In this document: positions 1 through 64,000 of the stretch, in pieces
How the letters are laid out: every line of letters begins with the position of its first letter
Numbering within the stretch: position 1 is the stretch's first letter
Virus record (IMG/VR): IMGVR_UViG_3300017989_000071
Coordinates: 53,645-117,644 of that record
Length of the DNA: 64,000 bases
Strand: one strand, 5' to 3'
Source: a virus
Notes under the pieces: generated by a model
The model's database searches: none
The model's input: only the letters and a program-made list of their open reading frames with translations
What the model was told of the DNA's origin: nothing
Translations under genes and position numbers: made by a program

Positions 1-3000
1 AGATACGACTTCCCCGAAGTCAGCTCGACGGTGATCTTGTCGGTCGTCGTCTTGTCCTTCAGCTCGGTCTGCGAGTGGATCACCACCGCATCCTTCCCGA
101 TCAGCACATCCGAGTATTCGGCCAGCCGGACATTCAGGAACTCCACCGCTCCGGAAAGGAGACGCGCCCGGATACCCGTCGGAGAGAACAAACCGGCCAC
201 GATCTGCGACCGCTTCTCCTCCACCTCGGCGACCCGCTTCCGGTCCCCGGCCTTGCAACGCCGCTTATGGGCCTCTCGAACCTCCTCCTTCAGATGCTCC
301 ATCCGACTCTCAGCCGACCGGATGGACTCCCGAATCGACTGCTCCTCCTCGCCAATCTCCGCAATCCGAGACGCACAGTCCTTCACCAGCCGCCCCAACT
401 GATCCAAGGCAGCCTCGGCCCCGGAAACCTCCTCCATCGCCTCAGCGAGCCGATCTGACCCCTCCTCGGCGGTGTTTTCGGCATCCCTGACGGACTTATC
501 GGCTTGCGAGATCAGTTTTTGAGCCGCTTTGACCTTCTCATCGAGGTTTTCGCGGGGTTCCACCACCTCGACCTTGATCCGGTCCTTGATGGTCTGGATC
601 GCCTGCTCCTCCTCCTTCCACGCCGCGTTGTTCCTCGCGATCTCCTGCTCGGTGGACTCCACGTCCCGCTTGATCCGCTCAACTTCGGCGTCGAGCTGCT
701 CCGTGGTCTGCGGCTTCTCCGCATCCTCGGTCAACCCGGCTTCCCGATGCAGATCGTGGGCCTCGTTGAGGGGCTGAAAGCACGTCGGGCACTTCCCACC
801 CTCGATCATCTTCCGGGCCTTCTCCTGCCGCTCGGCCAGAGCCTTGTTCGCTGTCTCGATCCGAACAACCTCCTCGCGCAGCCCATGAATCCTCAGTCGC
901 AGATCGCCAGCCCGCTCTTGTAGATCGTTCTCTGTAACATCCAACTCCCGCTGCACCTGCTTATGCGTCTCGATCTCCGCTTTGAGCTCTTCCTCCCGCT
1001 TGGACAGCGGACCGTATTCGAGCCTGTACTCCTCTTCCCTCTTTCGGAGATCGCTCGCCAGACCCCGCAGCCGCTCGACCTCCTTGCGATGGACCTCGGC
1101 GTGTTCCTCGCGGAGACGATTCACCTCCCCGCGTTTGGCTTCAAGCTCCTTACGGGCTTCCTCCACCCGGCCCTCGAACTCGGACCGATTGTGTTCGATG
1201 GTCTTCTTCCGTTCGGCAAGAGCTTCGACCTCCCGCCGCTTGGAATCCAAATCGCCGATCTCCTCTTCGGCGGCCTTCCACTTCTTCGTTACGCGATCCA
1301 CCTCCTCATCGCGCACCTCGACCTCGGCGGAAGCAGACCCCATCTCGACCGCCGTCTTCCGCTTTCGGTCCCGCGCCAGATCGGACATTCGGTCCAGCGC
1401 GTCTAGCCCGAGGATGCTCTCGATCAGCTTCTTCCGGTCTCCATCATTCAGGTCGATGAACCGATGCGACAGACCTTGGGTCATAATCGAAAGATGCTGT
1501 AGGGCATCGTGTGTAACCCCGAGAATCCGCAGCAGCTCGATCTGCGCATCGGCAGCCAACCGGGGAGTGATCGAATCGTCGCCGTTCTTCTCGATAGTCA
1601 AGCCGGTCTTGTAAGTCTTGTGCTTCCGGCTCCGGCGCACTAGGTAGTGATCGTCGTCGATATGAAACTCGACTTCGACCATGCAGCCCGACGCCCTCTT
1701 CGACCTCCCGTTCCGCCACCCGACATCTGCCTTAGACAACCCACGCAGCGTCCGGTCATAGAGGCACCAGAACAACGCCTCGATCAATGTGCTTTTCCCC
1801 GACCCGTTCGACATCGCACCGGGATCGTCTTGGTTCACGCCCTCGATCAGGACCAACCCTCGGTCCCGCAAATGGAAGTAGGCTCCATCCTTGAACGACA
1901 TGAAGCCCTCCATCCGCACCGAGTCGAAGCGGATATTCGAGTGCTGAACATCGCCGGTCGTGTCCTCACCGGCCTTGATAATCCCCTTGACGATCTCGAC
2001 CGTTTCCTCGTCACGCCACTTCGCGTCCGTGAGGTACTGAATCGCTTCTTCCTCGATGTTCACATCGAATCCGTACTGATCCCCCTCCTCGTCCCCCTTC
2101 TTCCGTTTGTCCTGCGAGACGCCGGGGGCGAGAATCGCCCGCTTGAACTTGGCAAGCGTTCCCTCCAGCGTTTCGATGGGATAGTTGTTATAATAATAAA
2201 CCTTCACGAAGGTCCGCTTCTTGTCCTCAATCATGTCGAGGGCGTAACGCTCCTCCTCGGTCCGCACATGGACCGTCTCGTACTTCGAGTGGTGGGGACC
2301 GGGAATCCGGCGCACCTTTACCGGACCGCGCTCCTCCCACTCCACGATGTCGATCCCGCGCTCGATACCGGCGTTCTCCGAATCGGTGAAGGTGCGCGTG
2401 GTGATCGAACCGACTACCCGCGCATAGCACTCCGGCGTCGCCACCACCTGACAAGGCCGGTGGTAGTGACCGGCGAAGATGTGCTTACCGTCGGGAAACG
2501 AGTGTGGGTCGATGCCGTTGACCTCGGGAATCCCCAGATGCCGCAGCGCACCGTTGAGCGGGAGGTGCATCATCACGAGATCGTACTCGTCCGCTCGGGC
2601 GTTCGCCGCCATCACCGCCCCCTCGATGTCGTTCGTGTGGGGCATGTAGAGAATCCGATCCCGTATCGTCTGCGTCGGAATCACCCGATCCCGCATAAAC
2701 GACAGGGTATGAATCCCCGCGTTCTCGTTGTAGACCTCGTGATTGCCGAGCAGCAGACTGAAGTCACCGGCAGCTCCGCCCGCAACCAGCGCAACGTGCT
2801 CGCGGAAGATCATCTCCGCGACGTGCTGCGATTGCGGGTCCACGTGATCGTGGGTGTGGTAGTAGTCCCCCAACCCGATAACTAGATCGGGCTGCTCCTC
2901 GCGAATCACCTCGTGGACCCAACGGAAGATTGCCATGATCTCGTGAAGATGCGTCGTCAGCCCATCCGTTGTCGGAGACGAAAAAGCGTTATGGGGATAA

Positions 3001-3035
3001 ATGTGGGGGTCAGCCCACAGTAATAGTTTCTTCAT
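1..3035 (-). CDS. Mre11/SbcD nuclease fused to Rad50/SbcC ATPase (T4 gp47-gp46-like), partial, runs off the left edge
   Basis: Hand translation from ATG 3035 gives one open frame to position 1; it is absent from the ORF track because there is no stop in the window. Metallophosphoesterase motifs ADPH, GDYYH, GNHE and GHYH come first. Without a stop the frame continues into RFDSVRMEGFMSF, Walker A SNGSGKST (~1791-1808), Q-loop IMTQG, coiled coil and zinc hook CPTC (780-791). Confidence 0.9.
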   Translation of the reverse strand, partial: MKKLLLWADPHIYPHNAFSSPTTDGLTTHLHEIMAIFRWVHEVIREEQPDLVIGLGDYYHTHDHVDPQSQHVAEMIFREHVALVAGGAAGDFSLLLGNHEVYNENAGIHTLSFMRDRVIPTQTIRDRILYMPHTNDIEGAVMAANARADEYDLVMMHLPLNGALRHLGIPEVNGIDPHSFPDGKHIFAGHYHRPCQVVATPECYARVVGSITTRTFTDSENAGIERGIDIVEWEERGPVKVRRIPGPHHSKYETVHVRTEEERYALDMIEDKKRTFVKVYYYNNYPIETLEGTLAKFKRAILAPGVSQDKRKKGDEEGDQYGFDVNIEEEAIQYLTDAKWRDEETVEIVKGIIKAGEDTTGDVQHSNIRFDSVRMEGFMSFKDGAYFHLRDRGLVLIEGVNQDDPGAMSNGSGKSTLIEALFWCLYDRTLRGLSKADVGWRNGRSKRASGCMVEVEFHIDDDHYLVRRSRKHKTYKTGLTIEKNGDDSITPRLAADAQIELLRILGVTHDALQHLSIMTQGLSHRFIDLNDGDRKKLIESILGLDALDRMSDLARDRKRKTAVEMGSASAEVEVRDEEVDRVTKKWKAAEEEIGDLDSKRREVEALAERKKTIEHNRSEFEGRVEEARKELEAKRGEVNRLREEHAEVHRKEVERLRGLASDLRKREEEYRLEYGPLSKREEELKAEIETHKQVQRELDVTENDLQERAGDLRLRIHGLREEVVRIETANKALAERQEKARKMIEGGKCPTCFQPLNEAHDLHREAGLTEDAEKPQTTEQLDAEVERIKRDVESTEQEIARNNAAWKEEEQAIQTIKDRIKVEVVEPRENLDEKVKAAQKLISQADKSVRDAENTAEEGSDRLAEAMEEVSGAEAALDQLGRLVKDCASRIAEIGEEEQSIRESIRSAESRMEHLKEEVREAHKRRCKAGDRKRVAEVEEKRSQIVAGLFSPTGIRARLLSGAVEFLNVRLAEYSDVLIGKDAVVIHSQTELKDKTTTDKITVELTSGKSY

Positions 3036-3303
3036 CGTGTGTGTCTCCTTCTACCCGAACAATCGGAACGGACGGGGGAGCATCAATCGAATACTTAACC
3101 CGCGCACCGCTTATCCGGTAGAACGTAATCCGTACAGGACCGAGCTCGATGACCGATCCTTGAAAAAGCGTCAGGCGCATCCCGGCATAATCGACAACGA
3201 CCCTCCGGTTCTCCGCGCTCAAAAACTTCAGGTAGTGCCTCCCGACCCGAACAGCGCATCCGGTCCTCCCCGTCAACCCAAGCCTACCCCGTCCGTCGTT
3301 CAT
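3010..3303 (-). CDS. CsrA/RsmA-like protein with two tandem CsrA-like repeats
   Basis: The second repeat MRLTLFQGSVIELGPVRITFYRISGARVKYSIDAPPSVPIVRVE aligns by eye with CsrA (LILTRRVGETLMIG...NQVRIGVNAPKEVSVHREE). The first repeat LGLTGRTGCAVRVG resembles the CsrA N-terminus. ATG 3303 overlaps the upstream TGA. Confidence 0.65.
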   Translation of the reverse strand: MNDGRGRLGLTGRTGCAVRVGRHYLKFLSAENRRVVVDYAGMRLTLFQGSVIELGPVRITFYRISGARVKYSIDAPPSVPIVRVEGDTHDEETITVG

Positions 3304-4217
3304 CGCCAATTCCCTCGCAAAATCCTGAACGGACCGATCCATGAAGCGAACGAATCGGAAATCTCATCCAACTCGAATCTCCGCAGAATCGGTAGCAGAG
3401 AGAGATCGACCCCGACCGACTTTCCCGCCTGAACTCGCGCCTGATACACCTCGTCGGGAGTAAACCGTTCGAGGGCGATGTCGATCAGCTTCACGTTGCG
3501 GCGGAAGATGTCTCCCTGCTCAGCAATCAGCCGAATCCGCCGGTCCTCAGACTTCGCGCAACGAGTCAGAAACCCCTCGGGGTGGTCCGCCCGAATCTCG
3601 TTGACCGCTCGGGCAGCCGTCTTCGCACCGGCACCCTTCACACCGTCAATCATATCGGACGGGTCTCCGAGAATCGCCTTGTACCAAATCAGATACTTCG
3701 GCCCCGGAACTCCGGTCCGCGTCGAGAAATCCTTCTCGGTTACCAACTCCGGCTTCATCGGACGCCATACCGATGTCCGATCATCGACTAACTGAAGCAA
3801 GTCCTTGTCGTCGCTGACCACGATCACCTTGCCCCGCACGATGTCGCGCAGCAGGCGGATCACATCATCCCCTTCGCGGCCATCGAGGTACACCGGGCGG
3901 ATTCCGAGTCGCCGGAGAATCGAGCAGCGCAGCACGGACCGCTGGAAGCTGGCCGCCTCGTACTCGGCCTGCTCCTCCTCGGTTAGCGGCGGCTTATTCT
4001 TGTAGCCGGGAAACAAGGCCAAACGGCGAGCCGAATGCCCCCGGTCGAACACCACATAAACCTCCCGAATAGCCGGAAAACTCATCAGGAACCCATGCAG
4101 CGACCGCAGCGATCCGAGTAGCACACCCGTCTTGTAACCGTTAGAAGACAATTCCGCCAACGCCTTTACGTGCATCATTCTATACGTTAAGTAATGTCCG
4201 TCGAAGATCGCAATCAT
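3300..4217 (-). CDS. 5'-3' exonuclease / flap endonuclease (PolA N-terminal, T4 RNase H-like)
   Basis: FDGHYL, VVFDRG, EGDDVI, VSDDKDLLQL and the H3TH motif GDPSDMIDGVKGAGAKTA. Confidence 0.9.
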   Translation of the reverse strand: MIAIFDGHYLTYRMMHVKALAELSSNGYKTGVLLGSLRSLHGFLMSFPAIREVYVVFDRGHSARRLALFPGYKNKPPLTEEEQAEYEAASFQRSVLRCSILRRLGIRPVYLDGREGDDVIRLLRDIVRGKVIVVSDDKDLLQLVDDRTSVWRPMKPELVTEKDFSTRTGVPGPKYLIWYKAILGDPSDMIDGVKGAGAKTAARAVNEIRADHPEGFLTRCAKSEDRRIRLIAEQGDIFRRNVKLIDIALERFTPDEVYQARVQAGKSVGVDLSLLPILRRFELDEISDSFASWIGPFRILRGNWR

Positions 4218-4233
4218 CGTTTCATCCGTTGAT

Positions 4234-4258
4234 CCGGGGAGGGATATACCCTCCCCGG
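4234..4258 (-). other. Perfect 10-bp intergenic hairpin between SSB and exonuclease (RNA stability or processing element)
   Basis: CCGGGGAGGG-ATATA-CCCTCCCCGG with no U-tract on the coding strand. Confidence 0.5.
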
Positions 4259-4265
4259 AAGCTGC

Positions 4266-5405
4266 CTATTCGCCGGTCGCCGCCATGCACCCTTCCTGAT
4301 GATCGCAGGTCAGGCATTTGTCGATGACCTCGGAATACCCCCTGACCTTGGTTCCACTGTGAGGCACCGCACCTCCGTAGCAGGCGAACTCCACCGGATC
4401 GACGCCCGGCGGGTAGGTCAAGCCCTTCCCTTTGGGTTTCTTCGGGGCCGCCTGCTTCTTGGGAACCTTTTTGGTTTTGGACTTCTTCGCGGCGGGTTTC
4501 TCCTCTTCGTCCTCTTCTTCGGTGTCTTCGGTTTCCTCCTCGTCGTCCTCCCCCTTACCACCGAAATCCGGAATGTCGTCCGGCTCTTCTTCCTCCTCGT
4601 CGTCACCCTCACCGACCTCGTTGATGCCGACACGGGAACCCGGAGCACCCTTGGCCGCCTCGCCCTGAAAATGCTTATACAAGGCTTCGGCACCCTTCTT
4701 GATGTCCTCCATTTCCTCCTCGGTCGGGAAGTAGATCGCCGACGCCAGATCGCGGGCACCCCTAACGATCTTTTCGAGGATCGCTTCGTCCTCGTGGATC
4801 GGCTCGCGGAAGATCGCGTTCTCTCCCCGCTTCTTCGGGTCCGGAACCAGCATCACCGAATACTCGACGCGGTTGCTCCCCTTCGACTTCTCGACCTGAA
4901 AGACGGCGGCGTTGTTCGGGTCGATGATGGTCCAGTCCTCTTGGAGCATCATCCAAATTTTGTTGGTAACGCTGAAAGGCAGCTCGCGGATGTCGATCAG
5001 CTCGATCAGCTTCGTAACGTCCTTACCGGCATCCGCCGCCGGGTTGCGCTCCAGCAGGTTCGCATACCCTTTGTTCTGCGCCCGCGAACGCTTCAGGCTA
5101 TCGGCCAGCTCGGGGTAAGACGTGGACAGCTCGGTGATCGCCGAGCAGATCGGACACTCGGCTCTCCGATGCGTAAACGAAGCCGGACAGACCAGCGGAT
5201 ACTTGTAACCCGGAATCTGCCAGTGCTGCGCCATCTCGACAATCGGATCGCCTCCCTCGCCGCCGGGGGGAAGAAGCCAGAACGTCACCTTCCCGTTATC
5301 GAACCCCTTGTAGCGGGGTCGGCTGTTGAGGAACCCCCCCTCGCGGGCGGTCTCCGCTCGCTTGTTTACCCGGTCCATGTTCGGCCTGTTGAATTTCACG
5401 CCCAT
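4266..5405 (-). CDS. Single-stranded DNA-binding protein (gp32-like) with acidic/Lys-rich tail and C-terminal Cys cluster
   Basis: FWLLPP, EMAQHW, CPASF..CPIC, KGYANLL, VEKSKG..RVEYSV, long D/E tract; lies in the replication operon. Confidence 0.75.
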   Translation of the reverse strand: MGVKFNRPNMDRVNKRAETAREGGFLNSRPRYKGFDNGKVTFWLLPPGGEGGDPIVEMAQHWQIPGYKYPLVCPASFTHRRAECPICSAITELSTSYPELADSLKRSRAQNKGYANLLERNPAADAGKDVTKLIELIDIRELPFSVTNKIWMMLQEDWTIIDPNNAAVFQVEKSKGSNRVEYSVMLVPDPKKRGENAIFREPIHEDEAILEKIVRGARDLASAIYFPTEEEMEDIKKGAEALYKHFQGEAAKGAPGSRVGINEVGEGDDEEEEEPDDIPDFGGKGEDDEEETEDTEEEDEEEKPAAKKSKTKKVPKKQAAPKKPKGKGLTYPPGVDPVEFACYGGAVPHSGTKVRGYSEVIDKCLTCDHQEGCMAATGE

Positions 5406-5457
5406 TGTTGCTTCTCCTGTGTATGACTGTTTATGACTTCTACTCGGCTGAGAGTAG

Positions 5458-5928
5458 CTATACGCTTTGTGACATCCCCTTCATTTCGGCGCGGGCGTTG
5501 TTCGACAACTGCTCCGCTGAACGCAATCGGGAACGGATCGCCCACGACAGCTGACTGATAAACTCGTGCGCCACGTGGAACCGATCCGCCCGCTCATCCA
5601 ACCCGGCAAACTCGGGATCGTTCCGTGCCGCTGTATCCACCCGCCATTGAGGATTCTTGTCGTGACGGCTACCGGCATTCGTAAAGACGATCTGATGATA
5701 GGCCAAGTCCGCCGCCCGACGAGCTTTGCGCGACATCCACAGATACTTCCCGAGGAGGTATCCCATCATCGCTTCCATCTCTCCCTGCTTTCGGAACGCC
5801 TCATCGAGGTTGTCTCCGATATAGATGTCGTCGATAAGCTGTAAGACAATTTCCCGGTCCTCTTCGAGCAGGGCGGGAATCGCCTCTTCCTCCATTAGTT
5901 TAGATTTCAACAAATCCCCGTAATTCAT
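5458..5928 (-). CDS. UvsY-like recombination mediator
   Basis: 156-aa helical protein placed between polymerase and SSB; ATG 5928 overlaps the polymerase TGA. Confidence 0.5.
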   Translation of the reverse strand: MNYGDLLKSKLMEEEAIPALLEEDREIVLQLIDDIYIGDNLDEAFRKQGEMEAMMGYLLGKYLWMSRKARRAADLAYHQIVFTNAGSRHDKNPQWRVDTAARNDPEFAGLDERADRFHVAHEFISQLSWAIRSRLRSAEQLSNNARAEMKGMSQSV

Positions 5929-8900
5929 GCGGCCTCCGCTGTTTTCGGGTGCAGCCGAGGAGTGAAGCGGTACTCGTCGATGAACTCTACATTCTCCTCG
6001 AACTCGGGAATCTCGCACTCGACGATCAACTTCTCCTCGGTATGCAGATATGTAAACTCGACATCGCAGGGCCAGCCCCGCATCACATCGAGCACCTTCT
6101 TCATATTTGACGACACGTCGTGCTCGCACTTCAGGCGCAAGCCACGGCGACCGTCGGACAGCAGCTCCGCATCAACCATCTCGCCCCACGAGGTTCCAAC
6201 CTCGAAGTCGATCTCCAGCGGAACCGTCAAGTGCTCCTTGAACCGCTCGACCAAATCGTCAACCATGCAGCGGGACGCCAGCTCGATGTAGTCAACCACC
6301 TCGGAGCCGGGGCAGTCCGCCTCGAACGAATCGTGAATGAAGCCCCAAATCACTGTCCACATATCCTCTCCCCGAACCGCATCGAAGAGCATCTGCAACG
6401 CCAGTGTCGCCCAATCGCTCGATCCCCCCTGAATTGGGGTATTCATTGCCTGACGCTCAGCCGACGACCGTTTGTATTGGTTCTTACTATAAATGTCCGG
6501 AAGCAGCCGACGCGACCCGAGGCTGGTCCACACCGCACCGTGCTCTTTCAGAATCGCGGACTGCTTGTCCCACAACTCCCTCAGCCCCGGAAACTCCCGG
6601 AAGATACCCTCTTGGAAAAGCTTGGCCTCTTCAAGAGTAATCCCGTACATGTCCGCGATCCCCGGTGGACCCGCCCCGTACATCGTCCCGAAATTGGCTG
6701 CCTTCGCACCGCGCCGCTCATCGCCCGTTACCGCCTCCAGAGCCTTCTTCAGAATCCGGGCCGCCGACGTGCGGTGAATGTCCAGACCGATCAGGAAGAT
6801 TTCCATCATGTTCGCGTCGCCGGACAACCGGCAGCCGTCACGCAACTCCATCTGGCCGTAATCGACAACGACGAGCAGTCCGCCCTTGAAGCGGGTCTTG
6901 TAAACACTCTTCGCACCGCCGCGAAACGGGATCGTCTGGATCGGGGGGTCGTTCGCCGACCACCGCCCTGTACCTGTCGTCCGCACACCCCAATTCGCGT
7001 GAGCGCATCCGTCGTATCCGGTCAGGTCGGGAAGTGGCTTTAGGTAGCTCGAATAATTCTTGCCGACCTTCTTCCACAGCAACAACTTCTCCAGCATCTC
7101 GGCGCAACGCTCGCAGAACTCCTTCACCTCGGGATCGTCGGACTTTTTCCCCCGGTCCCGAATCCAAACCTCCATCCGGGAAAGCACATCCTTCTCGGTG
7201 CTACCCTGCAACACCCGACCGTCGGGCTGGCGGAAATTTCTCCGGGTCAACGAATTTTTCGGGTCGGCGGTCTTGTCGGTAAAATGATTTCCCATATAAG
7301 GAAGACCGAGAACGCCGTGGATCAGGAAATTCAAACTGACCCACGACCCCAATCCGAGCTTGTAGTTGTACTGCTCCTCCACCGCTGCGTCGTAACCCTC
7401 ATCCCGAAACCAATCCCGAATCTCGGTCAACTCCTCTACCGCCGCGTCCGCGACTTCCTTGTTTCGTTCAAGATCGACATACACCCCGGAAACGCGCATC
7501 CACAGCGCAAAGGTGTGGCTGTTCATCGTCAGCATCTCGAAAGGTTCGAGCAGATTCTCCTCCTCCAGCAGCTCCCGCTGAATCGGAACCAGACGTGCCG
7601 TAGAGATCGCATCGAAGCAGGCATACTCGACGAAGATTTCATACTCTACATCCTCGTAAGGATCAGCCCCCTTCGGCAGCTCCGCTTGCGCCTCGTGCAT
7701 CCGCTCCTTCGGATGCAGCATACCCGCCCATCGCGTCGCCATGTAATCCAAATCGTGAGGCTCGGTGTCGTTCGTCAGGGACCAACCGGCCAGCATCGTA
7801 TCGTGGAACAAACCGGGAGCTAGACCGCGCCCCCTCCACATCGGTATCCACACCTTCGTCCGGGCAACGAACGCCGTCTGATCGTACTGGAAATTCTGAC
7901 CGGCGACAGGCACCGTCCGGAATAAACGGGTGAGGTGGTGGTCGATAGCTTGTCGGGATAGAGCATCGTTGGCGAACGGAGATAACTTATGCTGATACGG
8001 AATATAGAGCGGAACCGAGTCGGTATGCGCCTCGACTCCCCCGCCCGCCTTACCCCCGCAAACTGTCACGCACAGCATCTTCCACGTTGGGTGAAAGATT
8101 TCCAGACCTCCATCCTCGCCCTTACTCGTTGCCTCGATGTCCACCGCAACGAAGTCGATCTCGCCCTTGGCGTACCGCTCCAGATACGTGTCCACTGCCG
8201 CCTCGACCTTACCGAGCGTGTCTCCGTGGTTGATCCCCAGATCGGTCTTCTCCCCCGACACGCGGCGTCGAACCATCGCCAAGTCTTCGAGGATCATCTG
8301 CTCGTACTGCACATTCCCCCGGAGAACCGCCGAGGGATGAATCGTTGGAATGACCGTGTAGGAATGGGTGATCCCGTCGAGCTCGAACGTCAGGTCCATC
8401 TTCCGACCGTGAACCGTTGTAATCTTCTGCTTCGATCCGGTCAGCCCGTTCAACGAAACCCCGCCAACCGCAACGATCACTTCGGGATCGTGCTTAACGA
8501 TCTCCCGCAACACGTAAGGCCGACACGCGCTGATCTCGCTCGGCGACGGCTTCGGGTTACTCCGCACACCCAGCGGGCAGCAGCGGACCACGTTCGAGAA
8601 GCGGACCCACTCCAGCGGTATCTCTGAATCCGCCAGATATTCCCGCAACTTCTTCCCCGCCGGGCCGACGAACGGCTCCCCTTCGCGGTCCTCTACCTGA
8701 CCCGGAGCCTCCCCAATCAGCATGACCTTCGGCTTCTCCGCGCCCGATCCGTACATCTTGATCGTCGTCGCCCCCTCGGACAACGAACACCGCTCGCACG
8801 GTCCGGGCGTCAGGTCCGGTATTTCGTCGCCGGAGCAGAAGGAGCACAAATAGGACTCGTCGCGGACATCTCCGTCGAGAGGAAAAAGAAGCGGATGGGA

Positions 8901-9017
8901 TTCGATGTAGGCCATGCAGTCCGCACAGCCGATATGGACCATCCCATCCTCGGGAAACGGCAGGACGTTCTTTCGGCGGTCCTTCTTCGCTGCCTTCTTT
9001 TTCTTCGGTTTCGCCAT
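5925..9017 (-). CDS. Family A DNA polymerase with N-terminal family-4 uracil-DNA glycosylase domain and 3'-5' exonuclease
   Basis: UDG motifs IGEAPGQVED, FVGPAG, SNVVRCCP, HPSAVLR; exonuclease DIEA, HDTML, YACFDA; polymerase motifs DYGQMELR, RRGAKAANFGTMYG, IHDS. Confidence 0.93.
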   Translation of the reverse strand: MAKPKKKKAAKKDRRKNVLPFPEDGMVHIGCADCMAYIESHPLLFPLDGDVRDESYLCSFCSGDEIPDLTPGPCERCSLSEGATTIKMYGSGAEKPKVMLIGEAPGQVEDREGEPFVGPAGKKLREYLADSEIPLEWVRFSNVVRCCPLGVRSNPKPSPSEISACRPYVLREIVKHDPEVIVAVGGVSLNGLTGSKQKITTVHGRKMDLTFELDGITHSYTVIPTIHPSAVLRGNVQYEQMILEDLAMVRRRVSGEKTDLGINHGDTLGKVEAAVDTYLERYAKGEIDFVAVDIEATSKGEDGGLEIFHPTWKMLCVTVCGGKAGGGVEAHTDSVPLYIPYQHKLSPFANDALSRQAIDHHLTRLFRTVPVAGQNFQYDQTAFVARTKVWIPMWRGRGLAPGLFHDTMLAGWSLTNDTEPHDLDYMATRWAGMLHPKERMHEAQAELPKGADPYEDVEYEIFVEYACFDAISTARLVPIQRELLEEENLLEPFEMLTMNSHTFALWMRVSGVYVDLERNKEVADAAVEELTEIRDWFRDEGYDAAVEEQYNYKLGLGSWVSLNFLIHGVLGLPYMGNHFTDKTADPKNSLTRRNFRQPDGRVLQGSTEKDVLSRMEVWIRDRGKKSDDPEVKEFCERCAEMLEKLLLWKKVGKNYSSYLKPLPDLTGYDGCAHANWGVRTTGTGRWSANDPPIQTIPFRGGAKSVYKTRFKGGLLVVVDYGQMELRDGCRLSGDANMMEIFLIGLDIHRTSAARILKKALEAVTGDERRGAKAANFGTMYGAGPPGIADMYGITLEEAKLFQEGIFREFPGLRELWDKQSAILKEHGAVWTSLGSRRLLPDIYSKNQYKRSSAERQAMNTPIQGGSSDWATLALQMLFDAVRGEDMWTVIWGFIHDSFEADCPGSEVVDYIELASRCMVDDLVERFKEHLTVPLEIDFEVGTSWGEMVDAELLSDGRRGLRLKCEHDVSSNMKKVLDVMRGWPCDVEFTYLHTEEKLIVECEIPEFEENVEFIDEYRFTPRLHPKTAEAA

Positions 9018-10012
9018 TAGATCACCTGCCGTTGCATCAACTCAATCCCTGTTCGGAACGGATCGTAGTCAATCGCCTGATCGAGGTGCCGCTGCATCTC
9101 GGGTCCGAGGGATGAGGGGTCTTCGTTTTGGGGGAGAGTAACGAGACGGGCTTCGCGTTCGTGGGAGAAGAGAAACTGACAAATCTCGATGGATTGCTGC
9201 AACGCATCGGGATCGAGGGCCACAGAAAACTTAACATGTTTACCTAGTTGAAGAAGCATGTCGTACTGCTCCGCGCTGGCCCTGCTTCCGAGAATCGCCA
9301 CCCCGTTCTTCCCGGTCGAGATCGCATCGAACACCCCTTCCGTTATCACCACGTGATCGAACTTCGCCCGGCGCACCCGGTCGTAGTTGTAAACCCATCT
9401 CGATTTCCGGCTGTCGATTGGGAACTCGTACTTCCGATACTGACGAGGATTCCGGTTGACGAGATCGAGCATTTCGAGGGTGTAGGCCCGCGCCACCCAA
9501 ATCCGCAGCTCGTCCTCCCCCAACACCCGCTCGTAGTCCGGGCAAACGATTCGGCCCCGGAGATCGCCCAGCCCGTCACCGAGGCCGTACCACTCCGCAA
9601 TCTCCGGGGTCACCCCGCGCTTCGCGAGGTAGAATCGAATCTCCCCTTCCCAGCGAATCGGTCGAATCATCTCCGGCTCCGGGCAGTACGCCGGTCCGCT
9701 CTCCTCCTCCTCCTCGGCGAGCTGGCCGAAACGCAGCGTCCGGATCGTCCGCGCCATCGAGTCCTCCCAACCGACCAGTGAAGGCTTATCCGGGTCTACC
9801 CCGATCAGGAAATACAGATAAGTCAACGTCCCCGCCGCCTTACAGCGTTGACAGATAAACATGCGCTTCCGGGTGTTGTAGTAGAGATGGTACTTCGTAT
9901 CGGGCGACTTCTTCCCGTTCCGTAGACAGACCGGGCAGCAGAAACGAACTTCGTTTCTCGGGGCATTCAGCGGCGTCCCGAGACGACCAATTAGATTCGC
10001 CGGGACTACCAT
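9017..10012 (-). CDS. DNA primase (zinc finger plus TOPRIM)
   Basis: CCPVC...HLYYN...CQRC zinc finger; TOPRIM VITEGVFDAI and ALDPD. Confidence 0.88.
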   Translation of the reverse strand: MVVPANLIGRLGTPLNAPRNEVRFCCPVCLRNGKKSPDTKYHLYYNTRKRMFICQRCKAAGTLTYLYFLIGVDPDKPSLVGWEDSMARTIRTLRFGQLAEEEEESGPAYCPEPEMIRPIRWEGEIRFYLAKRGVTPEIAEWYGLGDGLGDLRGRIVCPDYERVLGEDELRIWVARAYTLEMLDLVNRNPRQYRKYEFPIDSRKSRWVYNYDRVRRAKFDHVVITEGVFDAISTGKNGVAILGSRASAEQYDMLLQLGKHVKFSVALDPDALQQSIEICQFLFSHEREARLVTLPQNEDPSSLGPEMQRHLDQAIDYDPFRTGIELMQRQVI

Positions 10013-10119
10013 CGCTCACCTGTTTGTATCATGCAAGGTTCCGTGTCTTCCGTAACACAGGCGACCCACCGCCGAACGAGGAGTAAGTACGATGGGCCGC
10101 CCCACAAAAGGTAAGACCG

Positions 10120-10148
10120 ATAATACCTCGGTCGTTAGGGGTTGTCAA
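10120..10148 (-). promoter_or_regulatory. Sigma70-type promoter for the primase/polymerase operon
   Basis: TTGACA (10148-10143), 17 bp, TATTAT (10125-10120). Confidence 0.65.
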
Positions 10149-10642
10149 GCGAAATCTTCCTCCTTCTGAGAAATCGCCACGAAGCGGTTATCCCCGAGAA
10201 TCCAGCCGATCCCTCCCTTAACGGTGGACCAGTCCAGCTCCCCAGCACCGCATCCGGGCCGGGGCAGCCAAACCTCGTCGTATTCCTCCCACACCCGGAG
10301 AACCTTCACCTTCTCGACGAGCTGTTTGGCACTACGGATAATCAGGTCCATATCGGAAGGGAGTCGCCACTCGTATTTGGTTGGAAAACTGAATAAATCG
10401 GCTTTCCGGGAGGGGTGGGGTCCGTAAACACCGCGTAGGTCGTGGACGACGTTACCCACTGAAGAGATCATCCCCCCAAGAACGCGGTCGATGCCGGGAT
10501 ACCGTTCGGCGGCTGCTCGCGCACACCCCCGGCCCATCACCGCCGTCCCGTCCGAGTGGATTTCGCCGTTCGTCGTAATGCACCGCAGAACGATCTGCCC
10601 CTCGGGTGGAACGGACCAAAGATCGGTTGCTCGCTCACGCAT
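10145..10642 (-). CDS. Macrodomain (ADP-ribose processing, DarG/Poa1p-like) protein
   Basis: ITTNG....AVMGRGCA...AERYP, FSFPTKYEWR, LPRPGCGAGELDW. Confidence 0.85.
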   Translation of the reverse strand: MRERATDLWSVPPEGQIVLRCITTNGEIHSDGTAVMGRGCARAAAERYPGIDRVLGGMISSVGNVVHDLRGVYGPHPSRKADLFSFPTKYEWRLPSDMDLIIRSAKQLVEKVKVLRVWEEYDEVWLPRPGCGAGELDWSTVKGGIGWILGDNRFVAISQKEEDFA

Positions 10643-10871
10643 TGGACTCTCCGGCCAGCCGAGCGGCCTCGCGCAGAGCAGGGTAAGACTTACGTACCTG
10701 AATCGCTCCGTCGGAAAACGCAGCCACCAGATCGCGAAGGAGTGCGCTCACGTTCCCCTCGTAGTCGGTAACCTCCTCGGCCACCTCTTCGATCCGGTCC
10801 CGGACGCTCCTCCCGATCACCGATTGAATCCGTACACTGTCCTCGCCTTCGAGAACTCGTCGTCGTGGCAT
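10635..10871 (-). CDS. Ribbon-helix-helix (CopG/Arc-like) DNA-binding protein
   Basis: Alternating beta-strand VRIQSVI, helix RSVRDRIEEVAEE, second helix NVSALLRDLVAAF; RBS GGAGAAGG. Confidence 0.55.
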   Translation of the reverse strand: MPRRRVLEGEDSVRIQSVIGRSVRDRIEEVAEEVTDYEGNVSALLRDLVAAFSDGAIQVRKSYPALREAARLAGESNA

Positions 10872-10919
10872 ACGCCTTCTCCATCTCTGCTCCCACGCAT
10901 TTTGTTAGTAGATAAAGTA

Positions 10920-11621
10920 TCATCCCGTTTCCGCCTCTCCCCCGTCGTCTTCCTCTTCCACCGAATACACGTTGGCGAGGGCATTCCGAACGCGCTCGCG
11001 CAACGGCTCGTTGCTCGACCCAATGACCGATCCGGGGTGAACCGGCGCATGGCTCTCGTCGTCGATCCAGTGCTCGGCGAGATCGGCCAGAATCCGCAGG
11101 CCGTCCGCGCCGCTGACCTCTTGCTTGTACCCCTCGAAGCCGATGGCCTCGTAGAGGGGAATCCAGTGCTCGTCGTAGAAGTTGTAACCGGCCCCGTCCA
11201 CACAGATGAAGACGCCGACGGCATCGTCCTCGCACACCCGGACGTTCGCCTTCTCGGCCAGCTCTTGCGCCCGGCTCCGGAGAATCGACTCCATCGCCGA
11301 ATCGTCGGCGACGAAGAGGGTGCCCCACATCGGGGGATCGCGGAACAGGGTCAGCTCGCTCGCCTCGAACACCTCGTCGGGATCGTTCGGGCACCGCACC
11401 TGATCGATATACTCGTCGGTCGGATGCTCGACCGCCTCGAACTCCTCGCGGTCGAACTCTTCTCCGCAATTCGGACAGGTACGGGTCGCCGCACCCAACA
11501 CCGTGACGCGATCATACCAGTCCTCGGTCGGAATGGTATCCTGCTTGACGAAAGAAAAGTCGCGGTCCATCCACGCCTCGACAGCGGCCCGCTTCGTTGC
11601 ATACCTCGGAAACCTCTTCAC
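10920..11621 (-). CDS. Hypothetical phage protein with a small Cys motif (CPNC...CPND)
   Basis: GTG start after AACGAGGAGAA RBS; phage-like acidic composition. Confidence 0.7.
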   Translation of the reverse strand: MKRFPRYATKRAAVEAWMDRDFSFVKQDTIPTEDWYDRVTVLGAATRTCPNCGEEFDREEFEAVEHPTDEYIDQVRCPNDPDEVFEASELTLFRDPPMWGTLFVADDSAMESILRSRAQELAEKANVRVCEDDAVGVFICVDGAGYNFYDEHWIPLYEAIGFEGYKQEVSGADGLRILADLAEHWIDDESHAPVHPGSVIGSSNEPLRERVRNALANVYSVEEEDDGGEAETG

Positions 11622-11635
11622 GTTATTCTCCTCGT

Positions 11636-12040
11636 TCAGTACGGTTCGCATTCCCAGAGCAGGGTCTCGAAGGCCGTATCGCCCACGAGCTCCTTCAGCT
11701 CCTTCGTTTGGTTCTCGGTCGCTTCGTACCGGCGGACGGAATCTTCCCGATCATCCCACGGGTCGAAGCCCAGATCGTCACACCACTCCTCGAAGGAGCT
11801 GGCGTTCTCGATAGTCACCGCATCGAGAGCAAGGCACGACAAAACATCCGCCGCCTCGGGGGAGCGTTTCCACCCAGTCCCCGTGCTGAAGTGGATGGTC
11901 ATAGACTCCCGCGACCCTTCTCCCCCGGAGACGGTCACCGTGTAATGGTTCCCCGCTCCCGGCCAGAAGGGATTCACCTCATCGGTCCGGTCAGCCTCGA
12001 CCTTGATACCGTGTTGTTCGATAAAGTCTTGAATCGTCAT
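11636..12040 (-). CDS. Hypothetical phage protein (first gene after an early promoter)
   Basis: ATG 12040 after AACGAGGAC RBS, immediately downstream of promoter 12066-12094. Confidence 0.75.
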   Translation of the reverse strand: MTIQDFIEQHGIKVEADRTDEVNPFWPGAGNHYTVTVSGGEGSRESMTIHFSTGTGWKRSPEAADVLSCLALDAVTIENASSFEEWCDDLGFDPWDDREDSVRRYEATENQTKELKELVGDTAFETLLWECEPY

Positions 12041-12065
12041 GTCGTTGTCCTCGTTCATGTAGCGT

Positions 12066-12094
12066 ATGATAATATCTTTCGAGTACGTTGTCAA
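12066..12094 (-). promoter_or_regulatory. Early sigma70-type promoter with conserved CGTACTCGAA spacer
   Basis: TTGACA-ACGTACTCGAAAGATAT-TATCAT. Confidence 0.85.
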
Positions 12095-12393
12095 GCCTTT
12101 TTTGTGCGATCTTCGTTCGGAGCGCGATACCAATCGTTAAGGGTACAGGTACACCCCTCGCCGATTGCCATCATCCGCGCCAGCTTCGAGTCGGCCCCGT
12201 GATCGAGGATCAACTGGCAGTAATGTCGTTGATCCTCCTCGGACCAGACCAACCCCCGGCAAGGCGGTTCGACCGGCTCGTTGCACTCATAGAACTCGAT
12301 GCCCAGAGCGCACACCTGCTTCACGCAGCAGAAGCCGCAACCGACGCAGGGGGGATAACCCCCCTTGTCGTAGATCGTCGGAAAGTCCGTCAC
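12091..12393 (-). CDS. Small Cys-rich protein (CxxCGxCC, YkgJ-like metal cluster); not called separately in the ORF track
   Basis: GTG 12393 overlaps the ardC TGA; VTDFPTIYDKGGYPPCVGCGFCCVKQVC...C...C...CTC. Confidence 0.65.
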   Translation of the reverse strand: MTDFPTIYDKGGYPPCVGCGFCCVKQVCALGIEFYECNEPVEPPCRGLVWSEEDQRHYCQLILDHGADSKLARMMAIGEGCTCTLNDWYRAPNEDRTKKA

Positions 12394-13313
12394 GCCGCTT
12401 CCTCCTGATCGTCTTCGTCTTCCTCTTCGGCGGACTGAGCCGCGAGGATCAGGTCCGCCGCCTTCTGCGCCTGAGCCGCCGCGTAGACCAGCAGCTTCCG
12501 GTCGTCCTTCAACTTCGCGAGCCAATTCTTGATGTAGGCCGCGCTGTTGTCGATCACCACGTTCTCGATCCCGCAGAACCCGCACAGGCAGCTCGCGCCC
12601 AACTCGGCGACCAGCTCCTCCTGAGAGTAATTGTTGCCGCCGAAACCGTCGTGCTCGACCAAGCTCTTCCGGTTGAGACGATCCTTGTGGCCGGTCGAAT
12701 GGGAGAGCTCGTGAAACAGGGTGGAGTAGAACGCCTCGGAAGTCTTGAAGTGCTCCGGCTTCGGGCAGCCGATGTAGTCGGTACCCGCGATATAAAAAGC
12801 GTGGCTCCCGCCGAACTTGATCTCCGGCTTCTCTTCCCAGCCGTCCACCACCCGACCGCACACCTCGATAGGGGTGAAGTCCGCGCTCGGCTTCGCCGCC
12901 TCGGGAATCCGGTCTTCCAGACCGTCGCACTGCTCGACGTTGAACACGGTGTAGTAGCGCAGCAGGGGAATCTTGTCCACAATCGGCTCCCCCTTCTCGT
13001 TGGTCTGGCCGGTCTCTTTTTCGAGAATGCGCCAGAACACGACCGGGGTACCGCGCTCGCCCTTGCGAACCTGACCGCCAAGGGTCTTGGCCTGCTTGTA
13101 GGTCACCCACCACGGCGTCGCGTAACCCGAACCCAGCAGCAACCAGACGTTGATGCCGCGATACGGCTTCTTGCTCACGAGATTGCGGTGGAAACCGCCG
13201 CCGCCCGGAACCGACCACGGCTTCTGCCACGGCACCACACCCTGCTCCAGCAGCGCGATAATCCGATCCGTCACGATCTCGTATACGTCTTTTTTGGATT
13301 TCGTCTTAGCCAT
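12390..13313 (-). CDS. ardC: ArdC-family antirestriction ssDNA-binding protein with zincin-like domain
   Basis: VTDRIIALLEQGVVPWQKPW, YRGINVWLL, FNVEQ, TLFHELSHSTGH..RLNR, YSQEELVAELG. Confidence 0.9.
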   Translation of the reverse strand: MAKTKSKKDVYEIVTDRIIALLEQGVVPWQKPWSVPGGGGFHRNLVSKKPYRGINVWLLLGSGYATPWWVTYKQAKTLGGQVRKGERGTPVVFWRILEKETGQTNEKGEPIVDKIPLLRYYTVFNVEQCDGLEDRIPEAAKPSADFTPIEVCGRVVDGWEEKPEIKFGGSHAFYIAGTDYIGCPKPEHFKTSEAFYSTLFHELSHSTGHKDRLNRKSLVEHDGFGGNNYSQEELVAELGASCLCGFCGIENVVIDNSAAYIKNWLAKLKDDRKLLVYAAAQAQKAADLILAAQSAEEEDEDDQEEAA

Positions 13314-13348
13314 TTTATTCTCCTCGTTCGTTTGTCAGTCTCAATCGT

Positions 13349-13377
13349 ATTATATTACCTTTCGAGTACGATGTCAA
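13349..13377 (-). promoter_or_regulatory. Early sigma70-type promoter with conserved CGTACTCGAA spacer (drives ardC)
   Basis: TTGACA-TCGTACTCGAAAGGTAA-TATAAT. Confidence 0.88.
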
Positions 13378-13416
13378 GAGTATTTTTCGACTTTTTTCGT
13401 TTTCCCCTAAAATCCA

Positions 13417-13458
13417 AGAAAAACCCCCGATGCCAGCGTGGGAGCGGCACCGGGGGTC
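13417..13458 (-). terminator. Intrinsic terminator after helicase
   Basis: ACCCCCGGTGCC...GGCATCGGGGGT stem followed by a T-run on the minus strand. Confidence 0.7.
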
Positions 13459-13497
13459 GGGCCGGTGAGAGCGGAAGAGGAAGTTGACCCCCACCGG

Positions 13498-14826
13498 CTA
13501 TTCTGCCTCGCCCTCGTCCTTGCGCGTCGCATCTTCGAGAATCGAGGCCCGTTTGTAATCGGAGCGCGTATACACGCGGTACTGGCTCTCTGCGCGACGG
13601 AACTTGTCAACCCAGATGTATTCTTTATTTACTGTAAGAATTATGTCGGCCTTGTTTGTCTTCTGCGAACTGTTGGCGACGTTGAACTGGCTGAGCTGCA
13701 CCTTCCTCGGATTTCCGTACAAGGTCTTGCGGCTGATCTGACTCGGAGCGATCACGACCGCCTTGACCTCCTTCGCCAAGTCCATCAAGGAATCGTAAAT
13801 CTCCCCCATCGTCGAATACATCTGCTCCCCGGTCCCGCCGCGAAGCTGATCGGGATAGTCCACGACAACCATCGAAGGGGAGACATTGTACCGGGCCATC
13901 GCCGCCGTCACGTGAGATCGTATCTGCCCGAAGCGCGTCTTCCCCGGCGGAAACTCCTTGACCAATATCTGCTTCGACCCCAGACCCATCTCCTTGAACC
14001 GCTGCTCGTAGAGGGCAGACCCCTTCACGATCTCGTGCATCGCCACCCCCGACAATTTCGAGGCATAACGCAGCAGCACATCGTGCTCGTTCAGATCGCC
14101 AATCGTGTAATGGAAGACCACCCCGTTACGCCGTGCCTCGAAAGCCGCGAGGTTCACGGCCAGCATCGACTTCCCGCCACCGCTGAACCCGAGGATCACG
14201 ACCAGCTCGCCCTTACCGAATCCTCCGTAGGATCGCTCGTTCAATGTGGGAAACGGAGTCAATACCCGGCCATCCGGGTTGTAGGAAGTCTGCCGCAGAA
14301 TCTCCGGAAGGTCGGCCCCCACCTCGGACATCCGCGTCCCGATATTCGCCACGTCGTCCCCGACCCGACTCGCCGTCTGCAACCATTCGAGATAATCCGA
14401 AGCGTGGCTCCGCTCCTCGGGGGGCAGCATCAGCTCTTCGGCAATCCGGGCGACCGCCTCCCTCTCGGCGCAGTCCTTGGCGAACTGGATAACCTGCGTG
14501 CGGATATAGACTTCGTCGGTCAGGTCCGCTTTCGTGTAAGCGTAGTCGATCTCCTTGATCGCCCCCTCGATACTCTCGTTCGGCAACCCGTGCTGCCTTG
14601 CCCAACTCTCCAGCGCGACAACCATGCTGTCCCGCGTCGGAACCTGCCCGTGCTCGTCGTAGTGGTTGAGCGCGATACGAGCAAGGGGGACCAGCAGATC
14701 GTGCGCAAAATAGGCCGAGTCGATTGCATCGCGAAAGTGGACGAGAAACATCGGATCGCGGACGATCAGGGCAAATATCTTGCGCTGGAATCCGAGACCG
14801 AACGGGTATTTTCCATGCCCCTCCAT
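13498..14826 (-). CDS. Replicative DNA helicase (DnaB/gp41-like)
   Basis: GELVVILGFSGGGKS Walker A, VVVDYPD Walker B, PSQISR, NSSQKTNKADII; ATG 14826 overlaps the upstream TGA. Confidence 0.88.
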   Translation of the reverse strand: MEGHGKYPFGLGFQRKIFALIVRDPMFLVHFRDAIDSAYFAHDLLVPLARIALNHYDEHGQVPTRDSMVVALESWARQHGLPNESIEGAIKEIDYAYTKADLTDEVYIRTQVIQFAKDCAEREAVARIAEELMLPPEERSHASDYLEWLQTASRVGDDVANIGTRMSEVGADLPEILRQTSYNPDGRVLTPFPTLNERSYGGFGKGELVVILGFSGGGKSMLAVNLAAFEARRNGVVFHYTIGDLNEHDVLLRYASKLSGVAMHEIVKGSALYEQRFKEMGLGSKQILVKEFPPGKTRFGQIRSHVTAAMARYNVSPSMVVVDYPDQLRGGTGEQMYSTMGEIYDSLMDLAKEVKAVVIAPSQISRKTLYGNPRKVQLSQFNVANSSQKTNKADIILTVNKEYIWVDKFRRAESQYRVYTRSDYKRASILEDATRKDEGEAE

Positions 14827-15110
14827 CACCGGGGAACGAACTCGTCGCCAACCTGCGCGGCGTAGTAGTCCCGCCACGCCCGAATCTCAAGGCGATTCGA
14901 GGGGTGGGAAAGAAGACGCCGATAAGCCAGCCGGTCTAACTGAAATCCGACCGCTTCCTCCAGCTCGGCAACGGCCTCGTTGATGCCTCCCTCCTCATCG
15001 GGTACGAACTCCCCCGCCAGAGAACAATCGACCCGAATGGACTCGAACTCTCCGATATTGAGGGTCACCCCGGAAGACACACTGATCCTGTCGATGTTTA
15101 CTTTGGGCAT
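14826..15110 (-). CDS. Hypothetical phage protein, translationally coupled to the helicase
   Basis: GGAG RBS 7 nt from ATG; ATGA overlap with the helicase. Confidence 0.75.
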   Translation of the reverse strand: MPKVNIDRISVSSGVTLNIGEFESIRVDCSLAGEFVPDEEGGINEAVAELEEAVGFQLDRLAYRRLLSHPSNRLEIRAWRDYYAAQVGDEFVPR

Positions 15111-15142
15111 TGCAAGGCTCCCTTCACTGCTTTGTGTGTAAA

Positions 15143-15253
15143 CTATTTACCAGCCAAGAACCGCAGAACCCACAACGCTCCCTTGTAGAGAACATGCAGG
15201 GTCAGGCCGATCACCAGACTGCAAATCACGATTCCGGTCGTACTCATTTCCAT
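15143..15253 (-). CDS. 36-aa single-pass membrane peptide (below the ORF-track cutoff)
   Basis: GAGGAG RBS, MEMSTTGIVICSLVIGLTLHVLYKGALWVLRFLAGK*; fills the gap between the DHH gene and 15110. Confidence 0.6.
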   Translation of the reverse strand: MEMSTTGIVICSLVIGLTLHVLYKGALWVLRFLAGK

Positions 15254-15286
15254 GTGGATTCTCCTCTTCCTTCGATTGACCCGCCG

Positions 15287-16168
15287 CTAGGCTCCCACGC
15301 CCGGCAGGTTGAGAGGTTGAGGGAGACGGAAGCCAGCCGCATGACGGTGACCCCCGCCCCCATAACCTTTGGCGACCTCGGACACGTCCATGCCCCGGTC
15401 GTTACTCCTGAGTGAATACAGGTAGTCCCCCTCGCGTGTCTGAAACCAGACAACCGCAAAGGGGCGATCCTCGGCCAACCTGTTACCGACCTCCGACATG
15501 TGGATCGAAGCGCAGCAGGTGGGCACAACCGCAGTCCCCGCCCTTCCATTCCCGCGCAAAGGGAACTCGACATCCCTTGCGTTTTCGACTGCTTGATCGA
15601 CGATCTTGTTCCGGTATCGCAGAAGAAGTTTCCCGCGCTCGATCAGGTCTTCGAGGCCGTTGTTCATCATGTTCGTGGACAACTCCTCCCAGACTCCAAG
15701 CTCACGCTCGGTCACCCAGATCAGCGCGTTTACCGCCTCGCTGTCGGGCATCTCCCACCTCCAGAGATCGCGATCCTCGACGTAATCGACGATATAGGGC
15801 CGTGGCGTATCGGGATTGAAGTAATCCCACGCCAGCCCGCAGCCGGATCGGTTCATGTCGAACGTACAGAAGGGCAAACCCTCACAATTCGCCCTCGCCG
15901 TCTTGTGGTGATCGAAGACCAGAAGCCCGGCGGCTTCCTCCTGCATCCGAAGCAGACTCTCGCGGGGATAGCTGAAGTCGAAGATCAGGACAAACTTCCC
16001 GGCCAGATTTTGCGGCGGCCCCTCGCCGTACTTCGCGAAGATCACTTCGTAGGGGATTCCGGTTTCTCGCAGATGCCGATGTGCGACCCACGCCGCCGTG
16101 AACCCGTCAGCGCAATTCGCGTGAGAGATCACCAGCACCTCCCTTGCGTTGTCCGGCAGCTGAAACAT
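15287..16168 (-). CDS. DHH/DHHA1 phosphoesterase (NrnA/NrnB-like)
   Basis: SHANCADG, FDFSY, FDHHKT, DRDLW, GGGGHRHAAGF; AAGGAG RBS before ATG 16168. Confidence 0.88.
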   Translation of the reverse strand: MFQLPDNAREVLVISHANCADGFTAAWVAHRHLRETGIPYEVIFAKYGEGPPQNLAGKFVLIFDFSYPRESLLRMQEEAAGLLVFDHHKTARANCEGLPFCTFDMNRSGCGLAWDYFNPDTPRPYIVDYVEDRDLWRWEMPDSEAVNALIWVTERELGVWEELSTNMMNNGLEDLIERGKLLLRYRNKIVDQAVENARDVEFPLRGNGRAGTAVVPTCCASIHMSEVGNRLAEDRPFAVVWFQTREGDYLYSLRSNDRGMDVSEVAKGYGGGGHRHAAGFRLPQPLNLPGVGA

Positions 16169-16169
16169 G

Positions 16170-16494
16170 TAGATCACACTCCTTTCGTTTAATAGGGGTC
16201 CGTTCACGGTTCTCTCAGCCCCACGGACCAACAAGGCTATCGCCTCCGTGTAGGCGAAACTCAGATCGTTTTAATGCGGGCCTCTCACCCGCTCAGTCAT
16301 CTTGGCCTGTTCGCTGGTGGTTGTCCTTTCGGATCGGTATCCCAGCAGGGGGCAATACCCGGCGGTGACTCGCCATCAGTAGGATTGGCTACCCACCCAT
16401 CCTTATCGTTATGCGGGCCTTCCACCCGCCCGTGCCGTGACTACCGGCCTTTGGCGGCCCCACTGTTAGGGGGCATGAATCGCTGACGCCTTAC
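16170..16494 (-). ncRNA. Putative ~320-nt structured RNA / leader upstream of the DHH gene
   Basis: Lies downstream of its own promoter and has no substantial ORF. It carries many hairpins, including two related T-loop hairpins (16429-16413 and 16292-16276) and a GAAA tetraloop (16333-16324). Confidence 0.55.
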
Positions 16495-16499
16495 GTAAT

Positions 16500-16528
16500 A
16501 GCATACATACACCGTAGTACCTTGTCAA
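16500..16528 (-). promoter_or_regulatory. Sigma70-type promoter upstream of the structured RNA
   Basis: TTGACA (16528-16523), 17 bp, TATGCT (16505-16500). Confidence 0.65.
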
Positions 16529-16788
16529 CCCTGCCGCCCGTGCCGCTTCAGCAAGGCAGTCGCCCGCGCCACGAAGCACTCGTTCCTCGGCTGGCAATTA
16601 TGGGTCTGACAACACCCGTGGTGATCGTGGTGGTCGCACGGACCCTGCACCCGAACGACATCTTCGAGGATGTCCAGAGCGAGATTCAGCTCTCGGGTCG
16701 CATCCATCGCTCGACGATTCTCGGGGTGGACACAGGATTCCATGATCGCCCGCTCCTCCTTCTCTTCCCATATTGGCAGCTGCTTCAT
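16525..16788 (-). CDS. Hypothetical Cys/His-rich protein
   Basis: ATG 16788 overlaps the upstream TGA; CDHHDHHGCCQTHNC motif. Confidence 0.65.
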   Translation of the reverse strand: MKQLPIWEEKEERAIMESCVHPENRRAMDATRELNLALDILEDVVRVQGPCDHHDHHGCCQTHNCQPRNECFVARATALLKRHGRQG

Positions 16789-17420
16789 TTGGCACCCCGC
16801 TTCCACCACCGCTTCGGTAAGGGCGGATCGCTCGGCAGCGACTGGAGGGAAACCACGGACAGGCTGTGGAACACCGCGTCCTCCACCGCAACGACCTCCT
16901 GATACGGTTTCCGGAAAATCCGCTCGGTGAACCACCGCTTGATCCTGATCCACCGGCTATCGACCCGCTCGCTCTGCCGCATCCCGCAGGACAGGGACAG
17001 GGCGAACTTCGAGGAGGACTGCGAGATCGTCACCGGCTCTCCGTTGACCTCCTCGACCGTCGGCGGCTTCACGCTGTTCCACAGGGCGTCGCCGCCCGGC
17101 GTGCGCTCCACGTCGATCACCGCCTCGATACCCTTCTCCGTCACCACCAGCTCGGAGACCATCCCCGCCTTCGGCCACGGCTTCTCCCGCTGGCGGAACT
17201 CGACCCAGAGCTTTCCCTCCTCGATCTTCTCGGTCAGGCTGGGTTCGGAGACCATCTTTTCCATCGCCTCGGGCGTCAACCCACCGTTCACCGCTGGGAA
17301 AGCCAGATGTCCCAACGGCATGATGCAGGAAGTCAGCAAACGGCGACCGTCCTCGCTAGCGTCCACCCGGAACACCTTCCCCGCCGTCGGATCACGTCTC
17401 AGTGTTTTCGGGAACTTCAT
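16785..17420 (-). CDS. Hypothetical phage protein
   Basis: GGAGAAGAGG RBS before ATG 17420; coupled stop/start downstream. Confidence 0.65.
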   Translation of the reverse strand: MKFPKTLRRDPTAGKVFRVDASEDGRRLLTSCIMPLGHLAFPAVNGGLTPEAMEKMVSEPSLTEKIEEGKLWVEFRQREKPWPKAGMVSELVVTEKGIEAVIDVERTPGGDALWNSVKPPTVEEVNGEPVTISQSSSKFALSLSCGMRQSERVDSRWIRIKRWFTERIFRKPYQEVVAVEDAVFHSLSVVSLQSLPSDPPLPKRWWKRGAK

Positions 17421-17430
17421 CCTCTTCTCC

Positions 17431-17787
17431 TTACTTGTTGAACCAAACCACATGTGTCCATTCTCCCTTCGTCAACCACAGATCAGACGGGGCGAAGTGT
17501 ACCGAAGACATCTCGCTCTCCGTAGCATACCTCCCACAGCCGTCATCGTCCGTAAAGGCTCCAAACTCGACCGCCTGCTCAAACTCCTCAATGGTCATGT
17601 GAACACCGCAGTCTGGCAACGGCTCCATCAACAAATCGACACGAAACATCTCCGGATAGCGCACACGCATAACAGCCTCACGTAGAGCGTACTCACCGAC
17701 AAACTCTTCGACTCGACGTTCATACTTCCCGATAAAGCTGCCAGTCAGAATCGACCGCGCTCCTTGACTCAATTCACCGTCTTTCAT
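17431..17787 (-). CDS. Hypothetical phage protein
   Basis: GGAGGA RBS before ATG 17787. Confidence 0.65.
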   Translation of the reverse strand: MKDGELSQGARSILTGSFIGKYERRVEEFVGEYALREAVMRVRYPEMFRVDLLMEPLPDCGVHMTIEEFEQAVEFGAFTDDDGCGRYATESEMSSVHFAPSDLWLTKGEWTHVVWFNK

Positions 17788-17841
17788 TGTATCCTCCACT
17801 CACTGCAAGATTCCTATCCCGTTCTGGCACGGTTCATGCTT

Positions 17842-17999
17842 CGCGTGTGTGCGCGTACACGTGCGCGTAGTTATATTCCTACGTCTCATTCTCTGCGGTC
17901 CCCGACCGCCCGACCGACCCGACGAAGGAGGGAGGGCGGGAGGGGGTGGAGCGATAGCGGAACAGAGAGAGGGAAACTTGTTTCCCGCCCGCCCGCCCC
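17842..17999. other. Origin-like non-coding element (alternating purine/pyrimidine tract, CCGAC repeats, opposed G-quadruplex motifs, inverted repeat)
   Basis: The sequence features are directly visible in the intergenic gap next to the UvsW-like helicase; the origin function is inferred. Confidence 0.4.
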
Positions 18000-18027
18000 G
18001 GCACGCTAGCACGCGATTTCGAGATTG

Positions 18028-19599
18028 TCAATTCTCCCGTCTCCACCTCTTGCTGACCTCTATTGGAACATTCATCGAGACACCCGTTACAGGTTCCACT
18101 TTCAGTTGCGCATCGCGATAGGTCTTCAACCGCTTCAACGACTGAGAGCGGAGAACCCAATGCGTATTGTCTACGAAGTCGATAACGATGCAACGGTTAC
18201 CAATCGAACTGCCTTCCTTCAGTCTCATCCCACGTCCGAGTCGCTGGAGGAGCTGGCGAGGGTGTTTTCCTCCCGCCGCATAGACAATCACATTGATGCC
18301 GGAGATGTCAACACCTTCATCGAGGAAGGGGGTGGCGATGGAGATCGAATTTTCGTTTATATGATTAACTAATTTTTCGAGCTCCCATTTTTCCTTGTGG
18401 ATCGTTCCGTAGGAATTGACCAACACCTCCTTTGCCCCCTTGCACATGATCGCATCCTCGTACCCCTCGTCGATGAAGTGCTGGAGGAGCCGCCGACCGT
18501 GACGTTCGTGCTGGACGAAGATCACGACCGAGCAACCTTTGTCGTAGAAATTCTTCGCGGCGGATACGATAGCGAGGTTGCGGAGATGGTTCGAGCGGAC
18601 CCCCTGCTCGTAGAGGATATGCCAGTCGCGGATTCCGGCAGCGAGCTTCAACGGCACCTCGCCGGGGAGGGGAAGGTTGATCGCATCGATCTGGTAGGGG
18701 CGGATCACCGGCTCGGCGAGGATACCCCGCTGGATCAAAACCCACGAGGGCATCCGGTAGATGATCGGCCCGGTCATTCCCATGACCTGTAGCTCCTCCA
18801 CGGTCGGGTTGTCCATATCGGCAAAGGGGGTGGCGGATAGTCCAAATCGGTATCCGGCGGGGCACAGCAGGCCCGCCTCACCCCACCCCGGAGCTTTCAG
18901 GTGGTGGGCCTCGTCCCAAATCACCCCGTTCTGGCGGCTCAGGAGGGCCGTGACAGCCTTCGAGCCTCGTTTGAGGCCCACGGTAAGGGTTCGGTCGATT
19001 GCGACCGTCACAGGGCGATCTGACTGCTTCAGACCCCCTCCGTAGCCCCCAATCTCCTCCTCGGAGAACCCCCGATCCCGGAATCGACCGAGGGTTTGAT
19101 GGAGCAGTCGGTCGGTATTGACCACAAGGAGGACGTTGAAGGTCGGATATTGGATGAGATACCAGCGGACCATCGCAATCGCGATCTCCGTCTTCCCGGC
19201 CCCGGTTCCGGCCTGAATAATCCCTCGGCCCCGAGCGAGGGCCGTCTTGATCGCCCGGACCTGATAATCCCGCAGCGTCACCCCGGCGAGCTCCGGAACC
19301 TCGATCTGCCGGTAGTCGTTCGTCGGATCGTAATCCGGATGGTCCGGGTGCGGAGTCATTCGGACCTCGATCTTCTTCTCCTTCAGCAGCCGCTTCATCC
19401 GGGGGACCAGCCCCGACTGAAACCGTCCCTCGTCGTCGATCACGCAGACCTCGACCTTCTCCGGCTGCTTACCTCGCTCCTTCTGGACGAAGACGATGCC
19501 GGTGAATGCCTTCTCGGCCTGTTTGATCCCGCGCTGGGTGCCCCCCGTGATCCGGGAGAGCACCGGGCCGTACTCGACCTCGATCCAATCAATTCGCAT
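18028..19599 (-). CDS. Superfamily 2 DNA helicase (UvsW-like)
   Basis: LRDYQ, AGTGAGKT, WDEAHH, GLSATP, FLDEGVDI, QRLGRGMR. Confidence 0.9.
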   Translation of the reverse strand: MRIDWIEVEYGPVLSRITGGTQRGIKQAEKAFTGIVFVQKERGKQPEKVEVCVIDDEGRFQSGLVPRMKRLLKEKKIEVRMTPHPDHPDYDPTNDYRQIEVPELAGVTLRDYQVRAIKTALARGRGIIQAGTGAGKTEIAIAMVRWYLIQYPTFNVLLVVNTDRLLHQTLGRFRDRGFSEEEIGGYGGGLKQSDRPVTVAIDRTLTVGLKRGSKAVTALLSRQNGVIWDEAHHLKAPGWGEAGLLCPAGYRFGLSATPFADMDNPTVEELQVMGMTGPIIYRMPSWVLIQRGILAEPVIRPYQIDAINLPLPGEVPLKLAAGIRDWHILYEQGVRSNHLRNLAIVSAAKNFYDKGCSVVIFVQHERHGRRLLQHFIDEGYEDAIMCKGAKEVLVNSYGTIHKEKWELEKLVNHINENSISIATPFLDEGVDISGINVIVYAAGGKHPRQLLQRLGRGMRLKEGSSIGNRCIVIDFVDNTHWVLRSQSLKRLKTYRDAQLKVEPVTGVSMNVPIEVSKRWRREN

Positions 19600-20581
19600 T
19601 GGACACCTTCGCTTTCACCTCCTGAGCGAGCATGGTCGCACCGACAACCGCCCCCTGCTTCACATCGTCCCGGTGAGCCATCAGGATCGCCGAAACGAGC
19701 TGGAGCTTCGAGAGGAAGTTAGCCGCCACATCGCGGGCCTCCTCTTCGTACTCCCCTTTGTTGGACAGCAGATCGGACACCTGAGCCGGAGAAATCCCCG
19801 TTTCCGCATCGGCACCTATGATCTCGTTGATGGCCGTGTGCGCCTCGTTCAGGAGCTTGGCGGTAACAACCCCCAAGTCGTAGACCAGCTTGGCCCGTGT
19901 TACGTCGTCCGCCACATCGTCGATCCTCGACTCGTCAACCATCAGGTTCTCGTCGCACGGGAGCGGCACGTGTACCGGAACATGGTTGCCGCCGGGGCAG
20001 ATAATGTAGATGTAGGGGCTGGCCCCGTCCTTCGTCCTTGCCACCCCGAGCTGTCCCCCTTCAAGCAGCCCGTCAATCTGTTTGTGAACCTCTTCCCAAA
20101 TTGCATCGGCGACCTCTTCCTCGCTGAGCACGCGGTCGTCCGATTCGTTCGTGGAAGAATCCTCCCCCTCCGACGAGGAGTGCAAGGTTCCGGAGGGAGA
20201 GGTAGAAGAACGCTTCGCCGCCTGTTGGGCGGTTTTATTCATGTAGTAACGATCCTTGTTGATCCAGACCCGACCGTCGCGGGCGAGGTAGTGGATGCCC
20301 TTGGCGTCCCGCCCGTAGTAAGTCGCCCCGTAGGACACGATCTCGATCTCGATTCCCCACAAACCCAGCCCGTGATCCGGCGTACCGGGAGCCTGCCAGA
20401 ACAAGCCCTTCAGCCGTACCGCCTTCTTCGGGATTTTTCCAGCCTTCGTTTGGTTGAACGGCACTCGGCGGTAGAAGTGGGCGTAGCTTCCCCCGTCCTC
20501 ATGGGTTTCCCACATGACGATGATGGAGGGGGCTTCGTTGAAGCGGTCCCCCCGGAACGTAGTGTGTTTGGTAAAGGCCAT
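19589..20581 (-). CDS. Hypothetical phage protein (two domains joined by a Ser-rich linker)
   Basis: AACGAGGAGAG RBS before ATG 20581. Confidence 0.65.
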   Translation of the reverse strand: MAFTKHTTFRGDRFNEAPSIIVMWETHEDGGSYAHFYRRVPFNQTKAGKIPKKAVRLKGLFWQAPGTPDHGLGLWGIEIEIVSYGATYYGRDAKGIHYLARDGRVWINKDRYYMNKTAQQAAKRSSTSPSGTLHSSSEGEDSSTNESDDRVLSEEEVADAIWEEVHKQIDGLLEGGQLGVARTKDGASPYIYIICPGGNHVPVHVPLPCDENLMVDESRIDDVADDVTRAKLVYDLGVVTAKLLNEAHTAINEIIGADAETGISPAQVSDLLSNKGEYEEEARDVAANFLSKLQLVSAILMAHRDDVKQGAVVGATMLAQEVKAKVSNAN

Positions 20582-20595
20582 TGTTCTCTCCTCGT

Positions 20596-21051
20596 TCAGG
20601 AAGTCAGGGCGTTGGCCGGACGTTGCTCGGCTTTTTCCAATTCCCGGATCGCGCTCCGTTGCAGATCGGGGACGTAGCAATTCTCGTAGGGGTCCGTCGG
20701 ATCGTCGTAGATGCACATTCCGATGGAGTCCGCGTGTTCCCACTCCCCGGTAAACGGATCGAGGTACAGGGCGACCACAAACCAGCAGCCAAACCGCTCG
20801 ATCCATTCCTCGATTTCCTTCCGCTCCTCTTCCGGACTTACCCGGCGACCGTAGCCGTTGACGTACCCTTCCGGCTCGCCGTAGATCGACCAGTAGTTTT
20901 CGCATTCGGGGTCGGCGACGATCTTGACCCGGCCTTCCGCTTCGAGCTCCTCGAAGCGAGCGAGGGTCTTGGCGTTGCGGAGTGCCCACACCGCTTGGTC
21001 CCACCCGTACTCCCGAAAGTTGCGGTAGTATTTTTCGATTTTCGGATTCAT
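20596..21051 (-). CDS. Hypothetical phage protein
   Basis: GAGGAGAG RBS; coding-like composition. Confidence 0.7.
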   Translation of the reverse strand: MNPKIEKYYRNFREYGWDQAVWALRNAKTLARFEELEAEGRVKIVADPECENYWSIYGEPEGYVNGYGRRVSPEEERKEIEEWIERFGCWFVVALYLDPFTGEWEHADSIGMCIYDDPTDPYENCYVPDLQRSAIRELEKAEQRPANALTS

Positions 21052-21076
21052 CGTTCTCTCCTCGCTCGTTGCTGTA

Positions 21077-22447
21077 TCAGGCCACCTCGACGGCCTTGAA
21101 CTTGCAGCGGTTCACCACCGTCTGCTTCAGACCCTTGTACTCGCCGTGCGCCTTGACGGTCCCTGTCAGGATCACCTTCGTACCCTTGGGGGTGTCGTCC
21201 GGCGCACAGCCCGTCTTCCAGACCAGCACGTTTCCGTCCTCGGTCACGTAATTGTGGACGTAGAGCTCGCCGTAGGCGGTATCGAACGGACCGGACACGC
21301 GGTCGATGGTCACCTCCCACGACTCCCGCTTTCCCACCTCGCCGATATGCTCGGAGTGGGCCTTCTTCTCTTCCCACTCGGCCCGACGAACGCGGCTGAG
21401 GTAGGCACCGACCGCGCTCACCGCCAGACCCACCAGATTCCGGGGAATCAGGCTCAGGTTCGACACCACGGTCAGATTGTACTCGTAATCGTTCTCGGTC
21501 TCCGGGTCGATGCCCTCAACCCACTCCAGAACCTTCGCCGCCAGCTCACGGTCCTCGTCGCGGACCGGGGCGAAGGTGGAGACGTTAGCGGCCAGACGAT
21601 TGATCTCTTCGTTCCACTCGTTGACTGACTCCTTCAGGGCATCAAACGTCTCGGGCTTAACGGCATTGACATTGTTCCACACGTCCACGATAGCCCAACG
21701 ACGATTCGCGATTTTTTTGATGGCCGGGAGATAGGTCTTCTCGTTGAACTCCAGTAGGGAGAGGGTGTGGTTGCGGGTCGTATCGACATTGCGGTTGTCG
21801 AACTCCCACGCCGTCCGGGCGCGATCCAGATTGAAGTAGCCGCGCTGCTCACGAACCGAAGCAGCAGCAAAAGTCAAAACCTCCTCGAAGGTTCCAACGT
21901 AGTCCGCTTCTCGTTTGATGCGGCCACTGCCAAGAGCATAGCTCTCGTCGTCTTCAAGGCTTTCGGAGAGGGACCAGACTACCTCGGCCCACTTCGCGGC
22001 CTTGTGCGCATTGGCATCGCCGGTATAATCCTGCAAACATGTCGATCCGACTTGCTTCCGCTCACCATCCGAACCTTCAAGGATGAACGTGGCTTTGCGG
22101 CTCCGCTTCAGGTTGCAATGCTCGCAGCGTTCGGGGGTTTTGCGGTAGGGGCGGATGTCGCCAGCGTTCGCACCGCTGATAAAAACCGCATCATCCACCA
22201 CCCGGACCGATCCGATCACCGTCCAGTCGCCCAGCGGGGCGAGATCGGCGGTGACAGTTACGGCGTACAAACAAACCTCGTGCCGGAAACCGTCTTCATC
22301 TTCCACGATTTCGATAAGGGAATCACCGACTTCGTAACCCACAGGAGCAAAATTATACCTCACGGAACGGCGGTTGATGGCGTCGATCTTCTTCCTGAAA
22401 CCGGGTAGGTTCCGGGAATCGATTTTGTAGTCTTTCGTGATTTTCAT
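21077..22447 (-). CDS. Hypothetical phage protein with Cys motif (CEHC...C) and C-terminal OB-fold-like region
   Basis: AACGAGGAGAA RBS; C-terminus TGTVKAHGEYKGLKQTVVNRCK is OB-like. Confidence 0.7.
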   Translation of the reverse strand: MKITKDYKIDSRNLPGFRKKIDAINRRSVRYNFAPVGYEVGDSLIEIVEDEDGFRHEVCLYAVTVTADLAPLGDWTVIGSVRVVDDAVFISGANAGDIRPYRKTPERCEHCNLKRSRKATFILEGSDGERKQVGSTCLQDYTGDANAHKAAKWAEVVWSLSESLEDDESYALGSGRIKREADYVGTFEEVLTFAAASVREQRGYFNLDRARTAWEFDNRNVDTTRNHTLSLLEFNEKTYLPAIKKIANRRWAIVDVWNNVNAVKPETFDALKESVNEWNEEINRLAANVSTFAPVRDEDRELAAKVLEWVEGIDPETENDYEYNLTVVSNLSLIPRNLVGLAVSAVGAYLSRVRRAEWEEKKAHSEHIGEVGKRESWEVTIDRVSGPFDTAYGELYVHNYVTEDGNVLVWKTGCAPDDTPKGTKVILTGTVKAHGEYKGLKQTVVNRCKFKAVEVA

Positions 22448-22478
22448 CTCGTTCTCCTCGTTCTTCATTGTCAATCAT

Positions 22479-22507
22479 ATTATAATATCATTCGAGTACG
22501 TTGTCAA
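22479..22507 (-). promoter_or_regulatory. Early sigma70-type promoter with conserved spacer
   Basis: TTGACA-ACGTACTCGAATGATAT-TATAAT. Confidence 0.9.
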
Positions 22508-22524
22508 GCTCTTTTTTCGCGCAA

Positions 22525-22553
22525 TAAAAAAGCCGGGGAAATCCCGGCTTTTT
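22525..22553. terminator. Intrinsic terminator (possibly bidirectional)
   Basis: AAAAAAGCCGGG-GAAAT-CCCGGCTTTTT. Confidence 0.85.
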
Positions 22554-22574
22554 CGGTATCACCTCCTTCCCCTG

Positions 22575-23066
22575 TTACAGGATCGCTTCACCCGCCCGGA
22601 CCTTCTCGATCAGCGGCTTCAGGAACGACTCACGAGTCGGGCTGTCATCCCAACTGGACCGGTCCAGATCGCTGATTTCGCGAACGATGTGCTCGTCGTT
22701 GCAGGCGATCAGAATCGCCCGAACTTCGAGGGAGATGTCGCGGTATCCGGTATCTTCCTCGTCGAGGGTGTGGTACAGGTTCTTCCCTTTCCGATCCGTA
22801 AACTTCCCGTCATCCCCATAATCGCCACAGAGCACAATGCGGTTCCCCGCCCAGCGACCAGCGATATTGTTCTTCGGATGAAGGTTTTCGAGCTCGTGGA
22901 TGTCGCCCCCACCACGCCCGTTGCCGTCGGCCAGCAGAATCGCCAGCGCGGAGAGTAGCCCCCCGCTATTCGCAACCAGCTCCCACAGCTTCGCGCCGTC
23001 ACCCAAGGCCCACGCATTGAGGTATTCGTGCTTGTCGAGATTGGCTACCTTGTAGTATTGACCCAT
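22575..23066 (-). CDS. Hypothetical phage protein (MGQYY.. N-terminus)
   Basis: AACGAGGAGAA RBS; ends just before the terminator. Confidence 0.75.
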   Translation of the reverse strand: MGQYYKVANLDKHEYLNAWALGDGAKLWELVANSGGLLSALAILLADGNGRGGGDIHELENLHPKNNIAGRWAGNRIVLCGDYGDDGKFTDRKGKNLYHTLDEEDTGYRDISLEVRAILIACNDEHIVREISDLDRSSWDDSPTRESFLKPLIEKVRAGEAIL

Positions 23067-23118
23067 GATGTTCTCCTCGTTCTTCGGTTATCGTTTTGCC
23101 CCCGGACCGGCGCGGCGG

Positions 23119-23724
23119 TCAGGCCGCGCTGGATTCCGGAATCGGCTCCGCAAGAATCTCCACGATATTGCTGTGGGGAATCTTGTAATACGAAATTTTC
23201 TTGCCGTCCGCGTCGAGCGCGAACCCGAAGACCCGCGTCGTCGTCCGCTTCTTCCCGTTGCGGCACCGAGTCAACTTGTCGATGTCGCAGATCAGGAAAA
23301 CGGTGTGGGTGTACTTGTCCTTCAGGCGGACCCGCTGCCCGGCCTTCAAATCGCTCACCTTGACCTTGCGGCGTTTCGATTCGTGATAGGCCAACACCTT
23401 GTCGCGCCACTCCTGATTCGTGACCGGAGCCAGATCGAGCAACCGCTTCGGGCAGTTATAATAAAAGGGACCAGCCGCCTCGTCGATGTCCTTGTAGCCC
23501 CAGCGGCCCCCGCTCTTGCGAAGCAGGTAGAGGATCAGAAACCGCTCGGCCTCGTCCTCGATTCCGGTCGCCTTGTCGAAACGGCCCCAGACCACCCACA
23601 GGTGGGAGCCGACCAGCGATTTATCGACGACCTTGCGGAAGTAAGGACGATCCAACGGCTCCCACGAGCGCGTCACCTCGTCGATCACTTCCTGCTTCGT
23701 TTCATGTCCAAAAAGCCATCCCAT
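23119..23724 (-). CDS. Hypothetical phage/MGE protein (WGYKDIDEAAGPFYYNCP motif)
   Basis: AACGAGGAGAA RBS downstream of promoter 23760-23788. Confidence 0.75.
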   Translation of the reverse strand: MGWLFGHETKQEVIDEVTRSWEPLDRPYFRKVVDKSLVGSHLWVVWGRFDKATGIEDEAERFLILYLLRKSGGRWGYKDIDEAAGPFYYNCPKRLLDLAPVTNQEWRDKVLAYHESKRRKVKVSDLKAGQRVRLKDKYTHTVFLICDIDKLTRCRNGKKRTTTRVFGFALDADGKKISYYKIPHSNIVEILAEPIPESSAA

Positions 23725-23759
23725 GTTATTCTCCTCGTTCTTCGTTATCGTCTAATCAT

Positions 23760-23788
23760 ATTATAATATCATTCGAGTACGTTGTCAA
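23760..23788 (-). promoter_or_regulatory. Early sigma70-type promoter with conserved spacer
   Basis: TTGACA-ACGTACTCGAATGATAT-TATAAT. Confidence 0.9.
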
Positions 23789-24107
23789 GAGCTTCCTCCT
23801 CGGCTTTTCGGTCCGCTGCATCTTCTCGTTGTTCTTTTCGGCGAATAATCTCACGTATTTTATCGTCATCCGGTATTCCGTGGTGGTGGGAAATAATATC
23901 CCATGTAGCTTGTTCCGGATATCCTGCTTCCCGCATCGCCCGGAAAAACTTATCCCGGTCTGGTTTTGGGTCTATCTGCCGCAGCGGAATTTCAATATCG
24001 TATCTCCTTGGAGAGGGGAGACCACCACAATCCTTATCAAAACGAGTGTTTTGATGCCGTCGGAGACCGTCGCCTCGTTTGATATAGGTCAGCGCATCGT
24101 AAGGCAT
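23769..24107 (-). CDS. Hypothetical protein, visibly lower GC, C-terminus encoded by the next promoter
   Basis: ATG 24107; the last codons L-D-N-V-L-E-stop are CTT GAC AAC GTA CTC GAA TGA. Confidence 0.55.
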   Translation of the reverse strand: MPYDALTYIKRGDGLRRHQNTRFDKDCGGLPSPRRYDIEIPLRQIDPKPDRDKFFRAMREAGYPEQATWDIISHHHGIPDDDKIREIIRRKEQREDAADRKAEEEALDNVLE

Positions 24108-24139
24108 GGCTATTTCTTTGTTCGCATATGATCCTCTCC

Positions 24140-24961
24140 TTAGTATCCGAACCGTTCGGCTTGGGCGGCCTCCTGCGGACAGGGACCGGGATCGACGTGG
24201 GCCAACTCCTTCGGCACCTTCGGGAGCGGCTTCCAGCAAGTCGGCGTGGACAATTTACACTCCTCCTCGTGGTCGATCCACCACGGCTCCGCGTCGCTGC
24301 CGATGAACTCGAAGTACCGCACGACCCGGTATTCCTTGCTGCGGGCGAAGTAGGCCAGCACGGGATCGCTGTCCTTGACCTTGGTTTCCTCACCCCGGAC
24401 GTGTCGCGGGATCGGAACCGAGACCTCGGGCTTGCGCCACTCCTCCAGCTCCTTCAACCGGTTCTTCAGCTCGGGGTAGGACGGCTCCGGGTTGGCATGG
24501 GGATCGAAGCCCCAGCCGTTCCGCTGCGATCCGCGCTTCGGGTCGAAGGTCACCCGGTCGATGACGTACTCGACGCTGTTGTGGATGTGGTCACCGTAGT
24601 AGTCGGCGTTGAATCCCCAATACTTCCGCTTGTTGCCGACACGCCCTTTCAACTTCCCCCCGAGACCGAGCAGGATATGCCCCTCGGAAACGGTGTAGGT
24701 CAGATCGAAGTAGGAATACCCGTCGTACCCACCGTACTCGTCCATGTCATGATGGCTGGCCGAAATGACCACCGCCGTCACGAAGCACTTCTCGTCGTGG
24801 CTCAGCAGATCGAAGTATTCATCGGTAGAGCACAGCCCCCGGCCCTTGATCCGGATGCCGATCCCCTCGCACGAGAACCCCCCGCCACCGATCTGATCGT
24901 ACAGAGCGTTGATGATCTTGTGGTTCAAGAGGTGTACTTGAAAGGTGCGAATGCTGTTCAT
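24140..24961 (-). CDS. Hypothetical phage protein
   Basis: AACGAGGAGAA RBS before ATG 24961. Confidence 0.7.
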   Translation of the reverse strand: MNSIRTFQVHLLNHKIINALYDQIGGGGFSCEGIGIRIKGRGLCSTDEYFDLLSHDEKCFVTAVVISASHHDMDEYGGYDGYSYFDLTYTVSEGHILLGLGGKLKGRVGNKRKYWGFNADYYGDHIHNSVEYVIDRVTFDPKRGSQRNGWGFDPHANPEPSYPELKNRLKELEEWRKPEVSVPIPRHVRGEETKVKDSDPVLAYFARSKEYRVVRYFEFIGSDAEPWWIDHEEECKLSTPTCWKPLPKVPKELAHVDPGPCPQEAAQAERFGY

Positions 24962-24984
24962 GTCGTTCTCCTCGTTCAAATTGT

Positions 24985-25233
24985 TTATTCGGCGAAGGAT
25001 TCCCCGAGCAACGCCTCGAAGAATGCCACCCGTGCCTCGGCTCGATGTTTCATCTCTTCCGCCAGTAGCTTGAACATCCTCCCCCGCAAAATCTCTTTTT
25101 TGTATTCCGGACCACCGGACTTCAGCACCTCCTCGTACTCCGGGAGGTACCGCTCTTCGTACTCCCGAGCGGATTCGCGAGCGAGAGCGAGGTGGCCTTC
25201 GACCTTCTCGATTTCCTTGGCAGTCATTGTCAT
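24985..25233 (-). CDS. Hypothetical helical protein
   Basis: AACGAGGAGAA RBS downstream of promoter 25263-25291. Confidence 0.7.
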   Translation of the reverse strand: MTMTAKEIEKVEGHLALARESAREYEERYLPEYEEVLKSGGPEYKKEILRGRMFKLLAEEMKHRAEARVAFFEALLGESFAE

Positions 25234-25262
25234 TCTCCTCGTTCGTTGTCATTGCTAATCGT

Positions 25263-25291
25263 ATGATAATACCTTTCGAGTACGATGTCAA
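25263..25291 (-). promoter_or_regulatory. Early sigma70-type promoter with conserved spacer
   Basis: TTGACA-TCGTACTCGAAAGGTAT-TATCAT. Confidence 0.88.
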
Positions 25292-25321
25292 GAAAAAAAA
25301 AGCCGGGGTCGATCCCCGGCC
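25292..25321 (-). terminator. Intrinsic terminator
   Basis: GCCGGGG-ATCGA-CCCCGGC followed by a T-run. Confidence 0.85.
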
Positions 25322-25325
25322 TCTT

Positions 25326-25616
25326 CTACTTGAGATATTCGTCTGCGTACCGGGACCAGTCCTCGTAGCTCAGGGTCTTGGCCCACCCCCGACAACCCTC
25401 CTCACTGGCCCATAGCCAATCGGCGAACTGGAAGGAGGTGGTGGCCGTCTGGTACTTGGCCCGGCTCTTCGAGATCACTTCGAGCTTCACCTTCTTCCTG
25501 CCGATGGCGATCACCTGACCGTGCCGGACCCGTGCGCCGTGGCGGGGGTCGTACCCCCCACCCACCCACCAGACCTTCAGGCCGGGGCGCACCTCTTGAT
25601 TGTCTCTCGTCTGCAT
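25326..25616 (-). CDS. Hypothetical phage protein (beta-rich, SH3/KOW-like)
   Basis: GGGAGG RBS; ORF track. Confidence 0.65.
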   Translation of the reverse strand: MQTRDNQEVRPGLKVWWVGGGYDPRHGARVRHGQVIAIGRKKVKLEVISKSRAKYQTATTSFQFADWLWASEEGCRGWAKTLSYEDWSRYADEYLK

Positions 25617-25630
25617 CGTGGTCTACCTCC

Positions 25631-25954
25631 CTAGTTGTGCTTAATCGAGTACGTCACCCGCTCGACGGTGAAACCGCTGTCCGGGTTGTTCGGATACTTC
25701 TTCTTCGTCTCCACCTTCCGGACGATCTTCATGCCCGGCTGGAAGTCGAACTCGTTCTCGTCCCGGTTGTGGGGCGACACTCGCGGCTCGACGTAGCCGC
25801 CCCCGAAACTGATCGTTACCGCCCAACGGTTAGCGAGCAACACGTGCTCCTCGCCGCGCCTCTCGATCCGGAACGGCCAGTCGTGTTTCCCGAGTAAGCG
25901 GGAGCCGCACAGCGGGTCGTTCAGGATCATCGTTTCGGTCTTGGGATTCTTCAT
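25631..25954 (-). CDS. Hypothetical phage protein
   Basis: AACGAGGAG RBS before ATG 25954. Confidence 0.65.
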   Translation of the reverse strand: MKNPKTETMILNDPLCGSRLLGKHDWPFRIERRGEEHVLLANRWAVTISFGGGYVEPRVSPHNRDENEFDFQPGMKIVRKVETKKKYPNNPDSGFTVERVTYSIKHN

Positions 25955-25988
25955 TTTTGTCTCCTCGTTCAGGTTGACAGGTACTCGT

Positions 25989-26017
25989 ATTATACCACGA
26001 TTCGAGTACGATGTCAA
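25989..26017 (-). promoter_or_regulatory. Early sigma70-type promoter with conserved spacer
   Basis: TTGACA-TCGTACTCGAATCGTGG-TATAAT. Confidence 0.88.
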
Positions 26018-26020
26018 GCT

Positions 26021-26058
26021 AAAAAAAAAAGCCCGCCGACTTTGGGGAGCCGACGGGC
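26021..26058 (-). terminator. Intrinsic terminator ending the small RNA
   Basis: GCCCGTCGGCT-CCCCAA-AGTCGGCGGGC followed by T10. Confidence 0.85.
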
Positions 26059-26101
26059 TTTGTCTGTTCGTGCGGATGGGGTCCGCACCGGAACCTTGCA
26101 C
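26021..26101 (-). ncRNA. Putative ~80-nt small RNA (own promoter and terminator, no ORF)
   Basis: Promoter 26135-26107, single-stranded 5' end GUGCAAGGUUCC, hairpin 26088-26070, terminator 26058-26021. Confidence 0.7.
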
Positions 26102-26106
26102 CGAAT

Positions 26107-26135
26107 ATGATAATCCGATGCGTTTTCGTTGTCAA
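26107..26135 (-). promoter_or_regulatory. Sigma70-type promoter of the small RNA
   Basis: TTGACA (26135-26130), 17 bp, TATCAT (26112-26107). Confidence 0.8.
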
Positions 26136-26143
26136 CTCAACGA

Positions 26144-26176
26144 GAGCGGCCCGGCGGGGTTACCGCCGGGCCGCTC
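26144..26176. repeat. Perfect 14-bp GC-rich inverted repeat
   Basis: GAGCGGCCCGGCGG-GGTTA-CCGCCGGGCCGCTC. Confidence 0.9.
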
Positions 26177-26236
26177 CCACGGGGGTTAATGGATTTTAGT
26201 CCATCAGGGGTCTTTCGAGCGGAATGTGGGAACCCG

Positions 26237-27052
26237 TCAGGCGGCGGCTTCTCCGAACTCGTAAATCAGGCCGAGCCGCGTGAACAGCATCTTGCCGTAA
26301 TTCGAGCTGGGAACGGCCACCCCCTCGAAGACGAAGGGCACCTGTGGACGTTTGCGGAGCTGGCTGAACCCGATGCCGATCTTCCCCATCGACACCTTCG
26401 ATCCGATCTTGTCGAGCTTCCCGTTGCGGTCGAGGAGGGACACGTTCGAGCCGTCGCCGAAGACGGCGGCTTCCTGTCGGTAGTCTTTGACCAGCCCGGC
26501 GATCAGATCGCGGAAGTCGGCCACGTCCATCCCCTTCGGCATCGGCACCCACAAGCTGTCCTCCACCGAGTCGGTTACGATCCCCTGACGGATCGCTTCC
26601 GCCTTGGAAATCGTCTCCCCGGTCGGGAGGACAAACTTCGCATCCCCCTTGTCCGTGAGCTCGATGTCGATCACCCCGTCGGGTCCGTTCAGGACCAGCT
26701 TACCGAGCGAATCGTTCCACTCGTTCTTGTACGGGGGAACGCCCTCGATCCAGTGCCCGACCAACCGGGCCGCGCCCGCCTTCAGCGCGTTCAACCGCTG
26801 GATCAAATCGCGGTTCTGCCCGACGTTCGCCCTTCGCGAAACCGCCTTCCCGAACTCGTCGGTGTTTTTGAACGCCGTGAGGATCGCAAAGGGCTGTTTC
26901 GACTGGCGGAAGATGCGGGACAGGCTCGCCTCGTCGATTCGACCGAGGCAGGAACGAACATACTCGTTGTCGTCCTCGTTCGCCCCACGGATACGGGCCA
27001 ACTCCTGCTCGATCTTTTCGTCCGCTTCGAGCAAGGTTCGTTTATCGGTCAT
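26237..27052 (-). CDS. Hypothetical phage protein (EASLSRI...FAILTAF motif)
   Basis: GGAGG RBS; downstream of promoter 27089-27117. Confidence 0.75.
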   Translation of the reverse strand: MTDKRTLLEADEKIEQELARIRGANEDDNEYVRSCLGRIDEASLSRIFRQSKQPFAILTAFKNTDEFGKAVSRRANVGQNRDLIQRLNALKAGAARLVGHWIEGVPPYKNEWNDSLGKLVLNGPDGVIDIELTDKGDAKFVLPTGETISKAEAIRQGIVTDSVEDSLWVPMPKGMDVADFRDLIAGLVKDYRQEAAVFGDGSNVSLLDRNGKLDKIGSKVSMGKIGIGFSQLRKRPQVPFVFEGVAVPSSNYGKMLFTRLGLIYEFGEAAA

Positions 27053-27088
27053 GCAGACCTCCTTCCTGCGACATGAATCGCGCTACGA

Positions 27089-27117
27089 ATCATATACCGT
27101 CTTACGTCGTTTGTCAA
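27089..27117 (-). promoter_or_regulatory. Sigma70-type promoter
   Basis: TTGACA (27117-27112), 17 bp, TATGAT (27094-27089). Confidence 0.7.
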
Positions 27118-27899
27118 GCTTCGTGGATCAGGAGGAACGACCACCGATTCACGGATACGTTCTCGGAAAAAGCCCTCGGCAGGATGGGCATCCATTGATG
27201 ATCGGTCATTCCCCCACGGTTCGGAGAGTAGATCACCCGGACCCGATTCTGGTCAATCGCGTCGAGGATCGGTGTCGTTGGGAGGACCGGATAGGCCATT
27301 CGCATCGCGGCGAGGTTCTTCAACCCCTTCTCGATCCGCTTTTGGCTGGCCTGTCGGAGATACTTCTTCCGCCACTGGATGATCGGACCGCGATCCTTCG
27401 GTTTGATTTCCGTCAGATCGCCGCCCCAGCACTTCCCCTCTTCGGCCATCATGCCGAAAGTCATTAACGCATCGAGGAACGGGTCCAGACTGACCGGATC
27501 GTTGAAGGCGTGGTACATCACTGTCGCCAGCTCGGGAGATACCCCGAGGAGAGGCAGGCGCAGCGCGTAGGTGTTGACCAAATGCTCCCACGGATACCCC
27601 TCGTGGTTGAGAAGCCACGGCAGGTAAAGCTTGAGGTGCCCGGAGAGCCGCGCCGCGATCCAATGGTTTTCGGCTATCGTAACCGGCTTCCCGTTCGGCA
27701 CCGGATACTCGATGTTCCCCGAGCGATAGATACGGTCGAGAGCTTCGAGGATATGCCTGCCGAGGCGGTCTTCATCTTCATCGTCGTAGATGTCGAGATC
27801 ACCCCCGAGAACCTTTCCCAAGAGCTCCAACTGCTCCCGCCACCCCGACTTCTGCATCGTCGTCCGGAACGTGTTTGCCGTCATTCGGTCGCTCATCAC
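27114..27899 (-). CDS. Hypothetical phage protein
   Basis: ORF track; GGAGG RBS. Confidence 0.65.
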   Translation of the reverse strand: MMSDRMTANTFRTTMQKSGWREQLELLGKVLGGDLDIYDDEDEDRLGRHILEALDRIYRSGNIEYPVPNGKPVTIAENHWIAARLSGHLKLYLPWLLNHEGYPWEHLVNTYALRLPLLGVSPELATVMYHAFNDPVSLDPFLDALMTFGMMAEEGKCWGGDLTEIKPKDRGPIIQWRKKYLRQASQKRIEKGLKNLAAMRMAYPVLPTTPILDAIDQNRVRVIYSPNRGGMTDHQWMPILPRAFSENVSVNRWSFLLIHEA

Positions 27900-28194
27900 T
27901 TCCTCCCTGACTAATGATCGTACACCCCGTTCGGCTCACGAAGCCGATGTTCCTGTCGATGCCGTGTTTCTCGTCCAAATTCTGCATCTCGTCGATAGCG
28001 TTGGCGGCATCGTTCAACAGCAAAACTAACTTCGGAAGGTCGTCCGGGCGGTAGTGGGCATCCCTGCGCCACGCGCCCCGGACCACGCGCCAGATCACGG
28101 TGTCGTAGTATACCTGATCCGGATGCGGATTTCGATAGACCACGACCGCGACGTAGCGATCCTTGAATAATTTGACGGCATTATCTCCGAGCAC
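27799..28194 (-). CDS. Hypothetical protein (3' end overlaps the next gene by ~100 nt)
   Basis: Fills the gap after the head morphogenesis gene; N-terminal ~95 aa look coding. Confidence 0.5.
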   Translation of the reverse strand: MLGDNAVKLFKDRYVAVVVYRNPHPDQVYYDTVIWRVVRGAWRRDAHYRPDDLPKLVLLLNDAANAIDEMQNLDEKHGIDRNIGFVSRTGCTIISQGGSDERPNDGKHVPDDDAEVGVAGAVGALGKGSRG

Positions 28195-29131
28195 GCTTCT
28201 TTACCTTTCGTCGATCTTTCAGGATGCGGCGGATCATCGTCTGCGACTTCCGATTCCGCCGGAATGTTTGCTTGTACTTCGCCGGGGTGGCGTCCTCGAA
28301 ACGCAACCGGCAGCGGCAGTTATCTAAACATCTCGTGAGTCCGGCCTTCGGGGTTGTCGGGAGTCTGGACTTCACATACGGCGAGCTGCGCCACAGGGTC
28401 TTACAATCCGGGCAGGCTTTCCGATCTTCGAGAATCCAGTGAATCACCGTGTTTGGGGGAACGACCATCACCCGGCCCGCGTGGAAGATCGAATTGACGG
28501 TCTTCACGTATCGCCCCAACCGCTTCTCGACCGACTGGCGAGAGCGATCCTTGGCGATGTCCTTGATGAGGCGGTTGAAGTATTTGAACTCGTGCTTGAT
28601 CGCGGAATCGACCCACTGCCGGTCGTCCGGCTGAAGGTCAACCAACTTCGCCTTCCTCAATCCGGGAATCCCCGACGCTCTCACCCCAAGGATGAACGCA
28701 CCGAGGTAGGCGGTCTTCAACTGTGCCTTCGCCCGCTCGCTGAACTGGCGCAGCGAGAACTCCCCGCCCTGATACTGGCGGTAGAGCTTGACCAACTGCC
28801 CTTCGAGCAGATCGAGCCGCTTCTTCATCGACCGGGACGATGAAGTAGTCGCGGAGTGTCGAATCTTTTTGAGCGCATCCCCGTAGAAGGATCGCGCTCC
28901 GGCGGCGGTGAGGCTGTGGGCGACCATATCGCCCTTCAGCGATCCGAGGTACTTGGCCTCGATGATCTGCCGCAGGTTGAGGAGCACATCGACGACAATT
29001 ACATCGACGGCTCCCTGATCCGGATCGAGATCGAGCTCGGAGACAACGTATTCCCGCAGATCGTCGAGGATCGCGGCATCAACGGTGTCGCCGTCCCAAA
29101 CCCAATCATAGGTCTTCGTCGCCCTCGGCAT
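28181..29131 (-). CDS. Head morphogenesis protein (SPP1 gp7 / Mu gpF-like)
   Basis: Follows the portal; C-terminal W...CPDC...P...C..NCRCRL motif. Confidence 0.75.
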   Translation of the reverse strand: MPRATKTYDWVWDGDTVDAAILDDLREYVVSELDLDPDQGAVDVIVVDVLLNLRQIIEAKYLGSLKGDMVAHSLTAAGARSFYGDALKKIRHSATTSSSRSMKKRLDLLEGQLVKLYRQYQGGEFSLRQFSERAKAQLKTAYLGAFILGVRASGIPGLRKAKLVDLQPDDRQWVDSAIKHEFKYFNRLIKDIAKDRSRQSVEKRLGRYVKTVNSIFHAGRVMVVPPNTVIHWILEDRKACPDCKTLWRSSPYVKSRLPTTPKAGLTRCLDNCRCRLRFEDATPAKYKQTFRRNRKSQTMIRRILKDRRKVKKRARR

Positions 29132-30995
29132 CTTCTTCCTCGGGATCGACGTACTCTCGGAGATGTTTCATATTGACCCGGCCCGGCGTTTGGTTTCGGC
29201 GCGGACGGGGGCGTTCACCGCCTTCTCCATCGCCCTTCACCTCGGCTACCAGCTCGCGGATCGCTTTCGACAATGCCTCACGAAGAGCCTGCTTGTCGAT
29301 CTGCGTTTCTTCCCCCTCTTCCCCGGTCTCGATGCTTTGTTCCATCTCTTTCCCGAAGCGTTTGAGCTCATCCGCCGACAAACCAACCACGTTTGTCAGG
29401 ATGTAGATGCGCCACGTTACCGGATCGAGGCCGAACTGGTCGCCCATTTCGAGCATCCGCTGCGCCACGTCGAGCTTGGTCTCCATCGCTTCGAGCCGCT
29501 GAAGGAGCTCGATCTGCGACGGTTCGACCATCCGCAACTTGAACGATCCGACGATCTGGGACGCCTTCTCCGCGATCTGCATGAAGATACTCTCGGTATC
29601 GACGCGGACTTCCTTCCCGTTCGATTCGTAAAGCACCTCCTCGGGAACGGCGTCGAGGTGGCCCCGAAGAATCTTTTCCCACAGCTCATCCCCGATTCCA
29701 TACTGCTCCTTGATACTCGGTACGATGTCGCGGAGCAGGAGGTGGATTTCGCACAGCGTTGTCAGGCCGGTGATAATCGCCCGCTGAATTTTCTTGACCC
29801 CTCGGGCGAAGCGCACGTCCTGCGAGCTCAGGGTGTTCGCCGCATCCACATCCCCTTCGTATCCGAAATAGGCTTTCGGAGCTCGCAGACCGGCGAAAAG
29901 TTTATTGATGAAATTGTCGTAATCGACCGCATCGGTGACCGAACCGGCAGCGGGTAGTACATCGACGCGGCTGTTCTGGCGATCTCCACGTACAGGATAG
30001 AAAATATCGTCGTCAAACGACATAGGGTTGTAGAGAACATCGAACTCTCCGGTCAGGGGATTCTTGAACTCCCGCTTCTTCATCGCGAGTCGCCAAGTCC
30101 GCAAGGTCTCGGTGACTTGCGCCGGGCTGGAGGTGGGACCGACATCGACGTAGTAGATGAACCGATCCACGGATTTCGTGAGTCGGTAGATCATCATCAA
30201 CTCTTCGAGCAGGCGGACCTGCTTGCCGGTGCGTTCGACGTTGTAGAGGAGGGAGGTGCCGTAGATGTAGGGATCGAGGCCGGGGTCGTTGTACTTCCAC
30301 TTCTTCGTCTTGCGCGAGTAGATGCGGAAGTGAATGATGTCCCACGCCATCCACAGGTCTTCTTCATCGACCGTGGTGGCCGCGAGGTTGTCGAGCAAGG
30401 CAAACCCGTAGAGATTGCCCCGTTCGTCTTCGACCCGTTCGACCATTCGGGGATCGAGCCACTGGATATTCAGGATGCCGTCCGCGCTGTTCGGATCGTA
30501 ATGGTTCCGCATAAAGTCGTCGCCGTTCTGCGCGACATCGTGCGCCAGACCCTCGATCCACTCTTCGACATTGATCGTATCGAAGAGCTGATGGATCGCG
30601 GTGACGACCTTCTTCTCCTCGGACTCGGCCCAGACAGTCCGTTGCTTGTCCTGATTGAACTGCGTGGCGTCTTCCGCATAGCCATCGAGCACGGAACCGA
30701 TCTCGGGAACCCGGCTGATCTCCTCGTAGATGTTATACATCTTGATTCGATCCGCCGACGTTTCCATGTACTGCGCGTACTTCAGGAACCAGTTTTTCGA
30801 GAGCAAGCCATCACCGCCGAAGACGGCACCCGCCATCCCCATATTGGATTGCGGGGAGTCAGGACCAGAGACCGGCGGGGGTGCCTGCTTGGCCTTCCCG
30901 CCGAAGAGATCGAACAGCGAACCGAGACGCCCTTTCGGCCTGTCGGTCGAGTAGGTGCCCTGCGGCACAACGATTTCGATGACTTGCTTATCCAT
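29106..30995 (-). CDS. Portal protein (T4 gp20-like)
   Basis: YEEISRVPEI...YAEDA, MIYRLTKS.DR.IYYVDVG, DDIFYPVRG...VDVLP, LFAGLRAPK. Confidence 0.9.
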   Translation of the reverse strand: MDKQVIEIVVPQGTYSTDRPKGRLGSLFDLFGGKAKQAPPPVSGPDSPQSNMGMAGAVFGGDGLLSKNWFLKYAQYMETSADRIKMYNIYEEISRVPEIGSVLDGYAEDATQFNQDKQRTVWAESEEKKVVTAIHQLFDTINVEEWIEGLAHDVAQNGDDFMRNHYDPNSADGILNIQWLDPRMVERVEDERGNLYGFALLDNLAATTVDEEDLWMAWDIIHFRIYSRKTKKWKYNDPGLDPYIYGTSLLYNVERTGKQVRLLEELMMIYRLTKSVDRFIYYVDVGPTSSPAQVTETLRTWRLAMKKREFKNPLTGEFDVLYNPMSFDDDIFYPVRGDRQNSRVDVLPAAGSVTDAVDYDNFINKLFAGLRAPKAYFGYEGDVDAANTLSSQDVRFARGVKKIQRAIITGLTTLCEIHLLLRDIVPSIKEQYGIGDELWEKILRGHLDAVPEEVLYESNGKEVRVDTESIFMQIAEKASQIVGSFKLRMVEPSQIELLQRLEAMETKLDVAQRMLEMGDQFGLDPVTWRIYILTNVVGLSADELKRFGKEMEQSIETGEEGEETQIDKQALREALSKAIRELVAEVKGDGEGGERPRPRRNQTPGRVNMKHLREYVDPEEEDAEGDEDL

Positions 30996-30999
30996 GCTC

Positions 31000-31263
31000 C
31001 TATCGCTCCGCGTTGTAGGCTTTAATTTCCGCCTCGTACTGTTTCCCCCACCGGATCAGCATCCCAAGGTTCTCCTCGATCTTCTCGAAGTCCTCAGCCT
31101 GCATAACAGCCTGTTCGTCGGGGGTCAAGGTCACCGCATACCCCGAGTGGAGCTGCGGGCGAGGAAGCACAGGCAGCTCGGGACACTTGCAGCGGCGGCT
31201 GACGCAGCTACTCGCCCCGATTGAAATCAGAAAAATCGTGAGTAACGCCGTCGGTGGTCTCAT
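31000..31263 (-). CDS. Outer-membrane lipoprotein, o-spanin (Rz1)-like
   Basis: MRPPTALLTIFLISIGASSC: signal peptide with lipobox, then a Pro-rich segment; overlaps the upstream gene. Confidence 0.65.
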   Translation of the reverse strand: MRPPTALLTIFLISIGASSCVSRRCKCPELPVLPRPQLHSGYAVTLTPDEQAVMQAEDFEKIEENLGMLIRWGKQYEAEIKAYNAER

Positions 31264-31456
31264 CCCGAAAGCCCTCCACGGTTGTCTCCACATCCTCGAC
31301 CTCCTCGATGGCTTCGTCCACCGCCCGATCCACTTCGAGCTGATGGACACGCTCCTCGGCCCGCTTCAAACGATAATCCCGATACCACGCCCACGCGGCA
31401 CCGAGAATCTTGAAGAGGGAAGCGATGCCCGAGAGGATTTTCAAAATCATCGTCAT
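31208..31456 (-). CDS. i-spanin (Rz)-like membrane protein
   Basis: N-terminal TM segment followed by a coiled coil; between the holin-like gene and the lipoprotein. Confidence 0.6.
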   Translation of the reverse strand: MTMILKILSGIASLFKILGAAWAWYRDYRLKRAEERVHQLEVDRAVDEAIEEVEDVETTVEGFRDETTDGVTHDFSDFNRGE

Positions 31457-31854
31457 TCGGCGGAACCCGGACCGGGAGGTACATTCCGGGGGATACTCGG
31501 AGCTGGGGGATTATTCGGCTTCCCTTTTCCGTTCTTCCGCTTCTTCCTCGGAACGACAATCGGTGCGTTCTTCGACATCTCGTAGGTCGCCTGAGAGGAC
31601 TGCGCCCCACTGACGACTGCCATGTAAACGCACACCCACTCTACCCACGTCGGGGGATGGACCATTGCCGTTGCCACCCCGCCGACTACCAACCCAACGA
31701 TGGTCGGCAGGTAGTAGTTGAGCTTCTTGTTATCCACGAAGGCACGGATGATCGCCGTCACCTTCGGTGTGAGGAAGTACATGAACCCCATCGCCGAGGC
31801 CATCAAGACCCCGATATTATCCATGACGTTCTGGATGGATGTCGGCTCAGCCAT
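31453..31854 (-). CDS. Holin-like membrane protein
   Basis: Two to three hydrophobic segments, basic C-terminal tail, directly after the endolysin. Confidence 0.6.
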   Translation of the reverse strand: MAEPTSIQNVMDNIGVLMASAMGFMYFLTPKVTAIIRAFVDNKKLNYYLPTIVGLVVGGVATAMVHPPTWVEWVCVYMAVVSGAQSSQATYEMSKNAPIVVPRKKRKNGKGKPNNPPAPSIPRNVPPGPGSAE

Positions 31855-32632
31855 TGTCGTTCTCCCTGATCTTCGAGAGCTCATGGGCGAGGGACGATTG
31901 CGTCTTCGTCGTGAACTCCCCGAGGGGCGAGATTCCCTTCTCGCTCTGATACCGGTACAAGGCCCGCTTTGACAGCGGCCCCCAAATCCCGTCGATTTCT
32001 CCGGTGTAGTAGCCGAGGCGTTTCAACCCCTCCTGATACCACCGGAGCATACTGTGCTCTCCATTATCCGGTTCGGGGGTTCTTCGCACCGCGTCGATAA
32101 TTCGTTGGAGGGTGTATCCCGGACACGCCGGTTTACCGAAGTGGTAGTGACCGTAGAGATCGCTCGGACCGAAGCCAAACACGTTGAGCAAAACCTTCCA
32201 GAGCTGAAGTCCGGAGATGATCTGATCGGTACTCGGCTCGCCGATGTTTTTCCCCGAGACACCCCGACCGGCGAAAAGTCCCTCGAACATCACCGAGATA
32301 AATTCCGCGTTCTCGTCGCCCGGCCTCTCCTTCGTTCCCTGCGACCACGGCTTCGCTTCGAGATCGTTGCAGAGCAGGACTTCCCCATCACGGCGAATCG
32401 CAAAGGTATAGGCAATGGACGGCAGACCGCCGGGGAGGAGATGATTATCGGGGCCGATGTGGTAGCGGGCCACGTCCTCCACGGTTCCCCATCCCAACGC
32501 CTGATGCCACACTACCCCCTTGAGCTGAAATAAATCCCGCCGGTCCCACGTTGCCCCCTCCTTGGAGGGCAACAGGGAACGGGCATCCGTTATTCCGGCC
32601 TGAAGAATCTGGTCTTGTTTTTCGCTGGACAT
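31847..32632 (-). CDS. Endolysin: N-acetylmuramoyl-L-alanine amidase (Amidase_2) with C-terminal peptidoglycan-binding domain
   Basis: VVWHQ, YHI, IAYTF, FEG, GHYHFGKPACPG; LKRLGYYTGEIDGIWGPLSKRAL..YQ. Confidence 0.88.
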   Translation of the reverse strand: MSSEKQDQILQAGITDARSLLPSKEGATWDRRDLFQLKGVVWHQALGWGTVEDVARYHIGPDNHLLPGGLPSIAYTFAIRRDGEVLLCNDLEAKPWSQGTKERPGDENAEFISVMFEGLFAGRGVSGKNIGEPSTDQIISGLQLWKVLLNVFGFGPSDLYGHYHFGKPACPGYTLQRIIDAVRRTPEPDNGEHSMLRWYQEGLKRLGYYTGEIDGIWGPLSKRALYRYQSEKGISPLGEFTTKTQSSLAHELSKIRENDNG

Positions 32633-33197
32633 GCAAGTCTCCGTTGAGCAAGGTTCCACGACCGCACGGAACGTCGTCACCCTCGATGGCGAAGAATACG
32701 TCGATGCGGCCCTCGGGACACGCTTTCGGATCGGCGGCGAGCTGACCCTTGCCGCCCGATAATATCACATATCCCTCGAAGACGGTAACCCATTCGTCCC
32801 GAAACCCTCGAACGAGGATCGCTCCGTTGGCATCGGCTACGAGATTTCCCTCGAAGTCGCAGGCGCGGAGCTGCATTTCCTTGTCTTTTCCGACCTCCAG
32901 ATCGCCCCCAACTTTGATTTTGTAGAACGCACCCGGCTCCCACCGCTTCCATGCTCCATCCTCGTAGTACATCTCCCGGAGCAGAGAGATCAGCGAAGAG
33001 GTGGTAAATTCTCCTTCGGTCAGCGTCGGCGAGATCACGGACGGAAAGAGACGCTTCATATCGGCAAGCGAGTACGTCACCGATTTTTCGTCTTCTCCTA
33101 ATGCGTACTTCGACGTACCGGGAGGGAGGGTCGCCACCGCAGAAGCAACCCGTCTCCCGGCCCGCCGAACAGTTTCTATACTAACTAACGGTCCCAT
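32445..33197 (-). CDS. Hypothetical virion-associated protein (3' 188 nt overlap the endolysin)
   Basis: Coupled to the large tail protein; function unknown. Confidence 0.55.
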   Translation of the reverse strand: MGPLVSIETVRRAGRRVASAVATLPPGTSKYALGEDEKSVTYSLADMKRLFPSVISPTLTEGEFTTSSLISLLREMYYEDGAWKRWEPGAFYKIKVGGDLEVGKDKEMQLRACDFEGNLVADANGAILVRGFRDEWVTVFEGYVILSGGKGQLAADPKACPEGRIDVFFAIEGDDVPCGRGTLLNGDLHVQRKTRPDSSGRNNGCPFPVALQGGGNVGPAGFISAQGGSVASGVGMGNRGGRGPLPHRPR

Positions 33198-36100
33198 TAT
33201 TGCGTCGCCGTCTGGTCACCCGCACCACGGTTCGATCCGTAGCGGTCGTCCGGTCCGTGGCGTCGGGACAGGTCGATATTCTGATTACTTCTCGAAGGGG
33301 AATCCCCGGTCGGGTAGGCGGTTTTAATCCCGACGCTCCACGATTCGGGATACCAGTGCAAGCTGCCGCTGTAAATCGGGTACGGTGACAGGTAGGTATA
33401 ATGCCCATGAAGAACGAGGTACGATGATGTCCACTTGTCTTCCGAAGGCATGATTCCGTAAACCGCGTGTCCCTCTTCGGGCGTCTGACCGCCGTGTGCC
33501 AAACCAGTGTGTTGGATATTGATGGGGTCGCCGTAATCGAACGGGTCGATCATCTGCATCGCCTGTCCGAAGTACACTCCGTTCTCCCCGTCCGCTCCGG
33601 GAACGGAAGGCATCCTTTCGAGATACCGTGAATACGCCCCCAGCTCAGAAGTCTCCCCGGTCGATACAGCGGGACTGAGAGGAACCGGAAACTCAGACAA
33701 CTCCGAATCGGTGTAGGGCGTAACCGTCTTCCCAAGGAGAAACGCAATTCGGCAGATCATGTAGCCGCTCTTCGTCGGCTCGATGTCGGGGGGCTGCGCT
33801 GGAGCCAGCATAAATGCCATCCGGTGTGAAATGCGCGACGGGAAAAACCCATCGAGTGCCGCCGCCTGCGTGTCGTAAGAAACGACAGCGCGGGGCGTAC
33901 CAGCCACCAGCGGACTTTTCAGGGTCAGAAGGAGCTCCCCGGTCTTGTAATTGATCGACCCGTTTTGGACAATCGCATCCTCGCTGAAGAGTCCGATAGA
34001 CGGGGACGCCAACGAGGATGGGGAACGGGTAAAGGTTCCCGCTACAGTGTGTAGCTCGACCGAGAAGGTTCCCGGTGTAATGCTGTAATCCGTCGGGAGG
34101 TTCACATTGAGCGGACCGATCTGTGTTGCTCCGGAATAGCTCCCACTCGCAGCGACATCGTAAGACTCCGACCCGGTCGCCCCACCATTATAGTGCGGCA
34201 ATTCCAAATGGAACATCACCTCGTTCATCCAGAACACCCGCATCAGCAACGACGGGCGCATCGTCTGCCCATAGTAATCGACACCGCCAAAGTCGTACTT
34301 CCACATCGTATCGACGAAGCTGGGGGCGTAGAACCTGCGGTACAGCCGATCTGCCGCTTGGGGGTAGTAGGAATCGAACGCATCGTCTCCCCAATACACC
34401 TCGGTCCGGAACGGATAGAGATGAAACGTATTGTCGGGATCGGCGAGCTTCGTGTTGGCCTCTCCCCCGCTTCCAAGCTTGCCCTGCAACTCGCGGAGAA
34501 GAACGCTGTGCCACCGTACCCCTGCTTCCGCCTGCGCCGCGAAGATTGGGGTATTCTGGGGCGAATCGCTTCCAACGACCAGCTCGCGGTATTCCCCATC
34601 AGAGGCGTTGTAAGCTCGGGGTCTTCCTTTGATCTGGTTGTACGGTTGAATCACCGTGTCGTTTCGCGCCCCTGAGTAATACCACAACCGCTGTGTTCTC
34701 CCTGTAGGAGCAACTACACCTGCAATAAAGTATTTGGGGTCATTCGGAAAACCTGCGCTGTTGTAAACATCTCCTCCGACGGGTTGATGATTCGGGACAT
34801 AGGGGGCATAGCGACCATTAGCTCCATAATAATTATACGAATCCGCGCTGGTACTCGCCCACGTGGCCGCTCCCCCCAGCCCATAGGTATGATCGATGAT
34901 GATGTCCACGGCAACGACACGCGCCCCCGCGCTCAGGCGAGAGACGTTTCCCCCACTCCATGTAAAGGGCGTCGCGCCGCCGATCCCGTTGATCTTGATT
35001 CGCCGTCCCGTCTGATCGTCGAGGGGAGCGATCTGCGCATTGGCAACCCGCGAATCGAGGTATGCTCGGTTGACGACATCGTATCCGTCCGGGTCGATTA
35101 TATTGTTGCGGGGAAAATTCCGGGTGCGGAGATAGGTCTCATTGTCATAATCGTAAGAGCCGGTTCCGAAGATCAATTCGTATCCCGGTTCGGTCACCTC
35201 TTCGATGTTCGTGGCATAGGTATAGAAGTCCACGACCATTGCCGTCGGAACTTCCCCCGGATCGCCACCGTAGCCATCGGTGAACGTCAGCTTCGTCCCC
35301 GAATCGCCAATTTGCCCTTTGGCGTTGGCCCCGCCGGTATCGTTGATCGGAGACGGCTGAGAGAAGATCGTCGCCCCGTTCTGCGGAGTCACCGTCCACA
35401 CCCCTCCGGACTCTTCGAGGATGCCGACCAACCGCATCGTGTGATCGAAGAGGCGCACGGAAGAGAGATCGGGCCGGATCACGAAATCGTGATAGAACTG
35501 GCTGACCCCCGATTCGGTCATTGGCTCGCGGACCCGCTCGACGCGCCCGCGCTTGATGTAAGCGGACTCCCGCGAGCGGAGAGACTTCAGAGTGACCGGC
35601 TGATCTCCCGTCAAAGGATCGGACAAACCGTGGATGTGCCCCGCTGTGGCATTCGGATCGGTATAGAGGTAACGGACATTGGTATTGCCCGAGCCGCCAC
35701 TCCACTTTACCCGAAGCAGGCCGGTGACGTAATCCACGAAGAGCTCGTCGCACGACACGCTGCGCTGGTTGTCCAATGTCCCCTTCGCATTGTCCGACGC
35801 ATAGGCTCCCGTTCTCCACACGTAAACCGATCCCGGCAGGATCACCCGGCCCGGAATCGGAGAAGTGATAATCGTCGCCGTCACGTCGTCGGTCGAACCG
35901 ATGCCGGAAACGGTCTCGTGCGATCCGTTCTCGAAGTAGACCCCCGCACGCGGAACGCCACCCGCCCCGGTGATCGCATCGAACGTCCACAGGATGTCGT
36001 CGTAGAAGACCAACGATCCTTGGCTGACCCCCAGCGTACCTCCTTCGATGTGGAAACGGAGATACCCCGACTTGATGAACGCCGCAGCGTCCATCGTAAT

Positions 36101-37555
36101 ATCGCCCTGATACGTTTCCTCGTTGAGCTCACCCAGATCGCGGAGGAAATTCGTCAGCGCGTAGTAATACAGCGTCCCGATTGTCACCGACCGCGCATCC
36201 GTCGAGCTGACCGGGGGCGAAGGGATGATCTGTCCCGGCAAGCGGAACTCGGGGTTCTCCCCGTTGTCCATCGTCAGCAAGGCACCCAGCTCGAACGTCG
36301 TCGAGGCTCCACCCGTCGAGTCGGCCATGTAGACCCGCAACGAAGTCCACGCATCCGGGATGCTGATTACGCACTCGATAATCATCGCACCCATCTGCGT
36401 CGCCCCGGTGTGGACCAACCGATTCGCGGTCAGCGTCGTCGGGGAAGGAACCTTGTTAAGATTCGGAGCCGGAGCCGTTGTCAGATCGACGTTGAACCCC
36501 ATCCGGTAGACCATGTAATTCGTATCGTCGTCATAGAACTCCTGAACGATGCCGGACGAAGACAGGTCGCCGATCAGGCGGACCAGTATCGAGTCGTCAG
36601 CGAAGTTGAAGAGCTGACGAATCGTGAGGTGGCGACCGTCGGGTGCGTTCCCCGGATCGTGGATATGCTCCTTCTCGTAAGACGCCTTATTCTCGTCGAG
36701 CTTGACCGCCGTTTCCTTCAGGGTGTAATACGGAACGGCATTGCGATCATCGTCCCAATTCCCCGCGTCCGCGCCGAGCTTGAGCTCCTTGATAACCGCT
36801 GTGATTGGAGCCGACGTGCTCTCCACCGACCGGACCGCGTTCAGGAGGTAGTCAATCGGCAGCTCGCCGAAGGTCGATTCGTAGCCATAGGAAACCGTCG
36901 TTTCGGTATTCCCCGCCTGAACCGATCCGGAGAGCTTGAGAAGAATCGGGGCCGCGTTGAACTGGTTGATCGAGTCGTCGTCCAGCCGGTCGGGAGTCGT
37001 CCCACTCGTATCGTCGGTGAGGTAGAAAACCGTCAGGTCACCCGGATCGGCGGTGAATGTCAGCCCGGAAATCCCGGAGCTGTAGGTCAACTCGCTTCCC
37101 CCGGAATTGACGGTCCAGCCGTTGCGCCCGTCCATGTTCCCCGAACCGTCGTCCACCGCGACAATCTCGTTGTCCGCGTCCCGCACGACGAACACCGTGC
37201 GGGGGATCGCATCGAGGTTCGAGAAGGACAGCGAATACGTCGGACCCGCCGCCTCGGTCATGGCCTCACTGAACGCCGCCCACGTCTCGTTGACGGTCAG
37301 GTTGCCGGTCGCATCCGGTAGCGGAGTAAGCCCGTCCCCCTCGGTCAGGACAAACTTGCTGCCGTAGGTGAATATGTCGTCCCCTTGCGGCTCCGCAACG
37401 AAGAAGACATAGGTATCGTTCTGAGCGATCCCTTCGACCAGAAACGTCCTCGGCGCGGCAACGGGATCGTTGATGATCTCGTTGATCTTATTCACCAGCG
37501 AGAGGATACTGGCGATGCCGCTTCCGGGTGCCGGATGATTGTTGATCGTCGTCAT
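33197..37555 (-). CDS. Large tail fibre / baseplate-associated virion protein (1452 aa)
   Basis: Position after the baseplate genes; G/S/T/D-rich beta composition; fibre-like HIHGLSDP..GDQPVT and DVVNRAYLDSR motifs. Confidence 0.7.
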   Translation of the reverse strand: MTTINNHPAPGSGIASILSLVNKINEIINDPVAAPRTFLVEGIAQNDTYVFFVAEPQGDDIFTYGSKFVLTEGDGLTPLPDATGNLTVNETWAAFSEAMTEAAGPTYSLSFSNLDAIPRTVFVVRDADNEIVAVDDGSGNMDGRNGWTVNSGGSELTYSSGISGLTFTADPGDLTVFYLTDDTSGTTPDRLDDDSINQFNAAPILLKLSGSVQAGNTETTVSYGYESTFGELPIDYLLNAVRSVESTSAPITAVIKELKLGADAGNWDDDRNAVPYYTLKETAVKLDENKASYEKEHIHDPGNAPDGRHLTIRQLFNFADDSILVRLIGDLSSSGIVQEFYDDDTNYMVYRMGFNVDLTTAPAPNLNKVPSPTTLTANRLVHTGATQMGAMIIECVISIPDAWTSLRVYMADSTGGASTTFELGALLTMDNGENPEFRLPGQIIPSPPVSSTDARSVTIGTLYYYALTNFLRDLGELNEETYQGDITMDAAAFIKSGYLRFHIEGGTLGVSQGSLVFYDDILWTFDAITGAGGVPRAGVYFENGSHETVSGIGSTDDVTATIITSPIPGRVILPGSVYVWRTGAYASDNAKGTLDNQRSVSCDELFVDYVTGLLRVKWSGGSGNTNVRYLYTDPNATAGHIHGLSDPLTGDQPVTLKSLRSRESAYIKRGRVERVREPMTESGVSQFYHDFVIRPDLSSVRLFDHTMRLVGILEESGGVWTVTPQNGATIFSQPSPINDTGGANAKGQIGDSGTKLTFTDGYGGDPGEVPTAMVVDFYTYATNIEEVTEPGYELIFGTGSYDYDNETYLRTRNFPRNNIIDPDGYDVVNRAYLDSRVANAQIAPLDDQTGRRIKINGIGGATPFTWSGGNVSRLSAGARVVAVDIIIDHTYGLGGAATWASTSADSYNYYGANGRYAPYVPNHQPVGGDVYNSAGFPNDPKYFIAGVVAPTGRTQRLWYYSGARNDTVIQPYNQIKGRPRAYNASDGEYRELVVGSDSPQNTPIFAAQAEAGVRWHSVLLRELQGKLGSGGEANTKLADPDNTFHLYPFRTEVYWGDDAFDSYYPQAADRLYRRFYAPSFVDTMWKYDFGGVDYYGQTMRPSLLMRVFWMNEVMFHLELPHYNGGATGSESYDVAASGSYSGATQIGPLNVNLPTDYSITPGTFSVELHTVAGTFTRSPSSLASPSIGLFSEDAIVQNGSINYKTGELLLTLKSPLVAGTPRAVVSYDTQAAALDGFFPSRISHRMAFMLAPAQPPDIEPTKSGYMICRIAFLLGKTVTPYTDSELSEFPVPLSPAVSTGETSELGAYSRYLERMPSVPGADGENGVYFGQAMQMIDPFDYGDPINIQHTGLAHGGQTPEEGHAVYGIMPSEDKWTSSYLVLHGHYTYLSPYPIYSGSLHWYPESWSVGIKTAYPTGDSPSRSNQNIDLSRRHGPDDRYGSNRGAGDQTATQ

Positions 37556-37567
37556 GTTCTCACCTCG

Positions 37568-39991
37568 TTATCGGATCACCAAGACCCACTCGAAATCCGC
37601 CGTGGAGTCCCCTGAATTGTAGACCTTGAAGTCCGTAGCGGATCGTTCTGTAACCCACACCTCGCCGAGCTGACCCGCTTCGCCGGGAGGCGTTGCGCCG
37701 TCGTCAATCGGGAAAATGTAAACGCCATAATCCGTCGTACCGAGATCGTTGGGCAGGGTGATCGTCTGCGATCCCCCGCCGTGACCGACGAAGGAGCTGG
37801 TTCCCCGCAGCGTTCGGGCCATCCCGCCGAAGATATTCCCTTCCGTCGATCCGCCCGTGTTGTAGGTGGGCGTGCCGGTCAGGATGGCAACGAAATTGTC
37901 AACGGCATTGGCGACGTTTTCGACATCGCCGATCACCTTCGTTACGTAGTTTCCGTTCGCCGTCGCCGCGAAGTACAGATCGCCGTTTACCACGGAAACC
38001 AAACAATCCGAGCCGCCGAGGGTCACGTCCTGCCCCTCTGCGTCGATCAGCGACACCGAGAGTCGGTCATTCGATACGCCCAACACAATGTCGCCACCGT
38101 TGGCAAACAGCATGTCCACGGCGTTGCCCCATCCTTTTCGGGGGAAGACAACGGCTCCAGCGGCGTCGCTCAACCCCGTCGCGCCCAGCGAGAGACGAGA
38201 GATCAGGCACCGCCAGTTATACCCGAACACCGCACCCTCGAAGTGCGCATCCCGGTACTCACAATCCTCGGTACTGTCGATGTAGACCGTACCTCCCTCG
38301 ACCGACATCTGCTCGATGCTGGAGTGTTGTTTGATGAGGTGGATACTGTTCGTCTGGGTCGTCCCCGCAGGCAGCCCCGCCGTCGGCACGTCCACGTCGA
38401 ACTCCCACGGGTTTCCGCCCGGATCGGGAAATCCGACGAAGGCACACAACTTGTGGTTCGCCCCGTCACTGAGGACCACTGTATCCCCCGGAACGAAACC
38501 GAGATCGACCGGGGTGGGACGGCCCGCTCGATAGGCCGCAGCGATCTCGATCCGATACCTCGTCGATCCGGCGGGCGCACCGCCCGGCGTTCCCGGAACA
38601 CCGGCATAGGGATTGTCGCCGCCGTTGTAGGCGATCTCGATCCCCCCGGCATAGAACTTGTCCGAGCCGTTGAAGACGATCTTCGAGAAGGTCCGCCCGC
38701 CGGTCAGGGAAATCCGGGACGGCAGGTACAGATCGCCATCGAGCCAGAACAACCCCTCCACCTGCACACGCCTCGGAATCGGATCGTCTTCCGCTTCCAT
38801 CAGCGTATGCAGATCGGCAAGGAGGTTAATCAACCCGACCGATCCGATGTACTGTGACCGGCCCTGAAAGATGATCCCGTCGGTGACTTCCACTTCCTCG
38901 GGAACCGACCGCTTCTCGGTCGAATAGAACTTCTCGATCTCCGCACCCCCACCGCCGTCTTCGATCACCCGAACATATCCGAGGAATGTCGCGTTGGCAT
39001 CGGTGTACTGTCCGGTCCCGAGATCGCCGTCGGAGTCAATGGCTGACTGGATGTCCGAGGCGTCGGGGAGCTCGGGGTTCGTTCCCCCACCGATCACCTG
39101 CTCCGTGCCTTCAACCTTGATGATCTTGTAATCCTGATCCTGCCCGCGCCGCTTGTCGGGACGCGATACCAGATAGAACGCATCGAGACGCACGGACCCC
39201 GCCGTCGGAGCGTCCACGGCGAAGGGCGATGTCGCCTCGTCCATGCGGATGATCGTTTGATGGTATTCGTCGGAGTAGTACCGATCTTCCTGATACGGAG
39301 TGACCATCACACCCGGATTGATTTCCACCTCGTCGGGGTTCCCACTCGCTACCAGATCGAAACCCTGATAGACACCGGGGCGAAACAGACCGTGGAGCTC
39401 GTCGCCGGGGCGGTTGTACGGATCGGGCAGATTGATCTTCGGTACGTTGTCGATCACCACGCCCGGCGAACCGTAGCCGCCTGTCGAATCGTTCGTCCCG
39501 TCGGGCACCCAGACAAAGGCGAGGATGATCTCGTCGTCGGCCACCAGCCCGAAGTCCGGTTCCGGGTCCACCGCCGGGGTTCCGACATGGACCGAGTAGG
39601 TCGCCACGGGATTCGGCTGGTTGGTCAGCTCGTACTCGTAGCTCAGAGCCACGATGTCGATCCGCGCCCGGCCCAGCCCGTTCTCGTTATAGACCGCTGA
39701 GTACGGCGTATCCGGTCGTGTGGCCGGTTCCACATCCGCATTCTCGATGATCGTCACATAGTCCTTGCTGATCGCAACGGACAGGGCATCGTTCCCGCCG
39801 GGGTCCGCTTTCGAGGGCAGATCATCATGCAGCTCGCGGTTGATCCGCAGATACATCTTCCCGGCAACCACCCCGCCGTCGGCCACCTCGAAGCCATGAT
39901 AGACTCCGGGCCGAACGACACGGCGGTTCATGTCGTTCATAATCCGGGTTTCATCGGGACTCTTGAAATCCCATACTCTCCGTTGCGCCAT
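37568..39991 (-). CDS. Tail fibre/spike-like protein (807 aa) with duplicated RPGVY module and beta-helix-like region
   Basis: VVRPGVYHGFEV and LFRPGVYQGFDL repeats; C-terminal ITLP..LGTTDYGVYI...DFKVYNSG...FEWV fibre-type domain. Confidence 0.7.
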   Translation of the reverse strand: MAQRRVWDFKSPDETRIMNDMNRRVVRPGVYHGFEVADGGVVAGKMYLRINRELHDDLPSKADPGGNDALSVAISKDYVTIIENADVEPATRPDTPYSAVYNENGLGRARIDIVALSYEYELTNQPNPVATYSVHVGTPAVDPEPDFGLVADDEIILAFVWVPDGTNDSTGGYGSPGVVIDNVPKINLPDPYNRPGDELHGLFRPGVYQGFDLVASGNPDEVEINPGVMVTPYQEDRYYSDEYHQTIIRMDEATSPFAVDAPTAGSVRLDAFYLVSRPDKRRGQDQDYKIIKVEGTEQVIGGGTNPELPDASDIQSAIDSDGDLGTGQYTDANATFLGYVRVIEDGGGGAEIEKFYSTEKRSVPEEVEVTDGIIFQGRSQYIGSVGLINLLADLHTLMEAEDDPIPRRVQVEGLFWLDGDLYLPSRISLTGGRTFSKIVFNGSDKFYAGGIEIAYNGGDNPYAGVPGTPGGAPAGSTRYRIEIAAAYRAGRPTPVDLGFVPGDTVVLSDGANHKLCAFVGFPDPGGNPWEFDVDVPTAGLPAGTTQTNSIHLIKQHSSIEQMSVEGGTVYIDSTEDCEYRDAHFEGAVFGYNWRCLISRLSLGATGLSDAAGAVVFPRKGWGNAVDMLFANGGDIVLGVSNDRLSVSLIDAEGQDVTLGGSDCLVSVVNGDLYFAATANGNYVTKVIGDVENVANAVDNFVAILTGTPTYNTGGSTEGNIFGGMARTLRGTSSFVGHGGGSQTITLPNDLGTTDYGVYIFPIDDGATPPGEAGQLGEVWVTERSATDFKVYNSGDSTADFEWVLVIR

Positions 39992-40061
39992 GTTATTTGT
40001 CCTCTTGCATCAGACGAGTGCATCCAAGCAGCGATCCCCGTCAAGCCACGGCTGACTTACC

Positions 40062-42239
40062 TCATTCGTATCGGACCGTGACGTTGTAGGTCTTGATCTT
40101 GTTGATCTTGCCGAGAAGGAACTCGACCATCGGGTCGGCAGCCGGGAGCTCGGCCCCATCGGAAATTCGCCGAAGCCGCAGAATCACCTGAACCTCGAAC
40201 AACTCCCCGAACGTATCGAGAATCCCACCGAGATCGAAGTCGATCCCGCTATCGAAGGTTTCCCGACCGATGATGATTGACGTGCTCGCCGTTGCCAGCT
40301 CGAACCCGTAGAACTTCATCAACTGCTCGATAGCTCGCAACGTCCCCTTGCGCTGATTGATAAGCGGTCGGAGCTCCATGTAGACCCGCTGCTTCGACAT
40401 CGGCCAATCGGGATTCAGATCGGCGATGCCGTAACGATAGGCCAACGAAGTCAGCCACTTCGGATCGCAGGTTCGCAGATCGAAGTGATTCCAATACCAC
40501 TCAATCAATCCACGATGCCGATCCAATAGCATCCCGAGCAGACGCATCAACCGCTCGGTTTGCGTTCCCACAAACCCGTCGGTCAGATGCAACCGTTCCC
40601 CGTAGGGAGCGGTCCCCAGCATTTTCGAGGGCAGCCCGAGTGTGCTGGTCCGATCCAGCGACCGAAACGCTTCGGATAGAAACCCGATAGCGTCCCACTT
40701 CAGCGAGAAGTCTCTCCCCTCGTGCTTCAATCCCGAATACGCATGAGTCCGGTGGTTGGTCCACACCGAAACCCGGTTGATCGTCAACGCGGAATCGGGA
40801 ACCCAGATCGAGATCAAACCACCCTCTTCGATCACCGAATACCGATAAGCATCGGTGCTGATCGGAAACGCAAACAACGCCACCGGGACGGCAGCGATAT
40901 ACGTGAACGTCGGCGTCGCGTCGGTCAGGTTATTCTCGTCGTCCCCAAACTGCATCACAAAATTCCGGAGACGATCTTCGAGGCGTTGCTGACCGGAGAC
41001 CACCAGCGATCCGTCGGCTCCATCGTGAGACCACGACAGGCCGTCGTACTTGTACGGTGCGTAAACCACCTCCAGCGTATCGCCGGGGTTCGGAGCATGT
41101 GTGGGATCGAACTCCAACGAGTCGATCCCCGCTGCGGCATCGTAGTTGATCGACCCCCCGGTGACGATGTATCCGTTCCGTCCGAGAAACGATCCCGAAC
41201 GGTTATCCACGGCCACGACAACGCCGCTGGCCTTGATAACAACCTTCGCCGTTCCGGGCTGAATATACTCATTACTCAAAGTAACCGAATACGGGTTCGT
41301 TCCGGTCATGTCTTCCCGGTAGTCGAGCTCGACCCGAAAAATCGTCGGCGATCCTCCCCCGTAGAGTACCCGATAGACATACCGCCTGCGCCGGTCGAGA
41401 ATTACATAGCTGACCGGAACCCCGCCCCAGCTCGCTTTGTCGGCGAACTCGATAGCACTGTCGTCCGTTGTAAAGTCGGTAAAGACTGCGCCCGGACCGT
41501 ACAACTCTTCCCCGAAGATTTCAGTCAGATCGAGGCGATAGTTTACATCCCCCAACGCCGGGTCTTCGGACGGGAGATTCGGGCTGCCGGTATCGGACGG
41601 GTATGTCAGGTGGATCAACTCCCGCTGCTCCGTGGTAAAGATCACCTGCGCCGGGGACGAGCTCAACTGTCCGCACCACGCAATCGAGCTGATCCGGTCT
41701 CCGGCGTTCAGCACCGGAGTCACGTTCATCTCGGCGATCACGAACCCGGTAGCGATCTCCCAGAACAACACAAAACTATCCCCGGACGGACTCACCGTGG
41801 CAATCGCCAGCGTATCTCGCGAGGTGATCGGCGGATCGGCGAGATTGACGATGCCTACGACACGCCCCGCGTAAGATTCGGGGAACGCAAAGTGCCGAGT
41901 GATTGGCGATCCACCCTCCAGAATCCCCAGCGTGCGGAAATACTCCTGCGCCAGCACATCGTCACGCCACTCCACAAACATCGTGAAGTAGTAGATACGC
42001 TCCGGCTCAATGACCGGCGGAACAACCGCCAGCTCGTTCGCCTTCGTCGTTTCCGAGGGCGAAGCGGTGAACACGATAGCCCCTTCGGAAAGGTTGGTCG
42101 GCCACCCGTGCGGAGACATCCGGATCGTGAATCTGCGGACCAAAGCCCACCACTGATCGTCGAACTCCCACGAGATAACGATCTGGGGCGTATCGAGCGC
42201 GGTCCGCGCCTCGAATGTAGTCAGGAATTTCGGGTTCAT
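40062..42239 (-). CDS. Baseplate wedge protein (C-terminal P2 gpI-like domain)
   Basis: DLRTCDPKWLTSLAYRYGI...RKGTLRAIEQ; follows the gpJ-like gene. Confidence 0.7.
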   Translation of the reverse strand: MNPKFLTTFEARTALDTPQIVISWEFDDQWWALVRRFTIRMSPHGWPTNLSEGAIVFTASPSETTKANELAVVPPVIEPERIYYFTMFVEWRDDVLAQEYFRTLGILEGGSPITRHFAFPESYAGRVVGIVNLADPPITSRDTLAIATVSPSGDSFVLFWEIATGFVIAEMNVTPVLNAGDRISSIAWCGQLSSSPAQVIFTTEQRELIHLTYPSDTGSPNLPSEDPALGDVNYRLDLTEIFGEELYGPGAVFTDFTTDDSAIEFADKASWGGVPVSYVILDRRRRYVYRVLYGGGSPTIFRVELDYREDMTGTNPYSVTLSNEYIQPGTAKVVIKASGVVVAVDNRSGSFLGRNGYIVTGGSINYDAAAGIDSLEFDPTHAPNPGDTLEVVYAPYKYDGLSWSHDGADGSLVVSGQQRLEDRLRNFVMQFGDDENNLTDATPTFTYIAAVPVALFAFPISTDAYRYSVIEEGGLISIWVPDSALTINRVSVWTNHRTHAYSGLKHEGRDFSLKWDAIGFLSEAFRSLDRTSTLGLPSKMLGTAPYGERLHLTDGFVGTQTERLMRLLGMLLDRHRGLIEWYWNHFDLRTCDPKWLTSLAYRYGIADLNPDWPMSKQRVYMELRPLINQRKGTLRAIEQLMKFYGFELATASTSIIIGRETFDSGIDFDLGGILDTFGELFEVQVILRLRRISDGAELPAADPMVEFLLGKINKIKTYNVTVRYE

Positions 42240-43936
42240 TAGCTGAACGGCGTTGTGTCGTCTTCGGGATAGTAAACCTCGACCTCGACATTCGAGAGGG
42301 AGGAAATTACGGGAACCTCCCCACTGCCGATCTGGATGTTCCCGCTGTACTTCGATGTGCGGAAGGACCAAACCGCACCGGCAGTCAGGGTGTCCGTCGG
42401 TGTTCCGAGGGTAAAGCGAATCTCGTTATCGGGCGAGGTGAACTGCTCGCCGACCGTTCCAGTATCTACTGTCGAGCCGTCGCGCTTGACGGTGAAGGTC
42501 GTCGGGGTGAGCTCGGTCACCGTCCACTCGCTGTACCCCGCCCCTGCCAGTACCTCGATGTCGCCCTGCATCGCGGGATCGGACTCCACCGATTGTACCA
42601 CGCGAGGGACCGCCGTGAGGATCGGAAAATTAACCGACTGGATCAACGAGCTGTCTTCGATGTCGAGGATGATTCGGCTGAGCTCGGAAACCGTGAACGC
42701 TTTGCCGATCTCGATCTCGGTATAAACCAGATTCGCCAGTATCTCGTCAATCACCTTCTGGCGGATAACCGACCGGGGCAGATCGTTCGTCCGGGTAAAG
42801 ACCCGAGCCGTGATCCGCAACTCGATAGGTTCGACCGTCTCGACGTTCACCACCCCGCCGATCACCTGCAACGGCTGGATCGTGTTCTTGACCAGATCGA
42901 GGAGAGCTTGGCTGGCAACCCCGCCGCCTTCGGGCATCACGTACAGGTTGAAAATCGAGCCGATGATGTTCGCAATCGCCGCGTCGTACACTCCCGGTAC
43001 GTTGACGGCAATCGCGAGGAAGTCTTCTTCGTTGACGGCCCGCTGGTAAGTCTGCCCCAACCACGGAGCCTGCATCCGGATCGTGTCGGCGTCAGGGCCG
43101 TAGGAACCGCCCGCGCCTGCTTCCGGGTTATTGACGTTGAAACTGGCCGAGATCGGGCCGGTGATCTTCGTAATCGAATTGGCCGGAGTATTCCCATCGG
43201 AGCCGTTGCAGCGGATGTAGGAAACGGTGATCCGGGAACCAGCGGGAGGGGCCGCGCCCCACTCGTTATCCCCGAAGACGATCCGCGCCTTGGACAGGTC
43301 CGCCGGATTCGGTCGGACAACGTAATGCTCCGCGTCGCTTTCGGAATCAAAAAGCGTGAATGCCTGCCGTTCCCACAGCGTCGTCCCCACCCGAACCTCG
43401 ATGTACTGGTACGGCGTGTAGGCGTTTTCGAGCTCGTAGGTCTGATTTACCTCCCCGCTCGCGCTCTCGGTCAGAACCTCCTCGATCACCCGCTCCCCCT
43501 CAACCGCCGCCACCGTCACGGTCTCTCCGGGAGCAGCCACGCTTCCCGAGGCCACGGTGAGATACTTCTTCGGGGGATTGTCGGCGGTGGTACAAGCCAA
43601 GTAGGGCGGGACGTTCAGGGTCGGACCCCCAACGGATGTGAACTCCAAATCGACGCTCGCCGGAGAGGGTCCGGGGTAGGCCCACGGAATCCCCTGCGCC
43701 ATCAGCACAAGGTTCCGCTCCTGCTGCGCCATGCCCCACAGCGATTCGATGAAGTTGATGTCCTGCTGGTATCCGAGTACATCGAACAGGGCCACCCACG
43801 CCTGCAAGAACAAGCGGCCCGGATTGCGACGGGTCGAATCCGAAATCTCCGGGACGAACTCCGGGAGAAACCGTTCGAGCTCGGCGGTGAGCGCATCGTA
43901 GTCCTTAGCCGTATAACGAAATCGTCTCCCTAGCAT
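42239..43936 (-). CDS. Baseplate wedge protein (T4 gp6 / gpJ-like)
   Basis: YTAKDYDAL, GEVNQTYEL, IVFGDNEWGAAPP...ITVSY, RAVNEEDF. Confidence 0.88.
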   Translation of the reverse strand: MLGRRFRYTAKDYDALTAELERFLPEFVPEISDSTRRNPGRLFLQAWVALFDVLGYQQDINFIESLWGMAQQERNLVLMAQGIPWAYPGPSPASVDLEFTSVGGPTLNVPPYLACTTADNPPKKYLTVASGSVAAPGETVTVAAVEGERVIEEVLTESASGEVNQTYELENAYTPYQYIEVRVGTTLWERQAFTLFDSESDAEHYVVRPNPADLSKARIVFGDNEWGAAPPAGSRITVSYIRCNGSDGNTPANSITKITGPISASFNVNNPEAGAGGSYGPDADTIRMQAPWLGQTYQRAVNEEDFLAIAVNVPGVYDAAIANIIGSIFNLYVMPEGGGVASQALLDLVKNTIQPLQVIGGVVNVETVEPIELRITARVFTRTNDLPRSVIRQKVIDEILANLVYTEIEIGKAFTVSELSRIILDIEDSSLIQSVNFPILTAVPRVVQSVESDPAMQGDIEVLAGAGYSEWTVTELTPTTFTVKRDGSTVDTGTVGEQFTSPDNEIRFTLGTPTDTLTAGAVWSFRTSKYSGNIQIGSGEVPVISSLSNVEVEVYYPEDDTTPFS

Positions 43937-43937
43937 A

Positions 43938-44348
43938 TCAGCCTCGCTCGATAATCGTAACCGCCTCGGCGATCTCTCCAGTCGAGATCACCCGGAAGCG
44001 GATCGTGATTTCTACCAAGTGCTCGGTGTTGTATTGGGGTAGCGCACGGTACTTTTCGGTATCCGGATCGGTATTTACGTCGATCCCCAGAATCTCCACC
44101 CGATCCTCTTGCTCCCCCAGCTCGCGCCGCAGCACGGTTTCCAACTGGAGAGCCAACACATCGTCGCGCTGCGAGAACACATCATAGACCATCGAGAGGC
44201 CGTGGTCGTAGTTGAACATCCACTCGCCCTTGCGGTCTTGCAGGACCATGAGGATGTCCCACGCCAGCACCTCGGAATTGGTCACCCGATGCCAGTCCCC
44301 GTCGGGCTGTGCCTCCAACGGAGCGGAGAATCCTTCGAGCCACGTCAT
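43938..44348 (-). CDS. Baseplate protein (gp25/gpW-like)
   Basis: KGEWMFNYDHG...EQEDRVEILGIDV...ITIRFRVI; position. Confidence 0.8.
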   Translation of the reverse strand: MTWLEGFSAPLEAQPDGDWHRVTNSEVLAWDILMVLQDRKGEWMFNYDHGLSMVYDVFSQRDDVLALQLETVLRRELGEQEDRVEILGIDVNTDPDTEKYRALPQYNTEHLVEITIRFRVISTGEIAEAVTIIERG

Positions 44349-44449
44349 TCGTCGTCTCCCTCTTCATCCTGCCCGGACTTCTCCCGGTCCCGCACGTCGG
44401 CGAGGTAACCGTAGAGGTGCATCTTCTGCTTTTGACTGAGCTCCATCAT
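44345..44449 (-). CDS. 34-aa peptide (below the ORF-track cutoff)
   Basis: ATGA-type overlaps at both ends; MMELSQKQKMHLYGYLADVRDREKSGQDEEGDDE. Confidence 0.5.
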   Translation of the reverse strand: MMELSQKQKMHLYGYLADVRDREKSGQDEEGDDE

Positions 44450-45774
44450 GCAATCCCCGAGAAGAAGTTATCGAATGCGGTCAGCTGTGGCCCGCCCGCC
44501 AACAAGACAATCCCCCCGACGAAGTAATCGAACTCGTTGAAGGGCGGTTCGTTCGCCGCGTTCTGGAGCTCGGTCTTCCACCCTTCGATTCCACTGTTCG
44601 ATGAAACGTAGATCGAGTAGATGCCTGTCGCCCCAATGATGTTATCGAACACGTCGATGAGCTCGGAGAGAGTCGTCACGATCTCATCCAGCTCATTCAC
44701 CTTACGCTCAATCGCGTCGATGATAAAGCCCATCGAGTCGTCGATGTTCGCTCCAGCCCGGAGCGCATTGACAAGGGGAAGAAGGTACTGATCCGCGATC
44801 TCGAAAATGATCGGGAACAACCGGTCGAGATTGATCGTCGTCCAGTCCGGGGGGATACTATAAAGCCGCTGCGGAATGTACTCGACAGTCACCTTTTGGT
44901 CGTCGTGGGGATCGGTGCTGATTGTTAGTCCCGTAATCTCCGCATCTTCGTCATAGGTAACGGTGCCGCTTGCGGTGTACCCGTTGCGCCCGACAAACCC
45001 GCCTTGCCCGTCATCCACGGCAACCAGCTCAGGCGTCAGAATGCCGTCATCGTAGTAAACGAAAACAGCGTTCTTCCGCACCGGGCGACCGATCTCCAAA
45101 CTGAAAGGGTTGGACCCCTCCATTTCCTTTTTGACCTTATCGCCCCCGTGATCGAAGGTATCCAGCATACCCTCGCCCATGATATTCGACAGGCGGCGAG
45201 TGAGCTGCTTGATCTCGTTGATATTCGTAAATAGGTCGGCGAGCTGTACGAGCACGTTTAGATACTCGGCAAACGACGGCGCACCCACGCACAAAACAAC
45301 ACCGGCCACATCCCCGGCAAAAACCGGGCGTTCGTAATCCCCGGCATCGTCGAACGATGAAATGATCCGCCGCTTGAATCGGTTGAATGAATTGCCGGTT
45401 GACCCCCCAAGGTATCGGTTGAAAAAGTAAGCGCGGTACGCTTTCCGAATACGCTCCTGTTTGTGGATGGAGCTGTTGTCGTCAAAGTCTTCTTCTTCGG
45501 AGATCGGCAACCCATCGAACAACCGGGCATCGTCGCGGAAATTGATCTGCAACTTCGCGACATCTTCAAGCCCTTTGTCGAGGACCGGCAGGTAGTAGAT
45601 GCCAGTCGCCCGAAAGTCCTGAATGAAATCTTCGAGAGCCGTGGCGAGGGCATCCGCCGGGTTCCAAATCACGGTAAGATCGGACAGGACCAAACGGGCC
45701 ACCTCCAGCCCGCTCTTGACCAGATCGAGGATCGGCGAGACGGCGGACACCACGCTCGATGCCGACGAAGCCAT
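44446..45774 (-). CDS. Hypothetical baseplate-region virion protein
   Basis: Position; contains the shared DDG..GRNG module. Confidence 0.65.
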   Translation of the reverse strand: MASSASSVVSAVSPILDLVKSGLEVARLVLSDLTVIWNPADALATALEDFIQDFRATGIYYLPVLDKGLEDVAKLQINFRDDARLFDGLPISEEEDFDDNSSIHKQERIRKAYRAYFFNRYLGGSTGNSFNRFKRRIISSFDDAGDYERPVFAGDVAGVVLCVGAPSFAEYLNVLVQLADLFTNINEIKQLTRRLSNIMGEGMLDTFDHGGDKVKKEMEGSNPFSLEIGRPVRKNAVFVYYDDGILTPELVAVDDGQGGFVGRNGYTASGTVTYDEDAEITGLTISTDPHDDQKVTVEYIPQRLYSIPPDWTTINLDRLFPIIFEIADQYLLPLVNALRAGANIDDSMGFIIDAIERKVNELDEIVTTLSELIDVFDNIIGATGIYSIYVSSNSGIEGWKTELQNAANEPPFNEFDYFVGGIVLLAGGPQLTAFDNFFSGIA

Positions 45775-45823
45775 CGCCGAGACTTCCGGGGGGAACAGAG
45801 CTCCCAAATTCGCGGATTTCCAC

Positions 45824-46171
45824 TCAGCCACGGTGCCGCTCCTCGTGCGCCCAAGCAAGGGTTTGGGCCAGATGGATCGCCCGGCCCACCTTCGCCACGA
45901 GAGCTCCCCGCTGGACCGCGAAGGTGTAGCGGGTCAACTCCCCGATGCAGCGGAGCCGGACAAGTGGATTATCATCCCAACAACCGGCCACGGCGGGGCG
46001 AATCTCCTCGGGAGCCGCCTCGATCATCTTTTCGCGCTGAGAGGCCCGTAGAGCCACGATCTCCCCCTCGGACGGCTTCTGACACCTCCATAAGGCTTCG
46101 GACACGCCCACGGGGCCAGAATTTTGCTTTTCGGGGGGTTTCATCGTCTTCTGAGATGCCAATTCGTCCAT
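45824..46171 (-). CDS. Hypothetical protein
   Basis: ATG 46171 just after the preceding stop. Confidence 0.5.
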   Translation of the reverse strand: MDELASQKTMKPPEKQNSGPVGVSEALWRCQKPSEGEIVALRASQREKMIEAAPEEIRPAVAGCWDDNPLVRLRCIGELTRYTFAVQRGALVAKVGRAIHLAQTLAWAHEERHRG

Positions 46172-46176
46172 TTCGG

Positions 46177-46416
46177 CTACGTGATCGTCCCTACCACCGC
46201 GCCGCCGGGGGCGTGAGCCGGTACATTGACCACCGTTTGAGCAATCAGGTACGGAACCAGCCCGTTCGCGATCCCGGTCGCCAGAGCGGTCGAAAAGGCC
46301 GTCTGCTGCGCAAGGCTGAAGACCGGGTTGTTGGTATCCTGCGGAAACGTCGCCTGAAGCGCGGAGAGGATCGTCGGTTGCAAGGCGGTTGCAAGAGTCG
46401 CGGGTACGAGAGGCAT
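46177..46416 (-). CDS. Small baseplate-spike-associated protein
   Basis: GGAG RBS; directly after the gp5-like gene. Confidence 0.6.
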   Translation of the reverse strand: MPLVPATLATALQPTILSALQATFPQDTNNPVFSLAQQTAFSTALATGIANGLVPYLIAQTVVNVPAHAPGGAVVGTIT

Positions 46417-46425
46417 CGTTTTCTC

Positions 46426-48369
46426 CTATCCTGTGGGGTCTGCTTTGACATCCACGGCGCGGCATGGAGTCCACGTCGGGTTGACAATCCCGGCGGTCGG
46501 GGGACTCGTCGGCGAGCCGGGGGCCGAACTGGTATGAACGTGCGTGAGAAACTGCCCCGCGTGCCATGCGTTCCAGATATTGAGCCACGCCGTGAAGCAC
46601 ATGAAATAATCGGTCTGCGACTTCGCGCTGAGGTTGATGTCGTTCGAGACGATGTTCACCTGCGTCGCTTCGAGGGTCGTCTCCCCGGTCGCTTGGATCA
46701 TCACGAGATCGTTCGGCCCGGTGTTGCAGTGAATGTCACCGTCGGCGTTGACCTCGATGGTCGCCTTCCCCTTTCCAACCGGGGTGACCTCGATCAGAAG
46801 GGTTCCCCCGTTGGCCTTCAGCGACACATCTCCGAGCTCGGTCAGCCAATCAATGTCGCCCTGCTGGGTCGTCCACGAGAAACTACCGAGGTTGATGTCG
46901 AACATGAAGTCGCCGGAATCAATCGACCGCAGGATGTCGCCGGTCGTGATCTGGTCGATCATATCGCCTTCGGTGATCTGCCGAATGATGTCACCGATAT
47001 TGACCCGCAACCGATACGATCCCTTGCGCGTCCCCAGAATCGTAGAAGGGGGAATAACCGGAACCAGAGTCGGGATATTGATGAGCCGGTCGAAGGCGAA
47101 ATCCTGAACCAAGTCCTCGGGGTTGATCCCCGTCGGCGCGGTCAGCAACCCCGTCAACACCTGATAAAGCGAGCCGCCAATGGATTGCTGCAACGATCCG
47201 AGAACGGAGAGCACATCATCGTTGACGACCGTGATCCGCCGGTTACCGAGAACCGTTGTGTCCTCGTTTCCGCCGATCTCCCGGCTCTTGTCACCCCGGA
47301 CCCGCGAATTGATCTTGTTGTGTTCCTCTTCGACGCCTCCTCGGGTGACCTGTTTGATCGTTCCGTCCTGCGCGTTGAAGATGATCGCGTTCCCGCTATG
47401 ATCCTCCATAATCATCGGGGTATCGCTGTTGGCATCCATCACGAACTTGTCGCCGTTCGCACCTTCAAGCCGCACGATGGGCGATCCCTTGCGCAAACCC
47501 ATCTCGAACTCTTGGGTCTGCGTGTTCTCCTTGTTCGTATTCCGCAGGATGATCCGTTCGTCGCCGAGGGTTGGGTCGAGAATGACCTCCTGCCCGGCCA
47601 AGTCTTTCAGGCGGATGTAACTCTTCCCGGCAACCATCGCTTCCTGATCGAGCTGGTCGCCCCGGATCGAGGAGCGGATGCCACGCTGTTCGGTGTTGTT
47701 CGCGTTCGGGGCCGCCTGCTCTTCCCCCTCGGCCACCACCGCGCCCTCTTCCGCCGGAGTCGTTTCCACTCCGCAGCTCATCTCGATCACCTGCCCGGCG
47801 CGGTCCACAATCACGAACGCTTCCTCGCCGCCCCGGTCTTCGGCATAAATCGTATGCCCCTTCGGCGACTTGTAGAGCAGCGTCCGCGTCGGCACGTTGT
47901 CGCCCTCTTCCTTCTCGAAGAAGACATCGTGCGGGGTCTCTTCCTGATCCTCGCTCGGCACCCACGTTGCGTCCGGATCGGGAGCCTCTTCGGAGCCGTC
48001 GGACTTCACCCGACCGCCCACCGTGTTCATCGGCTGCGCGAACTCGGGGTTGGCGCGGTAGGTGCCGATCACCACCGGGTAGCGGTAGTGGCCACGCTCG
48101 AACATCACCCACACCCCGGAACCGACCGGGATCGAGGGAGCACTGAAGGAACCGAAGTCGTAGCCACCGCCCCACTGCTCGGCTACTTCCGCCCACGGCA
48201 GGGCTTCCCGCGACGTGCGAGTCTCCGGGCCGTGCAACTCGTAAATGCGAACACGGAGCCTCCCCAGCCGCTCGGGATCGTCGATTCCCTCGACAATGCC
48301 TCGATAGACACCGGGACGATGAACGTCCTGCTCTCGTAGAGCATCCTTGATTTCGGCTTCGCGACTCAC
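46426..48369 (-). CDS. Baseplate central spike (T4 gp5 / VgrG-like, OB-fold plus beta-repeat)
   Basis: YRGIVEGIDDPERLGRLRVRI, LPWA, P.VGSGVWVMFERG...PVVIG; GTG 48369 overlaps the upstream TGA. Confidence 0.88.
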   Translation of the reverse strand: MSREAEIKDALREQDVHRPGVYRGIVEGIDDPERLGRLRVRIYELHGPETRTSREALPWAEVAEQWGGGYDFGSFSAPSIPVGSGVWVMFERGHYRYPVVIGTYRANPEFAQPMNTVGGRVKSDGSEEAPDPDATWVPSEDQEETPHDVFFEKEEGDNVPTRTLLYKSPKGHTIYAEDRGGEEAFVIVDRAGQVIEMSCGVETTPAEEGAVVAEGEEQAAPNANNTEQRGIRSSIRGDQLDQEAMVAGKSYIRLKDLAGQEVILDPTLGDERIILRNTNKENTQTQEFEMGLRKGSPIVRLEGANGDKFVMDANSDTPMIMEDHSGNAIIFNAQDGTIKQVTRGGVEEEHNKINSRVRGDKSREIGGNEDTTVLGNRRITVVNDDVLSVLGSLQQSIGGSLYQVLTGLLTAPTGINPEDLVQDFAFDRLINIPTLVPVIPPSTILGTRKGSYRLRVNIGDIIRQITEGDMIDQITTGDILRSIDSGDFMFDINLGSFSWTTQQGDIDWLTELGDVSLKANGGTLLIEVTPVGKGKATIEVNADGDIHCNTGPNDLVMIQATGETTLEATQVNIVSNDINLSAKSQTDYFMCFTAWLNIWNAWHAGQFLTHVHTSSAPGSPTSPPTAGIVNPTWTPCRAVDVKADPTG

Positions 48370-49730
48370 TCGGTATCCTCGAAGAACCGAACGCCTTCGG
48401 GAACCACGTTGGCCCCGAGGGCGTTGGAATTGCGCCGGAGCTGGCAGGTCACCGTATACCCGGTTCCGGTTACGATCTCGTGACGCGCCTGTTTCACAAA
48501 CCAGAGACCGGACGACCAATGAATCTGCCCGTTCGGAAACTGAACGATCACGCGGATAATGTCGTAGGCGCGAATCCCAATCGTGCTCGGAGAGCCGTTC
48601 AAGGTGATCTCCGCTTCGGTGATCGTATTCATCAACCGCGCCCACCGATTCTCGGCAATGGCGCGGATCGTCTCTTCGTTATTGGCTTCAATCGGCAGGG
48701 TGATCGACGTGTCGAGGGATTCCTCGTCCGCCGTATCGTTGATCTTCGCATCCCCGAAAACGGCGCGGTCGAACTCATCGGCGATCAGGTTGACCAACTC
48801 GTCCCGGAAGCGAGTACCGGCACCGCCGATCCGTCGCTGTGTCTCCGAACGCGGCATCGGGACGATAGCTCCACCGCGAGCGAGGAACTGATTGAGCTTC
48901 CCCTCTCTTGCCATCGAGGTTGGGTTGACCGGAATCGTCATCCACTTCTTGCGGGTGGCGTCCCAACCTCGGAACTTGATGCCTTCCGCGCCCCACGCCC
49001 CGAGCGTCGCCCCGTTGAAACTCGGCGTGAACGACAGCACGTCCGACTGCCCCGGCCCCCCGAGCCACGAGAACGTCGGTATCTCAACCTGATCGCGCTC
49101 GAAGAGCGGAGACGAGAACCGGATGCCACCACCGTCACGACCGTCCTTGAAATAATAATCGCCGATTCCATCCTTGTTCTTCGCCAGCTTGACCAGCTCC
49201 GACTGGATGAAGTCGAACGGCTTCTTCGGCTCGGTCGTTTGCGAGGGAACGAAGATGTCCTCCTTGGTTTCCTCGACCCGGCGCAGATCGACCCCATCCC
49301 CGAAAATCTTCTTGGCGATGATGATAACCGCCTCGGAGATCGTCGTGTCCTTCGGGAACTCGATAGGCTCGTTGTACTGGATATTCTTCCCGGCCCCCGC
49401 CGAGTAGCCGGTGATCCGAATATCCATTCCCGCCTCGAAGGTCGGCAGATAGTGCGACACGTAGCAGCGAAGCAAACCCGTCGTCGCCACAGGCTGATTC
49501 GGGATATTGTAGTAGCCGAACTCCATCTGTACTTCACTCTGCCGCCGCGCCGAGAAGAAGATATTTTCGATGTCGGTATAATTCGGGTCATGCAACCCGA
49601 GCTCGAAGCTGAAGAATCCCGACTCGTTATCCTCGAATACGAAGTCGGTCAGGTATTCAGGGGGAACCGGAGTCAGGTCTTCGTCATTGAGCGACACCTT
49701 CACCGCCGGGTAGTTGATGAAGTCCGTCAT
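48366..49730 (-). CDS. Baseplate hub protein (gp27 / gpD-like)
   Basis: Position between gp53-like and gp5-like genes; SGLWFVKQARHEI..GYTVTCQL. Confidence 0.75.
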   Translation of the reverse strand: MTDFINYPAVKVSLNDEDLTPVPPEYLTDFVFEDNESGFFSFELGLHDPNYTDIENIFFSARRQSEVQMEFGYYNIPNQPVATTGLLRCYVSHYLPTFEAGMDIRITGYSAGAGKNIQYNEPIEFPKDTTISEAVIIIAKKIFGDGVDLRRVEETKEDIFVPSQTTEPKKPFDFIQSELVKLAKNKDGIGDYYFKDGRDGGGIRFSSPLFERDQVEIPTFSWLGGPGQSDVLSFTPSFNGATLGAWGAEGIKFRGWDATRKKWMTIPVNPTSMAREGKLNQFLARGGAIVPMPRSETQRRIGGAGTRFRDELVNLIADEFDRAVFGDAKINDTADEESLDTSITLPIEANNEETIRAIAENRWARLMNTITEAEITLNGSPSTIGIRAYDIIRVIVQFPNGQIHWSSGLWFVKQARHEIVTGTGYTVTCQLRRNSNALGANVVPEGVRFFEDTE

Positions 49731-50095
49731 CCAACCAACCTCGAAATGACCCGGTTGTAGGCAGGCACCCGCAACCGCTGCCCGGCTTCCACATCTGACA
49801 GGGGATCAATCACGTAATTGACGACCATGATGATCCAGTAGAGACGATCCGTGTTGCGGTACGCATCGCGACAAACCAAATCGGGGCGTTCCTTCCCGGC
49901 GGTTACTTCCAAGAAGCGGTCGGTGCGCTGACGCGCAAATGTTGGGGGATACCACGATGCGAGCGTCGGTACGTTCTCGTACTCGACCACATCCAAGTCC
50001 TTCGTCCGCGAGAACACGTTACTCGATGCCACCTGCTTTCCGATCTTCCGGAAACGAACGTCGGGAAAGTTATAGTTTATAGGAAGTCCTCTCAT
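49727..50095 (-). CDS. Baseplate wedge gp53 / LysM-like tail protein
   Basis: ERPDLV...Y...LYWIIMVVN..IDP....GQRLRVP. Confidence 0.8.
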   Translation of the reverse strand: MRGLPINYNFPDVRFRKIGKQVASSNVFSRTKDLDVVEYENVPTLASWYPPTFARQRTDRFLEVTAGKERPDLVCRDAYRNTDRLYWIIMVVNYVIDPLSDVEAGQRLRVPAYNRVISRLVG

Positions 50096-50580
50096 AGGAT
50101 TGTCCGTACATCGGAGTACCCGAGCATCTTTCCGATCCGGGTAAACTCCAGCGTCATGTCAACAAATTGCGGTAGAAAATTCTCGTCATACGGGGGGCTG
50201 ATATTCGGATTCCATGCGCTGATGAACCCCTCTTCGTCGAAGAGCTTCCCCATCCACAACCGCACCACATGCGGCGGGGACAGAAACTCCCCGGCCAGAT
50301 AGTCGGGGTAGAGCAGCGATTCGAGGAACCGCAGATCGTTGATTACATCCTCGGTCGTCCCGCCGTCGTTCCGCTCGACGGACGAAACCAGCCGAAACGG
50401 AAGCGAGAGTGTCTTCGCCCCGGTGTGGGAATAATGAAAGAAGGGCTGCGAGGTTCCACGCGGCTCCTTCCCATCGTAATTCGCGGTCACACTCATGCTG
50501 ACGGTAGAGAGGAACAGCAACTCCACCGCCTCGCCCGTCACCGTGTCGATGAGGATCGCTTTGGGCATCGTGATCGGCAT
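50092..50580 (-). CDS. Tail tube initiator / baseplate tube-cap-like protein
   Basis: YSHTGAKTLSLPF...LESLLYPDY...PP...L.MGKLF. Confidence 0.7.
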   Translation of the reverse strand: MPITMPKAILIDTVTGEAVELLFLSTVSMSVTANYDGKEPRGTSQPFFHYSHTGAKTLSLPFRLVSSVERNDGGTTEDVINDLRFLESLLYPDYLAGEFLSPPHVVRLWMGKLFDEEGFISAWNPNISPPYDENFLPQFVDMTLEFTRIGKMLGYSDVRTIL

Positions 50581-53500
50581 TACTTCGGTCCCACCTGATT
50601 GATAACGGCTACCTTATCCACGTCCGTTCCCGGCTTCGACTGGCGGCGGGATTGGACCCGTTGTTCCACGCGCTGACCCTTCATCATCCCGAGCTGGTTT
50701 TCCATCACGGACTTGATGCCTTCGAGTAGCGAGACGATGTTCTTGTCGGTCCAATCGGTTTCGACCTTGAGGGGCTTTCCATCATCGCTTCCGGAGAGCA
50801 TCGACTTGATTGTCTGCCCGATACCTCCAATGCTCGAATCGGTAGGCGCGGCGGAAACCTTCCCCTCGGTAAACTTCACATCCGCTCCGGGAATATCCAC
50901 GTCGGCGGCGGTCGATGGAGTGAACAGCGACGCATCGGGGTTCATCTTGAAGAAGTCCATGAACCCTTGGGCCATGCCCTTTCCGGTCTCGAACACATCG
51001 CTAACCGCTATGTCCTGACCGAGACCCTTCAGCGCACCGACTCCCTCCTCGGCCAGACCCCGCATGTAGGCTTCGATACCTCCGCGATCCATTGTCAGTG
51101 TTTCGGGACCACCCCCACCCGGTTTCAACTGCGAATTAGGATCGACCTGAACCGGAGCCTCGACCGGAATCTCCATCACCGCGTTCTGGAGGTTGTCCAT
51201 GATCCGCTGTACGGTCTTCGGACCCAGCCCCAGATTTTCGAGGAAGATTTTCCGCTTCGTCGTGTCATTCAACTGCAACGCCAAGCCCTGCGCCAACGCC
51301 TCGGACTCCTGTGCCATCCGCTTGAACTTCTCGCTGCTCTTGTCCATTCCGATCATCTCCGAGCGCATATCGCGGAAGGTGTCGATCAGGTTGGCATTCG
51401 CCTCGACAAACTTCTCGTTGAAACCGCTTGCCCGTATCGTCTCCTCGTTGTTCTTCTTGATCTCGGCGTTCCAATCCTTGTACTTCTCGATCAGGTAGAT
51501 CACCCCAGCCGTCGCCGCCGCGAGAAACGCCAGCAACGGATTCGCCAGCGCGAACTTCGCCAGACTGATTCCGAGCTTGAAGACGGCGGGGACCAGAACC
51601 TTCATCATCGTCCACCCGAGCTCCACCCCCGCTTTGATCGTGAACCACATCGCCGGGAGGACCGCCTTGCGCAGAACGACCAAACCCATGTGGAGTAGAG
51701 ACTTCGAGAGCTTGTAGGTCGCAATCAGGGTGTACTTCGTAATAACGTATCCCAGCTTTACCATTCCCACCGCCAGCCGACCGACGTGTCCGATCAGCTT
51801 GAAGATGCGGTCGCCGAAGACAAACACCGCCGCCGACAATCCTGCAATCTTGAGATGCGTCTGCTGGGTCTGCGTATCGAGATTGGTCCACCACTTGACC
51901 AACTCACGACCCTTTTGAAGCAGCGGAACAACGACCCCGACCAGTATTTCGTTAATCGACATTCCCGCCTCGGCCCAAAACGCCATGAAAACATCTTGGA
52001 AGCTTTTCCATGCTTGCGTCAGGCGATCAAGGCGATTCTTGGCCGCGTCTGCTGCCGATTCCCCTTCTTGCGCCGCCAACTTCGCGGCGAGTATCTGCTT
52101 AGCTATATCGGTTGAGCTCATCTCTCGTCCGACATTCAGCAACTCCTGCCATGTGAAACTCAACTGGTCCAGCGGCTCAACCATCCCCTTCAAGCGGAGA
52201 GCTCCCTGCGGACCGGAAGCGATCTGATTGAGCTGCGAGGTGAATTGCGTCATCACCCCTGCGTAGTCCTGCTTGTCGATCATCTTTTGCAACGACATCG
52301 CGTCGATACCCATCAACGACGCCAACTGATTCGTAAACGCACCGGCACCGGTCACCCGACCGAGCTCGTCTCGGCCCAACTCGACCTCCTCGGACAGCCG
52401 GGTAAACATCTCCGAGATTTTCGATTGATCGAGGAACTTGCTGTAGACACCCGCAATCGACTGGAGCTCGGTGATAATTTCCTCCCGAGACTTCGCCGTG
52501 TTCTCGGGAAGGAGCTGCATCAGCCCGGTCAGACTGTTCGTAAAGCTCACCAACTCTTGCGCCGAAATGATTGTGTTATCCGTAATGAACTTGATCCCCG
52601 CCCCGATGTTTCGCAGACCTTGGGTGCCGATCCCGTAGAGGTTCGTCATTTGATTGAACATGTCGCCGACTGCCTCGGCACCGAGCTCGGTAGCGCGGGC
52701 CAACTCGACGGTCGCAATCGTGTAGTTTTGAAGATCGCGCACGCCGGATTCGACGGTCTTGTTCATCATCTGAAACTTCACGCCGGTCTTCGCGATTTCC
52801 GCCACCCGGTCGTTCCCTACTCCAAGGATTCCGGTATACTCGCCCATCCGAATCAGGGATTGGTTGACCTCCTCCATCGCCTCGGGGGTCAGAGACAGCG
52901 ACTCGTTCATGTCCCTCACCCGACGCTCGAAAGCCAACGCGGTCTTCAGAAGCGAGGCAAGGATCAGCCCAACCGACGCGGCCCGGAGAATCCCCTCCAG
53001 CTTCGAGAACGACAATCCTAGTTGATCCAGACCGAGGACGTTATCGTTCACCGCTCCGTGGAGCCGACCGAGACTTGTCCGCTGCATGTCGAAGCTCTTG
53101 GTTCCCTTGTCCGTCGCGGACTGCGCCTTCTTCTGGCCGGACGCCATCTGCCCCAGCGAGCCGAACCCCTTCTTCATCCGACCGAAGAGGCCCGTCGCCG
53201 CCTCGTTCTGCTGCTCGGTCGCCCTCTTCTGTTTGAGTACCGCTTCGGCGGCTTCCTCGGATGCGAGCTTGAAGTCCTTGTTGACCGTCACGCTTTCCGA
53301 AACGATCTGATTGAAGGAATCGACCTCGGAGAAGGCCAGACTGATCGCCTCGCCAATCGCATCGGCCAGCATCTCCCCGAGCTGCTGAATCCCCTCGGGG
53401 TCAATGAGAGAAGACCCGGAAACGGGGTTGATGGACGACCCGGCGTTGTTCACCGTTTCGACCATCCCCTGCGTTTCGCTCGCAAACTTGGCCGTCTGTC

Positions 53501-53663
53501 CGGCGGACGAGAGGAGCTGCTGATCGTAGCCCCCGAAAATCTGCTGGAACTTCTCGGCGGCCTTGTTCATCGACTGGACAAACTCCTCCATCCCCTGTGT
53601 CACCACAGCGAGAGGTTGGGACGCCTGATCGTTGAGCTCGACGAGCCAGACTAGATCGTTCAT
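50580..53663 (-). CDS. Tape measure protein
   Basis: 1027-aa helical Ala/Leu-rich protein with hydrophobic segments, after the tube and chaperone genes. Confidence 0.85.
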   Translation of the reverse strand: MNDLVWLVELNDQASQPLAVVTQGMEEFVQSMNKAAEKFQQIFGGYDQQLLSSAGQTAKFASETQGMVETVNNAGSSINPVSGSSLIDPEGIQQLGEMLADAIGEAISLAFSEVDSFNQIVSESVTVNKDFKLASEEAAEAVLKQKRATEQQNEAATGLFGRMKKGFGSLGQMASGQKKAQSATDKGTKSFDMQRTSLGRLHGAVNDNVLGLDQLGLSFSKLEGILRAASVGLILASLLKTALAFERRVRDMNESLSLTPEAMEEVNQSLIRMGEYTGILGVGNDRVAEIAKTGVKFQMMNKTVESGVRDLQNYTIATVELARATELGAEAVGDMFNQMTNLYGIGTQGLRNIGAGIKFITDNTIISAQELVSFTNSLTGLMQLLPENTAKSREEIITELQSIAGVYSKFLDQSKISEMFTRLSEEVELGRDELGRVTGAGAFTNQLASLMGIDAMSLQKMIDKQDYAGVMTQFTSQLNQIASGPQGALRLKGMVEPLDQLSFTWQELLNVGREMSSTDIAKQILAAKLAAQEGESAADAAKNRLDRLTQAWKSFQDVFMAFWAEAGMSINEILVGVVVPLLQKGRELVKWWTNLDTQTQQTHLKIAGLSAAVFVFGDRIFKLIGHVGRLAVGMVKLGYVITKYTLIATYKLSKSLLHMGLVVLRKAVLPAMWFTIKAGVELGWTMMKVLVPAVFKLGISLAKFALANPLLAFLAAATAGVIYLIEKYKDWNAEIKKNNEETIRASGFNEKFVEANANLIDTFRDMRSEMIGMDKSSEKFKRMAQESEALAQGLALQLNDTTKRKIFLENLGLGPKTVQRIMDNLQNAVMEIPVEAPVQVDPNSQLKPGGGGPETLTMDRGGIEAYMRGLAEEGVGALKGLGQDIAVSDVFETGKGMAQGFMDFFKMNPDASLFTPSTAADVDIPGADVKFTEGKVSAAPTDSSIGGIGQTIKSMLSGSDDGKPLKVETDWTDKNIVSLLEGIKSVMENQLGMMKGQRVEQRVQSRRQSKPGTDVDKVAVINQVGPK

Positions 53664-53893
53664 CGTTTGAAGAGTCCCTTGAAGAGATTGCCCATGCTGC
53701 GACTGTCCTTCGCAACTTTTTCCTTCAGCTGCGCATAGAGGTAGTTTCTATCGCGCACAGTGAGGCGATAGTATTCGACGGGCGAGAGGTTGCCGTGCAA
53801 CCACATGTCCGCCCGCATCTGGGCCAGCGCGGCGGCGTTCGGTACGACTTCGCTGAAGACCAGCTCAGCCGGAACGCCTTCGAGGACGAAAAA
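53660..53893 (-). CDS. Frameshift extension (T-frame) of the tail assembly chaperone
   Basis: Open frame with no RBS or start of its own, entered at a T6 run (53894-53889); its TGA overlaps the tape measure ATG. Confidence 0.6.
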   Translation of the reverse strand, partial: FFVLEGVPAELVFSEVVPNAAALAQMRADMWLHGNLSPVEYYRLTVRDRNYLYAQLKEKVAKDSRSMGNLFKGLFKR

Positions 53894-54638
53894 ACTCTGT
53901 CAGATCGAATTTGATCGTCAGCTCGTTCAACCACCCGCAATGCACGCAGTCCTGCTCGCGGTCTAAATCCACGCCGATGCGGTTGTCTTCGAGGGCGTCG
54001 GCATACGCCAAAGAGATCTCGCCCTTCAGCTTATTGACGACATACTTCAACGCCTCGCCGATGTTCTCGGGAGCTTCGCCGTTGACTTCGACCAATGAGA
54101 GGGCTTTGCGATAGCGGTAGGCGGGATCACCCTTCTTCCCCCCTCCTTTGTTCCGAATCTGATCGGCGTAGCGCAAAGCGGACGCCTCATCGGAACCTCG
54201 AAGGTGCCGCCACTTGATCGTGTCGCCATTGGGAAGGTGGAGCTCGAACGGTTCGCTCCACTCGGTCTGATCCTCGGGGGGACGAAGGAGCGGAAGCTGG
54301 GAGATCAGCACCGTATCCCGCATCTGCTTCCCGCAATTTTCGCACTTCCACGAAAACGTCCAGTTTTCGCCATAGGAATGCAAGCGGGTATACAGAAGCA
54401 GGAACAGCCGATCTCCCAGCAACAGCTCACGGAGAGGGACGGGACAGCGCACGATGTTTTCCAGAATGGCATCGACCAGATTACGCTTCCCGACGCTGGC
54501 GGGGTTGGCAACGATTTCCTCTTCTTCGGTCCCGAGTACGCCGACTTCGACGGCTCCGTTGGGAACCCTGCCGCCATACGGCAGACCGCGAGAGGGGAGA
54601 TGTACCAGTCTCCAGTCCTGATTGACGTTCTCACCCAT
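53865..54638 (-). CDS. Tail/baseplate hub assembly chaperone (T4 gp26/gp51-like)
   Basis: LPSRGLPY, LGTEEEEI, LLLGDRLFLLLYTR..SYG, CENC and CVHC; ends EFFRP. Confidence 0.8.
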   Translation of the reverse strand: MGENVNQDWRLVHLPSRGLPYGGRVPNGAVEVGVLGTEEEEIVANPASVGKRNLVDAILENIVRCPVPLRELLLGDRLFLLLYTRLHSYGENWTFSWKCENCGKQMRDTVLISQLPLLRPPEDQTEWSEPFELHLPNGDTIKWRHLRGSDEASALRYADQIRNKGGGKKGDPAYRYRKALSLVEVNGEAPENIGEALKYVVNKLKGEISLAYADALEDNRIGVDLDREQDCVHCGWLNELTIKFDLTEFFRPRRRSG

Positions 54639-54692
54639 TTTCGTACTCCTTGCTTAATCGGTTAAATAATCGGGTGTATTCGGTTTCCTATC

Positions 54693-55208
54693 TTAGATGT
54701 CGCGATAGGCGGTGTCAACGGAGAGCGTCGCTTCCATGACAAGATTGTCCACGGTGGCGTGATCGAGATCGCCCCAATTCGCCGACTCGATGAACAGCCC
54801 CTCCATTTTCCAGAGCCGTTCGTGAGAGCCGTCGGGACCGAACAGGACGATGGTTCCGTCCCGCTTGTAGTCGGCGGGGAGACCCATGCTTCCCGTCTTC
54901 GGATCGCCGGTCAGCTGATACCACCGCCAAAGCGCATCGCGAGTCTCGCTGTCGATGAAGTCGCGGACGCGGAGCGAAGTCGTTCCGACGATGATCTTCC
55001 CGGCCATGTGAACCTGCTTGTTCACGTAGTCGATGGTCACCTTCTCGAACGAGCTCTCGGGGATCGCACCACCGGCCACGCCGAGGATCAGGGTATCGGA
55101 GTCCTGTCCGGGCAGCCCGTGGATTTCGATGGAAAACTGGTTTTGCAACTGCGGGGTAAACTGCCCCGCCTGCTGAGCGATGTGGTTGGGCGCAAGAATT
55201 TCGGCCAT
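54693..55208 (-). CDS. Tail tube protein (gp19-like)
   Basis: NQFSIEI, YKRDGTI.LFGPDG...R.WKMEGLF...WGDLD. Confidence 0.9.
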   Translation of the reverse strand: MAEILAPNHIAQQAGQFTPQLQNQFSIEIHGLPGQDSDTLILGVAGGAIPESSFEKVTIDYVNKQVHMAGKIIVGTTSLRVRDFIDSETRDALWRWYQLTGDPKTGSMGLPADYKRDGTIVLFGPDGSHERLWKMEGLFIESANWGDLDHATVDNLVMEATLSVDTAYRDI

Positions 55209-55243
55209 GTCGTTTCTCCTCGTCTGGGGTCAGTAGACCGCGA

Positions 55244-56764
55244 TTAGGCCGCCTGAAGCAGCTCTTGAAAGTCGGCCCCTTGCGAGGTGAGGGTGAAATC
55301 GAGGATGATTACTTCCGCCGACTTCGTGGGCTTCAGTAGAATCTTCCCTCGCATTTCGTTCCGCTCGATCACCGCCGTCGGGTTGGTCGTTTCGTCCATC
55401 ACGATCTGGTAGTCTTGCAGACCACGACGGGCGAGCACATCCCGCAACGGGGGATCGACCACACCGCGCCACGACCGCCACGTCGGCGCGTCGCTCTGCT
55501 CGAAGGTAAAGTAGCGGGTCGAGGCCGTAATGATGGACTTGACCTTGTTGAGCATCCGGCGGACATTCACCCGGTCCAAGGCCGTCGGGGCACGCTGGAG
55601 CGTCTTCTGTCCGTAGATGAAGATGCCCTCGCCGACGAAGCTCACGATGGGATTCACGTTCTGGCCGGTCCCGTACATGACCTCCCGCTCCCCCTGCGAA
55701 GGCGAGTAGACGGCCTGCTTGGAATTGACCTTGCCGCGACGGAGACCGGCGGGTGCCCACCACGGAGCCGCCACCCGGTCGGTACGGGCAATCGCCGCTG
55801 CCACGAAACCGGAAGCGGCCACGATCACATCCTGCTCGTTGAACTCGTCGTAAACGATCTGCTCGCTCCACCACAAGCCACCGTAAGACGAATTGAGGGC
55901 CGCGCTGCCGCCGCCGCTCGGATCGTTGTGCCAGTCCACAATGCCCTGCACGTCCAGACCCATCGGGCCGTCGGGGACCGCGAAGGCATCCTTCCGCGCC
56001 TCGGCGGTCAGAAGGAGCTGATTCACCACGCTCTCGTCGTACATGCCGGGAGCGATCAGGGTATCGACGTAGACCTCTTCGACGTTCTCGAACTTCTTGA
56101 TCGCCGTGATCGCCTTGCCGACCAGCGTTCCGCTGAAGCCGTTGAGGCCACCCACGAACACCACCGGGTCTTGGGCCGTACTCGGCTCGCCGGGGCCACC
56201 CGCCGACAGCACCGTGGCTTCGAGCCATTCGCTGCCGTCCACCGGGTCGTTGATGATCTCCTCGACATCGGCACGGGACAGGTTATCCCAGACCTCCAGC
56301 TCTTGCAGACCGCCATAGGTCTCGTAGAGCGTGATCTTGAAGCCGGACTCCGTACCCGCCGCGACGTTGAGCTGGAGCGTGTTGCCGTAGGTTCCGTACT
56401 CCAGTAGTTGAAACTGAACGGAATCGACATCCCCCGCATCCACCAGCGTCGCAATGGCACGTCCGGTGTAGGGATCGGACAGGTTGATGTCGTCGCCCGT
56501 ACCACCCGCATCGGAAGCGATGCGGACGAACCACAACACATTCCCCTCGCGCAAGAACTGACGGGCGGCGTAGAACGCCTGACTGTTGGGGTCGGGGCGA
56601 CCGAACTTCGTAATAAAATCCGGCTCGTCGGTAACGAGCGTCAACTCGTTCAGCGGTCCCTTCGTGGCCGTACCAACCATACCAAGTGCGGTAGGGGCAG
56701 CTCCGGCGGCGTAGAGGGACAGGTCGATTTCTCGGGGGTATACACCCGCGCTCACTGGACTCAT
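55244..56764 (-). CDS. Tail sheath protein (gp18-like)
   Basis: SAGVYPREIDLS, GTATKGP, PWWAPAGLRRG, YGQKTLQ...LDRVNVRR, PTKSAEVI. Confidence 0.93.
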   Translation of the reverse strand: MSPVSAGVYPREIDLSLYAAGAAPTALGMVGTATKGPLNELTLVTDEPDFITKFGRPDPNSQAFYAARQFLREGNVLWFVRIASDAGGTGDDINLSDPYTGRAIATLVDAGDVDSVQFQLLEYGTYGNTLQLNVAAGTESGFKITLYETYGGLQELEVWDNLSRADVEEIINDPVDGSEWLEATVLSAGGPGEPSTAQDPVVFVGGLNGFSGTLVGKAITAIKKFENVEEVYVDTLIAPGMYDESVVNQLLLTAEARKDAFAVPDGPMGLDVQGIVDWHNDPSGGGSAALNSSYGGLWWSEQIVYDEFNEQDVIVAASGFVAAAIARTDRVAAPWWAPAGLRRGKVNSKQAVYSPSQGEREVMYGTGQNVNPIVSFVGEGIFIYGQKTLQRAPTALDRVNVRRMLNKVKSIITASTRYFTFEQSDAPTWRSWRGVVDPPLRDVLARRGLQDYQIVMDETTNPTAVIERNEMRGKILLKPTKSAEVIILDFTLTSQGADFQELLQAA

Positions 56765-56781
56765 CTCTGTACTCCTTTCAG

Positions 56782-57726
56782 TTAGGTTGAGATACCGATG
56801 GCTGCGTTACGGCCTGCTGTGACCAAGCTGTTGTAATCGGTCGCGTCCTTCGGAAACACAGCATAGTAGTACGTCTGGCTGTCGCCAACTGCATCGACGT
56901 ATTCCTCCTCGCCACCGGCCTCGGGACTGCTGTTCTCGTAGACCGCTGTGCCATCGGATTCGTCCGTCGGATAGCTCCCCACCTTCCGCACAAGCCGCAC
57001 GCTGTCCAACGCCTCTTCGTTCGGATTGGTCCAGCTCAATGTGATCTGGTCGTTCTCGTCGGTCGTTGCGGTGAAGTCGAGAATCTGAGATGGGGAATCG
57101 GGGGTTGCGGACACGGCGTTGAAGCCCGGCGTCACCGCCGTCTGCCAATTCATCGCCAAGTCCCGAACGAAGATCGAATAGAAGTATTCCGTCCCGTCGT
57201 CCAGCCCCACGTCCTCGACGGCAAGGGGTACGTTCGGCGATGCCTCGCGCACCTCCTTCACCAACGTCGCCTCGGGATCGTTGTAGGCGGTCGGGTAGGT
57301 ATCCTCGCGCCGCAGAATCCGCAGTGAGTGGATGTCTTCGTCGGGAGGATTCGTCCACCGCAGCGTCGTCTTCTGCGACTCTCCGGATTGTGCGGTCAAG
57401 TCCACCACCTGCTCGGGGGGATTCTGTTCGGTGAAGATCAGGAAGTCGATCCCCACCCGCCGCACAATGTCGGGGGTCACCTCGGTCGGGAGGATCGTAA
57501 TCGCCCCGGCCAGCTCCACCTCGACATCCTCCTTCGGGACGAACTTCGAGTCGAAGCCCTGCATCGGATTCCCTACGGTAGCCCACTGCCCCTGACCTGA
57601 CTGGTTGTAGATCACCCGAATGTCGTCCGGGGTAAACGAACCCGGATTGAACATCGGCTGTCCGTAGACAAACAACCCGCCGATCTGAGAGGCTTGGGCT
57701 TCGGGGTTTGCCCAAATAAATTGCAT
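56782..57726 (-). CDS. Virion protein with two fibronectin type III-like repeats
   Basis: Two repeats of the pattern L.WTNP......RI.R....YPT...D....Y..Y.IF. Confidence 0.75.
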   Translation of the reverse strand: MQFIWANPEAQASQIGGLFVYGQPMFNPGSFTPDDIRVIYNQSGQGQWATVGNPMQGFDSKFVPKEDVEVELAGAITILPTEVTPDIVRRVGIDFLIFTEQNPPEQVVDLTAQSGESQKTTLRWTNPPDEDIHSLRILRREDTYPTAYNDPEATLVKEVREASPNVPLAVEDVGLDDGTEYFYSIFVRDLAMNWQTAVTPGFNAVSATPDSPSQILDFTATTDENDQITLSWTNPNEEALDSVRLVRKVGSYPTDESDGTAVYENSSPEAGGEEEYVDAVGDSQTYYYAVFPKDATDYNSLVTAGRNAAIGIST

Positions 57727-57752
57727 GTCGCTCTCCTCGTTATCGTCGCCGG

Positions 57753-57956
57753 TTAATCGACTTCTTTCACGGTGGTCAGCTTGACCATTTTCTTCTCGAC
57801 GAGAACTTGGATGTGCCGCGTGATCTCCTCCTCGCCTACGATCAAATGACCGCGTGCGGTGAGGAACCGGGTCTTGTACTTCCCGGTTTTGAGATCGTTG
57901 AGGAGCACATCGAAGCCGGTGCGGGTGAGGTTCTGAATTTTGATCTTAGTAGTCAT
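57753..57956 (-). CDS. Small hypothetical virion-region protein
   Basis: ORF track; position. Confidence 0.65.
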   Translation of the reverse strand: MTTKIKIQNLTRTGFDVLLNDLKTGKYKTRFLTARGHLIVGEEEITRHIQVLVEKKMVKLTTVKEVD

Positions 57957-58641
57957 GGGGAATCGTCTCCGACCAATAAAGCTCTTCGGTGTCCATATCG
58001 CACACGTCGATCCGGATTCGCTCGACCAGCCAACCCAGCTCGTAGAACAACTCGTCCAGCGTTCGCCACGGCTCCTCGAAGAGCGGGAACAGGTGCGCCT
58101 TTACCCGAAGGGTATAAGTGTAGCGAACGGTTCGATCCGCTTCGTCAGGCTCCAAATCCGAGGTATGATCCCCCGAACCGTCGAGGTAAACTTCGATGTA
58201 CTTCTCCCCCCACGGGTAGCCGACATCGACGAGGATGTAGCGCGGGGGGAGATTCCAAAACAGCATCATCATCTTCCGCCGCCAGTAATTCATCTCCCAC
58301 ATGTGCTGCGTCCACATGTCGATCTGGTAGTTGATGATGATCGGCGTCGGCGGATCGGCGATGATCGCCCGGTTCGCCGCACTCTCCGGATCGGGAATCT
58401 TCCTAATCTTCGTTCCGAAGCGACGCTCCTCATCCGGATCGTCGTTCATCCGCGTGATCGAGATACGGGGCAACGCCAGCTTCAGGTTCTCCGGAGTCCG
58501 CCCCGAGAGGTAGTCGATAAACTTCCGCTCGGGCGTCAGGAGAAACAACTGCGCCTCGTGACGCGGGATGATCGGAGCGAACTCACACGCCATCAGATCG
58601 AGGATCGCCTGATCGTATAGGTACAGCGTATTCTGGATCAT
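57946..58641 (-). CDS. Tail completion / sheath stabiliser (gp15-like)
   Basis: LPRISITR, PTPIIINYQIDMWT; position before the sheath. Confidence 0.7.
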   Translation of the reverse strand: MIQNTLYLYDQAILDLMACEFAPIIPRHEAQLFLLTPERKFIDYLSGRTPENLKLALPRISITRMNDDPDEERRFGTKIRKIPDPESAANRAIIADPPTPIIINYQIDMWTQHMWEMNYWRRKMMMLFWNLPPRYILVDVGYPWGEKYIEVYLDGSGDHTSDLEPDEADRTVRYTYTLRVKAHLFPLFEEPWRTLDELFYELGWLVERIRIDVCDMDTEELYWSETIPHDY

Positions 58642-58958
58642 CGGCCCGGCTTCTTCGGCACCTTCGGCTTGTTCAGGTGGTGCGCCTGAATCACGTTATA
58701 CTTCCCCGCGATCCACTCGGCCTTGCTCCGAATCTCCTCGTCGATTCTCCGGTCGGCGATGATCGAGTGGAAAAGCGATCCCACGGTATAGTCTGATTCG
58801 GTCGTGAATCTTTTGATGTGCTCGAAAACGATTTCCTCCTGCTCCCCGTCGAGCTCGGCATAGAGATCGGTCAGCTCGTCGTAGGCCATCCCCGAGTGCG
58901 CGGTTGCAATCGGGGAAGTCGGCGACAACAGGCTTTCCATAAAGTCCTTGCTCGGCAT
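58638..58958 (-). CDS. Hypothetical protein
   Basis: GGAGG RBS; coupled stop/start. Confidence 0.6.
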   Translation of the reverse strand: MPSKDFMESLLSPTSPIATAHSGMAYDELTDLYAELDGEQEEIVFEHIKRFTTESDYTVGSLFHSIIADRRIDEEIRSKAEWIAGKYNVIQAHHLNKPKVPKKPGR

Positions 58959-58966
58959 GAAACCTC

Positions 58967-59659
58967 CTACAGGAGATCGGCGAAGGGATCGCTTTCGTCA
59001 ATCGTAGGCCGCTTCTTCTTCGGCGGATCGGGAACCCGAGGCGGACGCCTCTTCGGTTTCACGGTCCGCTTCTTCGGCGGCTGTTTCTTCGGCTTACCCT
59101 TCCCGAGATCGGGAGAGGCGGCATTCGTTTTCCGTCGCGACTTCAGCTCCTCGGCCACCGCCGCGTAATACTTCTTCGCGAACTCGGGATTAACCTTCAA
59201 CCACTTGGCGATCAGGGGACGCCACAGCGGACGAGGGGGCATGATCTCGCCGGGGTTGGCAATCGGCGTGCCGAACTCCAGCCACCGCGCCAACTGGGGA
59301 AGGTTTACCGGACGCTTCCGCTTCTTCGTTTCGGGGTGGATCACGTCGGCCACCCCTACATGCGCGTAGCCCTGCTCGTCCGCCCACGCTTCGATGTTAT
59401 CCCGGTAGAACTGCGTGCGGATGTAGATACGCGGATCGTAGAGACCCTTCAGCTTCCGCCGCAGGTACTTGTTCGAGAGCGCAGCCCAATCGTATCGCTG
59501 CTGCGCAATGATTTCGATGGCCTCGTCGCGGATCGCTTCGGCCACCTCCATTGACACCTTCTCGGCAGCGACCTTCTGCGCCGTCCGAAACACGGAAACG
59601 AAACCGAGCGGCGAGGACTTCGGAATCTTCACCTTTGGTTTCATTCCGCGTATCGCCAT
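58967..59659 (-). CDS. Virion morphogenesis protein (HK97 gp10 / Mu gpG-like)
   Basis: LARWLEFGT....MPPRPLWRP. Confidence 0.7.
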   Translation of the reverse strand: MAIRGMKPKVKIPKSSPLGFVSVFRTAQKVAAEKVSMEVAEAIRDEAIEIIAQQRYDWAALSNKYLRRKLKGLYDPRIYIRTQFYRDNIEAWADEQGYAHVGVADVIHPETKKRKRPVNLPQLARWLEFGTPIANPGEIMPPRPLWRPLIAKWLKVNPEFAKKYYAAVAEELKSRRKTNAASPDLGKGKPKKQPPKKRTVKPKRRPPRVPDPPKKKRPTIDESDPFADLL

Positions 59660-59863
59660 TTATTCCTCCAAGACCGCTGTGTCTTCCGGGTTCTTCTGCG
59701 CCCGCTGGATGCCGACCATCATCTCCCGCTCGGTAAACATCAGCGGGATCAGATCGCCACCCCGGTCTACCAAGAAGGTCATGTAATTCGGATTCGACAG
59801 CGGATGCGGATTCTCATTCGCCACGTCGAAGACGTTACCTAGCTTGTCTCGATCCCATGCCAT
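59660..59863 (-). CDS. Small hypothetical protein
   Basis: ORF track; abuts neighbours. Confidence 0.6.
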   Translation of the reverse strand: MAWDRDKLGNVFDVANENPHPLSNPNYMTFLVDRGGDLIPLMFTEREMMVGIQRAQKNPEDTAVLEE

Positions 59864-59864
59864 A

Positions 59865-60200
59865 TCAACCTCGGATTACTCTGCGGAGCAGAATTGTCGA
59901 TTCCCCCATTCCGGTCATATCTTCGACCTCTTCCTCGCCCTCCTCTTCGGCCTCCTCGTGCTTCGGGTCCAGCACTTCGAGCAGCGTTTCCGCTTCGCCG
60001 AAATGAACCTTCTCTTCGTGAACCAGACTTTGCAGCATCGTCTTCACCCGAGGATCGCGAGCTTGCTTCAGCATGTTCTCGTAGAGGGTGACTGCTTCCA
60101 TCTCCTCGTTCATCACCTGCCGAAGGAGCTGCACATCGTCCATCGGGACATCGAGGGTGCCTCGCGCTTCGTTGATCTGTAGGGTCAATCGTTTCTTCAT
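59865..60200 (-). CDS. Ferritin-like (rubrerythrin / encapsulin Flp-like) half four-helix protein
   Basis: EEMEAVTLYE...D..VKTML..L.HEEKVH.GE: di-iron E...Y...ExxH ligand pattern. Confidence 0.75.
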   Translation of the reverse strand: MKKRLTLQINEARGTLDVPMDDVQLLRQVMNEEMEAVTLYENMLKQARDPRVKTMLQSLVHEEKVHFGEAETLLEVLDPKHEEAEEEGEEEVEDMTGMGESTILLRRVIRG

Positions 60201-60207
60201 CGTAGCC

Positions 60208-60744
60208 TCACGAAGTAAGAGGTTCGTGCGTCAGGTTCGCCGCACACACAACGTGCAACGGGTATTGGGTGTTCCCCCAGAAGTCGTGAATCTCGGCGGT
60301 CCGCAGCTCATACTGATTCTTGATCGAACCTTCGACCATGAAGTCGATGCGGTCGCCGATCTTCGGCCCCTTCGTAATATCCCGAAAGTCGATTCCCAGC
60401 CCTTCGAGAACCGCAATCGAGAACACGACAAGGATGTCGGACGTACGATTGAGTCCCCACTTGTCCGCCGTCTTCTGGTCGATCTCCCGATTGATGTAGA
60501 CCGGAAGGTCCACCACCGGATCGCTGTACGCAGCGGTGTCCGGCCCATCGTCGGTCACCGCGCCTTCCACAGGCTCGCCGTAGATATTCCGCGACACGCC
60601 CGACCCACCCTCGGCAGCGGACGCCTGCTGCACGAAGTACAGGCGGTGACGTTGCATCTGAAGGAAATACCGCTCGCGGTCCCACGCCTTGATCTGAGCA
60701 AGGTCTTTCGACTCCTGCCAATGTAGATTCGGAGTATCGACCAT
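60208..60744 (-). CDS. Neck / head-completion protein (gp14-like)
   Basis: NIYGEP, KWGL, PKIGDRI...YEL; position. Confidence 0.65.
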   Translation of the reverse strand: MVDTPNLHWQESKDLAQIKAWDRERYFLQMQRHRLYFVQQASAAEGGSGVSRNIYGEPVEGAVTDDGPDTAAYSDPVVDLPVYINREIDQKTADKWGLNRTSDILVVFSIAVLEGLGIDFRDITKGPKIGDRIDFMVEGSIKNQYELRTAEIHDFWGNTQYPLHVVCAANLTHEPLTS

Positions 60745-60747
60745 CGG

Positions 60748-61554
60748 TTAGATTCCCGACCCGACCAGCGGTGGCATGAAGTCACCCTTGTCGTTGATGA
60801 AATCCTCGGTGATCTTCTCTTTTTCTTCTTGCGCCGTGCTGACCAGATCGGAGCCGTTGAGGTTTTGCCCCTCGTTCTGCCCCGGAATCTGCCCACCGAA
60901 CTTCGCACGCTTCTCGCCAATCAGCTCCTTCCCCAACGCAGCGGCGTAGAGCAGGAACCAATGCTGATCGGCCAGCGGAATCTGTTCGATATGATGCAGG
61001 TCTTGGTACTTCAAAACCACCTGTGGAATGTTCGTCGATTCAGGAACCGGATAAATCCACAGCGTCCCGATCCCCGGACTAGGGAAATCAGGATCGAATC
61101 GCCAATCGAACTCCGCGCTGACGATCCGCTTCGCCGTTTCGAGGTAAGACAGGTCCAGATGCAAGTCTCCGATCTCGGTCATGTACCGAATATCGAAGGA
61201 GATCAATTCGTCGGGGCTGACCCCCAACCCCAAACCCAACTGCGTGCGCGTTGGGGGAACGAGAACATTCACCGCGCCGAAGCCCCACTGCTGATCTCCG
61301 ACGCTGTTGTCCAGCTCGTACTGCTGAACGCCGCCTGAAACCGGAACCACGGTATAGCCGTACTTCGGCCAGTACCGAGAGTACCAGAGCAACGCCTCGG
61401 CAATGATCCCGTCGCGCTTCAGGTCCGAGTCCGTTCCGCCCTTCCCGTAGAAGTCGTCGTCGGCCAACTCGACTGTGAGCGAGCTGTCGCCCATCTTCCG
61501 CTTCACGAGGTTCGGAATATCGGCAACGGCTAGGGTTCGGCTGATCGTGGTCAT
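60748..61554 (-). CDS. Neck protein (gp13-like head-tail adaptor)
   Basis: RKMG...VEL...IIAEAL, YAAALGKELIGEKRAKF...LNGSDL. Confidence 0.8.
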   Translation of the reverse strand: MTTISRTLAVADIPNLVKRKMGDSSLTVELADDDFYGKGGTDSDLKRDGIIAEALLWYSRYWPKYGYTVVPVSGGVQQYELDNSVGDQQWGFGAVNVLVPPTRTQLGLGLGVSPDELISFDIRYMTEIGDLHLDLSYLETAKRIVSAEFDWRFDPDFPSPGIGTLWIYPVPESTNIPQVVLKYQDLHHIEQIPLADQHWFLLYAAALGKELIGEKRAKFGGQIPGQNEGQNLNGSDLVSTAQEEKEKITEDFINDKGDFMPPLVGSGI

Positions 61555-61772
61555 TCGTCTTCCGGCGGCTCAGTGAGATCACATCCGCACTCGGGGCACC
61601 GCTTCGGGTATGCTCCCGGATACTTCGGAACTTTGTAGCCACAGCCGGGACACTGCCGCTTCGCCGGTAGGCGTTGCAGCATGTTAATCATCCCGTTCGT
61701 GGCCTGTTCCATCACATGATCCGGATCGAGGCCGTTCATCACGCATTGGATCATCTGATCGGCGATCTGCAT
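61551..61772 (-). CDS. Small zinc-ribbon protein
   Basis: CPGCG...CPECG. Confidence 0.65.
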   Translation of the reverse strand: MQIADQMIQCVMNGLDPDHVMEQATNGMINMLQRLPAKRQCPGCGYKVPKYPGAYPKRCPECGCDLTEPPEDE

Positions 61773-61790
61773 CTGAATCTCCCTTGAAAT

Positions 61791-61814
61791 GGAGGGCGGG
61801 CGGACCCGCCCTCC
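61791..61814 (-). other. 10-bp hairpin after the major capsid gene (terminator-like or stabilising)
   Basis: GGAGGGCGGG-CGGA-CCCGCCCTCC; only a weak U-tract. Confidence 0.5.
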
Positions 61815-61841
61815 ACACTACCCTATGGAGTCAACCCCCGA

Positions 61842-63284
61842 TTAGGAGGGCTGCAACGTCAGGTCAATCGCGCCGTTCGCGTAGAACTTGGAGTCGATGG
61901 CCTTCGTGGCATACCGACTCGCAATCGCCTTGCGCAGCACGAACTCGGCGTTCGGGCTGTTACTCAGCGGCGTCGCGTAGAAGGGCACGTAAGGGGCCAG
62001 CACGTAGCCGGTATCGAACATCTGATCGCCCTTGTAGCCAATCAGGATGTCGTTCGGCCCGCCGTAGGTGTCCACGTAGACGGTCCAACGGCTATTGAGT
62101 GTACCGGCCTTGAACACGCCGCGCCCGGTCAGGTTGTCGAGGTTACCGCGCCAACCCGGCAGGGTTTCCAGCACGTTCGCCACCTCCAGACCGCAAACGA
62201 TCCACTGGCCGCGAGCACGCTGCGTCGCGCCGAGAATATCGTTGCTGATCCGGGTCAGGGTGTCGATAATGCTGAGCTTGTGCTCGGTAAAGGAGATACC
62301 CGAGGGGGCTTTCCCTTCCCAAACACGGATGCCGTTGGGCACCGCCGGGTCGTACACAGCGGTCGCACGGGCGATGGCCTTCAGCTCGCGAATGACACGC
62401 CGGTCGATCTCGAACTTCAGCTCCAGCCCCAGAGCGTTGACGAGGTTGTTCTCCAAGTCTTCGCCGTGGACGACGCGCAGATCGTGGCTCGCCTCGACGG
62501 TCCACTTGGCACGCAGCTTCGTCTCGATGGGGCGCACTTCCGTCGATTCGAGGGTCATTTCGAGCTCGGGAAGCTGGGTATTTCCTTCCATCACGTAGAC
62601 GTAGCTCACCTCGCTCACCGCAGCCGAATTGCCGCTGTAATCGAAGTCCACCGCTCCGGTCCGGTAGTCAATGGTATTCGTACCGGCACCCGTGTCGCCG
62701 ACGATGTTACCGTTACCGTCGTCCTGCACGGTCAGCACGCCGTCGGTCGCCTGAAAGGTGTGCGGACGGACGGGCGAGAAGCCCAACGTCCCGACCTGAT
62801 TGGTCGCCCCGGCAGTACCGAAGGACTCGGCGGTGATCCGCTCGCTGGCGTACTCGTCGTTCGGAACCTCGATGATGTCCTGACCGGCCACCACCGCACC
62901 CTTCGTGGTGCCGTACGTGAACCGCTGGTAGAACACCAGCCCGGTCGGCCCCGACATCGGCTGAACGCTGACCAGCTCGTGAGCGATCAGGTTCGGGAAG
63001 ACGGCGCGGACCAGCGGGAACGCGAACTTGGGGAACTTGCCGAACTGGATCGTGCGGGTCGTCTCGTCGAGGCTGTTCATAAAGTCGTAGGTGTTCTCGA
63101 CCATCAGCATCGTCGCGGACTTGATCCAGTCGTCTTTTTCCTCCAGCCCTTCGGAGATGTCCCCGATACGAACCAGAGTCTCGTCGTCCTTGTAGAGAAC
63201 GACATCTTTTTCCTCGGCCAACCGCATCCCGCGCTCGTAGAGGCGGTTCATGTGGTTGTCGAAGACATTCTGTTCGGTCAACAT
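61842..63284 (-). CDS. Major capsid protein (T4 gp23-like)
   Basis: FPLVRAVFPNLIAHELVSVQPMSGPTGLVF, KLRAKWTVEASHDL, FEIDRRVI, GYVLAPYVP. Confidence 0.95.
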   Translation of the reverse strand: MLTEQNVFDNHMNRLYERGMRLAEEKDVVLYKDDETLVRIGDISEGLEEKDDWIKSATMLMVENTYDFMNSLDETTRTIQFGKFPKFAFPLVRAVFPNLIAHELVSVQPMSGPTGLVFYQRFTYGTTKGAVVAGQDIIEVPNDEYASERITAESFGTAGATNQVGTLGFSPVRPHTFQATDGVLTVQDDGNGNIVGDTGAGTNTIDYRTGAVDFDYSGNSAAVSEVSYVYVMEGNTQLPELEMTLESTEVRPIETKLRAKWTVEASHDLRVVHGEDLENNLVNALGLELKFEIDRRVIRELKAIARATAVYDPAVPNGIRVWEGKAPSGISFTEHKLSIIDTLTRISNDILGATQRARGQWIVCGLEVANVLETLPGWRGNLDNLTGRGVFKAGTLNSRWTVYVDTYGGPNDILIGYKGDQMFDTGYVLAPYVPFYATPLSNSPNAEFVLRKAIASRYATKAIDSKFYANGAIDLTLQPS

Positions 63285-63352
63285 GGTCTCAGACCTCCTG
63301 TCGATTGTTGTGGGAAATTACTTACAACGTGAAGTGCAACGTGCCGGTTCCG

Positions 63353-64000
63353 TTAGCCGTTGAGCTTCTTCTCCACGCCGCTGACGATGCTGCTCGTCAG
63401 CTTCTTTCCGCGCTGTTCCTGCAACGTACCCTTATCCTTGGTACGCTCGGCCAGCTTGTGCGTCTTCTTCTCGGTCCGACGCAGACCGGGAAGGCCCGTG
63501 CTCAGCCGGGGAGTCGTGCCGCCACCTTTGGGGCCGCCAAACGCCTCGACCAGCTTGTCGATCTTCCCTTCGGCTTCCTCGGCGGTCCGGACGCGCCCCA
63601 ACGCTTCCTTGATCGCCTCGCGCTTTTCGCCGTCGTAACCGTCGAGCTTGGACTCGATCACGGCATCCACTTCCGCGCTGCGCTTCTCGTCCAGCATCGC
63701 CGCAATCACCTTGCGGGACGCCTCGAACTTCTCCTTGTACTCGCTGTACTCGCCGGACTTGGCGACGAACGCGGTGATAAGCTTCTTGCTCGCACCGAGC
63801 TCTTCGTCCATCCGTTCGGCCACCCGCTTCAGGGCTTTGTGGCGGCGCAGCAACGACTCCTTGGGACGATCCTCGTCGTCCATCTCTTCGTCGTCGTCCG
63901 GCTCCTCCATGTCGTCCTGCTCGGACTTCTTGGTTTTGCGCTTCTCGGACTTGGAACCCTTCTTCTCGGGCATCTCTTCGTCGTCGTCCTCGCCGTCTTC
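63353..64000 (-). CDS. Prohead scaffold/core protein (gp22-like), partial, starts beyond the window
   Basis: Acidic/basic coiled-coil protein immediately upstream of the capsid gene. Confidence 0.65.
   Translation of the reverse strand, partial: EDGEDDDEEMPEKKGSKSEKRKTKKSEQDDMEEPDDDEEMDDEDRPKESLLRRHKALKRVAERMDEELGASKKLITAFVAKSGEYSEYKEKFEASRKVIAAMLDEKRSAEVDAVIESKLDGYDGEKREAIKEALGRVRTAEEAEGKIDKLVEAFGGPKGGGTTPRLSTGLPGLRRTEKKTHKLAERTKDKGTLQEQRGKKLTSSIVSGVEKKLNG

Follow-up and report, generated by a model that had tools for sequence, protein, structure and literature searches.

Regulatory RNAs and start-associated boxes in phages

Few trans-acting sRNAs of phages have been characterised so far, and a review names VpdS, PreS and 24B_1, all from temperate phages. 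The c4 RNA of phages P1 and P7 acts by pairing at the ribosome-binding region; it is excised from the operon that it controls, and that single operon is affected. It is described as a trans-acting repressor of the synthesis of the phage protein Ant, and a work cited there presents it as a processed 77-base RNA (PMC8546580). VpdS of vibriophage VP882 and PreS (LPR1) of phage lambda are trans-acting, Hfq-binding RNAs, and VpdS targets both phage and host mRNAs (PMC12197685; bioRxiv 10.1101/2024.10.31.621285). Pseudomonas phage PAK_P4 carries PAK_P4as15, a cis-antisense RNA of ~550 nt over the endolysin gene, which was proposed to restrain endolysin translation and thus delay lysis (PMC12197685).

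Other phages carry recurrent boxes at gene starts. The start-associated sequences (SAS) of Cluster K mycobacteriophages are short asymmetric boxes with a Shine-Dalgarno (SD) core, placed a few nt before the ATG, mainly in the non-structural half of the genome and often following large intergenic gaps; they share one orientation, apart from a single inverted copy away from any gene start (PMC3203893). Adephagia, for instance, has 16 forward copies and one inverted copy. These boxes of 13 bp occur in 11-19 copies and no trans factor is known for them (PMC11373665).

A recurrent box in translation start regions

The phage studied here, with a capsid of the T4 gp23 type and replication machinery of its own, has a genome of ~118 kb (117.6 kb) and all of its ~125 genes on the minus strand. 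The window is the stretch of 64,000 nucleotides at positions 53,645 to 117,644 of IMG/VR record IMGVR_UViG_3300017989_000071, and coordinates refer to it unless marked as genome (Table 1). The window contains seven copies of the 11-mer TGCAAGGTTCC with at most one mismatch, where 0.61 would be expected, and none of 100 shuffles reaches seven. The whole genome holds nine copies on the plus strand, equivalent to mRNA sense, and two on the minus strand, one being the candidate sRNA discussed below and the other a single-mismatch copy within a gene. Similarly, GGANNCTTGC is found ten times in mRNA sense versus three times in antisense. Seven of these ten copies (two of them outside the window) precede an ATG by no more than 30 nt, ending 1-21 nt before the start codons of six genes. 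An earlier note on this DNA had described the motif as concentrated near translation starts and antisense to the 5' end of a small RNA; all the sites that it listed are present, and both the concentration and the complementarity hold, far above chance.

Table 1. Boxes, candidate RNA elements and leader features. Coordinates are those of the window, except for the last two rows.
Feature	Position	Strand	Remarks
Primase leader uORF MIQTGERW*	10006-10032	-	8 codons; begins at the last base of the box; stop 4 nt beyond the primase ATG
Primase leader box	10031-10043	-	13 bp including one terminal G-U; 12/12 over 10032-10043, 20-31 nt before the ATG at 10012; predicted duplex -24.2 kcal/mol
Hairpin loop in primase leader	10070-10087	-	Complementary to the shared early RBS GAACGAGGAG
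Box GGAGCCUUGCA	15111-15121	-	SD + spacer; adjoins the ATG at 15110; predicted duplex -20.5 kcal/mol
Box GGAAUCUUGCA	17804-17814	-	Directly before the SD that serves the ATG at 17787; predicted duplex -17.7 kcal/mol
Intragenic copy	20180-20193	-	14/14; the greater part lies in a 16-nt loop (13-bp hairpin); most accessible copy, P(unpaired) 0.71
Candidate sRNA	26021-26101	-	~80 nt (81 nt); free 5' end, 7-bp hairpin, A-rich linker, 14-bp terminator hairpin, U10 tail
Putative seed GUGCAAGGUUCCGG	26088-26101	-	Opening of nt 1-12 costs ~2.6 kcal/mol
Predicted sRNA promoter	26107-26135	-	Near-consensus sigma70-type: TTGACA, 17 nt, TATCAT
Weak 9-nt match	27031-27039	-	Covers codons 5-8 of the gene that starts at 27052; may be due to chance
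Second endolysin box GGAGACUUGCA	32632-32642	-	One G.A mismatch and one G-U; SD + spacer, abuts the ATG at 32632
Upstream endolysin box (tandem pair)	32648-32658	-	10/10 over 32648-32657
Mid-gene copy GGAGACTTGC	61161-61170	-	Probably due to chance
Start-region copy	genome 36555-36565 (L001 2911-2921)		Outside the window; abuts ATG
Start-region copy	genome 45287-45297 (L001 11643-11653)		Outside the window; 17 nt before the DinG/XPD-like helicase ATG

The six genes are those for primase, a DinG/XPD-like helicase, a small protein (94 aa, starting at 15110) whose gene overlaps and leads into that of a DnaB-like helicase, the endolysin (Amidase_2 and PG_binding_1 domains), and two proteins of unknown function. 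Three targets stand at the head of replication units, and the helicase target located outside the window strengthens this replication theme.

The box itself is an SD-plus-spacer cassette, made of a GGAA or GGAG SD core followed by a spacer of 6-7 nt, CCUUGC(A). It lies at a fixed distance from the start codon, either 0-1 or 14-19 nt, whereas the interval between the predicted transcript start and the start of the box varies from roughly 10 to 70 nt. A start codon (ATG or GTG), belonging to the gene or to a short leader uORF, directly follows five of the seven start-region copies. Such a uORF is present in the primase leader, and another of nine codons with a GTG start (17803-17774) directly follows the box at 17804-17814 and overlaps the ATG at 17787.

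Asymmetric, centred on an SD core, close to gene starts, in one orientation and in many copies, the box has the layout of the SAS but another sequence, and is therefore an analogue of the SAS and no homologue. It also differs in its seven copies and in the location of its lone inverted copy, which is the 5' end of a unit with clear promoter and terminator and provides a concrete candidate RNA partner.

A candidate small RNA

This unit spans 26135-26021(-) and is devoid of ORF, with neither ATG nor SD. The sense strand carries 11 near-consensus promoters, that of the unit among them, and the antisense strand none. Bounded by a promoter and an intrinsic terminator, it would give a short transcript without ORF, with the caveat that the GTG at 26101 opens a frame continuing into the next gene, the terminator and a consensus promoter lying in between. 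The predicted fold is stable (-38 kcal/mol, z = -4.6) and leaves nt 1-7 unpaired, with seed nt 8-11 within a weak 4-bp helix, and the seed is predicted to be accessible. Nucleotides 2-12 are the exact complement of the 11-letter box. A search of Rfam 15 with the sRNA yielded no family at the gathering score, and the best sub-threshold matches were to terminator hairpins only.

When 10 or more Watson-Crick pairs are required and no more than one G-U is tolerated, six translation start regions (TIRs) match the real seed. The 1000 permuted seeds match 0.05 on average and one at most, and permutations that left the SD-like half unchanged gave 0.09 on average and three at most. By energy, five TIRs reach -20 kcal/mol or better (500 permutations: mean 0.19, maximum 2), whereas the antisense of the same windows gives none. 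The target boxes are of unremarkable predicted accessibility (0.12 to 0.63). A ranking of the phage mRNAs that includes the opening energies of target and sRNA puts the six TIRs at ranks 1-6 (-11.6 to -14.7 kcal/mol), followed by two genes at -9.8 and all others at -5.6 or weaker.

Partners of this kind are rare. Only two loci among the 12,633 sense-strand intergenic 14-mers match at least three TIRs, namely the sRNA 5' end (six TIRs) and the hairpin loop of the primase leader (7-8 TIRs), and only three loci among all 117,631 sense 14-mers of the genome reach six. In a control phage of 120.9 kb, whose genes are likewise laid out on one strand, no sense 14-mer matches four or more TIRs. A chance origin, combined with the general GGA/GGAG richness upstream of start codons, is thus extremely improbable: GGA-rich SD sequences are indeed common in this genome and the weaker copies (27031, 61161, 43705 and 50447) all fall within chance expectation, but the permutation, shuffle, opposite-strand and control-genome tests all reject it. 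The box is absent from the relatives within reach, the nearest of which share 60% and 47% identity in the capsid or 30-32% in the primase; relatives of the endolysin are scattered over MAGs of several phyla.

Substitutions compatible with G-U pairing had been taken by the earlier note as a sign of RNA-RNA pairing. Four of the five single-mismatch copies in start regions are indeed G-U compatible (by our own arithmetic p ~0.005, or ~0.02 when the two identical GGAGCC copies are counted once). This argument is weaker than claimed, being confounded by selection on the SD: since an A-to-G change also creates the SD core GGAG from GGAA, clean evidence comes only from the C-to-U at 17814 and the A-to-G at genome 45287. 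The proposal that an sRNA coordinates these genes is partly supported: the complementarity and the concentration at starts hold, and the wobble argument is weakened.

What recognizes the box?

Taken together, the enrichment, position, complementarity, seed test, rarity, control genome and ranking make base pairing by a trans-acting phage sRNA with the boxes of six phage mRNAs the best reading, which we hold to be somewhat probable from the sequence. Since the free 5' end of a stand-alone RNA unit complements the box exactly, one phage sRNA probably controls the translation of six genes. The RNA would be transcribed from its own host-type promoter and ended by a strong intrinsic terminator, and its single-stranded 5' end would pair in vivo with an 11-14-nt box in six translation start regions. 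Because the box is an SD and spacer, with a start codon at once behind it in five of the seven copies, pairing would cover the SD and spacer and exclude 30S subunits. Translation would presumably be repressed, either directly or, at the primase and the 17787 gene, via the uORF, and the sRNA might in this way contribute to the timing of replication and lysis.

Since the box also serves as SD and spacer, the sharing of a cassette alone could likewise explain why it recurs at starts. Such a SAS-like cassette, acting by itself or via an mRNA-binding protein, would make the complementary RNA 5' end incidental. The ATG or GTG directly after five of the seven copies agrees with this explanation, as do the existence of a second recurrent cassette, GAACGAGGAGAA, at ~10 genes, and the SAS, which share the layout and have no known factor (PMC3203893; PMC11373665). 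However, an exact complement is expected only ~0.1 times in ~12.6 kb of sense intergenic sequence (a rough estimate), it occupies the unpaired 5'-terminal 12 nt of an orphan unit with promoter and terminator, and the other recurrent cassette likewise has exactly one complementary, loop-displayed element. We thus consider an incidental complement unlikely, while giving it more weight than the other alternatives.

Alternatively, a phage protein might bind the 11-mer as an asymmetric site in the DNA, the copy at +1 to +12 of the sRNA promoter serving as an operator and the others as stoperator-like roadblocks. One copy does overlap the start of a strong promoter and, like L5-type stoperators, the copies favour one orientation and sit close to gene starts (PMC3203893). 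Stoperators of that type are repressor-bound sites with one orientation relative to transcription, the promoter site included; here the promoter copy is opposite to all others. Moreover, box position is tied to start codons and not to promoters, the box has no dyad partner, and a non-systematic look identified no repressor; a DNA site is therefore quite improbable.

Binding by a phage CsrA-like protein (3010-3303) or by the host CsrA appears very improbable. Every box begins with GGA and the phage does encode a CsrA-like ORF (Pfam E = 9.8e-6, 25.9 bits, just below the 27-bit cut-off). CsrA/RsmA sites nevertheless show A(N)GGA in hairpin loops, often overlapping the SD, a pattern that the boxes do not follow: A(N)GGA is present in only four of the seven copies, display in a hairpin loop is inconsistent, and the conserved part lies 3' of GGA (NNCUUGCA; CUUGCA), outside the CsrA consensus. 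Nor would this reading account for the complementary end of the sRNA.

The loop at 10070-10087 is the sole other sense-strand intergenic element that matches many TIRs, and it leads to a more speculative and rather doubtful extension of sRNA pairing, a switch made of RNA alone. The 'class B' box of replication and lysis genes would be silenced by an early sRNA, while the loop in the leader of the primase operon is complementary to the 'class A' RBS of ~8-10 early genes, so that each mRNA class could shut off the other. If so, this would suggest that boxes of the start-associated kind elsewhere, among them the SAS of Cluster K with their single inverted copy, are targets of phage antisense RNAs.

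Comparison with known systems and significance

Like VpdS and PreS, the candidate is a stand-alone phage sRNA with a seed in an unpaired region and several mRNAs as predicted targets, and VpdS and PreS support the lytic programme. These two belong to temperate phages with known hosts and act mostly on host targets through imperfect matches, whereas the candidate targets here are a near-identical, dedicated box in six genes of the phage itself. Neither sequence similarity to VpdS or PreS nor an Rfam match was found for the candidate. It would resemble c4 as a trans-acting phage RNA directed against the synthesis of phage proteins, but it has its own promoter and its sites are spread over ~50 kb and six transcription contexts. 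Finally, in contrast to PAK_P4as15, it is encoded 6.5 kb from the endolysin gene, on the same strand, and would pair with it via only 10-11 nt.

If pairing by this sRNA is true, one small RNA sets the translation of replication and lysis genes in a large phage via a dedicated six-gene regulon. It would also provide a candidate answer to a question open since 2011, namely by which factor start-associated boxes of phages are recognised.

Genome layout and distribution of the box

The virus record comprises 117,644 bp at 59% GC, of which the window is the right-hand 64 kb. A self-trained ORF model placed about 125 genes, all on the minus strand except one weak call, so that a plus-strand motif is antisense to every mRNA. 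The phage has replication genes of its own (primase, DnaB-like, DinG/XPD-like and SNF2-type helicases) and a T4 gp23-type capsid gene at 61842-63284; a terminase identity for the latter was dropped, its product being a gp23-like capsid protein. Near-consensus sigma70-type promoters, 11 on the sense strand vs. none on the opposite one, mark an early region extending from about genome position 36,600 to window position 27,100. Two small features were noted alongside. At 25229-25291 (-), a consensus promoter with a class A RBS points to a start near 25231 that the gene model, starting at 24961, missed, likely that of a small gene or of a longer form. A 97-aa ORF at 3010-3303 (-) has a sub-threshold match to CsrA (E = 9.8e-6, 25.9 bits vs. 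a 27-bit cut-off).

The earlier note had described a motif, here called the box, recurring at translation starts, and every copy that it named was found in place. With at most one mismatch, TGCAAGGTTCC occurs seven times in the window vs. 0.61 expected. Over the whole genome there are nine plus-strand and two minus-strand copies; one of the latter is the 5' end of the candidate sRNA and the other (genome 33870), tried as a second sRNA, was rejected because it sits within a gene. The form GGANNCTTGC is found 10 times in mRNA sense vs. three times on the opposite strand, and 7 of these 10 copies end 1-21 nt upstream of a start codon. The occurrence of the box is real and strongly non-random.

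Three boxed genes have a near-consensus promoter directly upstream, with leaders of about 30-100 nt, and the spacing of the box is constant relative to start codons, not to promoters. This constancy weakens the idea of a DNA operator, as does the opposite orientation of the copy at a promoter, and we hold an operator to be quite unlikely. Roles as a 16S rRNA pairing site or a replication iteron were dropped, the sites being dispersed and fixed to start codons.

Coordinates of boxed starts, leader uORFs and the candidate sRNA unit (window positions unless stated)
Feature	Position	Strand	Description
Boxed start	10012		Primase
Boxed start	15110		94-aa gene overlapping the DnaB-like helicase gene
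Boxed start	17787		Gene 17787
Boxed start	32632		Endolysin
Start-region box outside the window	L001 2911-2921 (genome 36555-36565)		Adjoins the ATG of a 219-aa gene
Start-region box outside the window	L001 11643-11653 (genome 45287-45297)		17 nt upstream of the DinG/XPD-like helicase ATG
Primase-leader uORF	10006-10032	(-)	ATG right after the box, 8 codons, stop 4 nt past the primase ATG
17787-leader uORF	17774-17803	(-)	GTG right after the box, 9 codons, stop 11 nt past the 17787 ATG, overlapping it
sRNA promoter	Within 26021-26135	(-)	TTGACA, 17 nt, TATCAT; predicted start near 26101
sRNA 5' end (seed)	26088-26101	(-)	GUGCAAGGUUCCGG
sRNA structure			After the 5' end, 7-bp hairpin, then 14-bp terminator hairpin with U10

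The box as ribosome-binding site and spacer

A start codon lies directly 3' of the box in five of the seven start-region copies, for which reason the box reads as an SD core, either GGAA or GGAG, followed by a fixed spacer. The combination GGAGCCTTGCA-ATG is seen twice, at unrelated genes, and GGAGACTTGC-ATG forms the endolysin start. Read in this manner, copies adjoining an ATG and copies 14-19 nt upstream fall into one class. Since the uORFs in the primase and 17787 leaders begin right after the box and stop just past the main ATG, their arrangement suggests that both genes are translationally coupled to a leader peptide. The box had alternatively been taken for a CsrA site, which accounts for GGA alone and is very unlikely.

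The surroundings of two boxed genes deserve mention. Just upstream of gene 15110 lies an unlisted 36-codon ORF (15142-15252, minus strand) with a good SD, encoding a hydrophobic peptide. The endolysin boxes fall within an upstream ORF of 250 aa (32445-33197, minus strand) that follows a 1452-aa gene. This ORF passes the endolysin start without a stop and ends 188 nt inside the endolysin gene; its final ~70 residues resemble out-of-frame sequence. A 91-aa ORF (32952-32677) was rejected as the gene preceding the endolysin (GC3 of 0.40).

A candidate sRNA complementary to the box

The candidate sRNA is an 81-nt unit with a predicted fold of -38 kcal/mol (z = -4.6). In this fold, nt 1-7 are unpaired and nt 8-11 belong to a weak helix of 4 bp. 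The terminator of the unit is followed directly by the next gene's consensus promoter. A search of Rfam with the sRNA returned no matching family.

The match between seed and box was compared with chance in translation start regions (TIRs, -40 to +20), requiring at least 10 Watson-Crick pairs and at most one G-U. The real seed matches six TIRs, vs. a mean of 0.05 and a maximum of 1 for 1000 permuted seeds; 179 permutations that left the SD-like half unchanged gave a mean of 0.09 and a maximum of 3. At -20 kcal/mol or better the real seed reaches five TIRs (500 permutations: mean 0.19, maximum 2) and the antisense of the same windows gives none. Real and permuted seeds are not told apart by cut-offs at -16 kcal/mol or weaker, and helices with unlimited G-U pairs are too permissive as a test. 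Ranking the mRNAs with the opening energies of both partners added placed the six boxed genes at ranks 1 to 6. A recurrence by chance, rejected by all tests, is the least credible account of the box.

The earlier note also held that the single substitutions at 15111 and 17804 turn Watson-Crick pairs into G-U wobbles. Four of the five single-mismatch TIR copies are indeed G-U compatible, but only two cases are clean, because A to G, the change seen most often, makes GGAG as well. Predicted accessibility of the target boxes ranges between 0.12 and 0.63. Clear display in a loop is seen only for the intragenic copy with a 14/14 match (20180-20193, accessibility 0.71), which lies within a 13-bp hairpin (20162-20201, minus strand) in a Ser-rich coding stretch. 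The 16-nt loop of this hairpin holds an anti-SD run, CUCCUCG, as well as the sRNA target, and the hairpin could serve as a decoy or be a site of processing.

When all 12,633 sense-strand intergenic 14-mers were used as seeds, just two loci matched at least three TIRs, namely the sRNA 5' end (6 TIRs) and the loop of a primase-leader hairpin (7-8 TIRs); when the scan took in the entire sense strand, 6 matched TIRs were reached by only three loci. The same scan of a 120.9-kb control phage with a one-strand layout gave nothing at four TIRs or more. The box is the second commonest recurrent TIR 14-mer, the first being the extended RBS GAACGAGGAGAA. The primase-leader hairpin (10060-10101, loop 10070-10087, minus strand) has a loop complementary to the extended RBS GAACGAGGAG, common to about 8-10 early genes, and this loop is the top match in a genome-wide scan for sense elements complementary to TIRs.

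The box might be only a start-site cassette, comparable to the start-associated sequences (SAS) of Cluster K mycobacteriophages. Such a cassette accounts for recurrence at starts, but leaves unexplained why an orphan transcription unit has the exact complement at its free 5' end and why the other recurrent cassette also has one loop-displayed complement; we regard it as possible, though rather unlikely. These sequence patterns are best explained by pairing between the box and a trans-acting phage sRNA, an explanation to which we would give slightly better than even chances.

Relatives and comparison with known systems

Megablast and blastn against the phage collection gave no match. Neither a flanking 271-aa protein nor the capsid protein had a relative among viral contigs, where the sRNA 5' part also lacked an exact match, and metagenome contigs held no relative of the 271-aa protein. 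The protein index includes near-identical contigs of 128.8-129.2 kb; the closest non-self primase homologue has 32% identity. Capsid relatives at 60% identity are 6-40-kb structural fragments only, without replication genes. The 120.9-kb record (capsid 47%, primase 30% identity, 45% GC) has no box and was used solely as a negative control. The endolysin relatives located in bacterial MAGs show no box upstream and do not settle the host.

The closest systems in mechanism are the phage sRNAs VpdS and PreS and the P1 c4 RNA (PMC12197685; PMC8546580; bioRxiv 10.1101/2024.10.31.621285), and the closest in layout are the Cluster K SAS (PMC3203893), which as late as 2024 had no known role (PMC11373665). 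In Adephagia, the SAS count of 16 forward and one inverted was confirmed. The inverted copy (JF704105 58682-58694, L047 38683-38695; sense strand) sits after a terminator-like hairpin in the gap that separates genes 92 and 93, which is 430 nt long and unannotated. A stretch of some 300 nt around it shows conservation across 182 Cluster K records, and in some relatives small genes have been annotated there; the inverted SAS itself is kept in some relatives and not in others, and not in all subclusters. The conserved stretch may be non-coding, which we take as a lead and not as support.

Possible role in the phage cycle

The sRNA-box duplex would always cover the SD and its spacer, and the sRNA would thus likely act by translational repression through SD occlusion. 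With boxes at both replication and endolysin genes, we infer that one sRNA may time replication and lysis.

Follow-up and report, generated by a model that had tools for sequence, protein, structure and literature searches.

Does the long ORF-free stretch in front of a DHH phosphoesterase gene of an uncultured phage encode one large regulatory RNA, as a preliminary description of the sequence had proposed, or does it harbor something else? The stretch is located in a window of 64 kb, by which we mean the whole DNA analyzed here; the window is part of a 117.6-kb IMG/VR record and has all of its long ORFs on the minus strand. The gap itself measures 356 nt (16169-16524, minus strand). It extends from the stop codon of an upstream ORF of 142 aa without family assignment (16525..16953, minus) to the ATG at 16168 of the DHH/DHHA1 phosphoesterase gene (15287..16168, minus), which encodes a protein of 293 aa starting with MFQLPDNA. 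This protein matches the Pfam families DHHA1 (E = 2.8e-7) and DHH (E = 7.9e-4), as well as PHROG 4771 (DHH phosphoesterase, E = 2.3e-75). Its gene is preceded by a Shine-Dalgarno sequence in the layout AAGGAG-N10-ATG (AAGGAG at 16184-16179, ATG at 16168-16166, minus). A replication module surrounds the gap, with a DnaB-like helicase gene at 14877-13498 and a ResIII/DEAD helicase gene at 19599-18028.

The promoter TTGACA/17/TATGCT and the ORF-free stretch behind it, on which the preliminary description was built, are both real. The promoter, of an early sigma-70 type, is found at 16500..16528 (minus), and its -35 box TTGACA contains the TGA stop codon of the upstream ORF. Scanning the window with the pattern TTGACA-N16-18-TANNNT identified 12 such sites, all on the gene strand, compared to 0.28 expected by chance. 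Transcription would start near position 16493, leaving an ORF-free leader of approximately 325 nt (16169..16493, minus), about 10 times the usual length: the leaders of the other family members comprise 1-45 nt, with the exception of leaders of approximately 94 and 197 nt and a unit of approximately 83 nt. No terminator-like site was found inside the gap, and transcription should therefore continue into the DHH gene. The small ORFs of the gap, on either strand, lack a PHROG match; a 42-codon GTG frame (16425-16297) was rejected as a gene, as it begins within the first of the two hairpins described below, has no ribosome site and reads like proline-rich filler. Contigs in four public DNA runs from three studies are identical to the window over positions 15200-17500, without natural variation, and no RNA run was listed among those with the sequence.

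The promoter family as a whole is of a strong sigma-70 type (TTGACA-N17-TATNAT) and is distributed over window positions 10120-54718 on the minus strand, for example at 12066-12094, 22479-22507, 23760-23788 and 25263-25291. Many members have the extended spacer word CGTACTCGAA in common, and most sites are located 1-45 nt 5′ of a start codon with a ribosome site of the GAACGAGGAG type. A second long ORF-free leader, of approximately 200 nt, is located at 17786-17996 (minus) behind the promoter at 18003-18031. Within it, a GGGGCGGGCGGGCGGG tract faces a C-rich one (CCACCCCCUCCCGCCCUCCCUCC), and there is a GC-alternating palindrome near 17842-17869.

The RNA of the gap had been described as highly structured, which our folding analysis does not bear out. 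The 333-nt transcript folds no better than dinucleotide shuffles (MFE z-score -0.55; 29 of 100 shuffles fold equally well), and the same applies to the three segments between the twin hairpins (z = -0.54, -0.37, and -0.93). The various other stems that had been listed (GCCCC/GGGGC, GGCC/GGCC, AGGAU/AUCCU and others) are present, but at a level expected by chance at 58% G+C; likewise, the words of a suggested AGUCA/UGACU switch are there, but amount to 5 nt of complementarity. The label "unclassified" holds, as an Rfam scan of the 64-kb window returned no family at the gathering threshold and at permissive thresholds, regions of 651 nt and 181 nt yielded chance-level matches only (13 bits or less). 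ARAGORN predicted no tRNA or tmRNA in the window or in the 117.6-kb record, and RF00005 gave no match in the gap at E ≤ 10; in the absence of a cloverleaf by either method, a tRNA or tRNA-like gene was rejected. Wider similarity of the gap to LSU rRNA was not found. Of the structural observations made earlier, the gap, the promoter and the twin hairpins stand, whereas dense structure beyond chance does not.

The proposed link to the DHH enzyme was examined at homologous loci. The DHH protein has thousands of relatives, the nearest being 51% identical among 5.8 billion proteins. At 12 of 12 IMG/VR phage loci with DHH genes of 31-46% identity, the upstream ORF stops within a few bases of the DHH start, so that none has a comparable leader, and neither blastn (word size 7) nor nhmmer detected nucleotide similarity between the gap and the regions 5′ of the DHH homologues at these 12 loci. 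A DHH-specific cis-regulatory leader was rejected on these grounds. Nothing in the stretch suggests a single large riboswitch for the DHH gene: the homologues are leaderless, there is no excess stability, and the hairpin occurs free-standing elsewhere. Thus, the earlier interpretation retains a promoter-driven, ORF-free RNA with T-loop-type units and without an Rfam family, and loses the single fold tied to the DHH enzyme. The riboswitch reading would have prompted a hunt for a ligand; the evidence points elsewhere.

The two near-identical hairpins that had been noted at 16429-16413 and 16292-16276 are real. Copy 1 (16411..16433, minus) reads ACGG-GCGGG-UGGAAGG-CCCGC-AU, with its stem at 16429-16425 / 16417-16413, and copy 2 (16274..16296, minus) reads CUGA-GCGGG-UGAGAGG-CCCGC-AU, with its stem at 16292-16288 / 16280-16276. 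The 19-nt word GCGGGTGRRAGGCCCGCAT matches the window at these two sites (0.13 expected) and has no further copy in the 117.6-kb record. The copies are 137 nt apart from start to start, with 118 nt between them. The word AACGAU follows both (16405..16410 after copy 1 and 16265-16270 after copy 2, minus), indicating a local duplication of the module together with its 3′ flank; this flank is absent in other phages, except for a family of three contigs (L161, L181, and L182) that was selected by the AACGAU pattern. The 5′ flanks of the window copies, ACGG and CUGA, differ from the consensus CCGA found elsewhere, and their tails (AUAACGAUA and AUUAAAACG) contain no U tract or U-rich stretch. Both hairpins keep perfect stems and loops. 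An intrinsic (Rho-independent) terminator was rejected for the window copies, as no U tract follows either hairpin, and transcription should read through them.

Searches of IMG/VR found the GCGGGTGRRAGGCCCGCAT word in 18 contigs, most copies being preceded by CCGA or CGA even though the pattern demanded neither. The module comprises 23 nt and forms a 5-bp stem that ends in a G-C closing pair beneath the 7-nt loop U-G-N-R-A-R-G; its consensus is (C/G)CGA-G NNN G-U GNRA R G-C NNN C-AU, followed by U-rich sequence. A stem scan of IMG/VR, in which the flanks and the loop frame were prescribed and any bases were allowed at the three inner stem pairs, gave 59 distinct sites. Full pairing was observed at 39 of the 59, in 11 stem types that include CGG/CCG, UGG/CCA, CAG/CUG, GGG/CCC, CCA/UGG, CCG/CGG, and GCG/CGC, compared to about 5% of sites by chance (binomial P ~1e-35); shuffling the partners gave 11 paired sites on average and 19 at most. 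The number of 39 allows for G.U pairs, which occur in two stems, and 37 sites are paired with Watson-Crick pairs only. Pairing is kept through changes on both sides of the stem, and these sites show that the module is a conserved structured RNA hairpin.

The converse loop scan kept stem and flanks constant and allowed any loop; most of the loops it returned occurred once, and one recurrent set corresponded to antisense tRNA T-loops. The sole other recurrent loops were UGGAAGG, UGAAAGG, UGAGAGG, UGCGAGG, UGCGAAG, UGGGAAG, and UGCAAGG, all of the form U-G-N-R-A-R-G. Some of the invariance seen at the outer and closing pairs, in the loop frame and in the flanks is imposed, because the search patterns prescribed these parts. 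The tails of the modules contain 3.8 T per 9 nt, compared to 2.0 expected, and 23 of 50 tails have at least five U; the T at position +2 (the U of the AU flank) was forced by the search patterns in most instances, but T is also enriched at positions +3 to +7, which the patterns did not force. The CCGA flank paired with the sequence 5′ of it no better than in shuffles, and mutual information between the variable loop positions and the flanks was weak and confounded by subfamilies. Apart from near-identical contigs, no sequence common to different phages was found around the hairpin beyond approximately 25 nt, and no conserved partner was found near the module.

The fully specified module has six matches in 596 Gb of bacterial and archaeal genomes. 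Four of them are inside coding frames; the other two belong to a phage-like contig and to a Neisseria prophage that IMG/VR contains as well. The module is phage-restricted and almost absent from bacterial genomes outside prophage-like DNA. Cultured carriers are the Pectobacterium phages Ymer, Abuela, Koroua and Sabo and the Lactobacillus phage LfeSau, so that the hosts cover at least two phyla. Genomes contain one to three copies; mostly the module is single and located in spacers of 60-100 nt between co-oriented genes. Many copies have a stop codon 2-30 nt upstream and a ribosome site downstream. A Shine-Dalgarno sequence, start codon and ORF within 90 nt downstream were observed for 18 of 50 copies in the sense orientation and for 4 of 50 in the antisense control; a test of the intergenic location by stop-free frames was too noisy in G+C-rich DNA. 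The neighboring genes are unrelated, with Erf, minor tail, MazG and primase genes downstream and major head and tail spike genes upstream. Judged by these sequence comparisons, the module is generic and phage-wide rather than tied to DHH, and it is the sole element of the gap with evidence of selection.

Several copies are associated with genes for stable RNAs, and the tRNA-linked ones stand 2-12 nt 5′ of tRNA genes in phage tRNA arrays. Three copies each are found in two related phages (147-150 kb), 4-7 nt before the genes for tRNA-Ile(UAU), tRNA-Ala(CGC), and tRNA-Ala(UGC). These copies reside in an array of approximately 30 tRNA genes, in which one copy forms the entire 23-nt spacer between two tRNA-Ala genes, and the RNA between copies is ordinary tRNA. 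The array is found in the uncultured phages L170 (G001:C1:30500-35500) and L137. Some of its tRNAs are apparently without an encoded CCA, and after one tRNA-Ala, A-CGA leads into the hairpin. Extra "fourth" copies in large phages (L167-L169) are in coding sequence, have other flanks and were taken as chance occurrences. In phage Ymer, the order is a sigma-70 promoter, approximately 25 nt, the hairpin, 12 nt and tRNA-Met. The hairpin abuts tRNA-Leu in one contig (L186), is located between tRNAs and a MazG gene in another (L044), and in a third (L027) is found approximately 150 nt downstream of a phage tmRNA gene. The latter gene was predicted by ARAGORN at L027:10626-11004 (minus), in a 179-kb phage, with the tag ADNVVELFPKVEAAPVAKAA. 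In phage LfeSau the hairpin is followed by U7 and then by the ribosome site of the primase gene, and here it does have the features of a terminator.

In a family of AT-rich contigs, the hairpin closes a conserved, apparently structured RNA (L199:10113-10342, L187:389-618, L188:1737-1966, and L192:6340-6569, minus). This element is non-coding, comprises approximately 150-200 nt with blocks such as AAUGCACC, CCCAAGGGUGAGCAG, and CUGAGUGCAGAGGGA, and ends with GGAGG-N8-GCUC followed by the T-loop hairpin; it has no Rfam match. A long-range helix within it varies on both sides between contigs (GUUGUAAU/AUUACAAC vs. AAUGUAAU/AUUACAUU). One of these AT-rich phage contigs also carries a hatchet ribozyme (RF02678, 81.6 bits, L199:8591-8727). 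No cultured relatives were found of this family or of the tRNA-array phages. Another arrangement is seen in L182:1-505 (also in L181 and L161), a non-coding region of approximately 450 nt in which a terminator-like hairpin is followed by two T-loop-type hairpins, GCGGG-UGCAAGG-CCCGC and GCUGG-UGCGAGA-CCAGC, approximately 200 nt apart. The second loop differs between L181 and L182 (GCAA to GCGA). The genes downstream in L182 encode two ParB-like nucleases, a Cas4-domain exonuclease and a helicase.

The preliminary description had assigned the twin hairpins to the T-loop motif. T-loops are characterized by U1, A5, a purine at position 4 and one to three bulged bases, stacked on a Watson-Crick closing pair (PMC2615604), and the loops UGGAAGG and UGAGAGG show this signature. 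The sequences are just as compatible with a bulged loop, in which a GNRA tetraloop is closed by U.G or U-A and one G bulges out. U1 is never replaced, which would favor the T-loop reading, a fold in which U1 and A5 form a reverse-Hoogsteen pair and a gap takes up an intercalating base. The T arm of tRNA is built alike: its stem has 5 bp and a G-C closing pair, and its 7-nt loop has U1 and A5, but loop positions 2-3 are U-C in tRNA and G-N in the module. Domain III of the 23S rRNA encoded by a Neisseria gene (L176) contains the hairpin GCGGG-UGAAAAG-CCCGC, one loop base off the phage consensus, with the flanks AAA and UC instead of CCGA and AU. By an estimated numbering offset, this hairpin corresponds to the U1388 T-loop of Haloarcula marismortui 23S rRNA listed in PMC2615604. 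The model of RF02003 (group-II-D1D4-4) starts with nearly the same hairpin (cAGcgGGUGaAAGUCCcgc), but the match to the gap scores 9.5 bits against a gathering threshold of 49, 112 model positions between the matched ends are absent, and the window region has no intron or reverse transcriptase. Taken together, the tRNA T-arm architecture, the 23S hairpin and the RF02003 hairpin make the T-loop reading reasonable at the level of sequence. Unlike the T-loop hairpins of large RNAs, the module stands alone in mRNA spacers, and no docking partner was found.

Other systems resemble the module in part. Phages are known to use intercistronic hairpins such as the C(UUCG)G hairpins of T4, the RNase III sites of T7 and the PeSL cassettes of T4-type phages. 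These stabilizers are, like the module, short, located between co-oriented phage genes and conserved in the loop with a free stem, and both are presumed to set or protect RNA ends. The module differs in its 7-nt T-loop-type loop, compared to the UUCG tetraloop of T4, in a stem that is far too short for RNase III, in being common to phages of different bacterial phyla and in its link to tRNA genes. The boxB hairpin of the lambda nut site carries a loop of 5 nt, is accompanied by boxA and depends on the N protein of lambdoid phages. It shares with the module a 5-bp stem, a GNRA-like purine loop, a position in promoter-proximal, early untranslated RNA and the occurrence of two copies per phage. 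The loop here has 7 nt, however, neither boxA nor an N protein was seen here, and both window copies are in one transcript; a lambda nut site (boxA and boxB) was rejected in view of the loop length and of CCGA as the sole conserved upstream word. The guanidine-II (mini-ykkC) riboswitch consists of two small hairpins that act together, with ACGR loops at a spacing of 7-40 nt. The window leader likewise has two near-identical small hairpins with a conserved loop, but it differs from the riboswitch in having loops other than ACGR, hairpins set 118 nt apart and no Rfam match; in other phages, one copy of the module is the rule.

We consider it an even chance that the gap is an unusually long untranslated leader of an early transcript, in which a boundary or end-protecting RNA element, the module, is present twice. 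The early transcript would run through the leader of approximately 325 nt into the DHH gene. The compact hairpin may be found at RNA ends that arise where transcription terminates in the U-rich tail or where an endonuclease cuts, candidates for the latter being RNase P at an adjoining tRNA and an RNase E-type enzyme in the AU tail. The hairpin could thereby insulate neighboring RNAs from one another. By analogy with the copies at stable-RNA junctions (the tRNA arrays and the AT-rich family), the module probably marks or protects RNA ends. The window copies would split the leader into segments of approximately 64, 118, and 105 nt, and cutting may yield one or two small RNAs and a DHH message with a defined, protected end. 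The conserved CCGA flank and the invariant loop exceed what a passive stabilizer needs, and suggest a specific partner. According to PMC2615604, a T-loop always makes long-range contacts or binds a ligand, and is not very stable on its own, which fits a docking or ligand role better than plain end protection. A phage-wide T-loop module with a specific partner, the two copies cooperating here in an early RNA of approximately 320 nt, nevertheless seems rather unlikely to us. If true, the partner would be a reader of T-loops or the tRNA elbow (RNase P, the ribosome, or tRNA) or a small ligand that intercalates in the loop, and phages would use the module, positioned next to early genes, tRNAs and small RNAs, to direct processing or expression.

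Other explanations of the gap were weighed against the end-protecting element. The loop and flanks are invariant and the stem variable, as in lambda N-boxB and in the operator hairpins of coat proteins, and copies are found in promoter-proximal untranslated RNA (the window and Ymer), in tRNA arrays and just 5′ of ribosome sites. The hairpin might accordingly be the site of a specific protein, such as a translational repressor, a nuclease for RNA processing or, in a boxB-like system, a factor that prevents termination on untranslated, Rho-sensitive transcripts. As the carriers are diverse (phages of Pectobacterium and Lactobacillus, a Neisseria prophage, marine and sediment phages) and have no obvious common neighborhood, the factor would have to be universal or very widespread among phages; there is also no boxA-like companion, and we regard a protein site as unlikely. 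One integrated tertiary fold of approximately 320 nt, controlling the DHH gene through two T-loop hairpins docked onto each other or onto the RNA between them, is harder to reconcile with the lack of excess folding stability and of an Rfam family, with a module that is mostly single in spacers of 60-100 nt, with the leaderless DHH homologues and with the ordinary tRNA between copies in the multi-copy large phages; moreover, the rest of the gap resembles nothing around other copies. It gains from the exceptional length of this ORF-free leader behind its own promoter and from extra relaxed copies near canonical ones, above a background of 0.04 per kb. Since the unrelated L161/L181/L182 family also has two hairpins approximately 200 nt apart at the head of an operon, and T-loops normally need a tertiary partner or ligand (PMC2615604), such a fold is kept at a low probability.

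The element could also act as DNA, either as a strand-specific origin hairpin or in recombination, as a hot spot or cassette boundary by which tRNA and accessory genes pass from phage to phage. The gap is located between helicase genes, the L182 and LfeSau copies are in replication or recombination modules, the paralogous tRNA-Ala genes each have a hairpin as if duplicated as a unit, and the sequence contexts of the module are otherwise unrelated. This is improbable, given that the motif is always co-oriented with transcription, that G.U pairs in two stems fit RNA and that the loop signature is an RNA tertiary motif found in 23S rRNA as well. The gap has no iterons, AT-rich stretch or skew change, which speaks against a replication origin there. 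A mostly decayed or neutral spacer, the remnant of a lost gene or small-RNA cluster with two functionless copies of the module, would account for the missing stability signal, homologues and ORF support, and for the non-consensus 5′ flanks and absent U-rich tails of both copies. It is equally improbable, as phage genomes are compact, the gap follows a member of the phage's own promoter family, its sequence is identical in four runs from three studies, and both hairpins retain perfect stems and loops.

Rfam 15 contains no family for the module, and no description of T-loop/GNRA intergenic hairpins in phages, or of hairpins 5′ of phage tRNAs, was found within the literature searched. The module is unusual for its T-loop signature, its restriction to phages across host phyla and its link to tRNA genes. 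It represents a compact RNA module with a covarying stem that is common to phages of many uncultured lineages as well as those of Proteobacteria and Firmicutes, is hardly ever seen in bacterial chromosomes and is repeatedly found directly 5′ of phage tRNA genes. Phages depend on host enzymes to process and protect their tRNA arrays and untranslated early RNAs, and a portable signal for processing or protection would be useful for studies of phage gene expression and as an insulating part for synthetic biology. The cultured carriers Ymer (Pectobacterium) and LfeSau (Lactobacillus) make the module directly testable.

A minor resemblance concerns the sequence next to the hairpins. The word AACGAUAA follows hairpin 1 (window 16405-16412), and the related word AGCGAUAA precedes the look-alike 23S hairpin (L176:1517-1526), the E. 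coli version of which we take to be AACGAUAA. This resemblance between the window and 23S rRNA was taken as coincidence.

Follow-up and report, generated by a model that had tools for sequence, protein, structure and literature searches.

A candidate phage-encoded small RNA predicted to pair with translation-initiation regions of its own genome in an uncultured T4-type-portal myovirus

A promoter-terminator unit in the genome of an uncultured myovirus encodes, as we are inclined to believe with some reserve and from its sequence organization, a trans-acting phage sRNA of ~80 nt that acts by base pairing and whose regulon lies in the phage's own genome. The window analysed here, 64,000 nt in length, comprises bases 53,645-117,644 of a 117,644-bp IMG/VR virus record estimated to be 91% complete. 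Sequence anatomy, fold, the absence of ORFs and motif statistics were computed; that the unit is transcribed, where its RNA begins and ends, that the RNA pairs in vivo and in which direction it regulates are inferences.

Results

The phage and its copies in metagenomes

The phage has a GC content of ~59% and carries every gene on the minus strand. Its gene content includes a T4-type portal, a DnaB-like helicase, a primase, baseplate J and P2-I-like tail proteins, and its DNA polymerase belongs to family A and is fused to a UDG domain. The best portal match in a cultured phage is that of Rhodothermus phage RM378 (29% identity), and the best among 5.8 billion proteins reaches 51-52%; a T4-type portal with only such distant matches indicates that the phage is a deep-branching uncultured myovirus. 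Near-identical copies of the phage were found in metagenomes of sediment and seawater produced by four studies, and the 271-aa protein encoded directly upstream of the unit is present in identical form on six contigs. Contigs of four metagenome DNA runs, compared with positions 9901-29900, are near-clonal: over 20 kb they show 5 SNPs and a few indels, all of them outside the sRNA and its targets, so that these four copies carry no covariation signal.

An orphan promoter running into a strong terminator

The unit and its immediate surroundings comprise the following features.

26144-26176, minus strand: GC hairpin of 14 perfect base pairs, lacking a U tract, that separates the promoter P26135 from the stop codon (26237) of the 271-aa gene
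26107-26135, minus strand: sigma70-type promoter P26135 (TTGACA 26135-26130, 17-nt spacer, TATCAT 26112-26107; 11/12)
26021-26101, minus strand: predicted RNA of ~78-81 nt, with a predicted start at G26101-G26099 and a predicted end within T10
26090-26099, minus strand: putative seed GCAAGGUUCC, RNA nt 3-12, in the single-stranded 5′ tail
26070-26088, minus strand: hairpin 1 (GUGCGGA/CCCCA/UCCGCAC, 7 bp)
26021-26061, minus strand: intrinsic terminator (stem-loop 26061-26028, 14 bp, 8 GC, loop CCCCAA; T10 26030-26021)
26017-25989, minus strand: 12/12 promoter (extended -10 TG) belonging to the next cassette and beginning four bases past the T-run

The near-consensus sigma70 promoter reported by the first-pass annotation is indeed present on the minus strand, matching at 11 of 12 positions. 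Sites of the form TTGACA-N16-18-TATNAT occur nine times in the window, all on the minus (coding) strand, where 0.02 would be expected, suggesting that they are real promoters of the phage's early programme; relaxing the -10 box to TANNNT yielded 14 sites genome-wide, again on the coding strand only. P26135 is the only one of the nine that leads to a terminator and not to an ORF.

The frames of the unit, which is a single copy in the genome, were examined and no usable ORF was found. A 38-aa frame opens at the TTG of the -35 box, i.e. before any transcription start, and a GTG frame at 26101 lacks an SD and continues through the terminator and the following promoter. The terminator at 26061-26021 is the strongest among the ~3-4 canonical intrinsic terminators on the coding strand of the 117.6-kb genome. 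The earlier description of ~80 nt of ORF-less DNA ending in a strong terminator was thus borne out by the 14-bp stem and T10, and in silico the unit has the make-up of an independent transcription unit, with its own promoter, a Rho-independent terminator and no ORF preceded by an SD.

Folding of the 83 nt from 26101 to 26019 left nt 1-7 free, followed by hairpin 1, a 4-8-nt linker and the terminator hairpin (MFE -38 kcal/mol, z = -5.44; 0 of 200 shuffles as stable), in agreement with the architecture proposed beforehand, namely a 5′ tail, the GUGCGGA-CCCCA-UCCGCAC hairpin, a linker and a terminator with a CCCCAA loop. Hairpin 1 is weakly extended by 4 bp (26094-26091 with 26069-26066), and the candidate start nucleotides G26101, U26100 and G26099 lie 6-8 nt past the -10 box. 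With T10 after a 14-bp stem, the 3′ end is of the Hfq type (terminator hairpin plus at least 6-7 U). An internal U-rich/ARN motif is a further Hfq trait, and by eye the linker GAACAGACAAAG holds just two ARN triplets.

An Infernal/Rfam search, which the first-pass annotation had proposed, covered the whole window and left every family of Rfam 15 (C4 antisense RNA, sRNAs and leaders included) below its gathering score; with permissive settings, positions 25900-26300 yielded best overlaps of 12.8-22 bits against cut-offs of 41-60, which is chance level. ARAGORN detected no tRNA or tmRNA gene in the window.

The layout of a promoter, a short structured leader, a strong terminator and then genes is like that of lambda PR'-tR' with Q antitermination. 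Lambda 6S is a product of such an arrangement (10.1101/2024.10.31.621285), and the unit might by analogy be a leader or attenuator at which an antiterminator controls read-through to the downstream genes, the 80-nt RNA being a terminated by-product. We regard this as very improbable, since the 12/12 promoter at 26017-25989 follows directly after the terminator and makes read-through unnecessary for the downstream genes; moreover, no antiterminator and no nut/qut/put-like element was identified, and Rfam was empty.

Surroundings of the unit

A probable role of the 14-bp GC hairpin at 26144-26176 is to terminate or stabilise the mRNA from upstream and to shield the sRNA unit. A terminator directly before a promoter was also found at 25301/25291 and 22531/22507 in this cassette-rich region, so that the T10 terminator could equally end the transcript of the 271-aa gene, with P26135 internal to it; by itself, finding a promoter ~100 nt before a terminator would be no great surprise. 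These recurrent junctions speak for an alternative in which the unit is a relic or by-product, T10 ending the 271-aa cassette and P26135 being a degenerate promoter without an ORF, or the RNA being a constitutive lambda 6S-like transcript, with coincidental complementarity to the sites described below and no function in trans. The same alternative draws on the fact that P26135 is a diverged version of the phage's repeated cassette promoter (73% identity over 30 nt) and on the resemblance, judged by eye, of the linker CGAACAGACAAAG to the TIR of the downstream gene, GAACGAGGAGACAAAA, minus its SD. However, the terminators at 25301 and 22531 lie no more than ~25 nt past a stop codon, whereas ~200 structured non-coding nt precede the terminator at the sRNA locus, which favours a dedicated insert. 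With the seed statistics given below also taken into account, we consider a relic or by-product unlikely.

The neighbouring 96-aa protein was considered as a ProQ-like chaperone and rejected, the Pfam family Phage_ProQ_C_like matching only at E 0.005, below the cut-off. Two homologues of this protein exist among 1.8 billion representatives. Its AF2 model (pLDDT 78) consists of a small beta-barrel and two helices, and its PDB matches, to eL21, Agenet, MBT and chromo-barrel folds, are weak (E ≥ 0.04).

The 5′ end is complementary to a motif at start codons

A 9-mer scan along the RNA revealed that only nt 3-12 are rich in Watson-Crick complements on the mRNA strand (6 each, compared with ~0.45 expected); the linker and the loops, taken as alternative seeds in the same scan, have 0-4 complements each, which is not notable. 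The complement of nt 3-12, GGA[A/G]CCTTGC, occurs seven times on the mRNA strand of the 117.6-kb genome, and the single copy on the opposite strand belongs to the sRNA. Under Markov models of order 0-5, 0.23-0.78 copies are predicted, giving P(≥7) = 5e-9 to 2e-5. Neighbours with one mismatch are rare (0-3 each), indicating that the motif is sharply defined; its core has the same limits as the single-stranded tail of the RNA, G26099, within the predicted start 26101-26099, and C26090, just before hairpin 1, and the base preceding GGA varies between sites.

Five of the seven exact sites lie no more than 31 nt upstream of start codons, which were verified by ORF and SD. Start zones from -40 to +3 account for 5.5% of the genome; among non-SD 10-mers, GGAACCTTGC is the one most enriched there. 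The proposal that the 5′ seed is complementary to the phage's own initiation regions therefore stands, with seven exact sites against ~0.3 expected, five of them in TIR zones. When G-U pairs were allowed, the real seed had six TIR matches, compared with a mean of 0.16 for composition-matched shuffled seeds, of which 3 in 20,000 reached six (p = 1.5e-4), the seed window and the TIR zone having been picked post hoc with the data already seen. Nulls built from 10-mers of the genome are weaker: at least five exact antisense copies are found for 0.15% of positions and at least six Watson-Crick/G-U TIR matches for 0.36%, these nulls being dominated by palindromic or G/U-rich words. The resulting p of only ~0.002-0.004 per 10-mer counts in favour of a relic whose complementarity is coincidental. 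Such a relic, however, leaves unexplained why the very 10-nt stretch at the predicted 5′ end complements the foremost non-SD motif of start sites, and does not account for a 14/14 match at 20193-20180.

Opening the seed was computed to cost ~2.5 kcal/mol, and the net interaction energies range from -12 to -22 kcal/mol. Duplexes at -20 kcal/mol are predicted at 13 mRNA-strand sites, just 5 of which are near starts. Where the TIR sites differ from one another, the change mostly preserves pairing through a wobble: A>G facing U in two cases and C>U facing G in one. In silico, the region is thus both accessible and complementary, beyond chance, to the translation-initiation regions of several mRNAs, as befits a seed.

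We also considered the motif as a late or middle promoter and rejected this by eye, as it is absent from the structural-gene blocks, is not followed by a -10-like element and has three copies inside 5′UTRs.

Predicted target sites

Sites complementary to the seed were found at the following positions.

10033-10042, minus strand: seed match GGAACCUUGC at -30 to -21 of the primase gene (ATG 10012)
15112-15121, minus strand: GGAGCCUUGC, with one G-U, from the SD to 2 nt before the ATG of the 94-aa gene (ATG 15110)
17805-17814, minus strand: GGAAUCUUGC, fully paired via one G-U, in the 5′UTR of the 118-aa gene (ATG 17787); the sixth TIR site
20180-20193, minus strand: CCGGAACCUUGCAC, the longest match (14/14), internal to the gene 19589-20581
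27031-27040, minus strand: 9-nt match (C)GAACCUUGC within the 271-aa gene that immediately precedes the sRNA, at codons 5-8
32633-32657, minus strand: 5′UTR of the endolysin gene (amidase_2 + PG-binding; ATG 32632), with GGAACCUUGC at 32657-32648, i.e. -25 to -16
Start at genome position 36554: 219-aa gene, with the motif in the register of the 94-aa gene, GGAGCCUUGCAAUG
Start at genome position 45269: DinG/Rad3-like helicase gene, with the motif at -28 to -19

The primase site pairs over 13 bp when its flanks are included, forming a duplex of -24.2 kcal/mol in an accessible stretch of the 5′UTR. The predicted fold of the primase leader sequesters the SD with the leader 5′ end and leaves the adjoining motif unpaired. 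The endolysin 5′UTR carries a second, imperfect copy, GGAGACUUGC, which covers the SD (32642-32633). The 94-aa gene is located upstream of the DnaB-like helicase gene, and the two overlap by ORF calls. Two matches span the region from SD to start codon, and the rest are found 5-15 nt before the SD. For three targets, a sigma70-type promoter of the gene itself precedes the motif by 10-80 nt, which places the motif within transcribed 5′UTRs.

The 14/14 site sits in the 16-nt loop of a 13-bp hairpin whose sequence encodes a Ser/Glu-rich linker; a match of this length is expected ~4e-4 times per strand (117,644/4^14). It is possibly a decoy or an internal regulatory point. The other internal exact site is at +73 of a terminase-like gene.

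The position of three sites 10-80 nt downstream of sigma70-type promoters would also suit a protein-binding role of the 10-mer, either as a DNA operator for a phage regulator, the copy at +3 to +12 of P26135 then being simply a further, inverted operator, or as an mRNA site for a phage RNA-binding protein such as a CsrA-like one. The motif includes the GGA core that CsrA proteins bind, an ACGGA hairpin loop adjoins it in the primase leader, and a CsrA-like protein is encoded at 3010-3303 (Pfam CsrA, E 9.8e-6, 25.9 bits, just below the cut-off of 27). We nevertheless judge a protein site to be improbable. An operator is disfavoured by the 7:1 strand use and by the two sites with an identical SD/ATG register (GGAGCCUUGCAAUG), which point to function at the RNA level, and the motif is non-palindromic and has no repeat partner. 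CsrA requires just a GGA in a loop and no conserved 10-mer, and here the base before GGA is variable; a protein site on mRNA would give no reason for an orphan transcript to begin with the complement of that site.

As the predicted targets include replication genes, and as promoter-proximal short transcripts work at the T4, T7 and ColE1 origins, the RNA might alternatively prime or activate a replication origin. This we find hardly credible: no AT-rich unwinding region, iterons or skew change were detected at the locus, the RNA stops at an efficient terminator, and complements located in TIRs would be left unexplained.

The C-rich loops

Pairing of the C-rich loops with Shine-Dalgarno sequences, the other mode of action put forward by the first-pass annotation, was not borne out by the counts. 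The SDs of the phage are of the GAGGAG type, and complements of loops 1 and 2 (5-8-mers) were seen 0-2 times in the -25 to +3 zones, where 0.04-6.8 were expected, so that they are unenriched at starts and, if anything, depleted. An RNAIII-like regulator acting through C-rich anti-SD loops was rejected on this basis.

Search for relatives

No match was obtained by blastn against 50,697 phage records. IMG/VR was searched with the 271-aa neighbour, the phage portal, the portal of the relative described below (P0007), the hairpin-1 DNA and the cassette-promoter word, and no relative was found; the last query gave eight matches, all single and at chance level. Searching JGI metagenomes with the 271-aa protein and GTDB genome contigs with the portal likewise yielded no relative. 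The relative's portal recovered two ~14-kb contigs from JGI metagenomes, the portal being 51% identical. This distant relative preserves the synteny of the flanks, in the order portal, a 131-aa homologue, a 260-aa homologue, terminator and promoter, with the 96-aa homologue further on. The orphan unit, the seed and the motif are absent from the ~24 kb compared on the two contigs, and the endolysin start of the relative retains merely a GGAG-N-CTTG-N-ATG resemblance. Absence of the unit from a distant relative suggests that the element is possibly young or lineage-specific, and it would also fit a relic.

Discussion

Comparison with known systems

The candidate resembles the enterobacterial Hfq-dependent sRNAs RybB and OmrA/OmrB in its size of ~80 nt, its own sigma-dependent promoter, the internal hairpin and the Rho-independent terminator with a long U tail. 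RybB and OmrA/OmrB use an unpaired 5′-terminal seed of ~10-16 nt to act on many mRNAs at or near their ribosome-binding sites, as is predicted for the candidate. Unlike them, the candidate is phage-encoded, its predicted targets are phage genes, and it has no sequence or structure match in Rfam. Type-I 3′UTR-embedded sRNAs such as DapZ and MicL share with it the position just downstream of a coding gene, the internal promoter and the terminator at the end of the locus. The promoter of the candidate lies past the stop codon and is preceded by a separate 14-bp GC hairpin, indicating that it is more insulated from the upstream mRNA than DapZ or MicL.

Among phage RNAs, C4 of P1/P7 and CI of P4 are small and block expression through several short complementary sites in their own phage's transcripts, as is proposed here for pairing at repeated sites. 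They are, however, processed from the transcript that carries the target, display the pairing sequence in loops and serve lysogenic immunity, whereas the candidate is driven from a promoter of its own and would pair through a linear seed at the 5′ end. Lambda PreS/LPR1 and VpdS of vibriophage VP882 are base-pairing sRNAs of the Hfq type that are carried by phages and adjust replication-related functions, VpdS acting on phage and host mRNAs alike (PMC12197685; 10.1101/2024.10.31.621285). PreS and VpdS were discovered by experiment in temperate phages whose hosts are cultured, and they are best known for host targets (dnaN, alaS), whereas the candidate belongs to an uncultured myovirus with a T4-type portal, and its regulon is deduced solely from repeated perfect 10-nt matches in its own genome. 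Lambda 6S, a promoter-to-terminator transcript (from PR' to tR') with Hfq-linked targets (PMC12197685; 10.1101/2024.10.31.621285), is likewise a short RNA from a strong promoter running directly into a terminator. It is a terminated late-operon leader that Q extends, whereas the genes downstream of the candidate have their own consensus promoter after the terminator. The candidate would thus fall within a known class, the phage trans-acting sRNAs, and its distinctive features would be the deep-branching uncultured phage that encodes it and the regulon in its own genome.

Proposed mechanism

As an early base-pairing sRNA, the RNA would be started by host RNA polymerase with sigma70 at G26101-G26099 and halted at the T10 terminator. 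The first ~10-13 unpaired nt, containing GCAAGGUUCC, would form a single seed followed by two hairpins, and the terminator hairpin with its long U tail would confer stability and possibly offer a chaperone-binding site. The seed would pair with GGA(A/G)CCUUGC in the 5′UTR or RBS of at least six phage mRNAs, those of the primase, the DinG-like helicase, the 94-aa gene, the 219-aa gene, the 118-aa gene and the endolysin, and also with the hairpin-displayed site within the gene 19589-20581.

Since the matches either cover the SD or fall 5-15 nt before it, within the ribosome footprint or at its margin, the likeliest outcome is that replication and lysis functions are repressed or delayed, and provided that the pairing is real we hold this direction to be quite probable. 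Covering the region from the SD up to the start codon is a classical block of initiation. Four of the six TIR sites are upstream of the SD, and repression is less certain there; activation through remodelling of a leader could occur, for example in the primase leader with its predicted sequestered SD.

A broader reading, which we regard as doubtful in its entirety, is that this virulent T4-core-type phage runs its own RNA regulon as a phage-internal post-transcriptional timing circuit. One early sRNA would co-ordinate the translation of the primase, the DinG-like helicase, the 94-aa gene and the endolysin, a perfect decoy would be displayed by a hairpin within another gene, and the anti-RBS words displayed in the loops (CUCCUCGU) would face the ribosome-binding sites of the early cassettes. 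Putative RNA-binding proteins of the phage, namely the CsrA-like one and a Tudor/SH3-like one whose gene is two genes downstream of the sRNA, might participate. We know of no description of a phage-internal post-transcriptional timing circuit of this kind for lytic phages.

Significance

To our knowledge, only a handful of phage-encoded trans-acting sRNAs have been described, nearly all of them from temperate phages of model hosts and mostly known by their host targets. If real, the candidate would be an sRNA of a deep-branching uncultured myovirus whose regulon is legible from perfect, repeated seed matches at the starts of replication and lysis genes. It would also suggest a simple way of finding phage sRNAs, namely as orphan promoter-terminator units whose 5′ end complements an over-represented non-SD start motif. 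As the sRNA and the 5′UTRs of its targets are short, a heterologous host would suffice for a test, and a culture of the phage is unnecessary. A real sRNA of this kind would indicate RNA-based timing of the lytic programme.

Terminator-promoter junctions of the gene cassettes

Six consensus promoters on the minus strand (window 12066-26017) have the spacer CGTACTCGAA in common, and GAACGAGGAGAA-type ribosome-binding sites stand downstream of them. Directly 5′ of three of the six lie intrinsic terminators (22531, 25301 and 26030). These cassette-promoter repeats were also the break points of the metagenome contigs. Alignment of four metagenome assemblies of the phage over window 9901-29900 revealed that they are nearly invariant. 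The variation, at positions 25292 (X5 run), 25560, 29305, 29322, 19906 and 22911, includes 5 SNPs in 20 kb and, in one run, an AA insertion immediately 5′ of the -35 element of the promoter at 25291.

The 51%-portal relative, a distant phage, was inspected on its contig L012. There, the block of genes that is homologous to window 28194-27114 closes with the terminator hairpin AAGCCCCCGGAACCUGAUUUUCCGGGGGUUU; 70 nt past it lies an 11/12 promoter (TTGACA-17-TAGAAT). No counterpart of the candidate sRNA (26101-26021) was found between this terminator and promoter. The junction (L012:8769-8900) follows the same logic as the cassette junctions of our phage.

Candidate RNA-associated proteins

Two small proteins were analyzed:

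25326-25616, minus strand: 96-aa protein, two genes 3′ of the sRNA
3010-3303, minus strand: 97-aa CsrA-like protein with a Pfam CsrA-family match

The 96-aa protein matched Pfam Phage_ProQ_C_like weakly, under the cut-off (E 0.005), and its AF2 model (pLDDT 78) consists of a small beta-barrel and two helices, for which the PDB matches (eL21, Agenet, MBT and chromo-barrel folds) were weak (E at least 0.04). A homologue sharing 46-50% identity is retained in the distant relative (L012:11775-12032). The CsrA-family match of the 97-aa protein (E 9.8e-6) scored 25.9 bits, slightly below the Pfam cut-off of 27.

An anti-RBS word displayed in hairpin loops

The early-cassette ribosome-binding site ACGAGGAG occurs in 26 copies on the mRNA strand, whereas its complement, the anti-RBS word CUCCUCGU, is rare, with 3 copies on that strand in the whole genome. 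Two of the three are displayed by strong hairpins, each in a large apical loop, and one of these hairpins belongs to the primase leader:

10005-10120, minus strand: primase 5′ leader, ~108 nt counted from the promoter at 10148-10120
10074-10083, minus strand: CUCCUCGU within the full 10-mer CUCCUCGUUC, apical loop of a primase-leader hairpin with a 14-bp stem
20173-20181, minus strand: CUCCUCGU in the apical loop of a hairpin inside gene 19589-20581, adjoining a match to the sRNA seed

The primase leader is predicted to fold with an MFE of -43.4 kcal/mol (z = -2.0), in which the Shine-Dalgarno sequence (GGUGAG) would be sequestered by pairing with the leader's own 5′ end. An ACGGA-loop hairpin in this leader adjoins its seed match. 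The loop-displayed CUCCUCGU may constitute a second layer of RNA-RNA interaction, targeting the ribosome-binding sites of the early genes.
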